63,534 nt of DNA, filler included, from Asterionella formosa (GCA_002256025.1; 16 parts of 16 records of this genome joined end to end with filler, not necessarily neighbours in it), one strand, 5' to 3'; shown: positions 1-63,534, counted from the whole stretch's first letter. The notes: generated from the letters alone by a model not told the origin. Translations and numbers: made by a program.

Positions 1-1000
1 TTTTTTTTCAGAACACACCATTTTGTCTGAAGAAGACCAAATGCCATTTCTATTCTTATCCTTAGCTGTGAAAGGAAAAAGTTAAATGTATCCTGTGTTG
101 GATCATCACGTTGTGAGCCAACAAAGGGAACAAGCATTACATCAGACAATGTGTAAGCTGCATCGCCGACCAGATAAAAACCTGTGTTGAATGCTGCAAC
201 TCGATCGAAAATGGAAGTTCGTTCAAAAGCTACTTGGTCACTGCATTTTCCCGGTGCAATTACACCAAAATAAATAAATCTTGAGTCAGCATCACAAACA
301 GCCTGGACATTGATTCCATAAGTCATGTAGTGACCGGAAAAAATGAACCAGGGTTGTTGCCACTTTCAACTATAGTCGGGCGGTTGATGGTGGCTAGGAA
401 GCCGTCAATAGCACCAACACATCCTCTCATCATGCCCTCTGAGCTTGTGCATTCAAAGCTGGAAGCCAATTTGATAAATTCTTCTTTTTCTTTTGGAAAA
501 ACAATTTCGAGTTCTCCACAGTTTAGTACAGCATCAATGAACAAATCACGACATCGATAAAGTGAAGCAATGCTACAACCGTAGGCATGACGAATGTCGA
601 TGTAACTGCCACCAGCCAGCCATCGCAAACCAATGGCTACCACAATTTTGGGAATTATGGGCTCAGAAGTGCCACATTTGGAATAATTCCCTGCAATCTG
701 AATTTCCAGCATGGAGGTGAGTTTTTTGAATGCTCTGTGTGACATTCTGTATGTCTTCTCGAAAGCAATCTCGTGATTGAGTTTCTTGACATGTGATTGC
801 CAGGAGATTCTTTCGTGGTGCCACTTGTGCCTTCGTTGTCGTCGTTCAGATGACTGAAGCTGCCGTTTACAGCGTCGCCTTTGTCGTTTGGATGAGTGTT
901 CTTTTTTCTCTGCTTCCTTAGCTAAATGACAGAGGAAGAAGAAATCAAGATCACTACTGTCATCATCATTATCATCAAGTAAATCAAATGGCAACGGCAT
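1..1000 (-). mobile_element. PIF/Harbinger (DDE_Tnp_4) transposase, frameshifted near 338-343, 3' end truncated by contig edge
   Basis: ORF 323-1000 has LRWLAGGSY..I and CVGAIDG. In the adjacent frame I read GHYMTYGINVQAVCDADSRFIYFGVIAPGKCSDQ...YLVGDAAY...FNFFLSQLRIRIEMAFGLLQTKW to position 1, matching Harbinger catalytic motifs. Confidence 0.9.
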
Positions 1001-1783
1001 GATTCATGCAATGGTGTGTTACTAATACAATATATAATTTACCGGTAATTATGATATTTTATGTTGCTGCTTGATATCAAGACCATCATTATATTTTGGA
1101 GGGGTATACACATGATCGTCGCCAGCCAGTTGCCGTTGAAGATCCATGTTACAAAATTTACAAAAGTACATCACAGAATGATTGCATTTTACGCCGTGGT
1201 TCGCTTTTGGCTGTACATTGAGGGGGCCAGGACACTGAATTATTCGGTATGCTGAAAAGGGCTACAGTATGTATTTTTATACTGGTTCTACGCACTGTGC
1301 AGTTTCCGTTGGCATGTTACCAGGTACAGTACTGCGAGTATTTACTGCATGCCGTAATTATTACAGTAGCTGGTTACCATTTACCAGGTAGACCACCACA
1401 GGTAATACTTACACTACATATGATACCGGCGCGCCGCTATCATCATTTACATGTGATCGTAGATCATATGTACGTATCGTCACATGTTGACATCATTCTT
1501 GTGTGATGACACGACCCTATGCATTGTTACCAGGTACCAATCGTATGATGTACGCAAGTACGAATACGAGTAGATTACTGGTTTATCATTTGCTTCATTG
1601 CCTCATCATGTGAGCGATCATGATAATCAGCATCAAATCAGAATGATTTTCGAATTTTATTGCTTGTTGTGAGCTCAACTTTGGAGGAGTATCGGTACAC
1701 GATAAAACCATAAAACCGATTGTGCTCATCATAGCATCCTGATTCTTGTCGCATCGCTGCCATATTGCAATCATTTGCTGACA

Positions 1784-3721
1784 ATGGCTGATCAGGGACC
1801 AATGGCATCGTCATCCTTATCCACGAGGGCTCCTTCCAACGTCTTAAAAAGTACGCTTGGAAAAGGCGTCAACGTTCATGGTGTCAATGTGAAATTTCAC
1901 CCAGCCGCTCTGAAGAATCAGCAGAGGGACCTTTTAGGCGCAATAGATCAAGGGACGAGTTCAACTCGCTTCCTTGTATTTACCAAAAATGGTCAGGTCG
2001 GAGCAAGCGCTCAGATGGAGCACACGCAAATCCTTCCAGAAGGAGAGGATAAAGTTGGCTGGCACGAACACAATCCTATCGAAATCTGGGAAAACACCAA
2101 GACTTGTATTGAAGCAGTCGCGAAGACGCTAAAGAGCAACGCTGGAATCGACCTCCTAAAAAGTCCCTTAAAGGCGATAGGTATCACCAATCAGCGTGAA
2201 ACAACCATCGCTTGGAACGTCAAAACTGGTTGTCCCTACTACAATGCTATTGTTTGGGACGATGTGAGAACATCTCATATCGCAGCACAACTGGGAAACG
2301 TGGACAGTTTGAGAGCGAAAACTGGTTTGCCTCTTGCTTCTTATTTTGCTGGGACTAAGGTGAAGTGGATGTTGGACAATGTTAAACAGCTCAGAGAAGA
2401 TATAGAGTCGAAACCAGATGAAGTCAGATTCGGTACAGTCGATACGTGGCTTGCTTACCAACTGACAGGTGTTGAGTCAGAGCAGGACGGAGCCGCGAAC
2501 GTCGGTGGAATTCACGTGACGGACGTATCTAACAGTTCGCGGTGGCTATTTCTCAACATCCATTCTGTACAGTGGGATCAAGAGTTGGTCGATATTGTTT
2601 GCAGTCCTCATTCCATGCCGACATCGTGCTTGCCCAAGATTTGTTCTTCGAGTCAAATATATGCGGTCTGCAAAGCCAGTTGTGGAATTCCAGTTCTTGA
2701 TATGACGCCTATTTCTTCCATCCTCGGTGATCAGCAGGCTGCATTGTTTGGGCAAACTGCCTTTACACCCGGAGAAGCTAAGAATACATACGGTACGGGC
2801 TTGTTCTTGATGATGAACACAGGAACGAAGCTTGTGTCTTCCAATCACGGCTTGTTAACCACAATTGCCTACCAAATCGGAGTTGATGGTGAGGTGCATT
2901 ACGCCCTAGAGGGAAGCGTGAGCCATGCTGGCTCTACCATTCAATGGCTTCGGGATCAATTGAACTTGATTGAATCTGCTCAACAGTCAGAAACTTTTGC
3001 TGAAACAACCACACACAATGATGGACTATACTTCGTCCCAGCCTTTTCCGGTTTGTTCGCACCTCACTGGAGATCGGACGCGAGAGCTTGCATTGTCGGC
3101 ATGACAGCAACCCATCACAAGGGTCACATTTGTCGTGCGGCGTTGGAGGCTGCAGCATACCAGACCCGCGAAGTATTTGATGCAATTTACGCAGACTCAA
3201 ATGTCCAGTTGAAGGCCTTGAGAGTAGATGGTGGGGGAACAGTGAGCAAGCTCTTGATGCAGTTCCAATCTGATATCATTAATGTTGATGTTGTCAAGCC
3301 AGCAGTAATGGAAACAACGAGCATGGGTGCTGCTTTTGCTGCTGGTTTGGCAGTCGGTGTATGGAAGGATTTGGATGAACTCAGGAATCTTTGGACTGTT
3401 GCTGAGACTTACACGCCTAGCATGGACGAGGACGAGCGTCAAAAGTATTGGAGTGGTTGGCAAAAAGCAGTTTTCAAAAGCTTGGGATGGATCGAAGACG
3501 ATATGCCAAGAGAGACGAAGGACGAAAATGAATCAAAGACAACTTTTGCACATGCTACATCAACACGAGAAATCGCATCTGCTAGGAAGCATATACTTGT
3601 AACAAAGACGGAGGGGAAATCAACAGCAACAGCAAAAGAATCTGGAACTAGTTTTATTTTTGTTATGACTGCGATGCTTGCTGGCATGGTTATTGGAGTT
3701 GCAGTTGGAAGGAAACATTGA
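1784..3721 (+). CDS. GK: Glycerol kinase (FGGY family) with C-terminal hydrophobic tail
   Basis: Motifs GAIDQGTSSTR, GITNQRETT, GDQQAALFGQ, KNTYGTG, YFVPAFSGLFAP, LRVDGG and ETTSMGAAFAAGLAVG. First ATG at 1784; no introns needed. Confidence 0.96.
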   Translation: MADQGPMASSSLSTRAPSNVLKSTLGKGVNVHGVNVKFHPAALKNQQRDLLGAIDQGTSSTRFLVFTKNGQVGASAQMEHTQILPEGEDKVGWHEHNPIEIWENTKTCIEAVAKTLKSNAGIDLLKSPLKAIGITNQRETTIAWNVKTGCPYYNAIVWDDVRTSHIAAQLGNVDSLRAKTGLPLASYFAGTKVKWMLDNVKQLREDIESKPDEVRFGTVDTWLAYQLTGVESEQDGAANVGGIHVTDVSNSSRWLFLNIHSVQWDQELVDIVCSPHSMPTSCLPKICSSSQIYAVCKASCGIPVLDMTPISSILGDQQAALFGQTAFTPGEAKNTYGTGLFLMMNTGTKLVSSNHGLLTTIAYQIGVDGEVHYALEGSVSHAGSTIQWLRDQLNLIESAQQSETFAETTTHNDGLYFVPAFSGLFAPHWRSDARACIVGMTATHHKGHICRAALEAAAYQTREVFDAIYADSNVQLKALRVDGGGTVSKLLMQFQSDIINVDVVKPAVMETTSMGAAFAAGLAVGVWKDLDELRNLWTVAETYTPSMDEDERQKYWSGWQKAVFKSLGWIEDDMPRETKDENESKTTFAHATSTREIASARKHILVTKTEGKSTATAKESGTSFIFVMTAMLAGMVIGVAVGRKH

Positions 3722-5247
3722 ACAAGTATGAAGAACAATGGACTATCTTTTTTACCAGAAACTATTATCATGGTATCTGGTAGCAGACCTAGACCAAAGT
3801 AAAAAGATAGAATGAGTTTTGTTACTGGTACTTCATGGAATGACGAACACTGTTAATCTACAGCACATGTTAGACATAAAATACTATTCTTGATAGTAGA
3901 GGAATATTACACCATACCTCCGGTATAGTCATTCAGTGGTGAACAGGTGCAGTATGGTGGAGATTATTACAACCAAGTAAAATGAATGTGCCACAACTTG
4001 AATGAATGAATTAACGGAAGATTGCCTGCTGTTATGGGCAGTATATCCAACAGGGTATGTAATAAATTCATAAAACACACATTAGTACAATAAAGCATTT
4101 GTTAAATGTTTTCTGCATCAGGTGGCACATGATGGATTCATTGAGACTGGTGCAACATCTGTTAATAATGTGTTCCCTTTCCTTTACTAGTTTATCAGAC
4201 CTTCCTACTCCTTCAAACCCACTCTTTGGATTCATTGAACTTCGATACAGATCCCATCTGGCTGAAGCAGTTCTTGTTGCAAAAAATCGCTGTGTTGAAG
4301 CAGTGCACCTCCAAAGTTTGTACTTGACCGCATTTCTGTTATATCACTCTACCATCACTCCCCAAGCTTTCCAAATAGGAGTTGCCAAAATGATTGTAAC
4401 CCCCTAAAACACTCATGCTACATGGTGCCAATTTTTAAACTGACACTCACAGAAAGGGTGTATATTGGTGAAAGCTCCGTTTAGCGATACACATTTACGT
4501 TTCACTCGTAAGAAGTGGTTTCTTCATACAATTCACAATATTATACTGGTGTGATGCGTAGAGTATGGACATTGTGACCGGCTTGTAAAATTTTGCTATA
4601 TTAATAGATTACCCGTATTTTACAGTTATTTGCAATCAAAGTACCGGTACATAAGCCGCACCAGAGATCATCGCTTACCGGTATTCGATGAGCAAGAGCA
4701 AAGCCAGCAACAAGGAAATTGTTCAAACCAAGCAAGTACGGTGGTTCATAGCAGAGTCTGGTACTGGTAATAATACCGTGATCATCATCGCTCAGTTACA
4801 ACGTACTAAGAATAGGTACCGGTACTCCTGCTCAGTATCATTCTGCATATCATTGGGTACTATAATTGATAATTAAAAACATACAAAAAATAACGAGCAA
4901 AAATAATAAAATCATTTTTGTTTTATTACGAAAGGCAGGGTCTTGGTCAAATGTTGATGATTGATTGTGGTTCCCGCTACCATAACAAGACATAGTATAC
5001 AATACAAACCGACAGATCTCATCGCTTGTCCCTCACACGTTGTAAAATCAGCGAGAGCAAGCGAAGGATATGCGTGCAAGGACCTGCTTTCTTGCCTTGT
5101 TCCCTGTTACCACCTTTGTTCTTCCAAGGAATATACCGGTGTTCTTAGTTTCCACAAATTAGCATTGGCTGACGTTGCGATCATTTCGAATCCTCCACCG
5201 ACGATTCAAATTCGACTTGCTCCACAATTTCAACTTTATACGTACCT

Positions 5248-8200
5248 ATGGAATCAGACGAGGATAAAGATGGAGATCTAGCCCGCCGACAGCGGGAGAT
5301 CTCGATGTTTTCTGCATTGGCAGCTGGATGCGCAATCACATCGGATACTACTGACCCAGAAGCAAATTTCACAACTGCTCAATCAGGAGATATCCAGCCG
5401 TTTGTGACCGAAGAATCGATAATGTCACGAGAGCACAAGGATTCAGTGCCCTCGTTTGCGGATGCCACTTCGAACGTTGACGATTCCGGTACCTTTGAAA
5501 TTAAGTCACAGTCGAAATCTACATCGGAGGCAGTCTCATCCAACCTCGAAGCGGCACTGGCTGCGCTTACTGGGGAAGAACCTTCGAAGCCTGTTGCAGC
5601 GGCATTTTTCCCTCCGACTGTTGCGCGCACCCCAGCAACGTTGAATCAACCAATCATAGCCATGCATAGTGAACCAGTTTTTTTGCCACGACCTCTCTTT
5701 TACGGGCCATTGATACCACCGCGAGTGTTGCGCGAAACTAGACAACTTGTGGCCGAAGCGATGAAGGAAAGAGGGATCGAAGGCAGCGCCAAGAAACCTC
5801 CACGCATCAGTCTTCTCCCACCCCAAATTCGAAACCTGATTGGAGCTATCGACGCATTTGGATACGGGTTAAGTCCTTTCCCATCTGACGATGAACCCGA
5901 TGAATCTGATCCTTCCTATTTCACTGGAAATTCATACGTATCCACTTATCAACCTGTTTGGGGTGCGTCGACACGAGCTACGCGTGAGAATGAACGCAAG
6001 CGGAAACGCATTATTCGACTTTACTCCTTGGATAGATCCGCAAAAGGAGAAGGAACTCGTGAATGTAGTAGCGACATCGACCCGGCAACAGCACCTCAAG
6101 AATCGACTAACAATCCCATCGAAAAACAACCTCAAACTCCACCTTCCGCTGACAGTGGGTCTGAGAAAGTTAGATTTTCTCAGTTGCACTACCGGAAAGA
6201 AAGCAGCCTAAAGTCAATGGACGATTCAGAACAAACAGCGGCAAAGTCCCATAGTTACATCAAAGGTCATGGAACCGCACCAACGACTGAAACAGACAGG
6301 AACCATTTGGCGCATCGTGCTACTGAAAACTTTCCTTCAAGTGCAAGCTTAAAAAACTCACTAGAACAGAACAAGACACAACGTCCTGTCGGAAACGAGA
6401 AGGTTCAAAGTGAGCCGAGATTAGAGTCTACCCGTGAACCGGTTACCGATAAAAATCAATTTACAAATTGGCTACTTTCCGGCGAAAGCGGCGACATGGG
6501 AAAGCCAAGTGCCTCGAAGAAGGCAATATCAGAGAAAGAGCTTTTCTCGCAATGGGCTCGAGGAGAATCACCCAACACACCATCGTTTGGGTCTAGATCA
6601 GGAACCGGGGAATTGAAATCGGAAAGGAAACCTGTAAATTCTGAAACTTTTCGTAATCTTGTTCCTATTCATGACGATAGCGACGACGACTCAGTTGTAG
6701 GATCGGAGATGAAAAAAAAAGTGGGCATAAACGAGCATCTCGATGCAGCACTGAAATCATTAGCGCAAGAAAGTGTCGCTCTAACTGGAAACACAACAAC
6801 CGCTAGCGAGAGTATGTCAGCTGCAGATTCTCAGGCATTTCTATCCCAATTGGCGCGAACAACAATTGGCGGACGACCACTCACGAACCTGGAACTCACC
6901 AACGGTTCCATTCCACTCTATGAATGCGATGATGCGTCGTTGCCGAGTGAGTCAGATCTTGGCATCTACGAAACCAAGGAAGAGCACCTAAGAAATATCG
7001 AAATCAAAAGATCGCAAGATATTGTCGAAAAGTATTCTGTCCCAGATATTTTCTGTCCTATTTCTTGTCCCAACCCCTGTTCAGACCCGGACGACAATCA
7101 CAGTTGGAACTCCAGGTCGACCGTTTCAAAGAAATCAGTTAGTACACAGCAGACAGGCCTTTTGCCAGTTCCCGAAACTGTTGGCAATCGGAAAAACCAA
7201 TTCGTTTCTCCCGGAAGAAAAATCAACCATTCCTTCAATGACAACAAATCAGTGCAACGGGGGGCAAGCAGTACTTCAGCTTCACTCCTGCCGACGGCCC
7301 AATCCCCTAAAGCAAGGACAATAGAACTGAAAAAAGCAACAAAAGCTTATAATCAGCAAAACTCGGTGGTTACTAATGTTAGATATGGTTGGTGGAGTAT
7401 TCGTGACCAAGACGAGCTGACCGAGGAAGACGCGGAAAACGAGTGCTATGCCAAGGAAGTTGAAACAAGGTTTCATCTCCCTCCCTTTGAACATGCGGCA
7501 GACTCTTTGCTCATCAGCAATTCATTGTCTCCTTCTCCATCTATTCTAAAAGAAGAGAATTCGCCTCTTTCTCACATGCATCCTGCTACTTCAATTGCCA
7601 ATACGCTACCATTTCTCTCTGACCGTCCTCCTAGTTGGAGGTATATTCAAATAGACGCAAAAGCAGTTGGGTTCAGACCAGTCGGAGGTGAGATTGAGCC
7701 TCTATTTTGCTCGTTGGCGATTTATCACGTGGACACCCATCGCAGTAGCACCGCAAGTGCTAGGGACGCGCCCACTCCGAATTTGCAACGCTGCGGGAGA
7801 GTGACAGAAGTACTCAACTTTGATGTGGTGACCGATAAGGATATCGAAGCTCGTTGTCAATCAGCCCTTTGGCCGTATTTGGAAGGCAGGGACGATGTAC
7901 CGGCGTCGGAACGCACACAAGGAACTCGATGTGGTGTCTTTCCGATTCCCTCAAACTTGAATCTGGTAAATTTGTATGCGATAATTATTGTGCGAAAAGT
8001 ATTCTCAGATGAGTCAGACATAGATGTGTACATGCCTTTACATGAGAACTCCGAAAGTAAAGGAATGTATCCAAGGTCACCAGGATTAGATTTGACCGGG
8101 TACAGATCGACAGCCGAAAAAGCTAGTCAAAGGCACGGAAAAGTGTTAATGCCTTTCGCTTTTGGAGTGGCACCCATTCTTCAAGTGTTTGGCACCGATG

Positions 8201-11200
8201 TACCGACAGTTGCGGCAAGTCGCGCAGTAGGTATCCCTCTGTTTCGGTTAACCCCAGGTTTAGGAGATAAACCCATCATTGATCATATAATGGTAATGCT
8301 GTATCCAAGGTAAGTTGATTTTATCATGGCTGTCCACAAATATAATCATATTGACTAACAGCAATTGTCACTGCCTTAGAGCGGATCACCAAAATGCAGG
8401 CCCAGCTCCATTGACAAATGGTGGGCAAGCAATGTTGGTAATGCGGAACTATGGATTTCTTGGTTTGCACAACGTTGTGAATAGCAAGAGCAAAATTGCT
8501 CGACAGAGACTTGTGGACCCGTCGGGAGAACTTCAACTTCGAGAGTGCCGGTCCCCACAGAATGCGGCTGATTCACGCATGCATCACTTTATTGGTCGTT
8601 CCGATCGAGATTATGTTGCTCCAGCATGGCACGAAAGCTTTGTTTCCGAGCCTACAACTAATGGCGGACGGAATGTGATCGAAGTAAGACGTATATCGAT
8701 GAAAGAGACTGAGCGCAAGGAAAACTCACCCGAAAACGCTACTGCCGCGAAGGATGCAGTCGTCAATCCAAATTTTTATGCCCAAGAGCTTGCTCCAGTA
8801 CCGTTGCAACTAAATCCACCCTCAGGTAGCCCATTGTATAGTTCCTCAAGCAGGACGAGGAGGACTGGTTTAGGTACGAATCCGGAACCCTCGTTTCACA
8901 CAGCGTTCTGCAACGAACTACTGTGCACTCCAAGACTGCTGCACAATTGCCCCAGGGGAAATGTTGTCATAAGGGTAGAGTTTCGCGAGCTTGAATGGAG
9001 AGATGACCTCAGTGGGTTTCTAGCAGAACTTCCTCAGTACGGCCCAAGTATGTACAACCCTAGGCGTGGCCCTGCGTTTGTAACCGAAGCGTTTACATCG
9101 TGCCTACCATCGACATCGTTCTCTTACTTCATGGACGAATTCAAGCTTAGACTTCCACTTACGTTGCAGCGGTACGACCCATCGGTAAACCGCAAGCTTG
9201 TTATTCTCTTCTCAGTTTTTCGAGTCGCGAACAAGACGAAAAAATCATGGACTGAACGGTTGGTGACCAAAACAGGAAAAGCAATTACGCAGCGACTTGG
9301 CGCATCGAAACTCCCAGACAGTCCTGACGAGTCTACCAGTATTTCTGGTGAAGACTCTGACGGGCAGAAATCAAAACTCACTTTGGCTTGTTGTGGTTAT
9401 GTGCCAATAACGCTCCACAGTGAAATCTGCAGCCTTATTGGCAGCGGCCTTTTCGACGTTAAGATGTCGTACACCGCGTCTTTTGCACCAGATGGAGTGA
9501 GTTCGACATCTGGAGCACTGATCCTTCGTCAAAATTTGTCTTTGGACAGGCATCATCTGTCACGATCAGATTTGCCGATGTCGGGCGGTTTGTCTACTAA
9601 TGATCCCCACGAAGTGGTTGGCGATTCAGGTGACCGGCTTGGCTTCGGAGCAGACGATATTTTAGACGATTCTCTGTTTGGAAGCGAACGCGCGTTTTCC
9701 GAAGCTCATACAAATCCAGAGAATGTTCCCTCTGATTATGAAACAACAATCAGTGCCGTTTCCGAAGCGACAATGGATCTTCCTGCAAAAATCACAACCA
9801 TTAAACCATCAGAAACCATGAGCCTACAAGTCCGAATTGTTGTGCGATCGTCACTTCATCCTCAAAACGCAACGCTTAGGGATTTCCTGCAGCGTTTTCC
9901 TGACCTTCCCGTTGCTTTGGATGCATCTGCTCTTCGCCCCCTGTCCATATGGAGGTTAGATAGAAGGGATTTGATTGCATATCAGGAAAAGGAGGTGGTT
10001 GCAGTGAACACATACCAAGCCGATGAAGAAGTAAGTCGGCTGATTGTGTCCACAATTGATATTAGCAAGCCATCGCTTTGTCCCCCTTCAGTGACTTCAG
10101 CTCATTGGGTTCGCACGGTATCGCAACTCCTAAGGCTTGCCGTCTCGGGAAATGGTGAAGCTGCTGTGCTATGGGCAAATCCAGCAGCATTAATTCCATT
10201 GCGTATTCACGCCTTCGCTTCCTTTCTACAATTACTCAGTAGTTGTTCGGCCTATTTGATGAAGAATGGTGCCACACAACTTGATGGGAAAAGTAAGTGG
10301 AATGTGACAACGTTGGGTAGACTTGTTGCTATGATCTTCGATGAGTCGATGATGTTTGAAGATCGCACAAGCCATGCCGACGAGCCATTTGACCCTGAGG
10401 ACTGGACACTGGTACCAGATACAGGACCAGTACCACCAAAGTATGACGAAAGTCACTTTGAAGTATTGGCGAAAAATGGACTTAAGAAGAGACACAACCG
10501 AACAAATTCTGATAATTTGTTCCTTAGCACCGAGGCTAGAGACAGTTTTGGCTTCGGCACCTCCGACGGATTGAAGGGACAGAAAAAATTAGGGAATCAA
10601 GACCCAGTATCTCTTTCGCCCGATGTCAACATGATCCTATCGGCTATGAACCATAAAGAAATCAAGAGCCTCGAAGAAATTGATTCCGCTTTAGACCTTC
10701 AAGGGCACCTCCAACGACATGATCAGCTAGTAAGAGCAGGAAAGGTTGATTCCAAAACCGACTTTCAACATGCATTAATGGCTGGCGCTGTTGATTATTC
10801 TTTTACTGATAATACGTCTGCATTCAATGGTGGAAAAGCCATTGGCGTTGGCAGCGGCGGTGTCAACAGTAACATCCGACGTAAATTCATGACTGTCCCT
10901 TCGTCTTCTTTGGCTACAATCAAAGAAGACTTGGACGGTGACGAACAAGCCGAGTCAGACGTGTTCATGGGACATGCTGGGCAACCTAAAGCCCCGAATT
11001 ATCCTTTGGATTCAGAAATGATAATCAGTGAAAAGAACAGTTCCATAAAGCAAATGCGCGTTCCAAAGGTGAGCAAAAGTATCGCCATCCCAACGAGGTT
11101 GGACGCAGACAAACAACTAATGCAATTGGAAGCGAGAACTGTGGTAGTAAAAGATGAGGACATCGAAAGTGCAGGGGCCGCATTTTTGGACGTGTTAGGA

Positions 11201-14200
11201 CAAAACCTTGGATACAGGTAAGTTGTGTCAACATTTTTTTTCTTCAATGCATTCGGCCTTCCTCACACATCTTCCACAAGATCTATACCAATGAAAATTT
11301 CTGTTGGTGATGAACTGCGAGTTGGACGCACCAATCATCGAAAAGCGCGCAGTCACTCCAGTAGTATTGACTGGACTCTCCCTGACATTGACTTGATGAC
11401 TGAGAGCAGTCAAACTGATGCGTCCATTGTATCTATTCATAGCAGCACACCAACAAATGACGGAACGCGAGTGACGCCGCGTAGCGAAGAGAGAAAGGGC
11501 ACAGGAGAGTTTTCCTCTGAAATGGATGTTTCAATGTCAGCACTGAAAGACGAAGGCAAGAATGTTCGAGCTTTGCCAAATTATATCGATCGTATTCTCA
11601 ACATCGGAAAAGCAAGTTATCCAGTGCGCTGGCACCCATTCGCCTATGAGGTCATTATATTTCAATGGGTGGCCCTTTTGAAGGAGCAACGACGAAGCGG
11701 AGAGAAAGTGAGCGAGAAAGGCGAAAGGCGATTGCCTCGCAATGACTACCCACAAGGTGCAGATCATGAAGGTACAAGTGCTCTAACGGATGCCGCAAAT
11801 CGAGCCCGTGGAGTGACCATCGCATGTGCTCCTGTTCTATTCGAGATTATAAAGAAGAGTTTAGGTTGGAGGCTTCACAGCTTAATTCGCAGGGCCGATT
11901 CAAGTGAAATGAATCCCTTGCAGAATTCTTGTCCACCTCTAGTTGCACTTGATAGTTCCATCATGTCCAACATTGAGTATTTGATTACTATGTTGACTGA
12001 TGCCTGTATCGATAACCGCAATTTCGATTCTTGGGAGTACAGACAGACAAGCATTGATGTCAACGACGCAATTGTGAGGTTCATTCGAGATTTGTTCGCA
12101 TTTCTTGACACTCCAGTTGTCCACCGGCTTATTTTGATTTATTTTTCTCGCTTTGGTGTTAAGGAAGGGAAGCGCTGGCAAGATCGAGACTCCAAAACTG
12201 GTCTAAGATGCTCTTGGGAAGTCTGCAAACTGCGACTAAACGCAGTCACTACATTCATCCGATTCCAGGATTTCACAAGGATAAACTCACCTCAAATGAT
12301 GAATTGGGGATCCTGGCCGTTGCGAGCATCCTCGCAAGAGACAAGGAAATTTTTCAACGAATCGCTAAAATTGTTTCTTTCCTTTGAAATGTCGAGTTTT
12401 ACAAATGCGGAAGGACCTAATGACAAGTGCATTGTTTTCCCAGCCATGAAGCCTCACTGGCTCGCCGAAATCGTTATTGATGTTTGCTTGTCCGGGACAG
12501 AACATGCCGAACAGCACATCCAGCACCGAGCCGCGTCATTGTTACACGAGCTTTTCTGGTCTCAGAGCCAAGAAGCAAGGGCAAACGGAACATCGCCTAT
12601 TGTGGCCAGCATGTATATTACTTTCCTCGTCAAAATCTTGAATCATGTTTCGTATATTGCGAGTCTGGCTCCCAAAAGTCAGCTTCGCCAAGATATAATA
12701 CCGTGTGTAATCTTTGTTGTTCAATGTGCCCCTGTCTGTCTCCTCAGAGGACTTTGGAGGAAGCTATGCAAAGCAGCCGAAGGAAAAGGGAATGATGAAA
12801 GATTTGGTGTCACATTCACCTCAACGGCTTACACCGACACAACGAGCAAGGAAAGAGGAAATGCATCCCCATCATTCAGCGAACGCATTTTCGAGCCTAA
12901 TGTTCTTGACATGTTTAGCCTTTTCAATTTAGCACTCGCGTCGTTTGAATACGAAGGATGCGAGGATCAAGTCGAAACTGAAAACGGAGCAGAAGACAGT
13001 GACCAAATTTCAATTTGGAGAAAGGAATTCCTTCCTGCTGTGGAGCAAGATTTGCATCAAAGACAACGATATCCAAGAATAAATGGTCGTGAACGGCTAG
13101 AGGAGGAAGTATCGAAGGATGCCAAGAGGTTTACAAGTTCCACTTCCCGAAAGTGGCATTCCCACGATGGAGCCATTGTTGTCATCAACACATGCCGATA
13201 CATTGTTCGAGAAATGGTTTTTATGAAAAGTATGACTGTTCACAACGTTTCTGCTGGACAGTCGGCCACAGAAAACACCAATCTGAGAGACAGCTTCGTT
13301 GACACAAATCTTCATTTTGATGGGTTCCTCGATCTCTATAAGGACAGAGCAACTGATGAACTTTGCTTTTCAGACGCAGACACCGTTGTTTTCGTAAGGG
13401 CAGTTTCGTCAGTATACCTCCACTGTCTCGTTCTCCGGCAAAGCGACATCGTAAGAGTGAAGACCTTGATCGCGTCCGTCGAGCTTGTCAAAATCTACGG
13501 CGTGAAAGGCTTCCTGCAAGCTGTCGGTGAAACACTGCAACACTGGATGCGTGTTGTTATCCTCCATTGTGGGGCCCGACGTGCCCAGGTGCGAGTGCAA
13601 GCTCTGGAGTTTTTAGCCCTCATTCTTCGCGTGACGTGGAACTGCTATGGCAGTTTCTCGCGAGTGCGATTACCTCTATTAGCAGTCCAGACTGAGGTGA
13701 TGGAAAGGATTGTAGCAACCGCAGCAACTCGTTTCTATCGCGAACAGCGCCGTATGGGTATGCAAATCCAGTCTCTGTCGAACGACAGCGCCGAGGCGAG
13801 TTTATCACTTCTTTGGCGTACCCTCGATCGCCTTCATCACCAGTCAGCAAGCCAAAATATCTCCTTTAGGAGTGATGTCATTCGGTTGGCAGAAAAAACT
13901 AAAAAGCTATATAGAGCATATATCGCCGCTCATGCATTAGCAATTCTCAACAGGTCACGATCACCATTGTCCCCAAGTAACAGTATGACAAACGACGAAG
14001 ATGAGCGCTCTGACGTCAAGGAGATGCTACAGAGTCGCCGAATTAGCGTGCATCGCATTATCATGGCATCCGCTGGGTATTGCAAAACATTTGTTGGCAC
14101 ACAGAAGGCATCGTCACAAGGGCCACCGGTGGCCCATAACGAGGCCGTCGAAGATGCTTTCCTCGCTGCAGCTGATGTTTTTTCCCCAACAGAGCTCCCT

Positions 14201-16777
14201 TCTCATAGGGTGGCATGGCTTCAAAAGCTTGCTGAATTTCATGCTTCAAGGTCAAAGCATGCAGAAGAAGCAACGTGTCGGTTTCAAATTCATTGTACTT
14301 ATCAGCAAGCCGCTCGAATGCACGAGAGCATTTGGTCGAGTGTTCCATTCTTACCATGGGCAAATGATTCTAGCGATGGCGTTCATATAGATGGCGAAGG
14401 ACCAGCAGGTGACCCAGACGATTACTACGACGCTGACTATGACTGCGAGGATCAATTGTTTGATGATGCTGGCTCTTACGAAATGAACCTTGGTAAACAG
14501 ATCGACAAATCAAATTCGTTCCGACGAATCTTTTATCGAGTTGCAAATAGTGTCAGAATGAGAACAGGTGACTGGGATACAGGGGGGAATAAAAACCTCT
14601 TTTTTGGGGTCACTTTCGCATCGGAATATGGAACAGTAACGCCATGGATTTCGCTTCGCGAAATGGAGGAATGTATGGTCGAGGAAGCTGAAGCAGCAGG
14701 GGACTTGTACTTAAAGGCTGGTATTGCAGAAAGCAGTCGATACTCTTGGGGCCTGGCAACACAATTCTATTCCCGAAAATTTAATTATGCCAAACTGGGT
14801 CGTGCTTATCGTCGTCTGTCGACCGTTGTTCAATCACGAGTTCCAGTGGTAGATACAAATGAGCAAGCCCTAGAACTTTCTCATCCTCTGGGACGTTTCT
14901 ACAGAGTTTGGTTTCATGGCGGCGCCCCAGATGAGTTGATCGGCGCTGAGTTTGTGTATCGTGCTTCTGGTTCTGTGAAGCTTGAAGAGTTTGGCAAACT
15001 CGTGTTTGAGGCTATAAACTGTATCTTACCGGATAACACCCCCATCGATCTCCTTTTGGATGACGGACGACCAGAAGAATCTTCTTCTGGCTTGCGACCG
15101 CTTTCCAGGAGACTGGGACCAACACCTCTTGAACCTGTGAAGATCAAAGTCACGCCACTTCGCCCTCTGGTGCGGCGTGCAAATACTATCAGAGGAACAC
15201 CTGAATGGTTCAATCGTCACACAGATATTGCATTTCAGACATCAACACCTTCTGATGGAGGTAAGGTGTCGAAACGTTCCATTGCAAGTGGGACATTCGA
15301 AAAGGAAAGGAAGTCTCGATTCGGTACGACACATCGCCAACGTGATCATTCACGGTCGCACAGCGCAAGTGTGTTTTCATCAAGTGGAAGTATTCCATCC
15401 CGAGTTTCTGACATTGGAAGTACTGGACTGAATCCAATCGACCCATATAGGGAGTCTGGAGAGCGCAGTGTTGCTGGTGGTGGCGACTTAGTTGGTGTGG
15501 ATCGATTCACGTTTTTCCAACCAGTGAATAAGAAGACTCGCGGCCGATCCTCTCGTGATTGGCTGAAATCTACGGGGGATTTCGCTGACAAAAGCCTTCG
15601 AGTTACGCTTTTGCAAGTCGAACGGGCGTTCCCAGCGTGTGTGGCTCGACAGTCTGTTACCAATAGAACTGTTTTTACTCAAAGCCCATTAGAAGCTGGG
15701 GTTCACGCAGTGTGCAGCTGGTGCTCTGTTCTTTTCAGAACTGCAGTTGCCACAAATGGACAAGCTGTTCTGGGTAAAAAATTCGATGGAATTGGAAAGC
15801 AAGCGTCCAAGGTTGTGTCTGACTGCATTCATGCAAGCCGAGTAAAAGAAATGGGTTTGACACTCTTGAAACAGCATGGGTCAGTTTCTGAAGAGCCAGA
15901 TAGTGACCTCGGCATCATGATGTTTCAGTATGGTCGGCTTTCCGAGGAGGAAATTGTTCTGTTTCAAGTAAAGCTTGCGCGTGGTATAGTAGTCTTTATG
16001 GAGATCTTGCACCTCCTGATCACTCACAACCGTGATTTACTCCTTGCAGTTGTCGATGCGAGGAAAAGGAACGACTCTGAATCCCTCCACACTTATGGCA
16101 ACACCAGCCTGCAGCGAGCTACGATCATGAATCGTGAGGCGACCGGCTATGACCTTCCAACTATCGCTACCCCTGAGCGACCAGGCAAAAATAATCATCT
16201 TCGAAATTTTTCTAGTCTTACCCGATCACAAAATCGTGACTATTCAGACGAGCGTAGTATTCCAGCAGGCGATCATAACAATCGCGAGCCCACGATCCCC
16301 GAAAACAAGAGCAATTGCATCGCTACAGTTGGGAGTAATGATCGAACTGATTCAGCTATTGCCATTCAAAGTGAATTGCAACGTGCATTTATTTCCATGA
16401 CAAAAGCTCTCTACCCACAAATTTCACGAGTTCTCCAGAATGAAACACCCCGATGGCTAAAGCAGTGCACCCAGGAGTATTATTTTTCTTCATATGCCTA
16501 CCGCCAAACTATAATTCCCATGGCGGAGGAGTTGTTTTTCTTTGCTCAAGATGAGCTGCCGGCACCTGACGAATCTGTTATCCCAGATGACGGTTCCGAA
16601 TTCATGATCTCACAAGTTCCATCTGTAGTTTCACAAGCTGAAATAGGATTGTCAGGATTTATGCAATCTTCAGAATCTCCATCTGGATCCCAGGCAGAGA
16701 GTTCTATCAAAAGTCATCCACACTATAGGTATCACAAAACCGCCTCCTCAGATGGATCATACAGACAAGTTGTTTAA
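5248..16777 (+). CDS. DOCK-family (DOCK-C/D-like) guanine nucleotide exchange factor; exons 5248-8309, 8380-11217, 11281-16777 (~3798 aa)
   Basis: Three long ORFs join in frame through phase-2 introns 8310-8379 (GTAAGT..CTAAC..TAG) and 11218-11280 (GTAAGT..AAG). Motifs: EIEPLFCSLAIY; DHR-1/C2 NELLCTP..FMDEFKLRLPLTL..ILFSVF; DHR-2 PSHRVAWLQKLAEFH, GRFYRVWFHG..EFVYR, FPACVARQ. Confidence 0.88.
8310..8379 (+). other. Spliceosomal intron 1 of DOCK gene (70 nt)
   Basis: GTAAGT donor, CTAAC branch site, TAG acceptor; removal restores the frame (..YPR|ADHQ..). Confidence 0.88.
11218..11280 (+). other. Spliceosomal intron 2 of DOCK gene (63 nt)
   Basis: GTAAGT donor, T-rich body, AAG acceptor; removal restores the frame (..LGYR|SIPMK..). 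Confidence 0.8.
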
Positions 16778-17290
16778 CAAGATTTTAGTTGATGTTAGGA
16801 TTTTGTACCAATCAACTTAGATTTTCATTTTTCACTTTGACTCATCTATTTTAGCAATTCAAATAAAATTCTTGGTTTATTTCTTCAAAGCAGAAGGTAT
16901 ATAGCCGTGAATGGTTTCCATGTGTTCTTAACCTGCTCCCAGATTTATGGCTGTATGAAGTTTCTATTTCTGGGAGTATGGCTCAATGGTCAAGCACGCT
17001 GTCCCTGATTGCTTGGATGGTGATCATGGGGCTGAAGTTTATCTGACGACTCCCGCATTTACCAGTACAGGTATTTCTATGCGACTTTTTTGCATTCATT
17101 ATACCGGTACTGGTCGTATCCGGAGAAAGTTCAATGATGCTGAATAAAATAATTGCTCTATAAATGATTTTTGGCAGTACATGATGTATATACCGGTAAT
17201 ATGATTATGTGACACCGAGGATCATACAAATAAAATACCGGGTAAATAGGTATTTATCGTATCAGCAAAGTATTCTACAGCTCTGCCGCC

Positions 17291-19456
17291 ATGGCTCTTC
17301 TCCTTTCAATCTTGGCTCGTGTATTATTTCTCCTACTGGGTTATAGAAGTCATTGCTTCTGCGTTCAGGCCTTCTCATTAATTAGGATGGAACCGTATCA
17401 ACGGCTAAAAGCACGGGGTCGTTTTATCTTCGCTCGATCGCACGGCAGCGACGCTTCTGTTTTAAACGAGAGAGCAGAAAGCGATGGAGGATCACCAACC
17501 AATCAGAATGTTACCCAAAATGCTCGTGCGAAAGCAGAGGAGTGGAGGAATCAAGCCAGAGAACTCATGGCTGAAGTCAAAGCGATCGAGGCAGCCACGG
17601 CTGAAAAACGAATCACAAAATCAGTACGGAAGAAGACTGGACAAGATTCACTGATTGACGATCTCTTCGCAAGGAATGTGACTACTTTGATTCTAGCGGA
17701 ACGTCTGAGGACGGAGCGCTGGTCACCAGAGAATCTAATGTTAATCGTCGAAAGAATTCATGAACGCCAGGTTCAAGCCATGGGACAAGCGTCTGCAACA
17801 TCAAACACAGGCTTTCAGATTGGGGACACACGTAATTCGGCTGAATCAAACAGCGAGGAATATGACCGGCTGGACAAGTTCGTCAATATGCTCATGGATG
17901 CTAGTAGTTTGCTTGACGAGGAGCATCGAAAGGGGGGAGATCTCAATACTCGATGGACTGGACGAGTGCAAATATCTCTTTACTCGAGACTGATGGAGCT
18001 AAGACGAGAGAACGAGCAAGCATTCCAGAACCGTTTATCACGGCTGACTAATAGTAACGAATTTGTAAGAGGAGACTCTAAGGCTTCGATTCAAGACTTC
18101 ACGAGAAAATCGCTCGGTCTACGTGACGACCTCCAAAGACCAAACATTAACACTTCTTCAATATTGGAAATGGTGGAAGCGATACCCAAGTGGCTGCCCA
18201 GATCCATAATTCCGTTATATGCTGGGAAGAAGGGGCTCTTGGATTATAGCGATATCAAAACCATAGAAAAAGAGGTCCTCGCGGGTACAGAATTCTACTG
18301 CACTGAAACAGATTCAGTGCCATACGCTGCAATTTTCCGAGGGAATATTCGGTCTCGAAATGGGGGGATTGTAACTGACATTAACGAAGACCAGACGGCC
18401 AGAATATATAAGGAGATCACTGAGAAACTTTCGAACGTTGGATTATCCAGCCGTATCCAACTCCTCTTGTTGAATGATCCCGAATGGTCGCCGAATAACA
18501 GAAATGAACCCTCGCCGAAGCCTGTTATCATTGCTCTGTCGAAGGCCATTTTGGAAACGCTTTCAGCGCCACGGCAATTGCGGCTCGCTACATTTTCCAA
18601 TTTCTTCTCGCTTTTACTGAGTTTCAGTTACGCAGTTTCATCTTACGCGATGAACCAAAATTTTTTCGAATCTATTCAGAATGACTTGACTAAGAGTCTT
18701 GCTTCCTGTGTCCCACTGTTTGCTGGTCTAATTGGTATTCAAGCTATCCACGAAGTGACACATAGGATTTTCGCTGCTCGCAGCGGAACTAAAATTGGAC
18801 TGCCAGTTCTCCTTCCTTCCACTCTTCTTGGGACCTTCGGAAGCATCACACCGCTCCATTCCTTTCCTCGCGATCGCACGGCGTTGTTTGACTTTTCCCT
18901 GAGTGGACCATTTGCTGGCATGTTGGCGTCTGTAGCGTCCATGATTGGTGGCTTAGCCGCAACAATATATGCATCAAATGAAGCCCTTTCGCGCTTCCCT
19001 GTAACGCCTGCAATTATCTTCAAGTCTAGCTTCCTAACGGGCTCACTCATCTCGTTTGTTGCGCCCAAAGTGATGCTACTACCATTCTCACAACCTGTAC
19101 CAATGCATCCGCTATTCTTTATTGGATTTGCAGGATTGATTTCAAACGCATTGAATGTTCTTCCTATTGGGAGGCTAGACGGAGGCCGAGCCTATTCCGC
19201 TGTTTTCGGGAGCAGGTCGGCAGCACAGGCTTCTGCGGCCACTCTGTCTTTCATGCTGCTACTCGGAAGCATAGGAGAATCATCAATATCTCTCGTTTGG
19301 GCTGCAATGACGGTTCTCTTTCAACGCAACGCAGAAATTCCGGTTCAAAATGAACTTCCGGAAGTTGACGATGTTAGAGTTGGATTGTATCTTGGAGTGC
19401 TTGCTTTTGCGTTGCTGGCGTTGGCCCCTTTTCCTGGTGGTCGTGGTCCTCTCTAG
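17291..19456 (+). CDS. EGY-like M50 (site-2) intramembrane zinc metalloprotease, probably plastid-targeted
   Basis: HEVTH zinc motif, GTFG, SLSGP, NVLPIGRLDGG and several TM segments. N-terminal signal peptide ends in VQA-F, resembling a diatom bipartite plastid leader. Confidence 0.88.
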   Translation: MALLLSILARVLFLLLGYRSHCFCVQAFSLIRMEPYQRLKARGRFIFARSHGSDASVLNERAESDGGSPTNQNVTQNARAKAEEWRNQARELMAEVKAIEAATAEKRITKSVRKKTGQDSLIDDLFARNVTTLILAERLRTERWSPENLMLIVERIHERQVQAMGQASATSNTGFQIGDTRNSAESNSEEYDRLDKFVNMLMDASSLLDEEHRKGGDLNTRWTGRVQISLYSRLMELRRENEQAFQNRLSRLTNSNEFVRGDSKASIQDFTRKSLGLRDDLQRPNINTSSILEMVEAIPKWLPRSIIPLYAGKKGLLDYSDIKTIEKEVLAGTEFYCTETDSVPYAAIFRGNIRSRNGGIVTDINEDQTARIYKEITEKLSNVGLSSRIQLLLLNDPEWSPNNRNEPSPKPVIIALSKAILETLSAPRQLRLATFSNFFSLLLSFSYAVSSYAMNQNFFESIQNDLTKSLASCVPLFAGLIGIQAIHEVTHRIFAARSGTKIGLPVLLPSTLLGTFGSITPLHSFPRDRTALFDFSLSGPFAGMLASVASMIGGLAATIYASNEALSRFPVTPAIIFKSSFLTGSLISFVAPKVMLLPFSQPVPMHPLFFIGFAGLISNALNVLPIGRLDGGRAYSAVFGSRSAAQASAATLSFMLLLGSIGESSISLVWAAMTVLFQRNAEIPVQNELPEVDDVRVGLYLGVLAFALLALAPFPGGRGPL

Positions 19457-19485
19457 AACCTGAATAAACCTAAAACGATTCATTC

Positions 19486-20247
19486 TTATTGAAAGACATC
19501 ATCTTCAGTGACTGCTTGAAAGAGCTTTTTCTGATTCAATCTCGCCTTGTCTATGAGCCAAACCTCACCGACTTTTCGTAATGTAAATTGTATCATTGTA
19601 GGCTCTTGATTTGGGGTGGTACGCATTTCAGCATTCACGAATGCTAGAGTCGGTAACCCGCCTGAACCATCTTCCACAGAGTAACCTTCGGTCACCTCCA
19701 GACTTTGCCACTCCAAAAGGATTGCAAAGTCGGATGCTCGTATCCTTCGTGTCAGCATGTCTGGGGTGAGTGCCCCTCTCAGCACTTCTTTCCAAGAATT
19801 CTTGGCCTTTGCGCTTTCACCACTACCCCACCTTTCAGCTCTACTTAGTGGCACTAGAAAGAGTTGTAACACTGCTGCTCCATGATTTTTGTGTGGACTA
19901 TTGATTCTCCGCAACGCCTTTAATGCACTTTCCACGGCATTGCTTGGACTCCGAAATGGATTCGGCTTTGGTGCAGTTTCAGATATCGATTGGTCATACT
20001 CGCCCTGAAGAAATGCATCGATCTCTGCTTCAAGTTTCAAGTCTTTATACTGCTCATCGCCTAGGTCGCTTTCACCTTCATCATCGATGTCCTTGCCAAC
20101 GTGTAATTTTCGGTCATGTACTGCAGCAGCGTATCCCACAAGCCTGCGCATACTTGCACTACTGCTGGCACTAGGACTTGGGCAGGTGAAGCCATGTGAT
20201 GTGAGCCAGAAGGAGAGCACTAATAAAAGGCACAGCATCATCACCAT
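19486..20247 (-). CDS. Hypothetical protein, probably plastid-targeted
   Basis: Open frame. Likely start is M30 of the ORF (MVMMLCLLLVLSFWLTSHG-F = signal peptide + F, then an S/R-rich transit-like stretch). Globular C-terminal region ends FTLRKVGEVWLID. Confidence 0.7.
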   Translation of the reverse strand: MVMMLCLLLVLSFWLTSHGFTCPSPSASSSASMRRLVGYAAAVHDRKLHVGKDIDDEGESDLGDEQYKDLKLEAEIDAFLQGEYDQSISETAPKPNPFRSPSNAVESALKALRRINSPHKNHGAAVLQLFLVPLSRAERWGSGESAKAKNSWKEVLRGALTPDMLTRRIRASDFAILLEWQSLEVTEGYSVEDGSGGLPTLAFVNAEMRTTPNQEPTMIQFTLRKVGEVWLIDKARLNQKKLFQAVTEDDVFQ

Positions 20248-20643
20248 CGTTCCTACTCCTATACCCTCACTCTCGTGTTCTGCCTTTCTGGATTCGTTTT
20301 TATGTGGTGCCATATGGGAAAGCAGAATGCGCAACGTCGCTCGTCATCATCAAGAAACCCATTTGTCCTTCGCGCGACAAATTAAAAAAGTGTTGTCATA
20401 TGATCAGCCCAATTTTTTGTATCTCCAACATCCGGGGGGGTATGTACATTGCTCCGAAATCACATGGCTGCAGATACAGCGTTAAGCAACACAGTTGGTA
20501 GATGCTACGTATCTGTAGCTCTCACGCAGTAAAATTTGCTAGAAAAATGTTTCTACACAATTTGTTTGTTTTACTTTGTTTGCTAATAATTGTTTTTATA
20601 AAAGAGTGAGCTTAATGTAAATGTAAATTTGAATGTATGATTT

Positions 20644-21153
20644 TGAAACTTCCAAGCTCATGCATGTTTCAAAATAGAGGTGATCTTCGGAGGCGAGGTT
20701 CATTTGTGTTCCCAACTTGAACTGAGAATAAACTACATCCTCTTCCTAAATACACATTTGTCTTAATCTTGGCCTGTCTCAACTTAGGCCAGATGCTGTT
20801 GGATCGAAGACTGCTTACAGAATGATCCTGTTAATCATAACTAGATCATATCTAGTTTGCTTCTTTAATGTTCCTTGATGTTGCGGACATATCTGTAATT
20901 GTCTAGTCAATCATTTATTGATTTGGCTTCTAGCTAGGTCTGATCGTCTTCTAGAGTCCATTTAACAGGTTAGAGAGAACTTCTCCTGAAAGTTCCTCTC
21001 TCAACTGTGGCATTTTACACGCGATATTTAACCATGTAATCTTGAATCAATCATCTAGTGGATTGTGGTACATGTTTCTAATCAGGTCACTAGAGGCGAA
21101 AATATATTGACACTCATAACCTGATCAGGAATCAGGAATCTCTATGTGTTTCA
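20644..21153 (-). repeat. Putative 3' LTR of the Copia element (~510 bp)
   Basis: Directly follows the polypurine tract GAGAGGGAGAG (21155-21165, minus strand) and is bounded by inverted TGAAAC...GTTTCA. The left boundary is inferred from that match only. Confidence 0.55.
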
Positions 21154-21180
21154 ACTCTCCCTCTCAGCAAAAGCATGTAG

Positions 21181-21776
21181 CTACCATCCACATAGTAACT
21201 TGCGTATTGCTGTAAATTTCTCTGCTACTAAACCCTTTGTGAAAATGTCCCCAAGTTGTTTTGTAGTTTCAATCTTTAAGATTTCAATATCACCTGATGT
21301 CACGTACTCTCTAAACCAATGATATGCCACTGCAATATGTTTTGTACGCGGCGTCATTTTCGGCATCGTTGCTTGAGACAAACATGCACTATTGTCTTCG
21401 TATATCTTTGAATGTGACCGTACTATGAACCGCTCAGTAATCTCTAGAGCTTCAGATGCCTCCTTGCAAATTTGTCTTAATGGAATAAGATCCCGACAAC
21501 TTGCTGACAAGGCCTGGTACTCAGCTTCCATAGTAGATAGGGCTATAGTGGTCTGTAGTTTGGATACCCATAGTAGAGGGCATCCAGCTAACGTTATGAC
21601 ATACCCTGTCCTTGACTTAGCACAAACTGGATCATGTGAATCTTCACTACCATATAATCCTGCAAAGTCTGAATCCACATAGCAATCAATTGCGAATTCC
21701 TTGGATGGTATAAATACGATCCCTTCGGTTGCTGTTCCTTTTAGATACCGACAAATTTTCTTAATTGCCCCTTCAT
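21181..21776 (-). mobile_element. Ty1/Copia pol 3' end (RT end + RNase H), open frame, truncated by contig end
   Basis: AIKKICRYLKGT, YVDSDFAG, KSRTGY, WVSKLQTTIALSTMEAEY, YEDNSAC, RTKHI, QLGDIFTKGL. Confidence 0.95.
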
Positions 21777-21876
21777 NNNNNNNNNNNNNNNNNNNNNNNN
21801 NNNNNNNNNNNNNNNNNNNNTTAATTAATTAANNNNNNNNNNNNNNNNNNNNNNNNNNNNNNNNNNNNNNNNNNNN
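21777..21876. other. Artificial contig linker (44N-TTAATTAATTAA-44N); 15 copies in window
   Basis: Identical linkers start at 21777, 43609, 45033, 46457, 47881, 49305, 50729, 52153, 53576, 54996, 56419, 57845, 59268, 60691 and 62113. The core has stops in all six frames. Confidence 0.98.
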
Positions 21877-22364
21877 AATTACAAGGAATTGTGGTAAGGA
21901 GTATCAAGATTGAGATGTGACAATCCCTGGCCACAACCTCATAAGTCCATTATCATGATTTGTCATCATTGTAAAAATTGGTTTTGTTCACATGGTTAAA
22001 GAATTTTGCTATTTCCCCCTCCATGCATAGTGTATGAGTGAAATTTTGGTTGTGCAGAATTTAATGATTGTATCGCCCCAGTATCCAATTTCCATTCAGA
22101 ACAAAAGATGTGCTCTATTTGTTGGAGTTACTGAAATCATTGGACTCAATCTGAAAAATTCAACATTCTCAGATGAGTTCGATACTACAGTGTTTGCAAG
22201 TTCAAAATGCATCAAGTGTGAGCAAGATCAAAGGTCTGCCTATTATGTGCCTCTCTTAGCAAAAGTAAACTACTACTCTGTTTTCCCCATCTGTCCCATG
22301 CATCTTGCAAGTCATTGTGACTATCTCCGTCATCCTCTGTTGTCATAATTTATAACACAAAAAA

Positions 22365-24098
22365 CTAAGTACTTGTAGTTGCTGCCATCATTTGCTCCAA
22401 CTGTTTTATATCATGATCCATGGTTCGCGTGGCTCGTTCCAACTGCTCTAACTGTGATTGATGCATATTCATGATCCGTACAACATCACCCACTTCCGCA
22501 GTCATGATATTTTCTTGAGCCCCCTCCAATGCATGCAGGGATGATTGAAGGTTGGTGGTTAAAATTGAGAGCCGACCATCGACTTCTACAGCCGTATTAT
22601 ACGCTTGTTCACGTTTGCGATCGGCTTCCACTGGTGTCACGTGAGATTGCGCCCGAAACAAATCATCCACCTGGGTTTCCATTTTGGTAAGGTTGGAATC
22701 AAGTTCTGTCTGAAAGGCTCCGATTCCCTGAAGCAATTGTTCAAGTTCCGTTTGTTGAACGAGTAGTTTGGAAGTCTGTTGTGTCATGTGCGAGAGAGAT
22801 CTCTGCGAATCTCTCAAAATGGCATCATACTGCATAACACGATGTGCTTGCTTCATGTAGTCTACAGCATCAGACTCAAGCTCCTTCTGGAACTTGTTGA
22901 GAATTTGTTCCACAGTCAAAGTTTGGTACTCCAATCGAGCTGGATCCTTCGCTCTGGCGGGTGTTGCTTGCGCAGGTGCTGCGGTTGTGCTAACCCCAAC
23001 CAGGGAAGGTGCAGCTGTCGTTGCAGGCTTCGGGTCGGCTACTTTGAAATCAGGAGTGTCAACAAAGGATAATGCAGCTGCATTATTTTCTGGGGCCTTC
23101 GACGCCAGCGTCTTGGCAGCTGCATCCGCAAGAGGAGCAGCTCCAAAACTAAAGCCACCTGGAGCAGGAGCAGCGTCCACGGCTCCAAAACTAAATCCAC
23201 CAGCTGCAGGAGCATCTGGTGCAAGCACAGCCTCCGACGGCTTGGAAACAACCGCTCCAAAGCTAAATCCACCCGCAGCTGGTGCATGTGCAGCATCTGC
23301 TGGAGCAGCCGCTCCAAAACTAAATCCGCCCGCAGCTGGTGCAGGCGCAGTGTCCGCCGGGGCAGCCGCTCCAAAACTAAATCCGCCCGTAGCTGGTGCA
23401 GGTGCAGCATCGGTAGGAGCAGCCGCTCCAAAACTAAATCCACCTGCAGCTGGTGCAGGCGCAGTGTCCGCCGGGGCAGCCGCTCCAAAACTAAATCCGC
23501 CCGCAGCTGGTGCAGGTGCAGCATCGGTAGGAGCAGCCGCTCCAAAACTAAATCCACCTGCAGCTGGTGCAGGCGCAGTGTCCGCCGGGGCAGCCGCTCC
23601 AAAACTGAATCCACCCGAAGCTTGTACAGGAGCGGCTGAGTCTCCTGCTCCAGGAGAAGAATCTGCGAGGGCGGAAGAAGCTGATCCAAAACTGAATCCC
23701 GCAGCTGTAGCTGTTGCTGTTGGAGCAGGAGTGGACCCACTGAAACCAAATCCACCAGCAGTCGGTGCAGCCCCAGAAAAACCGCCAAAGCCTCCAGTGG
23801 CTGTGGAAGTCGCACCAAATGACGTTGGCTTTTCTCCATCAGCTCCACGCTTTCCTCCCCCTCCTCCACTTTTGGTGGTTGTGACTGCTCCGAAGCCACC
23901 CGAATTGCTTCCTGATGGAGCTGCTCCAAAACTGAATCCACTGCCAGAGCCAGCAGTAGGACCGGACGCTGTCGAGTTTTCAGTAGTTGTTCCAAACGAG
24001 AAAATTGCAGCTGGCGCACTTCCGCTTGATGAACTGAAGGAAAAACCTCCAGCCGCTGGTGCTGATGTGCTGCCGCTTGCGCCAGAATTGAAAGCCAT
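22365..24098 (-). CDS. NUP62: FG-repeat nucleoporin Nup62/Nsp1
   Basis: Many GGFSFG repeats, then a coiled-coil C-terminus starting LTVEQILNKFQKELE..YMKQAHRVMQYDAIL and ending VVRIMNMHQSQLEQLE (Nsp1_C-like). ATG at 24098. Confidence 0.92.
   Translation of the reverse strand: MAFNSGASGSTSAPAAGGFSFSSSSGSAPAAIFSFGTTTENSTASGPTAGSGSGFSFGAAPSGSNSGGFGAVTTTKSGGGGGKRGADGEKPTSFGATSTATGGFGGFSGAAPTAGGFGFSGSTPAPTATATAAGFSFGSASSALADSSPGAGDSAAPVQASGGFSFGAAAPADTAPAPAAGGFSFGAAAPTDAAPAPAAGGFSFGAAAPADTAPAPAAGGFSFGAAAPTDAAPAPATGGFSFGAAAPADTAPAPAAGGFSFGAAAPADAAHAPAAGGFSFGAVVSKPSEAVLAPDAPAAGGFSFGAVDAAPAPGGFSFGAAPLADAAAKTLASKAPENNAAALSFVDTPDFKVADPKPATTAAPSLVGVSTTAAPAQATPARAKDPARLEYQTLTVEQILNKFQKELESDAVDYMKQAHRVMQYDAILRDSQRSLSHMTQQTSKLLVQQTELEQLLQGIGAFQTELDSNLTKMETQVDDLFRAQSHVTPVEADRKREQAYNTAVEVDGRLSILTTNLQSSLHALEGAQENIMTAEVGDVVRIMNMHQSQLEQLERATRTMDHDIKQLEQMMAATTST
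23252..23616 (-). repeat. 57-bp (19-aa) coding tandem repeat inside Nup62
   Basis: Unit GGFSFGAAAP(AD/TD)(T/A)APAPAA; CCGCTCCAAAACTAAATCC recurs every 57 nt. Confidence 0.9.
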
Positions 24099-26002
24099 TG
24101 TCAAAAGTTTAGTCTTTTACAAATTTAGGCATTTACATGAAGCATCATACTGGAGGGATCCTGTCACATGCTGCATCATCTCGATGGATCAATGGATTAT
24201 CTGTGATGTTGCATGTACATACCGGTATTAATATATGTATGATTTATCTAAACCGGTACCTGGTACCTACTAGCAGAGGAACATTGCAGCACACCTCTGA
24301 TAAAGTCATTCAATGGTGAACATCAACAGTACCGGTGGTATGTTGGAAGATACACATGTCCAACACGTATGTATGAGCCAGTACTTTGATATACGGATTT
24401 ATGACAGACAGCGTACTACTGCTACCTGCAGCTTGCTAACCCAGCAAGGAATGTAATGAATTTACAGAGCACAAATTAGTAGAATTGAACAATTGGTAAC
24501 TGTATTTCTATGTGTCCGGTGGCATATGCTTTCGTCGTGATATGTTCAGCGCTTGTTTATATTTTGCTTCCTAGTTTATCAAACCTTACCGCTCCTTTGC
24601 CTTGGACCCAACATATTTCTGTGAAGGGCTCTGCCATCCTACAGAAGCAAGTGCTGCTGCATACAAATCGTCAACATGTTGAAACGTTGCGCACCATAAG
24701 TTTGCTGTTGAAGGCAATACAAAGTGATGATAATTTTTGCAATTCAAGGTTGTCCCTGCATTGGATGCTGGTGGTACTAAAACGTCATGTTCTAATCCAA
24801 GGTCATAAGTTCCAATACTACATGGTGTCGATGTTTTGCAAATCAAGGTCAATCCACATACAATATCAAAGCATTGCATATTGCTTAAATAAAAAAGTAG
24901 TTTTTAAAAATAATCATACAGTAATGTAAACTTTAAAAATTTTCCCAAACCTTTTGGCTGTTTCTGTAATGCATATTGATCATATAAAACGTCATTTTTG
25001 TTTCATATGATGACACAGTGATGTAACTTTCAAATTTTTCAACATGTCTGGCTGGCATATATGTTGTCGCTCGAAATATTCTGCAGCAATGAGTGTGCAC
25101 AGCATATATACTGGGATATCAATGAGCTGACGCTGTTTATTGACATCACAAGTATAATCCCTCCAATCTATTTCATGCCATATCATTTACAATGATGTGT
25201 GACAGCCATTTTCTCACTGTCTTACTCATTTCCAGTTGAACAGCAGGGAATGCACACAATCATACTAGATAAGGTGGTAACTTGTAGGTACTATCACTTT
25301 CTTGGGCTTAGCAAAAAAAATTCGCCTGAGCGCTATTTCTCACCTATCATTGTGATTCTGTTCATTTCAGAAGTGCTTCAGGAACACCATCTCTGTCTCA
25401 GTGCTCCTTTCGATGTAATTGAAGGCTTGGTGAATTGTTGAGTAATTCGAAAGTCGGTCCGGTTGATTCATGCAAAATTATGTAAGTATAGTACAAATTG
25501 GTTAAGGTTTTGTTGTTGCACTGTTTTGCATGCTATTCTGACCATTCTCTTGCTTCTGTCATTGAAGTGCTTCACTGTCAATATCTTTCTCAGCGCTCCA
25601 AACTGCTGTAACTGGTAAAGGATTGGAGAATTGCTCACGATGATGGCAACAACGTTGGGGCGCAAGAACCAACAGATGATTCAAACATCATCATGTTCAG
25701 AAATTCTAAACTGTTTTGTTTCTTGTTAAAATAACAAAATAAATTTTAACAGTTGTAAAAGCATATAATATAATAGATATTAGTTTGCTATTAACAAAAC
25801 ACACAATATTTTCAAAGCATCCAAATGTAAACAGAAGAAACTAAGCTAGTACTATCACAGCAATCCTACTAGCACCACTGGGACTAAGCACCCTCGCTCT
25901 TGAACCATTGAAGGCGATGTATATTTACAGCTACACCATCAAATGAGTCCGTTTCAGCCGCGCGCCACTGCAGCTACATACTACTATACAACATGCTACA
26001 AG

Positions 26003-26327
26003 CAGATGAAAGAACCACAAGAATAGACAAGAAACGCATGGAGATACTAGACGAAATGACCAAACTCCACCATTCTTGGGTAAAGCTTTTGACAATGTCC
26101 ACGCTTCCAAATCAGATCCAAACATACCGTTTCCATCCCACTGCACCTACACATAGATTCTGAACAATAAACAGATTAAAGAACCACAAGAATTGACAAG
26201 AAACTCATGGAGATACTCCAAATCTACCCAACAGCATCATTAAATTCGTGAGTAGTAAGGCAAGACTTTGACGATGTCCACACATCCAAGTAAGATTCAT
26301 ACAGACCGTTTCCATTCCGCTGAACCT
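26003..26327. repeat. Diverged direct repeat, two copies of ~150-170 bp
   Basis: Two shared blocks: AAAGAACCACAAGAAT.GACAAGAAAC.CATGGAGATACT and TTTGAC.ATGTCCAC...ACCGTTTCCAT. Confidence 0.7.
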
Positions 26328-26364
26328 GGTACATACACAGTACATAGTACCTGATGGTACTAGT

Positions 26365-26488
26365 AGTTGGTATTACCGCATACCGGTTACTCTGGTACTG
26401 TCTGTACCAGAACGTACATAAGTATGTTATTACCAGTAGGTATAACCCTTATCTCTAGTTTGCTTACTATTCTAAATCCCCAGTTTCC
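26365..26488 (+). repeat. LTR-like fragment homologous to the Copia LTR at 38669
   Basis: Shares TACCGCATACCGGTTACT..GTACTGTCTGTACCAGAACGTACATAAG..ACCCTTATCTCTAGTT..CTAAATCCCCAGTTTC with 38669-38786. Confidence 0.8.
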
Positions 26489-26566
26489 TCCATGATGGCA
26501 TTGCCCTTTTCCACGAGGTTGTCCAATACTATCGGGTCTCTCACTCCTACTCCCTCATCAACCTCC

Positions 26567-27850
26567 TTACGGCTTGGGACAATCTTTTCCAGAAAGAGTT
26601 ACCTCCACGTTTCGAATTTTTGATTCGTCCAGAACCTTTATTCTTAATACTAGGCTATGGGTGCATTGTCTTTGGAAAGGTTGAAATAACTCCACGGTCA
26701 AATGCAAAAGCACATGCATGTTTACACCACGCGTTTGCAAAATACGTGTGACAATGGCAAGATATGAGGCCTTCATTTCCCCTTGCTTCAAGCTATTGAG
26801 AATCGTAATGGGTCCCAATCCACATGCTCCCAAAATTCCTAAAAATTTATTTAGAGCAACATCATCGTTTTCCCTCTTGGAAACAATAGGTTCAATAAGG
26901 TCAAACCTGCGGGTGAGGGAAAGGACATCATCAAATGTGTGGTTCTTAGCAGAATACTATTCAGGATTTCGGAGAAGGCGCTTGTATTCATCATGCATTC
27001 TGTTCTTCTTTATCAATTGCATAACAGTTAGTGCAGTAACTGATTCTGTGTTACCAATATAAAGATATCTCTTTCGAGATTGGGATAGTTGACTGTGCTG
27101 TGACAATGCAGTTGCAGTATTCTGGGACTGCATTGTTTGCATGGAGGACATAATATTTAGGTCCACAAGTGACGATGTCACAATCAACAATGAACCCTCT
27201 CCGATTCCAATTGCATCACACTTGAAATCAAATATCACTGTGAGAAATGTAGCTTCTCCATTTTGTCTTTTCTCAAGAAGCTTATAACTAGACTTGTATA
27301 AATTGATCGAGTGTACCGATGAGTGTAAAGTGGAGCAAAATGATAGATTCCCTTTGGAATGATCCTCTAACATGTAAGACATGTTATGAATGAAGTTAGC
27401 CGTTAAAGGCTTCCTGTTGTCAAAGAATAATTTATCACCACTGTTGATGCCCTCTGAATTGTTGGTGTGTGCAGGCAAACCACCACTAAGTAGATTGGAA
27501 CTGTTCAATTCAATTCTGGTGTGAATGATGGGACCCCATTGTTTCAACCATGCAGTTGCAACTTTCTTTCCCTTGTATGTGTTGATCCACTTGAAAATCA
27601 TCAAATCGCGAAGGATTGGAACTAGCTGTATCCAGGGACTTCTTTTATATGCCTCAAAGTCTTCGCCCATTCTCTTCTTGTTTTTGTTGTATTTCTTGAA
27701 CTTTCCTCTATGCTTCTTTACCCATGCATTCCAGGCATGATAAGAGCACATACCAAATGTAAATTCGGTATTTGGCTAAATCTTCTTCACAGCCTTGCGA
27801 CAAGCTAAGCAAAGTAGATTCAGTCATCGTCTGTATGATAAAGTCTGGTG
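26567..27850 (-). pseudogene. Degenerate MULE (Mutator-like) transposase with SWIM zinc finger
   Basis: CSYH motif and HTNNSEGINS in ORF 26957-27751. After a frameshift, SCHCHTYFANAWCKHAC (SWIM CxC..CxH) near 26715-26765. Stops and frameshifts present. Confidence 0.75.
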
Positions 27851-28969
27851 AGTCGCTCCGGTTCCCAGCACCAAGTAGTGTCGCCATGGGGAGGAGGAAA
27901 TTGTCAGTGCGTGCTGGAGTATTGCCTGCAGGTGATAATGGCAGGATGGAAAAGTTAATAAGATCTACCCCTTTTTCCCAGAAAAGGAAACACTATCATC
28001 TGACGAACTATCTCCTGAACTCTGCAAGATGCTATCATCCTCCCCAGATGAGGAGGAGGAATTGCGAGATGAGTTGTAAGAACTAGACATTTCGTATTTG
28101 TGGAGCAACTTTTGAAAGGAAGTAAGAATGCATGGAACCATATGACAATTCCAAGTGTATAATGCCGAAATGCATGATGTGGACTTTTATTGCCAAGTAG
28201 CTAGTAATGACAGACCTACAGGATTACATGTGAATTCCAACTGCTGGTACAGCACATGTATATAGTAATGTATATTATATACCGGTATGCTTGGCATACA
28301 TACTACTGGGTATGTACTACCAGTACTTACATGTGTGTTTGTACAACTGCCTGTGATATGAGGTCGATGAGACAGCAACTGCATCTTGACCATGACGAAA
28401 TTATGGAGTTGAATATCTTCACGAATATTGACAATGAACAATTCCTATTTCGCAGGTGTATGTAGACTAACATAGACGAGATTACCGTTTAATTATAAAA
28501 AATGTTGCACTAGTATTGACAACAAAAAGTTAAAGTCGGCGCTGAAAGTTGGTTTTGGTCGTCATTTGCTCAGTTTTGAAGATCTGACCAAAGTAGCGAC
28601 AGTGTTGAGTCCGCGGTGATTAGTTACATAACTTTGACTAGACGAGGTTTCCTATGTTTTGTAGAAATTGATGAGAAAACCTGAGCGACAGTATTCTCGG
28701 AGAGGGAACAACATTTCAAGATGCAAAAATTCCTCGACGTCAATTTTGTAGTGACTTTCATGTAAGCACTAATTGTTATGGTTCATATTTCTATGGAATC
28801 TGGATAAGGTATTTTGTCAGCTTAATAAAGACATACTTTCAGCCATTCGACAATAGACTGCTTGTTCTTTATGCGAATAAAAAGTTCGCATCGCGGAAAT
28901 GATCACGAACTCTCCTGACTGATGGTTCATGCATCTTCCAACACTTTTATGCAAAAAATGTATTCTTTT

Positions 28970-29345
28970 GAAACCGGAGTTAGGCCAAGAAGTGGAGAGT
29001 AACCGGAGCTTGCCGGTTTCATATGGAATGGTTCTGATGCACTACTTCCGATGAATCAGACCATTGAACATACCAACAAGGCATGTTTATATTACATCAA
29101 ATCAACATTTGGTGGCATGTGCATTAAAAAGTTGAGAGAATGTCAGAATGTTTTGAATAATCAATTTAAAGGAATCTTAGGTATTTTTTTGCAGGGTGGG
29201 AGATGCTCTGAAAGCATGATGTTTTGAGTCGGTGATAATATTCTAATCAAATATGTTTCAATTTAAAAATGCTATCATAATTCATGACACATCAGCTGGT
29301 CTAGCAGAATATAGCTAACTTCCAGACTATGGATATTGATGATGA
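28970..29345 (+). repeat. Diverged duplicate of 30614-30987
   Basis: Colinear similarity from GAAACCGGAGTTAGGC through TTCATATGGAATGGTTCTGATGCACTACTTCCGATGAATCAGACCATT to CTTCCAGACTATGGATATTGATGA. Confidence 0.9.
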
Positions 29346-29346
29346 T

Positions 29347-29590
29347 AAAATTGAAAAAGAATAGTCGGAGTAGTAAGTGAGAAATAGAACAAGCAACATA
29401 TGTTCATGACTGTTGCTACTGCAGCAAGACAGTAAATCATCATAGTTTTAGGATTGTACGATCTCAAAATTGAAAGAGAGTAGTCGGAGTAGTAAGCGAG
29501 CAACAGAACACCATATGCTAATGACTGCTGCTACTGCAGCAGAACAGTAAATCATCACATTTTTAGGATTGAATAATCGTATAATTGAAA
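29347..29590. repeat. Tandem duplication, ~120-bp unit x2
   Basis: AAAATTGAAA..TAGTCGGAGTAGTAAG..ATGACTG.TGCTACTGCAGCA..CAGTAAATCATCA..TTTTAGGATTG occurs twice. Confidence 0.8.
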
Positions 29591-29803
29591 ACAAGATATG
29601 CTATTACTCAAACTCGGATTTGATTTTGTATATGATAATGTGAATAGTACTGTTGGTTTTATGGTGGTATCATATCTAGACAGCGTAAAATATTATATGT
29701 AGTGGCTGATGGTTCATTTCATTCTAGCTTGCAACACCTGATTTTAAGATCATCGAACATTAGTAAGCAAGACAACGACAACAGTTATCTAGTAGTACAA
29801 GCA

Positions 29804-31330
29804 ATGTCTTCAAAAAACCTTAAAGAGGTTCATGGAAACAAGCGACATGTAGCAAATACTGCCGGTATGGAACAATGAAGCAAGTACCAAAATGAGTTAA
29901 CAAAGAAAAAGCGAATAGGGGACTATCCAAAGGAACCCAATTGGCGACAGGGAGTTAGTGGGGGTACTAACCCATTGTCGATGGGGACACCATCAGCTAC
30001 TAGTACAAAGGATCCCGTAATTGATACTGAAAGCGATGATGAGCAACGTTTCTTTTTCAGTTGTTGATACAAGAAAAATGGCTCCTGTTGATGATACCAT
30101 TAATAACTCCCGGATGCAGATGGACGACATGGTACCATATCATAAATTTTCTAATCGCACGGACCAACAAGTCCATGACAAACTGAGGGAAAAACATTTG
30201 CACTTGCCAAAGGATATTATCAATTGGTCAATGAACTCAATCACTACAAAGGTCGTAATTCGGTTCAAAACTCGTCTATACGAGGTTATCAAGAATCTTC
30301 AATTTCAGCAGCCTTATAAGAACGTCGTTCTCGCTTAGCTCAAATTGAACCGATCCATCAATTGTCACAAAGGTTGGTGTGACTTTTATTTTCAAGACCA
30401 AGAAGTTTTGCTGTGAACATGTAAGTTTGAGGTTATAATTCGCGGATTGCAGGTACTGTTAAACAGAATATCAATCTAATGTGCTTTTTCCTGGTCCCAA
30501 AAGAGAATCAAACATCCCGCCCTATCTGGTCCAAGTAGTATGAAAGGCATTTCCAATCACAAACAGGATTGGTTTGCCCAATGTTGCCTAGTAACTCGGC
30601 TATACACGACAGTGAAACCGGAGTTAGGCAAAGAATTGGAGAGTGACCCAGAGCTTGCCGATTTCATATGGAATGGTTCTGATGCACTACTTCCGATGAA
30701 TCAGACCATTAAATGTACCAACAAGGCACTTTTAGGTTATATTAAATCAATATTTGGTGGCATTTGCATTAAAAAGTTGAGAGAAGGTCAGAATGTATTG
30801 AATAATTAATTTAAAGGAAACTTAGGTAAGTTCTTGCAGGGCGGGAGAATGCTCTGAAAGCATGATGTTCTGAGTCGGTGATTATATTCTTATCATATAT
30901 GTTTCAATTTAAAAATGCTAACATTATTCATGACACACCAGCTGGTGGTCTAACAGAATTTAACTTCCAGACTATGGATATTGATGACTTTATTAGGTGG
31001 GCGTTCACGCTTTATCGTTTTGCGCAGTCAAAGGAAATTGACAGGGGAAGCCTAGGATACCAAGTCTGGCGTGATGTTCTTGCTCCAGTGTATTTTATAG
31101 GCAGGACAAGCCGTGGAGAACCATTTCTAACAGAAGATAAATCTGGTGTGTCTCACTGATCAATGGACTGATGATATTGATTTACTCGGTTTTTATAAGG
31201 AAATCTACACTGGACTTTTGCAAAAGAATCGATCTGAATATGGAAGGAATCCTAGTGGAATTGCTACTTTCACAACAAATATATCATCTCCCCACAGACA
31301 TACTATTCATTATCCAACAACGTAAGTGAA
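29804..31330 (+). pseudogene. Fragmented ORF of unknown function, probably a transposon accessory gene
   Basis: Consecutive same-strand ORF pieces (30021, 30540, 30878) broken by stops and frameshifts, just upstream of the Plavaka-like transposase. Confidence 0.45.
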
Positions 31331-31740
31331 AAGGATATGCATCAATATGTTGAACCACTTCAACAAAATGTTCCTGAGAAGAATATTGCTTACAATGAAC
31401 GCAACAAGACATTGATGACGACGTTGATTTTGAATGGATCTAATAGAATCCAATGCATGCTTAGTAGTTACATAATAAATTTAGTTCGTGTGAGACTTCT
31501 ACAATGCAAACCATATCATAGATGTTAGGAAAGAATTGATGCGGCTCTATACTACTAGGAGTGCCGCCTGTACTTTATGTAGCGGTATACCTCCATTTTT
31601 ACTACTATGGTGGAGTGATAATTTCACGTCTCTGCATTGTCCAGCACAGCATGATCGGAGTGATGCTAAATTTATTATTAATAATTCATTTTCATTCTAT
31701 CCTTTTCACATCCTGTCTTTATCATCATTTGTAATTCGCA

Positions 31741-34737
31741 ATGTCTTTGCGGACATTGCAATGGTGCTATCTGTGTAACTACAAATTTCGGAAGAACAAA
31801 TCCCCATCTGAGTCTCATAATCGAAATTGTAGCAACCGTGTATTCTATGCATATGGTCACTGTCGACATTTCATGCAGGAACATCGAGTTCCTGGAATAC
31901 ATAATGAAACTATGTATTGCGGTAGTGCATCGAATCATTCAAGGAAAGAAGTTAACGGCAGTGTAACTGCTGCAGCATATAGGAAGAGCAGACAACAAGA
32001 AGAGATTATGTGTCCTTTCCTTGAATCAAGTGGCCACAATCATCCATTTCATGATGACAGCGACGATTCAGTTTATAACAATATTCAGTCACAACAAGAT
32101 GGACAATTGAGACTAAAAACTCTCCAAGGATTGAATTCAGAGACCATGCAATATTCAGATTTCCAAGATCAGCAGTTTTCAGTGATGGTTCACCTATTGA
32201 TAAACAAATGAAACACTCCGAGCATCCGTCTTTGTTGACAATGTTAAACTTAACGTTTGAAGGAAGGAAAAAAGTTGATGGATGGCTGGCAATTTGTATG
32301 ATCTCATTTGCCAGACATTGAAGTCAGTGATCTGGAGAAACAAATGAATAATAAGTTATCTGGTGACGACTTGTCCTTATTTCGACTCAAAATATACCAT
32401 TCTGTTACAGGATTTCTACTGTCGCCTTTCGGAGATTCGAACAAGTCATACGACATTTGGTTTCATGGTCTTGGTAAGACAAAAGTTTATTTCCAGATTG
32501 AAATGATCATTGGTGATACAGAAGAGCAAAACAAAATTTGTGGTTTCAGGGGTGGTAATGGACTATATAGACGATATGTTTGTCGTGATTGCCTGATTTC
32601 AACTGAAGATGCTGATAATCCCGATATTGGATATGAACGTCAGAAAGTGTCAGATGTTGAAAAGGTTTTAAACGAATTTCTTGACAAAAATACAAATCCC
32701 GATGGAAAATTACCATATATCCCACCTGAGTATTGTGTCTCCCAATCTAATAGCAAATACGCAACAGCAAACGAGTGGTGCCGTGTTATATCGCATAATC
32801 CTATTATGCCTGCACTAATACATCAGTTTTTTGGTGGTGACTTAGAAGGATTATTTGGTGCAAATCCATTGGAGGTTCTTCATCAATTACTACTTGAAAT
32901 ATTCAAGTACATTTTGGAATCATTGTACAATTATCGGACTATCCCTGAAGAATGGACATGCTTTTTTAAAGAAAGAAAATCTCCAGATATTCCAGAGAAT
33001 ATCTCTGATCAGAAACGTATCACTGAAACAACAGACTCTGCTTTTCTTGATCAAGAGCAACCGAAGAAACGGGCAAAAACCAAAAAGGACACACGCACCA
33101 GTTCCAAAAATATCCACACTGGCAAAAATCAAGACCCAACACTTGTACCAGAACCAGAAATGTATTTTCGAAACCATAATTCGAAAAAAGTGCTAGATAT
33201 ACCAATAGTCATTTGGAAAGGCAAAGCGATGTCATACAGATCTGGGAGGACAGCTTTGTCAAAAATGTCAGGGCAAGAAATTCCCGGATTATGTCTGTTA
33301 ACTATTTTTTCAATGGGTGGAATGATGGCGGGTTCAGAGAACATGCACCTAGAGAATGAGATCACATTGCTGTTATGGTTATGTTTATCTATCAATGACA
33401 CTTTATTCAAACCGCAGTATACATCAATATGTATTGCTATTATAGAGGAAAGGGTTATGAGATTTATGGCCATTGTTACTAAGATTATGATTGGTCCCCA
33501 ATGGGAAATGATATCTCAAATTGGCTTACGAATGGCAAAATTTCATGGAATGAAACATTACCCTCATCTGATTAGGAAGTTCGCTCGGATCTCTTCTTAA
33601 TTTCTTAGGTGGATATTTGGAGTCTTTATTTGAATGACAAGTTGAAGCGACCCAGAAAGCATGTCAATGGACAGACATTTACATCGATTAAAGCATGACA
33701 TTTTGACATGGTCATATGAAACAAGGCAGTTTTCCTTGGCATGCAAAACTTTTTTTGCAAGTGATTCATTACATACTGAAAAGAAACAGAAGAAGATGAG
33801 TAAAGTAGTACATATGAATGTAACTGAGGGTATTTCAACAGAAATTGATTTCGAGGGAATGATTCAGAATACAAGGATGTTGCCTAGTTTGTCGCCTGAT
33901 AATTTGGGAATATCGCCTTCGAAGATCCATTCACCATCCCTTCCTGTTAAAGTTCAATTCTCTGTTTCATCATCAAATGGTCTATGGACTATAGCAGGTG
34001 TCAGCAGGTGTCCCTAATAAGATTGGGCATGTATCACGGAGTAAGGATGCACCCTTGCTTGTCTCAATTGGTTCATCCTGATTTACCGAAGAAGGGGGCC
34101 AACTATGTAAAGAGCATTGCGAATTCAGTAATAGAAATAGCAAGTATAAAAAGTCTTGAAGATGGGGTTGGGCATGGCTGAGCTACTTCCATTGTAAGGA
34201 TTGACTTTTATTATCATGTCAAAATTGAAAGTAACGTTCCCGGCCAAACTACTATTCTCAGATGCCATCCGAAATGGAATAATGATTCAAATGCAGCAAT
34301 CTCTGGTGGTGAATGGTTTGACTGGGTTGAAGTGAACTGGGAGAAAGGAGATGGATCAAGTTCCTACACAGTTCCTGCAAAACTACTTCTTTGGGGAAAT
34401 GTTATTTTCTCCAACACAACAACCATTCTCTTAGCGTGTATTCGTTCCTTGATAAGTTCAACTGAAATCAAAATTCATTAACGTATGTTTTTTGCAAGAG
34501 GAGTAACCTTATGCAATGATACAACTGAATTGAGCGTTGTTGAATTTCATAACATACTTTCGGCAGCATTTTGTTTTTTCCTGCTTTGAAGCCACAGAAA
34601 TCAAGCCAAGGAAATCTCTGAAACCGCAAGAAGTTTTGGAACAGATATGGAAAGATAATTTTTATGTTGCCATGCATACCTCCACATCATTTATGGAAAT
34701 CAATCGGATGGGACCAAAAAAAACAAGCGAATGTTGA
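31741..34737 (+). mobile_element. Degenerate Plavaka/CACTA-related transposase
   Basis: N-terminal C/H-rich segment; IIGDTEEQNKICG..YVCRDC; PLEVLHQLLLEIFKY; KFHGMKHYPHLIRKF; downstream FRCHPKW..GEWFDWVEVNW (34255-34340). Broken by frameshifts and stops. Confidence 0.7.
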
Positions 34738-34799
34738 TAAATATACAAGAATAATATAAATAATAGTGATAGTATAGTTTCACTTACTAGTTAAGTTAT

Positions 34800-36860
34800 T
34801 ATAAGGTTTTCACAAACTATAATGTCCTGAGGAATGATGAGATTGGATGATCCCAATGGTCCATTATTTGTTCGCTCTTTTTCACTCCCAAAGAACCTAA
34901 GATGGTCCTTCTCGTTTCGTCCGAAAACTTTCTTCTCCACTTTTCAACTGCAGTTCGATATGAGCGATTCTGTAAACTTTTTCAATTTGATTCAAGAAGG
35001 GCTATCATCAGTTGCAAAATATTTTTTCAACTTTTTGTCCATTTTGATGCATCCAGAAATGTGGCCAAGAGGTGCATGATTATACCATTTGAAGGGAGCA
35101 ACTTTTTCATTCATTTGTTGGACAATGGATTTCACTTTGACAGCATCATCCTTCTTGAAAGATGAATTGCAAGAAAGTTGTCCAAATACTTCGTTCAACA
35201 TTTTAAAATCTAAATAGGAGCTCAAAATTTTGTCGATACAAAATTGAAGAACAGTTTTTATTTCCAACTGAAACATATCCTCACGAATGTTTGTCGTTGT
35301 CACTTGAGGCCAAACTGTTCCAAGATGAAAGTATGTTGACTTGGTTGGTGGGTCAGATGTAACAGATAACAAATCGTATGTTCGATCAGTTGCTGTCCTA
35401 CCACCTGACGTTTTAAAACTTTCCAGGACTCCGTCTCCAAAAAGATTTGAGCCCGGTTGCCAAGAAATTTGGTTTTGCCATTCCTTTCTAGTTGCAATTG
35501 AGTTTCCAATACTTTCACAATTGTAAATGGTCCACATGACCATCCACTATCATCTTCTGGTTGAAATGACATGGAATCATGTTCAGTGGCCATTATGATC
35601 TGCAATGGTCCTTCTTTGGTGCCAGTATAGAGCGAAAGATTCCGATAAACCAATTTCTTCAGGTGTATGGTATTCTTGTGGAAGATATCCTGTATCGGTG
35701 CATAACAATTCCAATTGTCTCGTGCATCCAGGGATGATGCAGTACTTACGGGCAAGGTGAAATACTTGATCATAATGTTCATCCAAACTTGCATCTTTTC
35801 CTGGATCACGGACTTGACATAATTCATCATTTATAGCAAAAAGATGATGCACAAAATGGTTGTTTTCCTCCTCATGTGATCTTTTGCAATAAACAATTAG
35901 CACATAGTTACTTTCATGATGAAGAGGATGACAATCACCTTGGTATATATACGGTTTGTCATTACCCTTTTTTGGGTTGCTTCTCATCCAGATCAAATGT
36001 GACCTTTACATCAGTTGGATGAAGTTCATGAATTATATAATGGATCATAGAGGTAATTGTTTCAAGGTCCCAATATGCAAGATCTTTAAAGTCTGAAGAT
36101 GATTTTTTGATACCTTTGACTCCATAAAATACAGAGGCGTAATTGCATATTTCTTGTGGGGTACGTGTGTACAAATCTTTCCACAATTTTAGTTGTCCAT
36201 GAGTTTTATGCAGTTTGCTTTGGCATAATAACTCTACACATTTCATATGCTGACTCTCCGCAAAAGTAGCTGCCTTCTGGATTGTTCTCGATGATTTTAC
36301 AGAGAAATCCTTATCTTTTTCTTCTACATATGATTTGGAAAAAGATTCAATTTTTTCTTCAAACTTCGTTCCCGACTCAGTGCATCAACTGCCTTAGCCA
36401 GTATCACATCTCTCTCTGCATTGATCTTCTTGAATTCGAGGTCTTGATCTAGCTCGGACTTTTTCTTGAATATTTTTTCTTCTTTTAGAAATGAAATTGT
36501 TTCCCTGCTTTCATGATGTTCATCTTGATGTTCTGGACGAATAGTGAGACATATTTCTTGGTTTTGCAACTTTTCAACCATTTCTACTTCAGAAGTGATG
36601 CATGTCTCCCACATTTCCGCCGATATTTTCATTCATCGCATGAATGTGTTCATCAAATGATTGAGAATCACTGAGTTCTTCTTCATTATCAGCGATTTCA
36701 GGAGAATGAGGAGCAAAATACGACACTGGATGGAACTGTGACTCTGTAGGAATAGAGTCTTCATCCGCGAAGAACAACTGTTTGGGTTTCCTCTGCTCCT
36801 CCAAAGCAATCTTTCCTTCTTTTCAATCGCTGCCACTATTGTATCGGCATACTTGCTTCA
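34800..36860 (-). pseudogene. Fragmented ORF (~600+ codons) of unknown function, convergent with the transposase
   Basis: Chain of overlapping minus-strand ORF pieces (36589, 36324, 35962, 35583, 35300, 34992) with an acidic/coiled N-terminus. No family recognised. Confidence 0.5.
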
Positions 36861-37251
36861 TTTTTTTTCTGGAGTATTATTAATCTGTTCAAATTCATTT
36901 GTTATTTGAGTGTATTCAAAGGAGCAAATCTTCGATTGATTTCATAAGTCTCTTCATCTTCTTTTCCGAAAACATTAAGTCGTGTAGTATAAACAATGGA
37001 AGTAAGTCACGTTTCTTGTTTGACTGATCCTTTGCATGAAATCCATGAAATGCCATTTGGAAAGCAAGTTGTCAAAGGGCCAGAAGACTATGATGTAAAA
37101 CAGTGGAAGGGAAATACGGAGCTTTCTGCGACGCTTGTGGAGGTGCAGCTGGTGTGATGGTAACTGAGTGTGGTAATTGTTGCACAGAGCACAGCAGTGT
37201 AATATGCATGTTCCGCCAGCGTAGTGTTTACACAATACACATGCCGGGATC

Positions 37252-38085
37252 AATATAGCTATAACAAGGAAAAACGACATGACAATTAGACAATGAACGT
37301 GATGGCTGGTTGTTGAGGATACCGGTATGTGATGTGCATCAATCCATATCACAAATCATAACATAGTGATGTACATATCAACCCATCCGTATACCTAGAT
37401 CCTATCCACCATATAATACGATCATATTAACTGTTGGCTTTCACTGTATACATTAAAAGTCGAATTTATATATTAAGTAAAATACATTATGATTTTGTTT
37501 GTTTGTGATGTATCGAGAACTCTTGCGTACATATTTTATCGCATTTTATTGTCATTGCATTATTTTAACATGATCATATTTTGATCAAAATTATATCACA
37601 AACATTTTAAGAAATCATCATAGTTCTATGATAAATGTATCATATTTATGTGATATACTTTATTCAATATTACGTATCATACTTTTGTGATGTACCAGCC
37701 AGGGTATGCATCGATGTAACCCTATCGTGATATCACATTATCATCTTATCAATCATGATGAGATGATTGGGAACTGTAGTATTCTGCATTGTATTATAGA
37801 GTATGATATAATAACACGCACTTTAGTAGCTAAGTCACTCCTGTAATGTAAACAAGTCGACAGTGCACATACACACACGCTAATCAGGTTTGAGGCAACG
37901 GACAGTGGTTCCAACGAGCGAATGACGATACCACGGGTACCAATTTTTCCAGGAGCAAACCGCAATGACGAAGGACACTTGTCCCTCTATTGATGAGGAT
38001 GACACGGACACTGAATTTTCCAGGAGCAAACAACCATGAAGAGACCCACTTGTCGCTCTATTGATGGTAACAAAGATGCAGACAT
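37252..38085 (+). repeat. Diverged copy of the dispersed repeat carried by the 1324-bp contigs
   Basis: Colinear with ~46937-47763, e.g. ACAATGAACGTGATGGCTGGTTGTTGAGGATACC, ATCATCTTATCAATCATGATGAGATGATTGGGAA, CGCTAATCAGGTTTGAGGCAACGGACAG. Confidence 0.92.
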
Positions 38086-38089
38086 TCAG

Positions 38090-38845
38090 CTTCTTCTTAT
38101 CTGTCCACCACATTTGGCTGGCCTCATGATGACCCCGCCCTTATGACATTCACCAATGCCAATTGGGGCCCCCAGGATGCCTCTCGCCATAACCCCACTG
38201 ACCTTGTTACCCTCACGGAATGCTGTTCCCTCCTGGGCTCCATCAGCACGCACACTGGCGCCCCCCTCGCTTGCCACGTCATCCGCAAACCCTGTGTTAC
38301 CCGGAGCACCTGTGAATCTGAAATCAAATCTGGTGACGAAGGTACCAAGGTTACCCAGTTCCTCTTCCACCTTCTCTCTGTCCTCCACATGCCTGACTTA
38401 ACCCTCCTCACCAGCCTTTGGAATGACAATAAAGGGGCAGTGGATTGGTCACACAATTGTGCCAACAAGAAAATGCGGCACCTTAACATTCGTAACATGG
38501 CGGTCCGTGATGCACACCCATGCTCAGAAATCATCATTTCTCACCTCCCTGGCAATCTCAATGTTGCCGATTTATTCACCAAGGAACACAAAGACGATGA
38601 TCACTTCCTCTGTCTTTGCAATTTTATTGTCCTGTCCCGTGGTAATTTTCCTACTTAAGGGGGGGGGGTGTTGGTACCGCATACCGGTTACTACAGTACT
38701 GTCTGTACCAGAACGTACATAAGCATGTTTTTACCAGTAGTAGGTGACCCTTATCTCTAGTTAACTAATCTAAATCCCCAGTTTCTCTGTCAAACAACCT
38801 ATGTCGGGCCATTTGCAAGTGCTCGTTCCTCCTTCCGCCCTGACA
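38090..38845 (+). mobile_element. Degenerate Ty1/Copia 3' remnant: RNase H, G-rich PPT and 3' LTR
   Basis: FTNANWG, RSTCESEI, WNDNKGAVDW, KMRHLNIR, NVADLFTKE. Stop at 38658, then a poly-G PPT and TGTTGG at 38669. LTR end is uncertain (TGACA at 38845). Confidence 0.85.
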
Positions 38846-38900
38846 GATAGTATACCGGGACTTTTCCCAAACAGGGTTGAAAAAGAGAAAACTATTCGTA

Positions 38901-39343
38901 AATTCAACTGCCCATTGGCATTTGCACCACAATTGCACCACCGATTGCACCACTATTACTTACAGACACCAAAATTGCACCATCAGACTACCCATTTATA
39001 AAATCCGTGCTACGGCCTGCACTACCGTAGTGATATTTTCTACATAGGATCACGATCAGATTCATGTAAGATATGTATTTTGTAGTAGCCAACGGCCGTA
39101 GGCTACCCGGTACATACATGTAATGGGACATACCGGTACTAGTAAAGTATTGCAAGCATTTTGTATCATGTATATAGGTTACTACCGGTAATGAATTTTT
39201 AACTACCGGTAAGGCACTCCTTGCTGACGTCATTTTGTCGCTGCACCACATTGCACCACGATAGACCTACTGGTACCAGGTGGTACACTAGCTTCCACCA
39301 CGATCATACTGGTACATACCTGTGTTGCACTGGGGGTTGAATT
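38901..39343. mobile_element. Possible MITE / non-autonomous DNA element
   Basis: Imperfect terminal inverted repeat AATTCAACTGCCCA ... TGGGGGTTGAATT. TTGCACCA(C) is repeated near both ends. Confidence 0.35.
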
Positions 39344-40303
39344 CAATCGACCTACCGGTAATGTGATCACACACACTCTACAGATCTATGAATAATAAAA
39401 ATGTAGTAACTTTAAAATTGGCAACTACCGGTACCAGTACAACGTATTAAAAAAACCGTTTTTCGGCTTTTTCGATTTTCGCTTTTATGGCCAATCGAGC
39501 AAAATGTAGATGCATTACCGGATTCAATAAATGCGTTTGCGTCGTGTGAAGAAGCTACGCATACCAGTCGTATGACAGAATCCAGGTCGAACGCCTGCCA
39601 TGCCATAGAAGTGAACTCGTCGTTCAAAATATATTGACAAAATTGTGCATAATATCATATACAAATTTCATTTTTGGACTTCGCCGGCTACAATTGAGTC
39701 TGGTTAAAAGAATTGACACTGCTTCTGTCATAAGACGACACATCCACGAAATCTCTGTTATTAATATTAACATCATATATATTAATATACCAAACATGAC
39801 CATATCAGTCGACTGAGGTATGTCTTCGGCCCGACATGCTTGATACGAATGCAGTTCCGTATATGTCAATACCTTGTATATACTAAGTAAGTATTTCAGT
39901 CATAAATAATACGGAGGATAAATCATACTGCGAGCAATGCTCTAACCAGAGGAATTCGCGCGCCAACAATCCAAAGCATATAAATATCCTTACCATGTAC
40001 CGTACACACGTCGGCAAAAACATGCACGCAGTATGCTGTCCTGCAAGGCAGGCGCGAATAATTGGCTGGCATTCTCTCGATACACCTAATACTTTCTGGT
40101 ATGAAATGTAGATGTGAAATGTACAATTCTCATGACCAATAAGAGCCGCCGAAACTTTAAACTACATTTTGTCCTGGGAGTCAAACAGCATATCAATACA
40201 ATTACTGTGTTAGATAGTCATTGACGATTCACAATTCTTGTCGCAAGCAAAGCCAATTTCACGAGGGTACCGGTATCCGACTAGAGTGACGACTAGACAA
40301 GAA

Positions 40304-41512
40304 ATGAAACTGATTTGGTGTCTCCTCGTTTCTGGTATTTCATCCTCGGCGTCGAGCAGCAGCAATCTGGATTCCAACGATATTGGAACACCACTGGTTC
40401 GAGTTGAGATAACTCCCTTCGAATTGACCGTATCACCTACACTGGTCTCATTGACTTTGTCGGAAGAATCCATTATACTTGAAGGAGCGGAGGTGGCCAT
40501 TCAAAAATATCTCGCCACTCGTCAAGGTGTATCATTTGAATATTCCGCATTGGCTGACATTCAAGAAGCAACATTGGTTGTGAATGATTCGACACGAAGA
40601 CGTATTATGAAGCAAGCAGCATTTTTCACGATACTTCGATTCAAAGGAGGCATTGCAACATTTCGTCCGACACCTGAACTGCCATCGCCATCCAGTCAAG
40701 AATTGAATGCGTGGGTTCAAACCGCCTTGAATGACAATCTATTGAAGCAGCTGTCCGATACCGAACTCGACTACTTGAATAGCACGAGTTATCATTCTCT
40801 GCTTGCGACCACGGCTCCATCCTTCCAGCCCTCATCGCCGCCTGTGCCAGTACTGTATGGTGGTGTTTCGTCATCTGAAAGTTCGACTACTACTGCTACC
40901 AATAACACCACTGGTTTGGTTGTGGGAATTTCCTTGGCCTTGGTTGGAGTGGCACTTGTGGCACTCTTCCTCCTTCGACAACGTCGTCGACGTATTATGA
41001 CGACAACATCTATGGAAGTGGTCTCAACAAAAGAGGTTGATTCTGCCATTGAATTGAGTGAACCACAAGGATCCGTGCTGACAGACGATCATACCAATCG
41101 GTCTTTGGATACCATGGAATCTTCTCCAGCGTCCCGAGATGACTCCATGTCGTTGGACGAATGGACTCTTTCGACTGTGGCAGCAAACCATTCCCCTGCC
41201 ATGATCATACTGCCAACGGAATCGTTTGAACGGGATCGACAGTGTTTGAAGAAGGATATGTTGCACCCGGATAGTTCTTGGCCCATTTCACAAGAGTACC
41301 ATATCAAGAATCCAACTTCAAAAAAGGCATCTATGCGACGAATGCAACGGAAAAGTGAAAGTACGACTCATGGGACAAACTTGTCTGGGAATCTTGTGGC
41401 TACAAGCAAAGAGTCAACATCACCATTTCTATTTGAATCTGAAGGAGGAAAAGAGATATATTTGATGTCTCCGTTTCAATCGAATCAAAAAACAAGTCAC
41501 ACGGTGACGTGA
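40304..41512 (+). CDS. Hypothetical single-pass (type I) membrane protein
   Basis: Signal peptide MKLIWCLLVSGISSSAS, S/T/P-rich linker, TM helix GLVVGISLALVGVALVALFLL followed by RQRRRR, and a disordered cytosolic tail. Confidence 0.8.
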   Translation: MKLIWCLLVSGISSSASSSSNLDSNDIGTPLVRVEITPFELTVSPTLVSLTLSEESIILEGAEVAIQKYLATRQGVSFEYSALADIQEATLVVNDSTRRRIMKQAAFFTILRFKGGIATFRPTPELPSPSSQELNAWVQTALNDNLLKQLSDTELDYLNSTSYHSLLATTAPSFQPSSPPVPVLYGGVSSSESSTTTATNNTTGLVVGISLALVGVALVALFLLRQRRRRIMTTTSMEVVSTKEVDSAIELSEPQGSVLTDDHTNRSLDTMESSPASRDDSMSLDEWTLSTVAANHSPAMIILPTESFERDRQCLKKDMLHPDSSWPISQEYHIKNPTSKKASMRRMQRKSESTTHGTNLSGNLVATSKESTSPFLFESEGGKEIYLMSPFQSNQKTSHTVT

Positions 41513-44167
41513 ATGGTGTGAGAACCCTGAACACAATATGCGACTCAACTGAGAACTTCTTGGATTAGCTTACGTCTGACCATCTTTATTTCGTGATAGT
41601 GTATTGATTGAGCTAGAAAGAACAATCACAACAACTGAGATATTTTAAGAGTAAAACAATTTTCTTCAATATGTACTGTATTTGTATCAAGCTTGTCTCT
41701 TGTTGGCTCATGGAATGAGAAAGAGAAGTTTTGCAGTTTATATCTAATAAGAAACCATGTTACCAAGAGTGTTAAGCTATGTAAACATTAAAACATGTAA
41801 ACAATAAGAATGACTGGAAACAGATCAATTAAGGTTAACAATATGCTTTTGAGCAGAAGCAAATCACTTTTCATAGGCACCAACATAAACATGTTCAGGA
41901 TGATATGGCTGGAAGTTTCAAGTGCGCCATCATTGTGCAGAAATTCTGGATTTTGTTTTACCTTTTGGGGTGTAGGGACAGGAATTACTTACATCCTTTT
42001 TTCACTTCTGAATATCAACATTCGGTTTATATACCACGTATAAGTTCATTTAATCAAGCGCCTTATTGTTACTTTATTAGTGACAGGCGGGGAGCCGGCA
42101 TGCATGTTGCTTCCTGGCATACCCCTTCTGGGTTTTGAAAAGAACAAACAATTTCACCCACCTTGTGTCAACACAACAGATGTGGTGACTCTTGGTGCTT
42201 GTATGCAAGGAGATGGATGTGGACACACCCTCTTGAGGGAGAGTTGGGGAAGTGATTGGATGCGTTTGTTGTGTCGTATGTTTCAATCTTCTAACTTGCT
42301 TGTTTCTCAACTGGTGAAGAAAGTTGTGAGTTTAGTCGGTGAGTGCGAAGGAGTTTGCGGTCACATTGTTGTTCTGGGTTGAATGTCTTGTAATTGTATT
42401 GTAAAACTCCATTGGGCAACTCTCCATTGAACAATTGCCTTCGACAGTAATAATTGCTATATTTGCCCAATTTCCTCCCTTTCGCAGTGATGGGAACTCT
42501 TAATCTTGTTTTTGTGCTGCTAGAATGTTTCTTTTCATTTTGAGGGCATATTTCCTTTGCAAATTATTTCACCCATGCCAGTTTGGTGGCGGACACTTCA
42601 TGCTTTGATAACAGAGCATTTCATGGATACAATGTCGCTTGTTGCTTGCTGGAAGCCATTTGGCCAGCAGTGGCATGACGATTCATTTGAGCTCTCGCCA
42701 TAAGGTCTACATAAACACTGGAAGCATCATGAAAGCTCTCCTGTTGTCGTGCTGATTATGGATTGAATGGTGTAGTTGTCTGTGATGGTTATCGCGTCAT
42801 TGTACCGACATTTTGAGAGAAGAATGGAGTGACAATGGAAAGCTTGACCATTCCAGTCATGGTAGGAGTTTTAGCCCTTTCGTTAGCATGTATGATTGGA
42901 TCAAACTCCTGTCTATTGATATATCTCTAGTTTTATTGTTTGGTTTGTTGTTTGTTAAGTGTACATCAAAAATTCATCGGATAAATTCATTGCACTTGCA
43001 TCGTTTATGGATTCTTCGCCAAAGCAAGCATCACCCCCAGACGAGGACAATGCATGATGATTTTTTTACAGTTTGTTCGATGCAATGATTTTTCATTGTT
43101 TTTGTCAAAGCGATTTAGGAAAAAATGATAGCTGATCACATTTTTGCTTACCAACTTATGAAGCATTATTCTGTGGCCCAAATCTCAAATAAGGATACAT
43201 GTATGCAATGATGGAAAATGTAGCTAGCTTCATCAAAAGTAGTATAGAATAATTGGTAAGCATGTTCATGGTGTTCAGGGATGTATCCTGCTGTGGTTAC
43301 AGGAAGGGCGCTCATAACTGCTTAATACCAGAGATTCTATACTTTTGACACAGTTACATTATCAAGCAAAGCACCTGAACAAGACTCTCCAACTTCTCGT
43401 TTTCTCAAAATCTCAAAATTTGAGAGCATTTAGGGGATTGGCATAGAAATCTCAAGTCTGAAGGCTGAAACATGATGTAAGTGACACACAGGTACCACTC
43501 CTAGAAAGCATTTCAAATATTTGCCGAGCCGCTGGGTCACATGACAGATCAACTGTCAATCGGTGTGTAGAGTGTATCCCGGTACTGGTATGCTTATTTA
43601 CACACAGANNNNNNNNNNNNNNNNNNNNNNNNNNNNNNNNNNNNNNNNNNNNTTAATTAATTAANNNNNNNNNNNNNNNNNNNNNNNNNNNNNNNNNNNN
43701 NNNNNNNNGGTTTTTTAACTATGCTGAAAATAGTGGATTTTACCGGGCTAACTCGTTTATTTGGCCTAGTAAAAAAACCGAAGTTCCTTTCTGCAGTTTC
43801 TCGCCGAAAGTTAACTTCTGGGGCTATATGAAGATTACCTATGTACTTAACTCTTCTTCAAACCCTGCCAACGTTGAGCTATCGTCGTCCAAAAATTCGA
43901 CAATATCGGCCTTTTCAACGGTCACCCAAATGTCGGAATCAGAATCACTAATCGCCGAAACGTCATCATCGGAATGGTAGTCTTGTGCTAAAATTTGTAG
44001 TCGTAAAATCTCGTGTACAAAAAGTTCCAATGTAATTGCCCGCTGTAATAATCATATTCTGATTTGTTATCCTTACATCCGTTCGATTGGCACGGTTTGC
44101 GAGGTCGTGCAATCCCACGCCGGCCACACTGGATACACATGAAGCATGTTCTTGGGTGTTGGCCGAT

Positions 44168-44273
44168 CCTACCCGTATACCGGTATCCGTACGGAGTGGG
44201 AATATCGAGTACCGGGTAGGTTTACCCGTATACCGGAATCCGTACGGAGTAGGAATACCGAGAACCGGGTAGA
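44168..44273. repeat. Tandem pair of 53-bp self-complementary units
   Basis: CCTACCCGTATACCGGTATCCGTACGGAGT...CCGGGTAGG then TTTACCCGTATACCGGAATCCGTACGGAGT...CCGGGTAGA. Confidence 0.85.
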
Positions 44274-45132
44274 CCTACCGGTACCAGGTAACTGATCATC
44301 ATTCGTCATAGTAAATGGTAGTGCACGCTAACCAGTACCTTAGTACCGATAGTTTGCACATTCAAATATATTTTGCAGCCGCCGGGTCGTGCATGTGAAA
44401 CATATTTATGATACGAGTAGGTATACTATCGGTAGAGTAGCAATATAAAACATTCAGCGATGGAGAATCTATCTTTACATATTTTATGCATTTGAAATGG
44501 AATCTATATACGTACGCGCAAATTTCCACTCATTTGAATTTTTCAAACGGAATCATTGATATTCAAATTAGCACATAAAAGTTCTTAGTTCCAGGGAATT
44601 TCGGCAACCCTAAGCAATATTTTAATTTTTGCCTAGGGGTTCAAATGCAGGAACCTTAAGTTCCCTAAAAGTCACAATCATTTCTTGAATTCATAGGAAT
44701 TTCCTGAATCGTCATGGTGTTTTCCTGAAAGTCCTATAGTCACATGCTTTGTATTCTCGTTTTTGCAACTTGAAGAATTCCGCTATTTATTTCGCTGAGT
44801 CGTGCTATGAAGAAGATGTTCTTTAGTACTATATATGATAAATATGTCGCTGTCCGGTAACACATTGTCCGTTTCAGGAAAATGACCGCAGGTTGCAGCA
44901 GGTACAGATGGCTAAATCCTTATTTAAGCAAACCTACCGCAACTTGCCGGTACCAGGGTAGTCGAGTTCTCTTCTGATAGAGTTCTGATATACCGGTAGT
45001 CTAAATAAGCATTCCTAACCCTATGGGTACATNNNNNNNNNNNNNNNNNNNNNNNNNNNNNNNNNNNNNNNNNNNNTTAATTAATTAANNNNNNNNNNNN
45101 NNNNNNNNNNNNNNNNNNNNNNNNNNNNNNNN

Positions 45133-46456
45133 CTGTATCGTCATTTGCTTGTTGAAATTGTCCGTTTCCTCAAACTTGCTTGGCGTGTGCGTGCAGACAC
45201 TGTCGACTGGTTTTCAATGGTATGTTGTTCTTGTATTCACTGTTGAACTTGTCCGCATCTTTGTTACCATCAATAGAGCGACGCAGACGAAGTGGGTCTC
45301 TTCATTGTTGTTTGCTCCTGAAAATGTCGGTGTCCGTGTCCGTGTCATCCTCATCAATAGAGAGACAAGTTCTTTCGTTGGAAACATTGGTACCCGTGGT
45401 ATCATCATTCGCTCGTTGGAACCGCTGTCCGTTGCCTCAAACCTGATTAGCGTCTGAGTACCGGTATGTGCACTGTCGACTTTAGTACATTACAGGCGGA
45501 GTGACTTCGCTACTAAATTGCGTGATATAATAATATACCCTGTAGCACATCGCAGAATACATTTGCTTCCCAATCATCTCATCATGATTGATAAGATGAT
45601 ACTGTGATATCATGATAGGGTTACATCGATGCATACATCACCAAAGTATGACACGTAATATTGAATAAAGTACATCACATAGCTATGATAAATTGATCAT
45701 AAAAATATGATGATTTTATCAAAAGTTTATGATATAATTTTGATCAAAATATGATCATGTAAAAATAGTACAATGACAATAAAATACGATAAAATATGTA
45801 CGCAAGTGTTACCAAGACATCATAAAAAATAAATCAAGCAATCATAAAGTATGTTAATTATTATATGTGTTTGTCGTTTAATGTATACACTTAAAGTCAA
45901 CACTTAATATGATAGTATTATACAGTGGATAGGATCTAAGTATACGGATGCGTTGATATGTGCATCACTATAATATGATTTGTGACATGATGGATTGATG
46001 CATATCACATACGGGTATCCTCAACAACCAGCCATCACGTTCATTGTTGTGTCGTCTTTCCTTGTTTTAGCTATATATATGCTCAGATCCGTTCTTCCAT
46101 TGCAAATCTTCCTTCAATAGGTCAAACTCGTCATCCTTGATCATTTGCCTTCCAGCGGCATCGTAGGACTGAAGCGCGTCCAGAAAGATACGCTCCTTTT
46201 CGGCTACTGTGAGACGAATGAGTTCCCCACTTTCCGGATCGACGACACAGTATTCCTTGTCAGGACTACTTTCGTTTTTGCTTGATTCCTATGGGGAAAG
46301 ATGGAAGTAAGAATTTTTATTTACTCATAAATAGTTACTAACAAAATGGTTATTTGTTTTTAATCAAGTACAGCCATTTGCAAATAACCGGACGCTGGTG
46401 TCGTTTCTTTTGCTCCATCGACCGAGTCGGACAGAAGTGTCATGTTTATGACAAGT
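45133..46456 (-). repeat. 1324-bp contig, copy 1 (reverse orientation)
   Basis: Reverse complement of 46557-47880 with a few substitutions and identical ends. Confidence 0.97.
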
Positions 46457-46556
46457 NNNNNNNNNNNNNNNNNNNNNNNNNNNNNNNNNNNNNNNNNNNN
46501 TTAATTAATTAANNNNNNNNNNNNNNNNNNNNNNNNNNNNNNNNNNNNNNNNNNNN

Positions 46557-47880
46557 ACTTGTCATAAACATGACACTTCTGTCCGACTCGGTCGATGGAG
46601 CAAAAGAAACGACACCAGCGTCCGGTTATTTGCAAATGGCTGTACTTGATTAAAAACAAATAACCATTTTGTTAGTAACTATTAATGAGTAAATAAAAAT
46701 TCTTACTTCCATCTTTCCCCATAGGAATCAAGCAAAAACGAAAGTAGTCCTGACAAGGAATACTGTGTCGTCGATCCGGAAAGTGGGGAACTCATTCGTC
46801 TCACAGTAGCCGAAAAGGAGCGTATCTTTCTGGACGCGCTTCAGTCCTACGATGCCGCTGGAAGGCAAATGCTCAAGGATGACGAGTTTGACCTATTGAA
46901 GGAAGATTTGCAATGGAAGAACGGATCTGAGCATATATATAGCTAAAACAAGGAAAGACGACACAACAATGAACGTGATGGCTGGTTGTTGAGGATACCC
47001 GTATGTGATATGCATCAATCCATCATGTCACAAATCATATTATAGTGATGCACATATCAACGCATCCGTATACTTAGATCCTATCCACTGTATAATACTA
47101 TCATATTAAGTGTTGACTTTAAGTGTATACATTAAACGACAAACACATATAATAATTAACATACTTTATGATTGCTTGATTTATTTTTTATGATGTCTTG
47201 GTAACACTTGCGTACATATTTTATCGTATTTTATTGTCATGGTACTATTTTTACATAATCATATTTTGATCAAAATTATATCATAAAAATTTGATAAAAT
47301 CATCATATTTTTATGATCAATTTATCATAGCTATGTGATGTACTTTATTCAATATTACGTGTCATACTTTGGTGATGTATGCATCGATGTAACCCTATCA
47401 TGATATCACAGTATCATCTTATCAATCATGATGAGATGATTGGGAAGCAAATGTATTCTGCGATGTGCTACAGGGTATATTATTATATCACGCAATTTAG
47501 TAGCGAAGTCACTCCGCCTGTAATGTACTAAAGTCGACAGTGCACATACCGGTACTCAGACGCTAATCAGGTTTGAGGCAACGGACAGCGGTTCCAACGA
47601 GCGAATGATGATACCACGGGTACCAATTTTTCCAACGAAAGAACTTGTCTCTCTATTGATGAGGATGACACGGACACGGACACCGACATTTTCAGGAGCA
47701 AACAACAATGAAGAGACCCACTTCGTCTGCGTCGCTCTATTGATGGTAACAAAGATGCGGACAAGTTCAACAGTGAATACAAGAACAACATACCATTGAA
47801 AACCAGTCGACAGTGTCTGCACGCACACGCCAAGCAAGTTTGAGGCAACGGACAATTTCAACAAGCAAATGACGATACAG
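46557..47880 (+). repeat. 1324-bp contig, copy 2
   Basis: Near-identical to 47981-49304 and 49405-50728. Confidence 0.97.
46725..46946 (+). pseudogene. PGRL1: PGRL1-like exon fragment, truncated (also 48149-48370 +, 49573-49794 +, 46067-46288 -)
   Basis: After a pyrimidine-rich acceptor (TTTCCCCATAG) the frame reads ESSKNESSPDKEYCVVDPESGELIRLTVAEKERIFLDALQSYDAAGRQMLKDDEFDLLKEDLQWKNGSEH. This matches the PGRL1 pattern EKE..FL.AL..Y...G...L.D.EFD.LKE.L.W.GS. Not in the ORF track because it has no start codon. Confidence 0.82.
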
Positions 47881-47980
47881 NNNNNNNNNNNNNNNNNNNN
47901 NNNNNNNNNNNNNNNNNNNNNNNNTTAATTAATTAANNNNNNNNNNNNNNNNNNNNNNNNNNNNNNNNNNNNNNNNNNNN

Positions 47981-49304
47981 ACTTGTCATAAACATGACAC
48001 TTCTGTCCGACTCGGTCGATGGAGCAAAAGAAACGACACCAGCGTCCGGTTATTTGCAAATGGCTGTACTTGATTAAAAACAAATAACCATTTTGTTAGT
48101 AACTATTAATGAGTAAATAAAAATTCTTACTTCCATCTTTCCCCATAGGAATCAAGCAAAAACGAAAGTAGTCCTGACAAGGAATACTGTGTCGTCGATC
48201 CGGAAAGTGGGGAACTCATTCGTCTCACAGTAGCCGAAAAGGAGCGTATCTTTCTGGACGCGCTTCAGTCCTACGATGCCGCTGGAAGGCAAATGCTCAA
48301 GGATGACGAGTTTGACCTATTGAAGGAAGATTTGCAATGGAAGAACGGATCTGAGCATATATATAGCTAAAACAAGGAAAGACGACACAACAATGAACGT
48401 GATGGCTGGTTGTTGAGGATACCCGTATGTGATATGCATCAATCCATCATGTCACAAATCATATTATAGTGATGCACATATCAACGCATCCGTATACTTA
48501 GATCCTATCCACTGTATAATACTATCATATTAAGTGTTGACTTTAAGTGTATACATTAAACGACAAACACATATAATAATTAACATACTTTATGATTGCT
48601 TGATTTATTTTTTATGATGTCTTGGTAACACTTGCGTACATATTTTATCGTATTTTATTGTCATGGTACTATTTTTACATAATCATATTTTGATCAAAAT
48701 TATATCATAAACATTTGATAAAATCATCATAATTTTATGATCAATTTATCATAGCTATGTGATGTACTTTATTCAATATTACGTGTCATACTTTGGTGAT
48801 GTATGCATCGATGTAACCCTATCATGATATCACAGTATCATCTTATCAATCATGATGAGATGATTGGGAAGCAAATGTATTCTGCGATGTGCTACAGGGT
48901 ATATTATTATATCACGCAATTTAGTAGCGAAGTCACTCCGCCTGTAATGTACTAAAGTCGACAGTGCACATACCGGTACTCAGACGCTAATCAGGTTTGA
49001 GGCAACGGACAGCGGTTCCAACGAGCGAATGATGATACCACGGGTACCAATTTTTCCAACGAAAGAACTTGTCTCTCTATTGATGAGGATGACACGGACA
49101 CGGACACCGACATTTTCAGGAGCAAACAACAATGAAGAGACCCACTTCGTCTGCGTCGCTCTATTGATGGTAACAAAGATGCGGACAAGTTCAACAGTGA
49201 ATACAAGAACAACATACCATTGAAAACCAGTCGACAGTGTCTGCACGCACACGCCAAGCAAGTTTGAGGCAACGGACAATTTCAACAAGCAAATGACGAT
49301 ACAG
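47981..49304 (+). repeat. 1324-bp contig, copy 3
   Basis: Near-identical to copy 2 (offset 1424). Confidence 0.97.
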
Positions 49305-49404
49305 NNNNNNNNNNNNNNNNNNNNNNNNNNNNNNNNNNNNNNNNNNNNTTAATTAATTAANNNNNNNNNNNNNNNNNNNNNNNNNNNNNNNNNNNNNNNN
49401 NNNN

Positions 49405-50728
49405 ACTTGTCATAAACATGACACTTCTGTCCGACTCGGTCGATGGAGCAAAAGAAACGACACCAGCGTCCGGTTATTTGCAAATGGCTGTACTTGATTA
49501 AAAACAAATAACCATTTTGTTAGTAACTATTAATGAGTAAATAAAAATTCTTACTTCCATCTTTCCCCATAGGAATCAAGCAAAAACGAAAGTAGTCCTG
49601 ACAAGGAATACTGTGTCGTCGCTCCGGAAAGTGGGGAACTCATTCGTCTCACAGTAGCCGAAAAGGAGCGTATCTTTCTGGACGCGCTTCAGTCCTACGA
49701 TGCCGCTGGAAGGCAAATGCTCAAGGATGACGAGTTTGACCTATTGAAGGAAGATTTGCAATGGAAGAACGGATCTGAGCATATATATAGCTAAAACAAG
49801 GAAAGACGACACAACAATGAACGTGATGGCTGGTTGTTGAGGATACCCGTATGTGATATGCATCAATCCATCATGTCACAAATCATATTATAGTGATGCA
49901 CATATCAACGCATCCGTATACTTAGATCCTATCCACTGTATAATACTATCATATTAAGTGTTGACTTTAAGTGTATACATTAAACGACAAACACATATAA
50001 TAATTAACATACTTTATGATTGCTTGATTTATTTTTTATGATGTCTTGGTAACACTTGCGTACATATTTTATCGTATTTTATTGTCATGGTACTATTTTT
50101 ACATAATCATATTTTGATCAAAATTATATCATAAACATTTGATAAAATCATCATAATTTTATGATCAATTTATCATAGCTATGTGATGTACTTTATTCAA
50201 TATTACGTGTCATACTTTGGTGATGTATGCATCGATGTAACCCTATCATGATATCACAGTATCATCTTATCAATCATGATGAGATGATTGGGAAGCAAAT
50301 GTATTCTGCGATGTGCTACAGGGTATATTATTATATCACGCAATTTAGTAGCGAAGTCACTCCGCCTGTAATGTACTAAAGTCGACAGTGCACATACCGG
50401 TACTCAGACGCTAATCAGGTTTGAGGCAACGGACAGCGGTTCCAACGAGCGAATGATGATACCACGGGTACCAATTTTTCCAACGAAAGAACTTGTCTCT
50501 CTATTGATGAGGATGACACGGACACGGACACCGACATTTTCAGGAGCAAACAACAATGAAGAGACCCACTTCGTCTGCGTCGCTCTATTGATGGTAACAA
50601 AGATGCGGACAAGTTCAACAGTGAATACAAGAACAACATACCATTGAAAACCAGTCGACAGTGTCTGCACGCACACGCCAAGCAAGTTTGAGGCAACGGA
50701 CAATTTCAACAAGCAAATGACGATACAG
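49405..50728 (+). repeat. 1324-bp contig, copy 4
   Basis: Near-identical to copy 2 (offset 2848). Confidence 0.97.
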
Positions 50729-50828
50729 NNNNNNNNNNNNNNNNNNNNNNNNNNNNNNNNNNNNNNNNNNNNTTAATTAATTAANNNNNNNNNNNNNNNN
50801 NNNNNNNNNNNNNNNNNNNNNNNNNNNN

Positions 50829-52152
50829 AGGTAGCTGATCATCATTGATCATACGCATACCAGTGTGATCAGGCACTTTGCCTGCCGGTACATTGAATGG
50901 ACAGAGTGCGCTGCTTTTCCTTTGATGATCATTGCGGCCACAATGATTGCAGACAATTGTTCCTTTCCTTCTTGTTTCCTGATGTTCCCTTCTGGTGAGC
51001 GCAACACCAGAACCGTAAGTCTTACCTGATTTGTTATCTTGCCTTTCCTGTTTGACTGTTTCGAATCGTGCTGCATGTATTTTTTCGCTTCGTTTCCTCT
51101 TTCGTTTGAATTGTGCTTTATAGGCTCCATCGTCACTTCGTCGCTTTTCTTTTTGTCTCCAGAAGGATTCTTGCAGTGCTGACATCTGCATTCCACATTG
51201 CTTGTATACATTCCTTGTATATTGTGTTGCTCCTTGTGTGTGTTGCCCAGCAACCGAAGCCACTCGATACTGAAGGCCTCCAGATCCCGCAAACACCTTG
51301 TTTTTTGGACATCGTCGCGACACTGCATTGTTCATTGCCTCACTAATCTGCGTGTCAAAGGGATGATGCAACGATAGTAGCTTTTCGCCTTCGACTTTTG
51401 TTGCAACATGCAGCATTAACCATTCGTATAAATCTTTTTCCTTTTCCTTGTCATGATATTTTCCGTTACTAACCATTTTTCCTGCTTTTACAGGGCACCA
51501 TGTTTCAGAGCAGTAGTCGTGGCAGCCAAATAAATGATTGATTGGTGCCTTGGAGGAAATACTAAATTCGGCCAGAGAGAGGTTCCGGTTTTTTTTTAAT
51601 CCAAGCGCCATAGTAAACTTTCAACCGGAGACAATCTGCTTTTGAGGGACGCTCGAGGGAGACTGGGCCATTGGATTTCATAAAAGCTGGGCGGAGAAGG
51701 ACCCGTACTCTGTGGGATGGGTCAGACAGAAATGTAGGTTCGGGTACAGTCAGTGGAAGGCATCCTTTGTCCGATTTTTTTAATCCTTTCAATGTTCTTG
51801 GCCATTGGAAGGATGGCTGTAGTTTCAATAACTCCTTATAGGACCACTTAGAAACAGCTCGAATAGTAGAATCATCATCACAGATGATTGTAGAGTAGAT
51901 AACATTGTTTTTCATTACTGCATCAATCATCATTTCTACACCAGCATCTGGTTCCATTGCTTTCGAACTACCAGTTACATGATTCTTGGGACAAACATGT
52001 TCCTTGATTGGTTTCTTGTACCGTATAGCCCTGTCGCACACATTACAGACCTTAGATTTCACTCTGTAGTCTAGTATCTTTTTCGTGTAGCCGCCAATAC
52101 AAAAAGCATGTCCACTTACAGAGTTGTACTTATTCCCGCTGGAACGCTGCTG
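50829..52152 (-). mobile_element. Mutator-like transposase (GSSKAME type), partial, one frameshift at the A9 run 51589-51597
   Basis: YNSVSGHAFCIG..ILDYRVKSKVCNVC, HVCPKNHVTGSSKAME, IICDDDS, HLFGCHDYC..WC, DTQISEAMN, and a C-terminal zinc knuckle CNHCGRNDH..C. Confidence 0.88.
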
Positions 52153-53802
52153 NNNNNNNNNNNNNNNNNNNNNNNNNNNNNNNNNNNNNNNNNNNNTTAA
52201 TTAATTAANNNNNNNNNNNNNNNNNNNNNNNNNNNNNNNNNNNNNNNNNNNNGGGAAAAGAAAGCATTGCTTTCAGCATCATCAATCTATACACAAGCCT
52301 GCGCCACCTGATGTCGTCAATATAGCTACCTCGACTTCATCAATGAAGAAGTCAATGAGTGGAGCATGTGAGGAAAATCGGGGTTGAGGTTTTCTTGACG
52401 CCAACGTGGACCTGCTTGGCTGAACTCCTTGCAGATGAAGGCATTGAGTAACCTGGGCCTGTGAAGCCAAAGGATAAAGAAAAATCTATGACAAGGGTGC
52501 GTTGTGAGATAGTGTTTAGGAGGGGGGAGCAAAAGTTATCATAGCTGAACGCATTCGAAACTTGTATAGACAATAGATGGTGGCATGCCATGGCTGCTCT
52601 TGGCTGACAGCTGCCAAGTCAAGTACAAACTCAACGAGGGTGCACAAAAGACAGTCCAATTTTAATCGACTGACTGATACTTAGTTGTGAGACTCACCAT
52701 TCTGGAATGGGGTGGACTTTGATCATTGCTTCGTTCAAAGCACAATCAATTCGAATGCTGTCCAGTGAAACAGCCAATGAAAACAATTGTGGCGAAAAAG
52801 CGCAGAACAGATCAAGAGATTTCAAAGGAATTAAAATAACAACAGCAGGGCATATATGGTGCACTACTCCTTGTGAAGACTAAGAACTATATTTGATCAT
52901 TTCCATATTTCATACTATACAGGTGCAGCATGGATGACTCCTCCCGCCATTTCATTAGATATGCAGCCATGTTGCGATAATTCTACACAACCTATGGGAT
53001 TGGTAGTCTGGTGGTCATCACTCCCGCATTGTATATACCAGCCAGTAGGAGTCATGTATGCATGCATGCTGCGATAATTCTTACAAGTCATAAAAATTTG
53101 GTAGCTTGGGAGTTATCACTTCCGGACTGTATACAGGGGAGGAAGGGGTTGCATACATGAGCAACGACTACTCCGCCCGGTATAAACTATCAATGATTCT
53201 TGATTCGTTTATCCTATAACTTTGATCATAACATATTGATCATATGATGAACGGTGTCGTTGATGAGAAAATGAACAATCAACATTCATTTTCAAGAATC
53301 AGGATTAATTGATCTTAAAAATATGATCAAATGATCCTAAACACATGAGCATATTCAGTTTGTCACTGCACTATTGTGGTATTTCCATGATGGAAGTAAT
53401 TACCAGCAATTATACAGTACTACCGGTAGGCCATATGAATTTTGGTCAATATGTCTATATACATAAATGTATGATTTCGACCATTTGAAAAATTGGTGAT
53501 GACTCCCGTTTATTAAGGGGCTTAATTAAATCAGCCACTGACTTGTAGGTACAAGAATTGACACAAAAAAATTGANNNNNNNNNNNNNNNNNNNNNNNNN
53601 NNNNNNNNNNNNNNNNNNNTTAATTAATTAANNNNNNNNNNNNNNNNNNNNNNNNNNNNNNNNNNNNNNNNNNNNCCTTACCAATATTGCAGAGCAAGCT
53701 TTCGCTTTTTTCACCAGCAATGCATTCCTTTACAGACAACAGATGGAAATGATGGTTTTGCAGTGTGATGGCAAGCAGTGCAGTGTACTTGCAAGCGGTA
53801 TA

Positions 53803-53864
53803 TACTGGTACTGGTACTGGTACTGGTACTGGTACTGGTATTGGTACCAGTACCAGTACCGGTA
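53803..53864. repeat. (TACTGG)n/(TACCAG)n hexamer array with orientation switch
   Basis: 6x TACTGG, TATTGG, 2x TACCAG, then TACCGGTA. Confidence 0.95.
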
Positions 53865-54774
53865 GACTACCAGAACCAGAACCACAACCTGGTACAAGTT
53901 TTTACGTGGGTGTATATTGATTTTCTTATCCAATCATTCTATATAGTTTAATACCACGTACGCACGCACACACTGAACTGAACCTCCACCTACTGGTAGA
54001 CAACAAACCAGTAAGTAATCACCAGCCAAGGAGATCATGGTGAAGAGAAACTTTGCGACCTCTAGGTACCAGGTACCAGGTACCGCCCGGAATCTTAAAC
54101 TACCGGTACCTGGTACCGGAATACCGGATGCGTAGGTAAAACCGTCCTTCCCCAGTCAGCCAACCCAGCAGCAGCAGCAGCAGCAGCAGACAATGATGTA
54201 CTCGGAGTAAGTTGTTGGTCGTCAAGGGACGAATTCCCCTGAATTCGCTCTTACGCACCTCTTTTTTGCACAACATTCGCACTTGAAATTGCGCATAAAA
54301 TCCACAGGGCGCTTTTCATGGCGGCGGGGTGTGACAAATTGAACCAGCAAAAGATGCTCGATGCTCGATGCACGATGCACGATACAAGGACAAGTCTGAA
54401 TTTCTCGTTTGAATCCTTCCATGAATGCAAATTCTTCCATTCACTCAAATTGCTGCGCTAACTCCTCCTCCTCCTCCTTGTCCTGTCGCCTTGACAGAGG
54501 CTGCTCTATTGCTACCGGTATTATAGTCGAATACGCGAGCGTGCGGTCACATCAGCTCCGCAGCTTCCATGGGAGTTCTCGATATTATGTGTGTTGTGTC
54601 CATCCACTGTCCACTGTCCATTGTATGTATCAAAATGGTTCCATTCTATTACCATCACCCGGTAGCGAAGTGTCCAAGGCCTCCTATCAACAACTGTTCA
54701 ACAAATATGTAATTCAAGTTGGAACATGGGAACACGAGAAGAGCATGGTGTGGTACGAGATGATTATTTCGTGA

Positions 54775-54988
54775 GATCTGATATCATTTCATCTGATCTG
54801 ATTTCATGTCATTTGATTTCATTTTATATGATCTGATTTCATGTCATGTCATCTGATTTTATCTGATCTGATTTCATTTCTTTTCATTTCATCTCATCTC
54901 GTCTCATCTGATTTATTTCATCTGATCTGATCTGATTTCATCTCATTTTATTTCATCTGCTCATCTGCTCATCTGCTCATCTGCTCAC
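54775..54988. repeat. Degenerate pentamer microsatellite (ATCTG/ATTTC/ATCTC/ATGTC) ending in (TCATCTGC)n
   Basis: Direct reading of the sequence. Confidence 0.9.
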
Positions 54989-55499
54989 TATTGGANNNNN
55001 NNNNNNNNNNNNNNNNNNNNNNNNNNNNNNNNNNNNNNNTTAATTAATTAANNNNNNNNNNNNNNNNNNNNNNNNNNNNNNNNNNNNNNNNNNNNTGGAA
55101 TAGCAATTCCTACAGAGCAAGTCCAACATGCAAGATTAAATGATCAGACTGAGACGATTGGAATTGCAAATCGTATTAAATCGACCAATGAGAAAGAGTG
55201 GATTGAGGTGAAGAACAAATCCGAGAAAGTAAGATTCATGAAACAAGATCAATTTGGTAAGACCAAGTAATTTGGCAGGATTGATAGAATTTGGTAAAAT
55301 TGATAGAAAAAGTAATCTGAAGTAATCACAACATTGAAAGGGGTTAATCTGAAAGTAGATTAAAGTGTTGTCGAAAACTAGCTAGTGGAGAACTAGTAGT
55401 ACTGGACACTAGTTGTGTAAGTACTATCAAGTAGATCTGGAACATCTCAACACGTTTTTAAAAACAATTGCTTGTGGAAGTTAAGGTCACAAAGACAAG

Positions 55500-56418
55500 A
55501 AGTGATTGTGCAAAGGATGAGTGAAGCAAGTTGGTCAGAGAAAGAAGATTTGACAAAAGAAGAGATGTAGTTGGTGAGACAAGATGATGAAGCAAAGCAT
55601 TTTCTTATTTTGTCATGCAGAGGTGACGCTTTTGCAATCATTGAATCATATGAAACAGCATACCAAATGTTTCAAGCTCTCAAGGACCGGTACAACTCAA
55701 AGAAGACAAAAGATTTGGAAAAAGCAACAACCAAGCTTGAAAAGTGTTACATGAAATCAGACATAGATGATCCCTACCTTTGGATTGTCGAAATGGAACG
55801 ATTGAACAGAGAAGTGGAAAAGTGCGAAAATGGATCAAGACGCAGTGAAGAGCAAATGCAAGCAACTATATTAGCAAGACTACCAAAACGAAGATATGAA
55901 TCAGTGATTTCATCTCTAAATGGAAAGATTGGTACAAAAGGATTTGACAATAAGGACTTCATTGCTGAGATCATTGGCTGGCCATTATGAGATGTTTGCG
56001 GAGCCATTCAAAAATCGTCAAAATCGCGAAAATCAAGATCAAAGAGAGAACAAGGAAAGAGGAAAGCATCTGGCTCTGAATACTACAAGTGGAAAAGGTG
56101 CCTGGAGAACTTTAAAGGTAAATGCAACAAGTGTGGAAGACAAGGCCACAGAGCAAGAGACTGCAGAAGCAATGGCAACAGCAACAACAGTGGAGAGAAA
56201 GACATTGAAAAACCGAAGGTGAAGTGCTACAGTTACGGCGGATTTGGTCACATTGCAAGAGATTGTCCAAAGAAGGAAGAGTCTGGTATGTTTGTTGGTA
56301 TGACAATCCGTGGAGCTGATATCCGGGAGGATGATGTCAAGAAGAATCAAGATGCTAAATCAGAGTATTTTGACACAAATAAATTTGCAATTGAACTTTT
56401 GCAAGAAATTGCAGACTA
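55500..56418 (+). mobile_element. Degenerate LTR-retrotransposon gag (Copia-type) with two zinc knuckles
   Basis: AKHFLILSC..AYQMFQALKDRY, DDPYLWIVEMERLN, ILARLP..YESVISSL, CNKCGRQGHRARDC, CYSYGGFGHIARDC. In-frame stop and frameshifts present. Confidence 0.82.
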
Positions 56419-57177
56419 NNNNNNNNNNNNNNNNNNNNNNNNNNNNNNNNNNNNNNNNNNNNTTAATTAATTAANNNNNNNNNNNNNNNNNNNNNNNNNN
56501 NNNNNNNNNNNNNNNNNNAGAAATCGCTGTTCTCTGCTCCAGGAATAGAGATTCCATTGTCGCTTTCACCGTCGGATGCAGAGGAAGCCTCAGCCTGAGA
56601 CAGCTCCTGAATATGTGTTGACATGATATCCGAAATAGCTTGCCAGAGATTTATAGGAATTGGATCTCGAACAATCAATGATTGATCACGCATTTATTCG
56701 CAAAAGTGGACATTTTCCCTTTGCAAATGGCCATTGTTGCTGGTCTACCGGTCTACTGGTAGTCTGCTACACTAATAATAGTCAAGCATCATCACCTTCA
56801 AAATTCAACACTTACTGAATGGCGCGACAGTAAAAGTACTTGCTACTAGTAGCTACTAGCAGCGATTCAGGGAAATCATACTACGCACAAACAAGGACCA
56901 GGTATTGTATATAGTACATCCGAGTATTCGTGCGTCTTGTACTATTTATCTAGTAGGTACTAGATACAGGTGCTAGGATTCGGACACAAAAACATTGCAA
57001 CTAGCTACTACTGGCTTCCTGCCTGTTTGTTGGAACAGAAAAACTGCCAGCCATCCTCACTTGACTCTATATTTCTCTAATAATCGCACTTTTTCGTAAC
57101 AATTGCGTTACTCTCCTATTCTCGTTTTCCTTTCTCCCTTCGAGACTTCTTTCTCGCTCAAGAACAGACCAGCCAAG

Positions 57178-57844
57178 ATGTGCGATGGTTTCTGTCCTTT
57201 CGAGGATCACAGGGCTCAGTATGGTGATGATGATACTAAGTATCCTCATTACCACATCAAGACGAATGTCAGTGTTCCTTTCACTACTGACCAGTTTAAG
57301 AGTACTTGCGAAAGTATGGACAAGTTACTTGAAATTGGCATGTTCAAGGATTTACAGAGAGATCCTGAATTGTCCTTGAAGAAACTCTATCTTCGATTGA
57401 TCAACGCGTATGAGAATGAGTCCTTTCTCCCTCAACGCTATTGGTTGGTCCCCTTCAGTCCAGAGTCTTTGAGTCTGATCCGCGAGGGATACAGGACTCA
57501 TGTGGATTATCCACTGCTCTATTTTCTTGCTTTTTTCACTCATGAGAGCAAAAGTCTTGAGGCTCTAGGAAGATTGTACATTGGTCGCATCAATGTACGT
57601 GACCCTAATGCTGATGATAGGCAGTACAAGTGGAAAGTTAGGATCACCCAAATTCCCCTTGACACCTTCGCCACCTCTAAAATCCCTTTGGAGATCAATG
57701 AGATTATGACTTTCTTGTCCAAATCTTTTGGTAACGATTGGAATTCCGTTGTTACCAACCAAGCTCTATACGCAAATCAGCTCCAGAAGAAGCTTCATGG
57801 CAGCTTCGTCATTACCATTGAAGAGAGGGAGAACTTGGAGAAGA
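57178..57844 (+). CDS. Hypothetical protein, 3' truncated by contig end
   Basis: Uninterrupted 222 codons from ATG in GCCAAGATG context, with coding-like codon bias. No family recognised. Confidence 0.6.
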
Positions 57845-57945
57845 NNNNNNNNNNNNNNNNNNNNNNNNNNNNNNNNNNNNNNNNNNNNTTAATTAATTAA
57901 NNNNNNNNNNNNNNNNNNNNNNNNNNNNNNNNNNNNNNNNNNNNC

Positions 57946-58185
57946 AATACTTTCACTGGCACACTTCCCACAGAGATTGGACTCTTGACAAGTCTCACTG
58001 ATCTAGTTTTGTCTGACAATACTTTCACTGGCACACTTCCCACAGAAATTGGTTTCTTGACAAGTCTCAATTATCAAGATTTGTCCAGCAATATTTTCAC
58101 TGGCACACTTCCCACAGAGATTGGACTCTTGACAAGTTTCAATATTCTAGATGCATTCAATGGATCAGTCCCTCAAGATTTCTAA
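57946..58185 (+). CDS. C-terminal fragment of a leucine-rich-repeat protein (24-aa plant-type LRRs, 72-bp units)
   Basis: NTFTGTLPTEIGLLTSLTDLVLSD-type unit occurs three times; 5' end truncated by the contig edge. Confidence 0.85.
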   Translation, partial: NTFTGTLPTEIGLLTSLTDLVLSDNTFTGTLPTEIGFLTSLNYQDLSSNIFTGTLPTEIGLLTSFNILDAFNGSVPQDF

Positions 58186-58399
58186 TTACTGATGACATAA
58201 TAGTGGTCCATATGTGTTATGCACAGAATGCTGCTAGGGTTAGATAAAATATGTAGGCAAGATTGGACTCTTGATAATTTTTACTGATCTACCGGTATAT
58301 TTGTTGAACAATACTTTTTTCCTTTGGAGATGTAGCCCCTTGATGTTTTGGAACTAGAGTCACAGGGTTCTGTCCTCTATTGCTATGGGTTTTGCTCCC

Positions 58400-58748
58400 C
58401 ATGTGATTTGAGACTCTATGTCTGGATTTCTTGTTGTTGCCTGTATCTTTGATTGTAACCTTTGGCTGGTTGTCTTGCTCTAATGGAGAGGGATTGGTTG
58501 CATTGGAACAAACATTACATTATTGCAACTGAATGGTGAGGGTCTTGTTGGATCTATTCCTCCAGAGATTGCGGCTCTTGATCAAAAATTGAGTAAGCAA
58601 GCAAAGATTTGAGAGAAAACATGGTTTCGCTGAATTTTGCAATCTAACAACCACTTTTGCCTGTTATTTCGTTGATTAGGGTACATAGATTTGAGCAACA
58701 ATACGATTTTGGAACTACCTTCAAGCTTCAATAAGCTTTCAAATCTAG
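58400..58748 (+). pseudogene. Decayed LRR gene fragment with intron 58593-58679
   Basis: GIGCIGTNITLLQLNGEGLVGSIPPEIAALDQKL | GTAAGC..CTAAC..TAG | YIDLSNNTI, then a GTGAGT donor at 58749. Stops and frameshifts on both sides. Confidence 0.65.
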
Positions 58749-58954
58749 GTGAGTGACAAGGATATCGGAAAACAGTTTTGAAGATTTTTCTAAACCAAAA
58801 CCTTTTTTTATGGCTATTTCTATAGAGTACTTCAATTGCAAACCTTTTTTTTACTTCAATTGCTCATCTAATATAATTGCGCAGCTACCACCCATCTCTG
58901 AATCTATGACTAATCTTTGTAAGTGCTCCTTATGGTTAGGATTAGGGTTATTTT

Positions 58955-59267
58955 ATTGTGAATCAACGGAATACCATCTTATTCGATACGTTCTTCCAAT
59001 GAGTTGAGTGGTTATTAGGTATGGATTGCTCCAATATTGATGAAGCTATTGACAAATCAGTAGTACGAAGAATCACCACCGTGTAGGGTGTATGTTAAAA
59101 AATCCGGGCTGTGACATGTAAATGATGAGTAGCATTGATCAATTGTGAATCAACGGAATACCATCTTATTCGGTACTATCTTCCAATGAGTTGAGTGGTT
59201 CTTAGGTATGGATTGCTCCAATATTGATGAAGTTATTGACAAGTCAGTAGTGGTAACAATCACCACC
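58955..59267. repeat. Direct repeat ~125 bp x2 (58955-59080, 59143-59267)
   Basis: TTGTGAATCAACGGAATACCATCTTATTCG..CTTCCAATGAGTTGAGTGGTT..AATCACCACC occurs twice. Confidence 0.9.
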
Positions 59268-59367
59268 NNNNNNNNNNNNNNNNNNNNNNNNNNNNNNNNN
59301 NNNNNNNNNNNTTAATTAATTAANNNNNNNNNNNNNNNNNNNNNNNNNNNNNNNNNNNNNNNNNNNN

Positions 59368-60690
59368 GTTGCAGATACACTCATGAGTTATCCTGATCGT
59401 AATTTTCCTTTCCATATTTTTACTAATGTTTCTGATTTTCAATTAAGAAACTTTCAAAGAATTTCGCTCTATGTCATTGAATGCGGTTCTGCATGTTCAC
59501 ACTGAACATCATATTTTTATCTTTATTACCCTACACAGAAACTCAGCGTGTTCTCCGGTGGAGGATTTATATTGAAGAATATCTTCTCACTTTTCACAAT
59601 ATGAAGGGTACTGATAATGTCAAATATTACAGATTCTATCTCTCGCCTCCCGAGGCTTGAGTCTTTGGTGGGGGATGATATTGGACCGAAATCTTCAGCA
59701 TCAACATCCATTTCTACTTTCTCAATTGAAGTAGATGATGAACCTTTGTTTACCTGTTCCCTCAATCATCCAATTTTGGCAGATAATATTCAATATCCTC
59801 TGGATTATAACTCCATACATGATAGACAATTGCTGGATATACAATTGATTCTCAATCAAACAACTCATCTCATTCTCAATCAACAAACCAAACACATCTG
59901 TTAAAATTTCCCTCTATCAATTTTCATCATATACATTTAATATATTTTGTGAAGAATCCAGGAGATACTTGACGTATTGTTATTCCTACATCACTATCGA
60001 ATCCTATTATTTATTGGTATCATCAGATGTTAACTCATGTGGGTATGACAAGATTAAATGCCACAGTTTCTACACATTTTTACTATCCTCCATGAAAAGC
60101 AAGAGTGGAACATATTGCAAGCATATATGAAACATGTCAAAACGTACAAAATTACCTTGTGCTTGGTTTTGGTGAACTTCCACCAAGGAATGCATTGTTA
60201 TTACAATGCTCAGAAGTCACAGTGGATTTCATTGGTCCACGGAAGATAACAGTGACTCCACAAGCGATTGAATTTCATGCTCCAACTTGAGTTAACACAG
60301 TCACCAATTTACCAGAAATTTCACATATCGATAATAAGACATCAGAATATATTGCGATGAAATTTAAAAATGATTGGTTAGAAAGATATCTCCGTCCAGA
60401 AGGTTGTATACATGACAATGGAGGTCAATTTACTGGTATTCCTTTCATACACATGTAAGTGTTGAATGGAATTAAAATTGGGACCATTACAGTCAAGAAT
60501 CCACAAACAAATGCTATCCGTGAACGTTTACATCAATCTATCAGTAACAATCTATGTACGAGTTATGTTAAAGGCTCATCCTCCAATCAAGGAATTTCAA
60601 GTTCAGAATATTGTGGATACCAGTTTGCTGCATCATATGCAGCTCGAGCTACTATTTATAGTACATTGTGTATTTTCACCAGGAACATGG
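59368..60690 (+). mobile_element. Degenerate Ty3/Gypsy pol (RNase H-integrase)
   Basis: LMSYPDRNFPFHIFTNVSDFQL, LSRLPRL, WYHQMLTHVGMTR, GELPPRNA..EVTVDFIGP, IDNKTSEYIA..DWL.RY.RP..CIHDNGGQF, NPQTNAIRERLHQ. Many stops and frameshifts. Confidence 0.88.
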
Positions 60691-62212
60691 NNNNNNNNNN
60701 NNNNNNNNNNNNNNNNNNNNNNNNNNNNNNNNNNTTAATTAATTAANNNNNNNNNNNNNNNNNNNNNNNNNNNNNNNNNNNNNNNNNNNNCTTGATGCTT
60801 GCAAACACATTGCCATGCTAAGTTTGTTCTTGATGTCGATAACAATCTACTGTTGCTCTAGCTACATACAAGACACTACATGTCAACCATTATAATACCT
60901 CTAATAGTAGACTAGTAGCTGTAGTTAGAATAGTGGCTAGCTTCCATTGAAGGAGTACTAGTAAATCTTTGCCTTTCATCAGATGAAGCAAGACATCATG
61001 TTCAGCAGTCATGTCATCTCATAAGAGGGGTCTCAAAAATCGAGCACTACTAAGTAAGTCAAATTGTAGTTTAATGGCGCTTCCTGGCATTGATAGCCTA
61101 GGTTATATAAAAATTTTAACCTACCCAGTTTCCCCAGGATCTTCGGGTTCGCTGTACTTGATCTAGTAAGGTATCAATCATATGATGCACCAGTGCACTC
61201 TTTGCAAAACCCATCTGTCCCAACAAACCACAGTAATCCTAGCCATAGGTATGATCTGAGCAGCCGCATGGATCCTGCTAGGGAAAGCTGTGGTAGAAAT
61301 CAGTATAGTAATCACTGCTGCTTGTATGGTGAAAGTGTAGCAATGTGGTGCTTGAAATCTCAACCCTCCTGTAATCATTTTTTATATTCATGTCTGGTGA
61401 GTTTACCAGTTGCGTTGTCAACTTGATATCCCATCCATCCACAGTAGCTGCATCTTGTGTTGTATGTATACTGTCATAGAAACATTGTGAACTTTGTCTA
61501 CTAGCCACTTCTCCTGCCCGAATCTACTGGTAAAAAGGAAATTAATTATGAATCATCGCTCTTTTTTGCATAGATTTGTGTTGCTCATTACTGCTAGATT
61601 TGTTGTTATCATTTGCCCAGTTGATGTATTTGCTTGCGTGACAGGTAGGCAAATTTGTTATCATTCTTTTAAGAGTACAAGCCAAGTTAGTATGGGATTC
61701 CATACATGTTGTACAGTACTTTTATTCACAGCATCTAACCTATGGAACAAGAATTTAAGAGCTCCTCCTGGCAACAAAATGAGCCAACCATTTGTTTTAT
61801 CCCTATTCCTATGCTTGTTAAGAGTGAGTGGTGGCAAAAAGGAGGTCATGCATCTCCAATTTGCTCAAGATGGGCAAAAGTGAGAATAAACAAAGCCCAA
61901 AAATGTTTTTTTGAAATGTAGTTGCCTTTTTAATCTAACAAAATATGTATTATTATACATTGATCCATAGCGTTTTGGATGGCGCAGATCAGGGCAAATT
62001 ATCAGGAGAAATTGCAGGAGTCAAAATGGCCCCAGAGATGTTTTAAGAATTGCCGCAATTGTTTTTGCCCAGAAGGATTAACTACTATACAGAGATTGAT
62101 ACTTTGTTTTGTNNNNNNNNNNNNNNNNNNNNNNNNNNNNNNNNNNNNNNNNNNNNTTAATTAATTAANNNNNNNNNNNNNNNNNNNNNNNNNNNNNNNN
62201 NNNNNNNNNNNN

Positions 62213-62325
62213 TATGATGCAGCAAACTGGTATCCACAATAATTCTGAACTTGAAATTCCTTGATTGGAGGATGAGCCTTTAACATAACTCGTACATAGA
62301 CTGTTACTGATGGTTTGATGTAAAC
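62213..62325 (-). repeat. Gypsy integrase fragment, near-identical to 60526-60637
   Basis: Reverse complement match including TGTACGAGTTATGTTAAAGGCTCATCCTCCAATCAAGGAATTTCAAGTTCAGAAT. Confidence 0.88.
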
Positions 62326-63534
62326 TATGATGATTTACTGTCTCACTGCAGTAGGTCATGAACATATGGTGTTCTGTTGCTTGCTTACTACCTGGTACTC
62401 TGACTACCTGGTACCCCCAGTATATCCCTTCTTACCTGCGACTGGTACTCTGTATATATATATGAAAAAATGTTATTGTCGTATGATTTACCGGTACACA
62501 TGAAGAACTCCCGCCCAAAAAAGGGGCTCCTCACATATAAATAATGATACAATGGGTTATGACTTAGTACACCAATTGAATGGTCTAAATAATTAGTTCT
62601 AATGGATGTAGAAAATATTGATATTAAAATTTTATATCTATATACATGGCAAATATATTTGAAATCGTTCTGTCATGTTAACAAACAATGCCTGCTTCAT
62701 GAAAAGAAATATCGGAGCAAAGCACATGACAAGAAAGGAAAAGTTTACACAATAACAAAAAAACATTGTGGCTTCGACACATTGCGCCTTCAAAGGATGG
62801 AGTATGTTTAACATAATGAAGCCATCAATGTGGTACTTGGATGAAAATCGTTGGGAGGCAGGACAACAACAAATTGGAAACTAAACACACATTTCCTTTC
62901 TTTCAGTTGAATCACAGCCCGTTTCGCTTGTTGGGAAGCACCAATGTAAAACAAAACAAAATTGGTAAGTGCTCTTGTCATTGGACCTATTCACTTCTGA
63001 TGGAACATAAATGACGGACTCGCCAAGTTTACCTTCTCTCAAAGTTAAGCTAACAAAAATGAATCGGTAAGTTTTATTCGGCAACATTGGAAACCTGAAA
63101 CTTACTTATTCAAGAATTTACTGACAATTTACTATTACAGACTTATACATCACTTGCTTTGATTTGGCTGTGGTAAGTGAAGCCAGCAAGAGGATACAAC
63201 CATGATGGAATGACGTGATGTTGCTTGTGTCAGTGTAACATGTCTAGCTAACAAGTCATTCCTTCTCATTGTTACTGTAACTGCATAGGACAATAAAACC
63301 GATCAAACGGAATAGCCGGCGAGTTCAGAATGACACTAACAGCAGGGAGAGAGATGCAACATTAGTAAGGCATTGCTTGGCACAAGATTCAGAAAAGAGG
63401 AAGAAAAGGGCGAGACACGAACAATATACATTGAGCCGAGTAAAGCAGAGAGAAACATTGGGTCGCTGGCATGTAGATTAATAGATAGCATTGCTAAATT
63501 TGATAGTTAAATTATGATCCATTTCAATCTATTT

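Follow-up and report, generated by a model that had tools for sequence, protein, structure and literature searches.

What could have scattered a single palindromic octamer through the non-coding DNA of a diatom? In the window (the whole stretch of Asterionella formosa DNA analysed here, 63,534 nucleotides with filler), TACCGGTA occurs 28 times, and the coordinates listed in the initial annotation are all exact. The copies at 45459, 47547, 48971 and 50395 are, as had been recognised, the same site repeated in four near-identical 1.3-kb contigs; counted once, they reduce the total to 25 independent copies in 58,062 non-redundant bases. Dinucleotide shuffles of the window (n = 100) gave a mean of 0.24 copies and a maximum of 3. 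Markov models trained on the same 58 kb predict 0.48 copies at order 2 (an enrichment of about 50-fold), 1.2 at order 3 and 6.0 at order 4; the order-5 expectation of about 16 is a weak test because TACCGGTA itself makes the model. The octamer is the top-ranking 8-mer at orders 2 and 3, and the over-representation initially claimed therefore holds, both against shuffles and over Markov models of orders 3 to 5, with the weakness just mentioned at order 5. A commoner 8-mer of the window, TTAATTAA, originates from contig spacers.

Several variants are enriched along with the octamer: TACCAGTA/TACTGGTA (23 in the window for 2.2 expected), TACCWGGTA (10 for 0.4) and TACCSGGTA (3 for 0.2). One-off variants other than CTGG/CCAG number only 0–4 each in the window, where neither the simple 3-base forms TACCGTA/TACGGTA (4 for 2–4 expected) nor the oomycete motif TACATGTA (2 copies) is enriched. 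Some CTGG forms derive from CCGG by a C-to-T change (53991 compared with L097). The co-clustering of spacer variants with TACCGGTA noted earlier is pronounced, 46 of the 62 family members lying no more than 100 bases from another (a mean of 12.9 and a maximum of 32 when TA sites were drawn at random 2,000 times), and 17 of the 62 share a TA with another member. Among the 16 dinucleotides, TA alone frames CCGG as a direct repeat (25 cases; next best 3), and all 16 possible pairs of outer flanking bases occur, which indicates that the insert is not copied from its neighbours.

The distribution of the family relative to genes is uneven. Coding DNA of six host genes contains no exact TACCGGTA and one variant in 19,272 bases (700 TA), whereas their upstream regions contain 12 exact copies and 23 family members in 4,200 bases (359 TA); we chose the lengths of these upstream regions (500–1,250 bases), and the counts become 7 and 14 if each is set to about 600 bases. 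A decayed transposon-like tract (28.4–37.2 kb) holds no family copy in 8,851 bases (555 TA), and the CpG observed/expected ratio is 0.64 in this scar-free tract against 0.94 in the scar-bearing upstream regions. Family sites cluster 13–341 bases upstream of transcript ends; one of the six genes, starting at 20313 on the minus strand, has no family member upstream. The initial annotation was right about the absence from some 19 kb of host exons and the clustering upstream of genes, and its picture of a dispersed non-coding element, as opposed to one repeat family, is supported. The sites associated with genes or open frames are as follows.

1040..1047: TACCGGTA on the 5' side of a multi-copy Harbinger-like ORF, whose other copies show a base change here and no clean gap
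1318..1536: three TACCAGGTA upstream of a glycerol kinase gene, 131–341 bases before an RNA contig end at 1659
4642..4824: cluster upstream of a DOCK-like gene, TACCGGTA at 4642, 4676 and 4817, TACTGGTA at 4762
17060..17244: cluster upstream of an M50 peptidase (EGY-like) gene, 13–189 bases before an RNA contig end at 17249
24220..24265: TACCGGTA and TACCTGGTA upstream of an Nsp1/Nup62 gene
40268..40275: TACCGGTA upstream of a membrane-protein ORF, 36 bases from its ATG at 40304
54513..54520: TACCGGTA inside a 124-codon open frame without Pfam match

Other sites and arrays are found elsewhere in the window.

28280..28325: TACCGGTA and TACCAGTA, non-coding
39104..39439: densest cluster, five TACCGGTA, one TACCCGGTA, three CCAG/CTGG forms and a compound 8-base insert at 39274
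44178..44290: two TACCGGTA, TACCGGGTA and chained TACCAGGTA, within and next to a tandem duplication of 53 bases
44991..44998: TACCGGTA, non-coding
53421..53428: TACCGGTA, non-coding
53803..53864: chained CTGG and CCAG units with TACCGGTA at the end; array length differs in L097
54067..54115: chains of CCAGG units and of TACCGGTA/TACCTGGTA; L097 has a different number of units (5 against 3)
62489..62496: TACCGGTA, non-coding

How the motif arises can be seen where filled and empty versions of the same site are available. At 4642, the conspecific contigs X8 and X16 lack exactly 6 bases (at 4641) and retain a single TA, and at 4817 contig X8 lacks exactly 6 bases (at 4815), again with a single TA left; both polymorphisms rest on contigs of depth 3–5 from two metagenome runs. 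Three indels are listed in the single-copy part of 600–20590, and the two multi-base ones are these 6-base TACCGGTA losses leaving one TA. One conspecific sample lacks two of the four family members that precede the DOCK-like gene. Paralogs and repeats within the window add the following comparisons.

37320..37327: TACCGGTA in a repeat whose paralogs read TACCCGTA (base change)
37693..37706: 12-base gain, TA, 10 bases (CC start, GG end) and TA; paralogs have one TA
37870..37871: empty TA; TACCGGTA is present in the paralog at 45459 and in the duplicates of that paralog (47547, 48971, 50395)
45459..45466: TACCGGTA, same site at 47547, 48971 and 50395 in the duplicate contigs
58290..58297: decayed 72-base repeat with TACCGGTA where its intact counterpart shows a single TA (58004); net gain, 6 bases
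29371..29372: empty TA; another copy of this repeat, at 62389, carries TACCTGGTA, and a second empty copy lies at 29490
62389..62413: two TACCTGGTA, the first a clean 7-base gain compared with two paralogs, the second at the alignment edge

At five sites (4642, 4817, 45459, 58290 and 62389) a 6- or 7-base block separates filled from empty copies, the latter retaining one TA, whereas at three (1040, 37320 and 44178) the comparable copy shows a base change instead of a gap. L097 in turn has a 5-base TA-CCG-TA gain relative to the window. Forms of the TA-CC..G-TA type make up only 5 of the 30 indels of at least 3 bases in 13 paralog/allele alignments, a count that leaves out the gain at 58290, which the aligner split in two. 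At the level of sequence comparison, these cases show that the motif arises by conversion of TA into TA-CCGG-TA or TA-CCAGG-TA, and that one and the same insert occurs between different flanks. Since the five sites were gained as blocks, the unit is TA plus insert plus TA, and not the TACC-N(0-1)-GGTA element of the initial annotation.

A constant insert between duplicated TAs fits the excision footprint of Tc1/mariner/pogo elements, and we consider it likely that TACCGGTA is the footprint of a TA-targeting cut-and-paste element of the IS630/Tc1/mariner/pogo type. Such an element would insert at TA and duplicate it; on its exit, staggered cuts would leave either flank with a short remnant of the element's termini, which end-joining would fix between the two TAs. 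The donor ends would begin with CC, and a 4-base overhang would best explain the insert spectrum. CCGG overhangs would pair perfectly to give the main form and, in a shifted register, CCSGG, while CCAG overhangs would give CCAG/CTGG, or CCWGG when the register is shifted by one. Every scar would create a new TA open to another hit, producing chains that slippage could then lengthen. The promoter bias may result from insertion into open, unmethylated DNA combined with selection removing scars from exons. The promoter-like motif upstream of genes is most likely, in large part, a record of transposon traffic, and the mutational signature proposed at the outset was right in this loose sense only.

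The mechanism is known; the density is unusual and the promoter bias marked. Sleeping Beauty footprints (TACAGTA/TACTGTA) consist of the element's first or last 2–4 bases, its 3' overhangs being repaired by end-joining (PMC6943129, in excerpt). As in that system, a few fixed bases stand between two TAs; unlike it, the insert is CCGG, CCAG/CTGG or CCWGG, and the scars are a natural feature at 25 per 58 kb with the donor not in hand. Stowaway elements of Triticeae left natural footprints of short fragments from both ends, and re-insertion occurred at a TA already bearing a footprint (excerpts of PMC1925063). Those footprints concern one intron, whereas here the motif leads all 8-mers of non-coding DNA, forms chains and is biased to promoters. 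In oomycetes, Passer (DD35D) pogo elements combine TA duplication with CCG ends in 10 of the 15 stramenopile rows of Table S1 (PMC7386202, in excerpt); the excerpted table yielded no diatom entry under six names. Such ends would give TA-CC-GG-TA, but on their own do not account for the CCAG and CCWGG forms.

Neither the window nor the fetched diatom loci yielded a complete TA-flanked element with CC ends. Among 28 and 135 ORFs of the window, Pfam scans detected Harbinger-, Mutator- and copia-type pieces but no DDE_1 or DDE_3, and the window gave no Tc1/mariner transposase. A local DDE_1 profile matched only L089, L090, L139 and L146; Tc1/mariner-type transposases in the fetched loci were looked for by motif scan only. 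Inverted-repeat searches of the window returned duplicate contigs and spacers only, with no convincing TA-flanked pair. Two single ends were noted.

38853..38885, plus strand: candidate element end, TA then CCGGG; 26 of 31 bases match L097 positions 2–32 (minus strand)
44903..44960, minus strand: one end of a small inverted-repeat element, adjoining TACCAGGGTA; also in L078 and L097

The candidate end also directly follows TA in L097, and the outer flanks of the two copies are unrelated. A search for its partner end found none. It can alternatively be read with a CCG duplication. It has no match in the viral contigs, where a DDE_1 scan confirmed nothing and triple-motif scans returned 74 and 1 loci, most of which looked on inspection like genic tandem repeats. 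The small element (44903–44950) was rejected as donor: direct CAG repeats flank its L097 copy, and its far end has no following TA in either L097 or L078. These direct repeats make it look like a scar user and not a scar maker, and it appears to insert into scars rather than to make them. Its flanks fit a CWG-duplicating type; NuwaI has such a duplication, but the GGG ends usual for it are absent here (PMC4482050, in excerpt).

Comparable patterns were found in other lineages. For a second diatom we used 30 loci totalling 324,725 bases, with the match used for selection masked; each had been picked because it contained three motifs, and the set is hence not a random sample. Their TA-X-TA inserts include CCAGG/CCTGG (283 for 4.4 expected), CCAG/CTGG (150 for 23), CCAGGG (30 for 0.7), CTC/GAG (151 for 50), CTCGAG (14 for 0.5) and CAG/CTG (220 for 82). 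The enriched inserts form nested end-plus-end series, of which the CTC series matches Stowaway footprints and the CAG series those of Sleeping Beauty (excerpts of PMC1925063 and PMC6943129). The preferred insert is CCWGG in this diatom and CCGG in the window. In the second diatom the count was 72 of 1,679 TA for head-to-head gaps and 7 of 1,052 for tail-to-tail ones (p = 2.5e-9). An animal-like lineage that has pieces of DDE_1 transposase shows differences between copies through gains of TA-CCG-TA, TA-CGG-TA, TA-CC-TA, TA-GG-TA and TA-CCGG-TA. A scan of prokaryotes, a weak control, gave 14 loci, 8 of them having no further family member outside the match, and revealed no sign of a dispersed counterpart.

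These data also bear on other possible origins. That the octamer is a dimeric-factor site or chromatin organiser kept upstream by selection, alone or after birth as a scar, seems unlikely to us. The promoter bias is strong in both the window and the second diatom, and TACCGGTA is over-represented in Phytophthora and Plasmopara promoters (excerpts of PMC3597505, PMC10031896 and PMC3520976); selection nevertheless leaves unexplained the block insertion, the several insert lengths, the chains and the copies in decayed repeats, and it sits poorly with the absent sites upstream of the DOCK-like gene and with the different inserts preferred by the two diatoms. Scars could nevertheless have acquired a role as protein-binding or chromatin sites afterwards. 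We regard as quite unlikely a different process writing a CC..GG patch at TA, either break repair involving a lone or domesticated nuclease or a TA-duplicating element outside the Tc1/mariner/pogo type. The failure to find a donor in the window or the fetched diatom loci is compatible with it, and the compound inserts of 8 (39274) and 10 bases (37693) suggest templated repair, but nested end-plus-end spectra, including Stowaway- and Sleeping-Beauty-type series, are expected from terminal remnants, and the window does contain a candidate CCGGG end following TA.

Slipped-strand duplication of a palindromic unit is very unlikely to have built the motif. Unit number at the arrays 53803 and 54067 does vary relative to L097, but no copy of the insert stands beside the empty TA at single sites, where the empty alleles largely refute slippage; it could lengthen arrays, not start them. 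Hardest to credit is a HIP1-like word produced by base changes tied to methylation or to biased repair of the central CCGG. The enrichment of a palindromic 8-mer and the three sites one base off their paralog would suit it, but one-off variants are few, neither the 19 kb of coding DNA nor 8.9 kb of unconstrained decayed sequence contains the word, and the five sites differing by a 6- or 7-base block largely refute this origin, which the initial annotation had entertained. HIP1 is common in genes too. TACCGGTA, unlike HIP1, enters as a block and is absent from host coding DNA. Both are highly iterated palindromic 8-mers, and HIP1 of cyanobacteria is tied to methyltransferases and modelled as a mismatch-repair product (PMC4390886, in excerpt).

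In another stramenopile group an identical octamer abounds in the upstream regions of genes: the Phytophthora promoter motif M94/motif-9 is TACCGGTA and M93/motif-1 is TACATGTA, and there, unlike here, the motifs were read as factor sites (PMC3597505, PMC3520976 and PMC10031896, in excerpt). The excerpted text of PMC3520976 recognised TACATGTA as a rare Tc1 footprint and rejected that origin for reasons of abundance and conservation, and the excerpts on the Phytophthora motifs describe no insertion test; the CCG-ended, TA-duplicating pogo elements of Phytophthora reopen the footprint reading in that genus. A search of mainly open-access literature found no account of such scars in diatoms.

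We tentatively suggest that TA-targeting transposases cycle through open promoter DNA in diatoms, and probably also in oomycetes and certain animals, at such a rate that the resulting scars could be the commonest non-coding words and a main source of promoter and intron variation; TACATGTA and TACCGGTA of Phytophthora would perhaps be scars of the CA-ended (Lemi, Mover) and CCG-ended (Passer) pogo families. If this is true, the link of the Phytophthora motifs to infection-induced genes would reflect transposon traffic or later co-option, and scar density would be readable as a fossil map of germ-line open chromatin. Comparing strains for a single TA against TA-insert-TA offers a cheap test, applicable to published oomycete motifs, and the top motif of promoter searches in diatoms may be a scar and not a regulatory word. 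The scars would be a natural record of transposon-break repair in diatoms, and an identical, recurrent mutation of 6–7 bases, targeted to promoters and polymorphic within the species, is a possible source of regulatory variation.

Two contigs of 21.7 kb and fourteen of 1.3 kb, joined by spacers, make up the window. It carries six host genes (glycerol kinase, a DOCK-like gene with two introns, an M50 peptidase, a 285-codon ORF, Nsp1/Nup62 and a membrane-protein ORF) together with transposon remnants of Harbinger, Mutator and copia type. The closest named relative of the M50 protein belongs to the diatom Cylindrotheca closterium (37%), and the metagenome runs containing matching DNA are chiefly freshwater; the window was taken to be freshwater diatom DNA. 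A single RNA contig covers the convergent M50 peptidase and 285-codon genes (17249-20035); their stop codons are separated by 29 bases, and their 3' ends likely overlap. Two LTR-like copies (26374-26487 and 38669-38845) are 87% identical, the second lying behind a G-rich tract and a copia-like remnant. Four near-identical contigs of 1,324 bases at 45133-50728, one of them reversed, represent one locus and probably reflect assembly redundancy.

The initial annotation had listed 28 exact copies of TACCGGTA, an octamer in which CCGG lies between two TAs. All were recovered at their positions, compared with 0.24 from shuffles. The duplicate contigs raise this count by three, four of the 28 being one site, which leaves 25 copies in 58,062 non-redundant bases. 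Under Markov models trained on these same bases, the expectation was 0.48 at order 2, 1.2 at order 3, 6.0 at order 4 and about 16 at order 5. The raw palindrome list was headed by TTAATTAA (31 occurrences), caused by the artificial contig spacers, as at 21821-21832.

Contigs of four runs were aligned to 600-20590. Of the seven indels listed, three lie in single-copy sequence, namely a 1-base indel and two 6-base indels. Both 6-base indels, one at 4641 in runs X8 and X16 and the other at 4815 in X8, take out CCGG and one TA, leaving a single TA. Paralogs inside the window indicate the direction of motif change. In the repeat at 37.3-38.1 kb, the single TA at 37870 corresponds to TACCGGTA in the copy at 45459, and a 12-base TA-CC..GG-TA gain at 37693 is absent from the other copies. 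A 72-base repeat shows a single TA at 58004 in its intact copy, and in its decayed copy this place is taken by TACCGGTA at 58290. Similarly, a single TA in the repeat copies at 29371 and 29490 corresponds to TACCTGGTA, a form of the TA-CCAGG-TA type, in a third copy at 62389. The metagenome locus L097 matches 53787-54472 at 90% identity; relative to the window it shows a 5-base TA-CCG-TA gain, CCGG in place of CTGG, and two arrays of differing unit number. At three sites (1040, 37320 and 44178) the comparable copy differs by a base change and not by a gap. Over 13 alignments, the TA-CC..G-TA form accounts for 5 of the 30 indels of at least 3 bases, and most indels are ordinary. Wherever a motif site can be set against an empty copy, the difference is a block gain.

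As a direct repeat around CCGG, TA occurs 25 times and each of the other 15 dinucleotides at most 3 times. All 16 outer flank pairs are present, with some excess of G-TA-C (12 vs 4.4). Because only TA frames CCGG and every outer flank pair occurs, the insert is fixed and not copied from its neighbourhood. Within the family, which comprises exact TACCGGTA, the CCNGG forms and the CCAG/CTGG forms between two TAs, a shared TA links 17 of the 62 members to a neighbour. A compound 8-base insert between TAs at 39274-39285, found again in a second diatom, hints at templated repair or at another element having moved through a scar.

The motif is real, and is explained as far as insertion of a block at TA with duplication of TA. 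The initial annotation had offered a self-propagating signature such as HIP1 as one of several options; the empty-comparator sites show block gain, and the likeness to HIP1, as described in the accessible text of PMC4390886, is one of look only. The family resembles Tc1/mariner footprints, in which two copies of TA enclose a few fixed bases. According to the available portion of PMC6943129, Tc1/mariner-type excision cuts the non-transferred strand a few bases in from the element's end, and after end-joining the first or last 2-4 bases of the element stay behind between the two TAs. For Stowaway, the accessible part of PMC1925063 describes natural footprints with pieces of both ends, and re-insertion next to an old footprint. 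We consider it likely that the motif works like a Tc1/mariner/pogo footprint. The donor would be an element whose ends start with CC and whose overhang is 4 bases long. A CCGG overhang would pair with itself to give the main form, and a CCAG overhang would yield CCAG or CTGG or, when paired one base out of register, CCWGG; CCGG overhangs paired with a shift would give the rare CCSGG. An overhang of 2 or 3 bases followed by fill-in is a possible alternative. Under the excision model, every scar would add one TA, and later slippage would alter array length.

Upstream of the six host genes the family reaches 64 members per 1,000 TA (23/359) vs 1.4 in their coding DNA (1/700), in agreement with the bias toward gene starts claimed earlier; one of the six has no member upstream. 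RNA contig ends at 1659, 4928 and 17249, a rough proxy for transcript starts, have motifs upstream at distances of 13 to 341 bases and, in one more case, of 619. The decayed, transposon-like tract of 8.9 kb at 28400-37250, which is CpG-depleted and has no Pfam match, is free of scars (0/555, 0 per 1,000 TA). The CpG ratio is 0.94 (not depleted) where scars sit and 0.64 in the scar-free tract, although the latter is TA-rich. Since scars lie in CpG-undepleted DNA and are absent where CpG is depleted despite plentiful TA, base composition suggests that transposition targets open, unmethylated DNA.

No complete TA-flanked, CC-ended element was found in the window or the fetched diatom loci, and no cognate transposase in the window. 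Two features bear on mobile ends:

38853-38885 of the window and 2-34 of L097: candidate donor end, CCGGG directly after TA, 26 of 31 bases shared
44903-44950 of the window (one end), and 889-983 of metagenome locus L078 and 393-524 of L097 (both ends): small inverted-repeat element

The outer flank of the L097 end is unrelated, the window end lies eight bases past an apparent LTR end, and L078 has a TA-bounded 10-base insert opening with the same eight bases. Judged on sequence, the shared CCGGG end is a candidate donor terminus. Insertion of the small element seems to split scars in the middle and to duplicate 3 bases.

Searching metagenomes for three motif forms side by side gave at least 123 loci. 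Thirty non-redundant loci (324,725 bases, selecting match masked) were pooled by common contig series and composition as a second diatom; one ORF falls in a family with diatoms as its nearest clusters, and the pool may span more than one species. Its TA-X-TA inserts included CCAGG/CCTGG (283, expected 4.4), CCAG/CTGG (150, expected 23), CCAGGG (30, expected 0.7), CTC/GAG (151, expected 50), CTCGAG (14, expected 0.5), CAG/CTG (220, expected 82) and GAC/GTC (203, expected 39). This spectrum consists of several nested end-plus-end series, two of which match published footprints. With genes called from ORFs and gaps of up to 2.5 kb, the CC family occupied the following shares of TA: head-to-head gaps, 72 of 1,679; tandem gaps, 51 of 2,664; tail-to-tail gaps, 7 of 1,052; ORFs, 20 of 6,524. 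The GAC/GTC series, together with GC inserts between TAs in these loci (L077-L153), suggests another TA-targeting family, with GAC ends.

In four further loci (L089, L090, L123 and L139), introns and spacers are nearly all stacked TA-bounded units, with up to 155 TACCGGTA per 10 kb. Their non-coding stretches are nearly all CC, GG, CCG, CGG and CCGG units between TAs and, among the matches listed, copies differ by exactly such gains. These loci hold DDE_1 pieces with named relatives in animals, and a related transposase occurs in L146. A DDE_1-bearing stretch has by eye an apparent SET-domain gene, and the lineage is animal-like. Stacked TA-CCWGG-TA units also occur in bacterial loci L200 (11 in 20 kb), L203, L207 and L209, and could be scars of IS630-type elements.

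In the accessible parts of the oomycete reports, TACCGGTA is described as motif M94 in Phytophthora infestans (PMC3597505) and as streme-5 in Plasmopara (PMC10031896). The available text of Seidl and colleagues describes the sister Phytophthora motif TACATGTA as a rare Tc1 footprint and rejects that origin (PMC3520976). Table S1 of PMC7386202 compiles oomycete pogo elements that duplicate TA; in the part covered here (47 of 49 stramenopile rows), CCG starts 10 of 15 Passer rows, and CA starts 16 of 17 Lemi and 4 of 4 Mover rows. Two bases from each end of the Passer and the Lemi/Mover elements spell TACCGGTA and TACATGTA, respectively; as read from these table entries, the agreement is in letters only. 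Among the literature matches listed, there was no account of TACCGGTA or of genome-scale footprints in diatoms. The excision-footprint mechanism is already known; what appears new is the density of footprints, their promoter bias, their polymorphism within a species and their bearing on the oomycete motifs.
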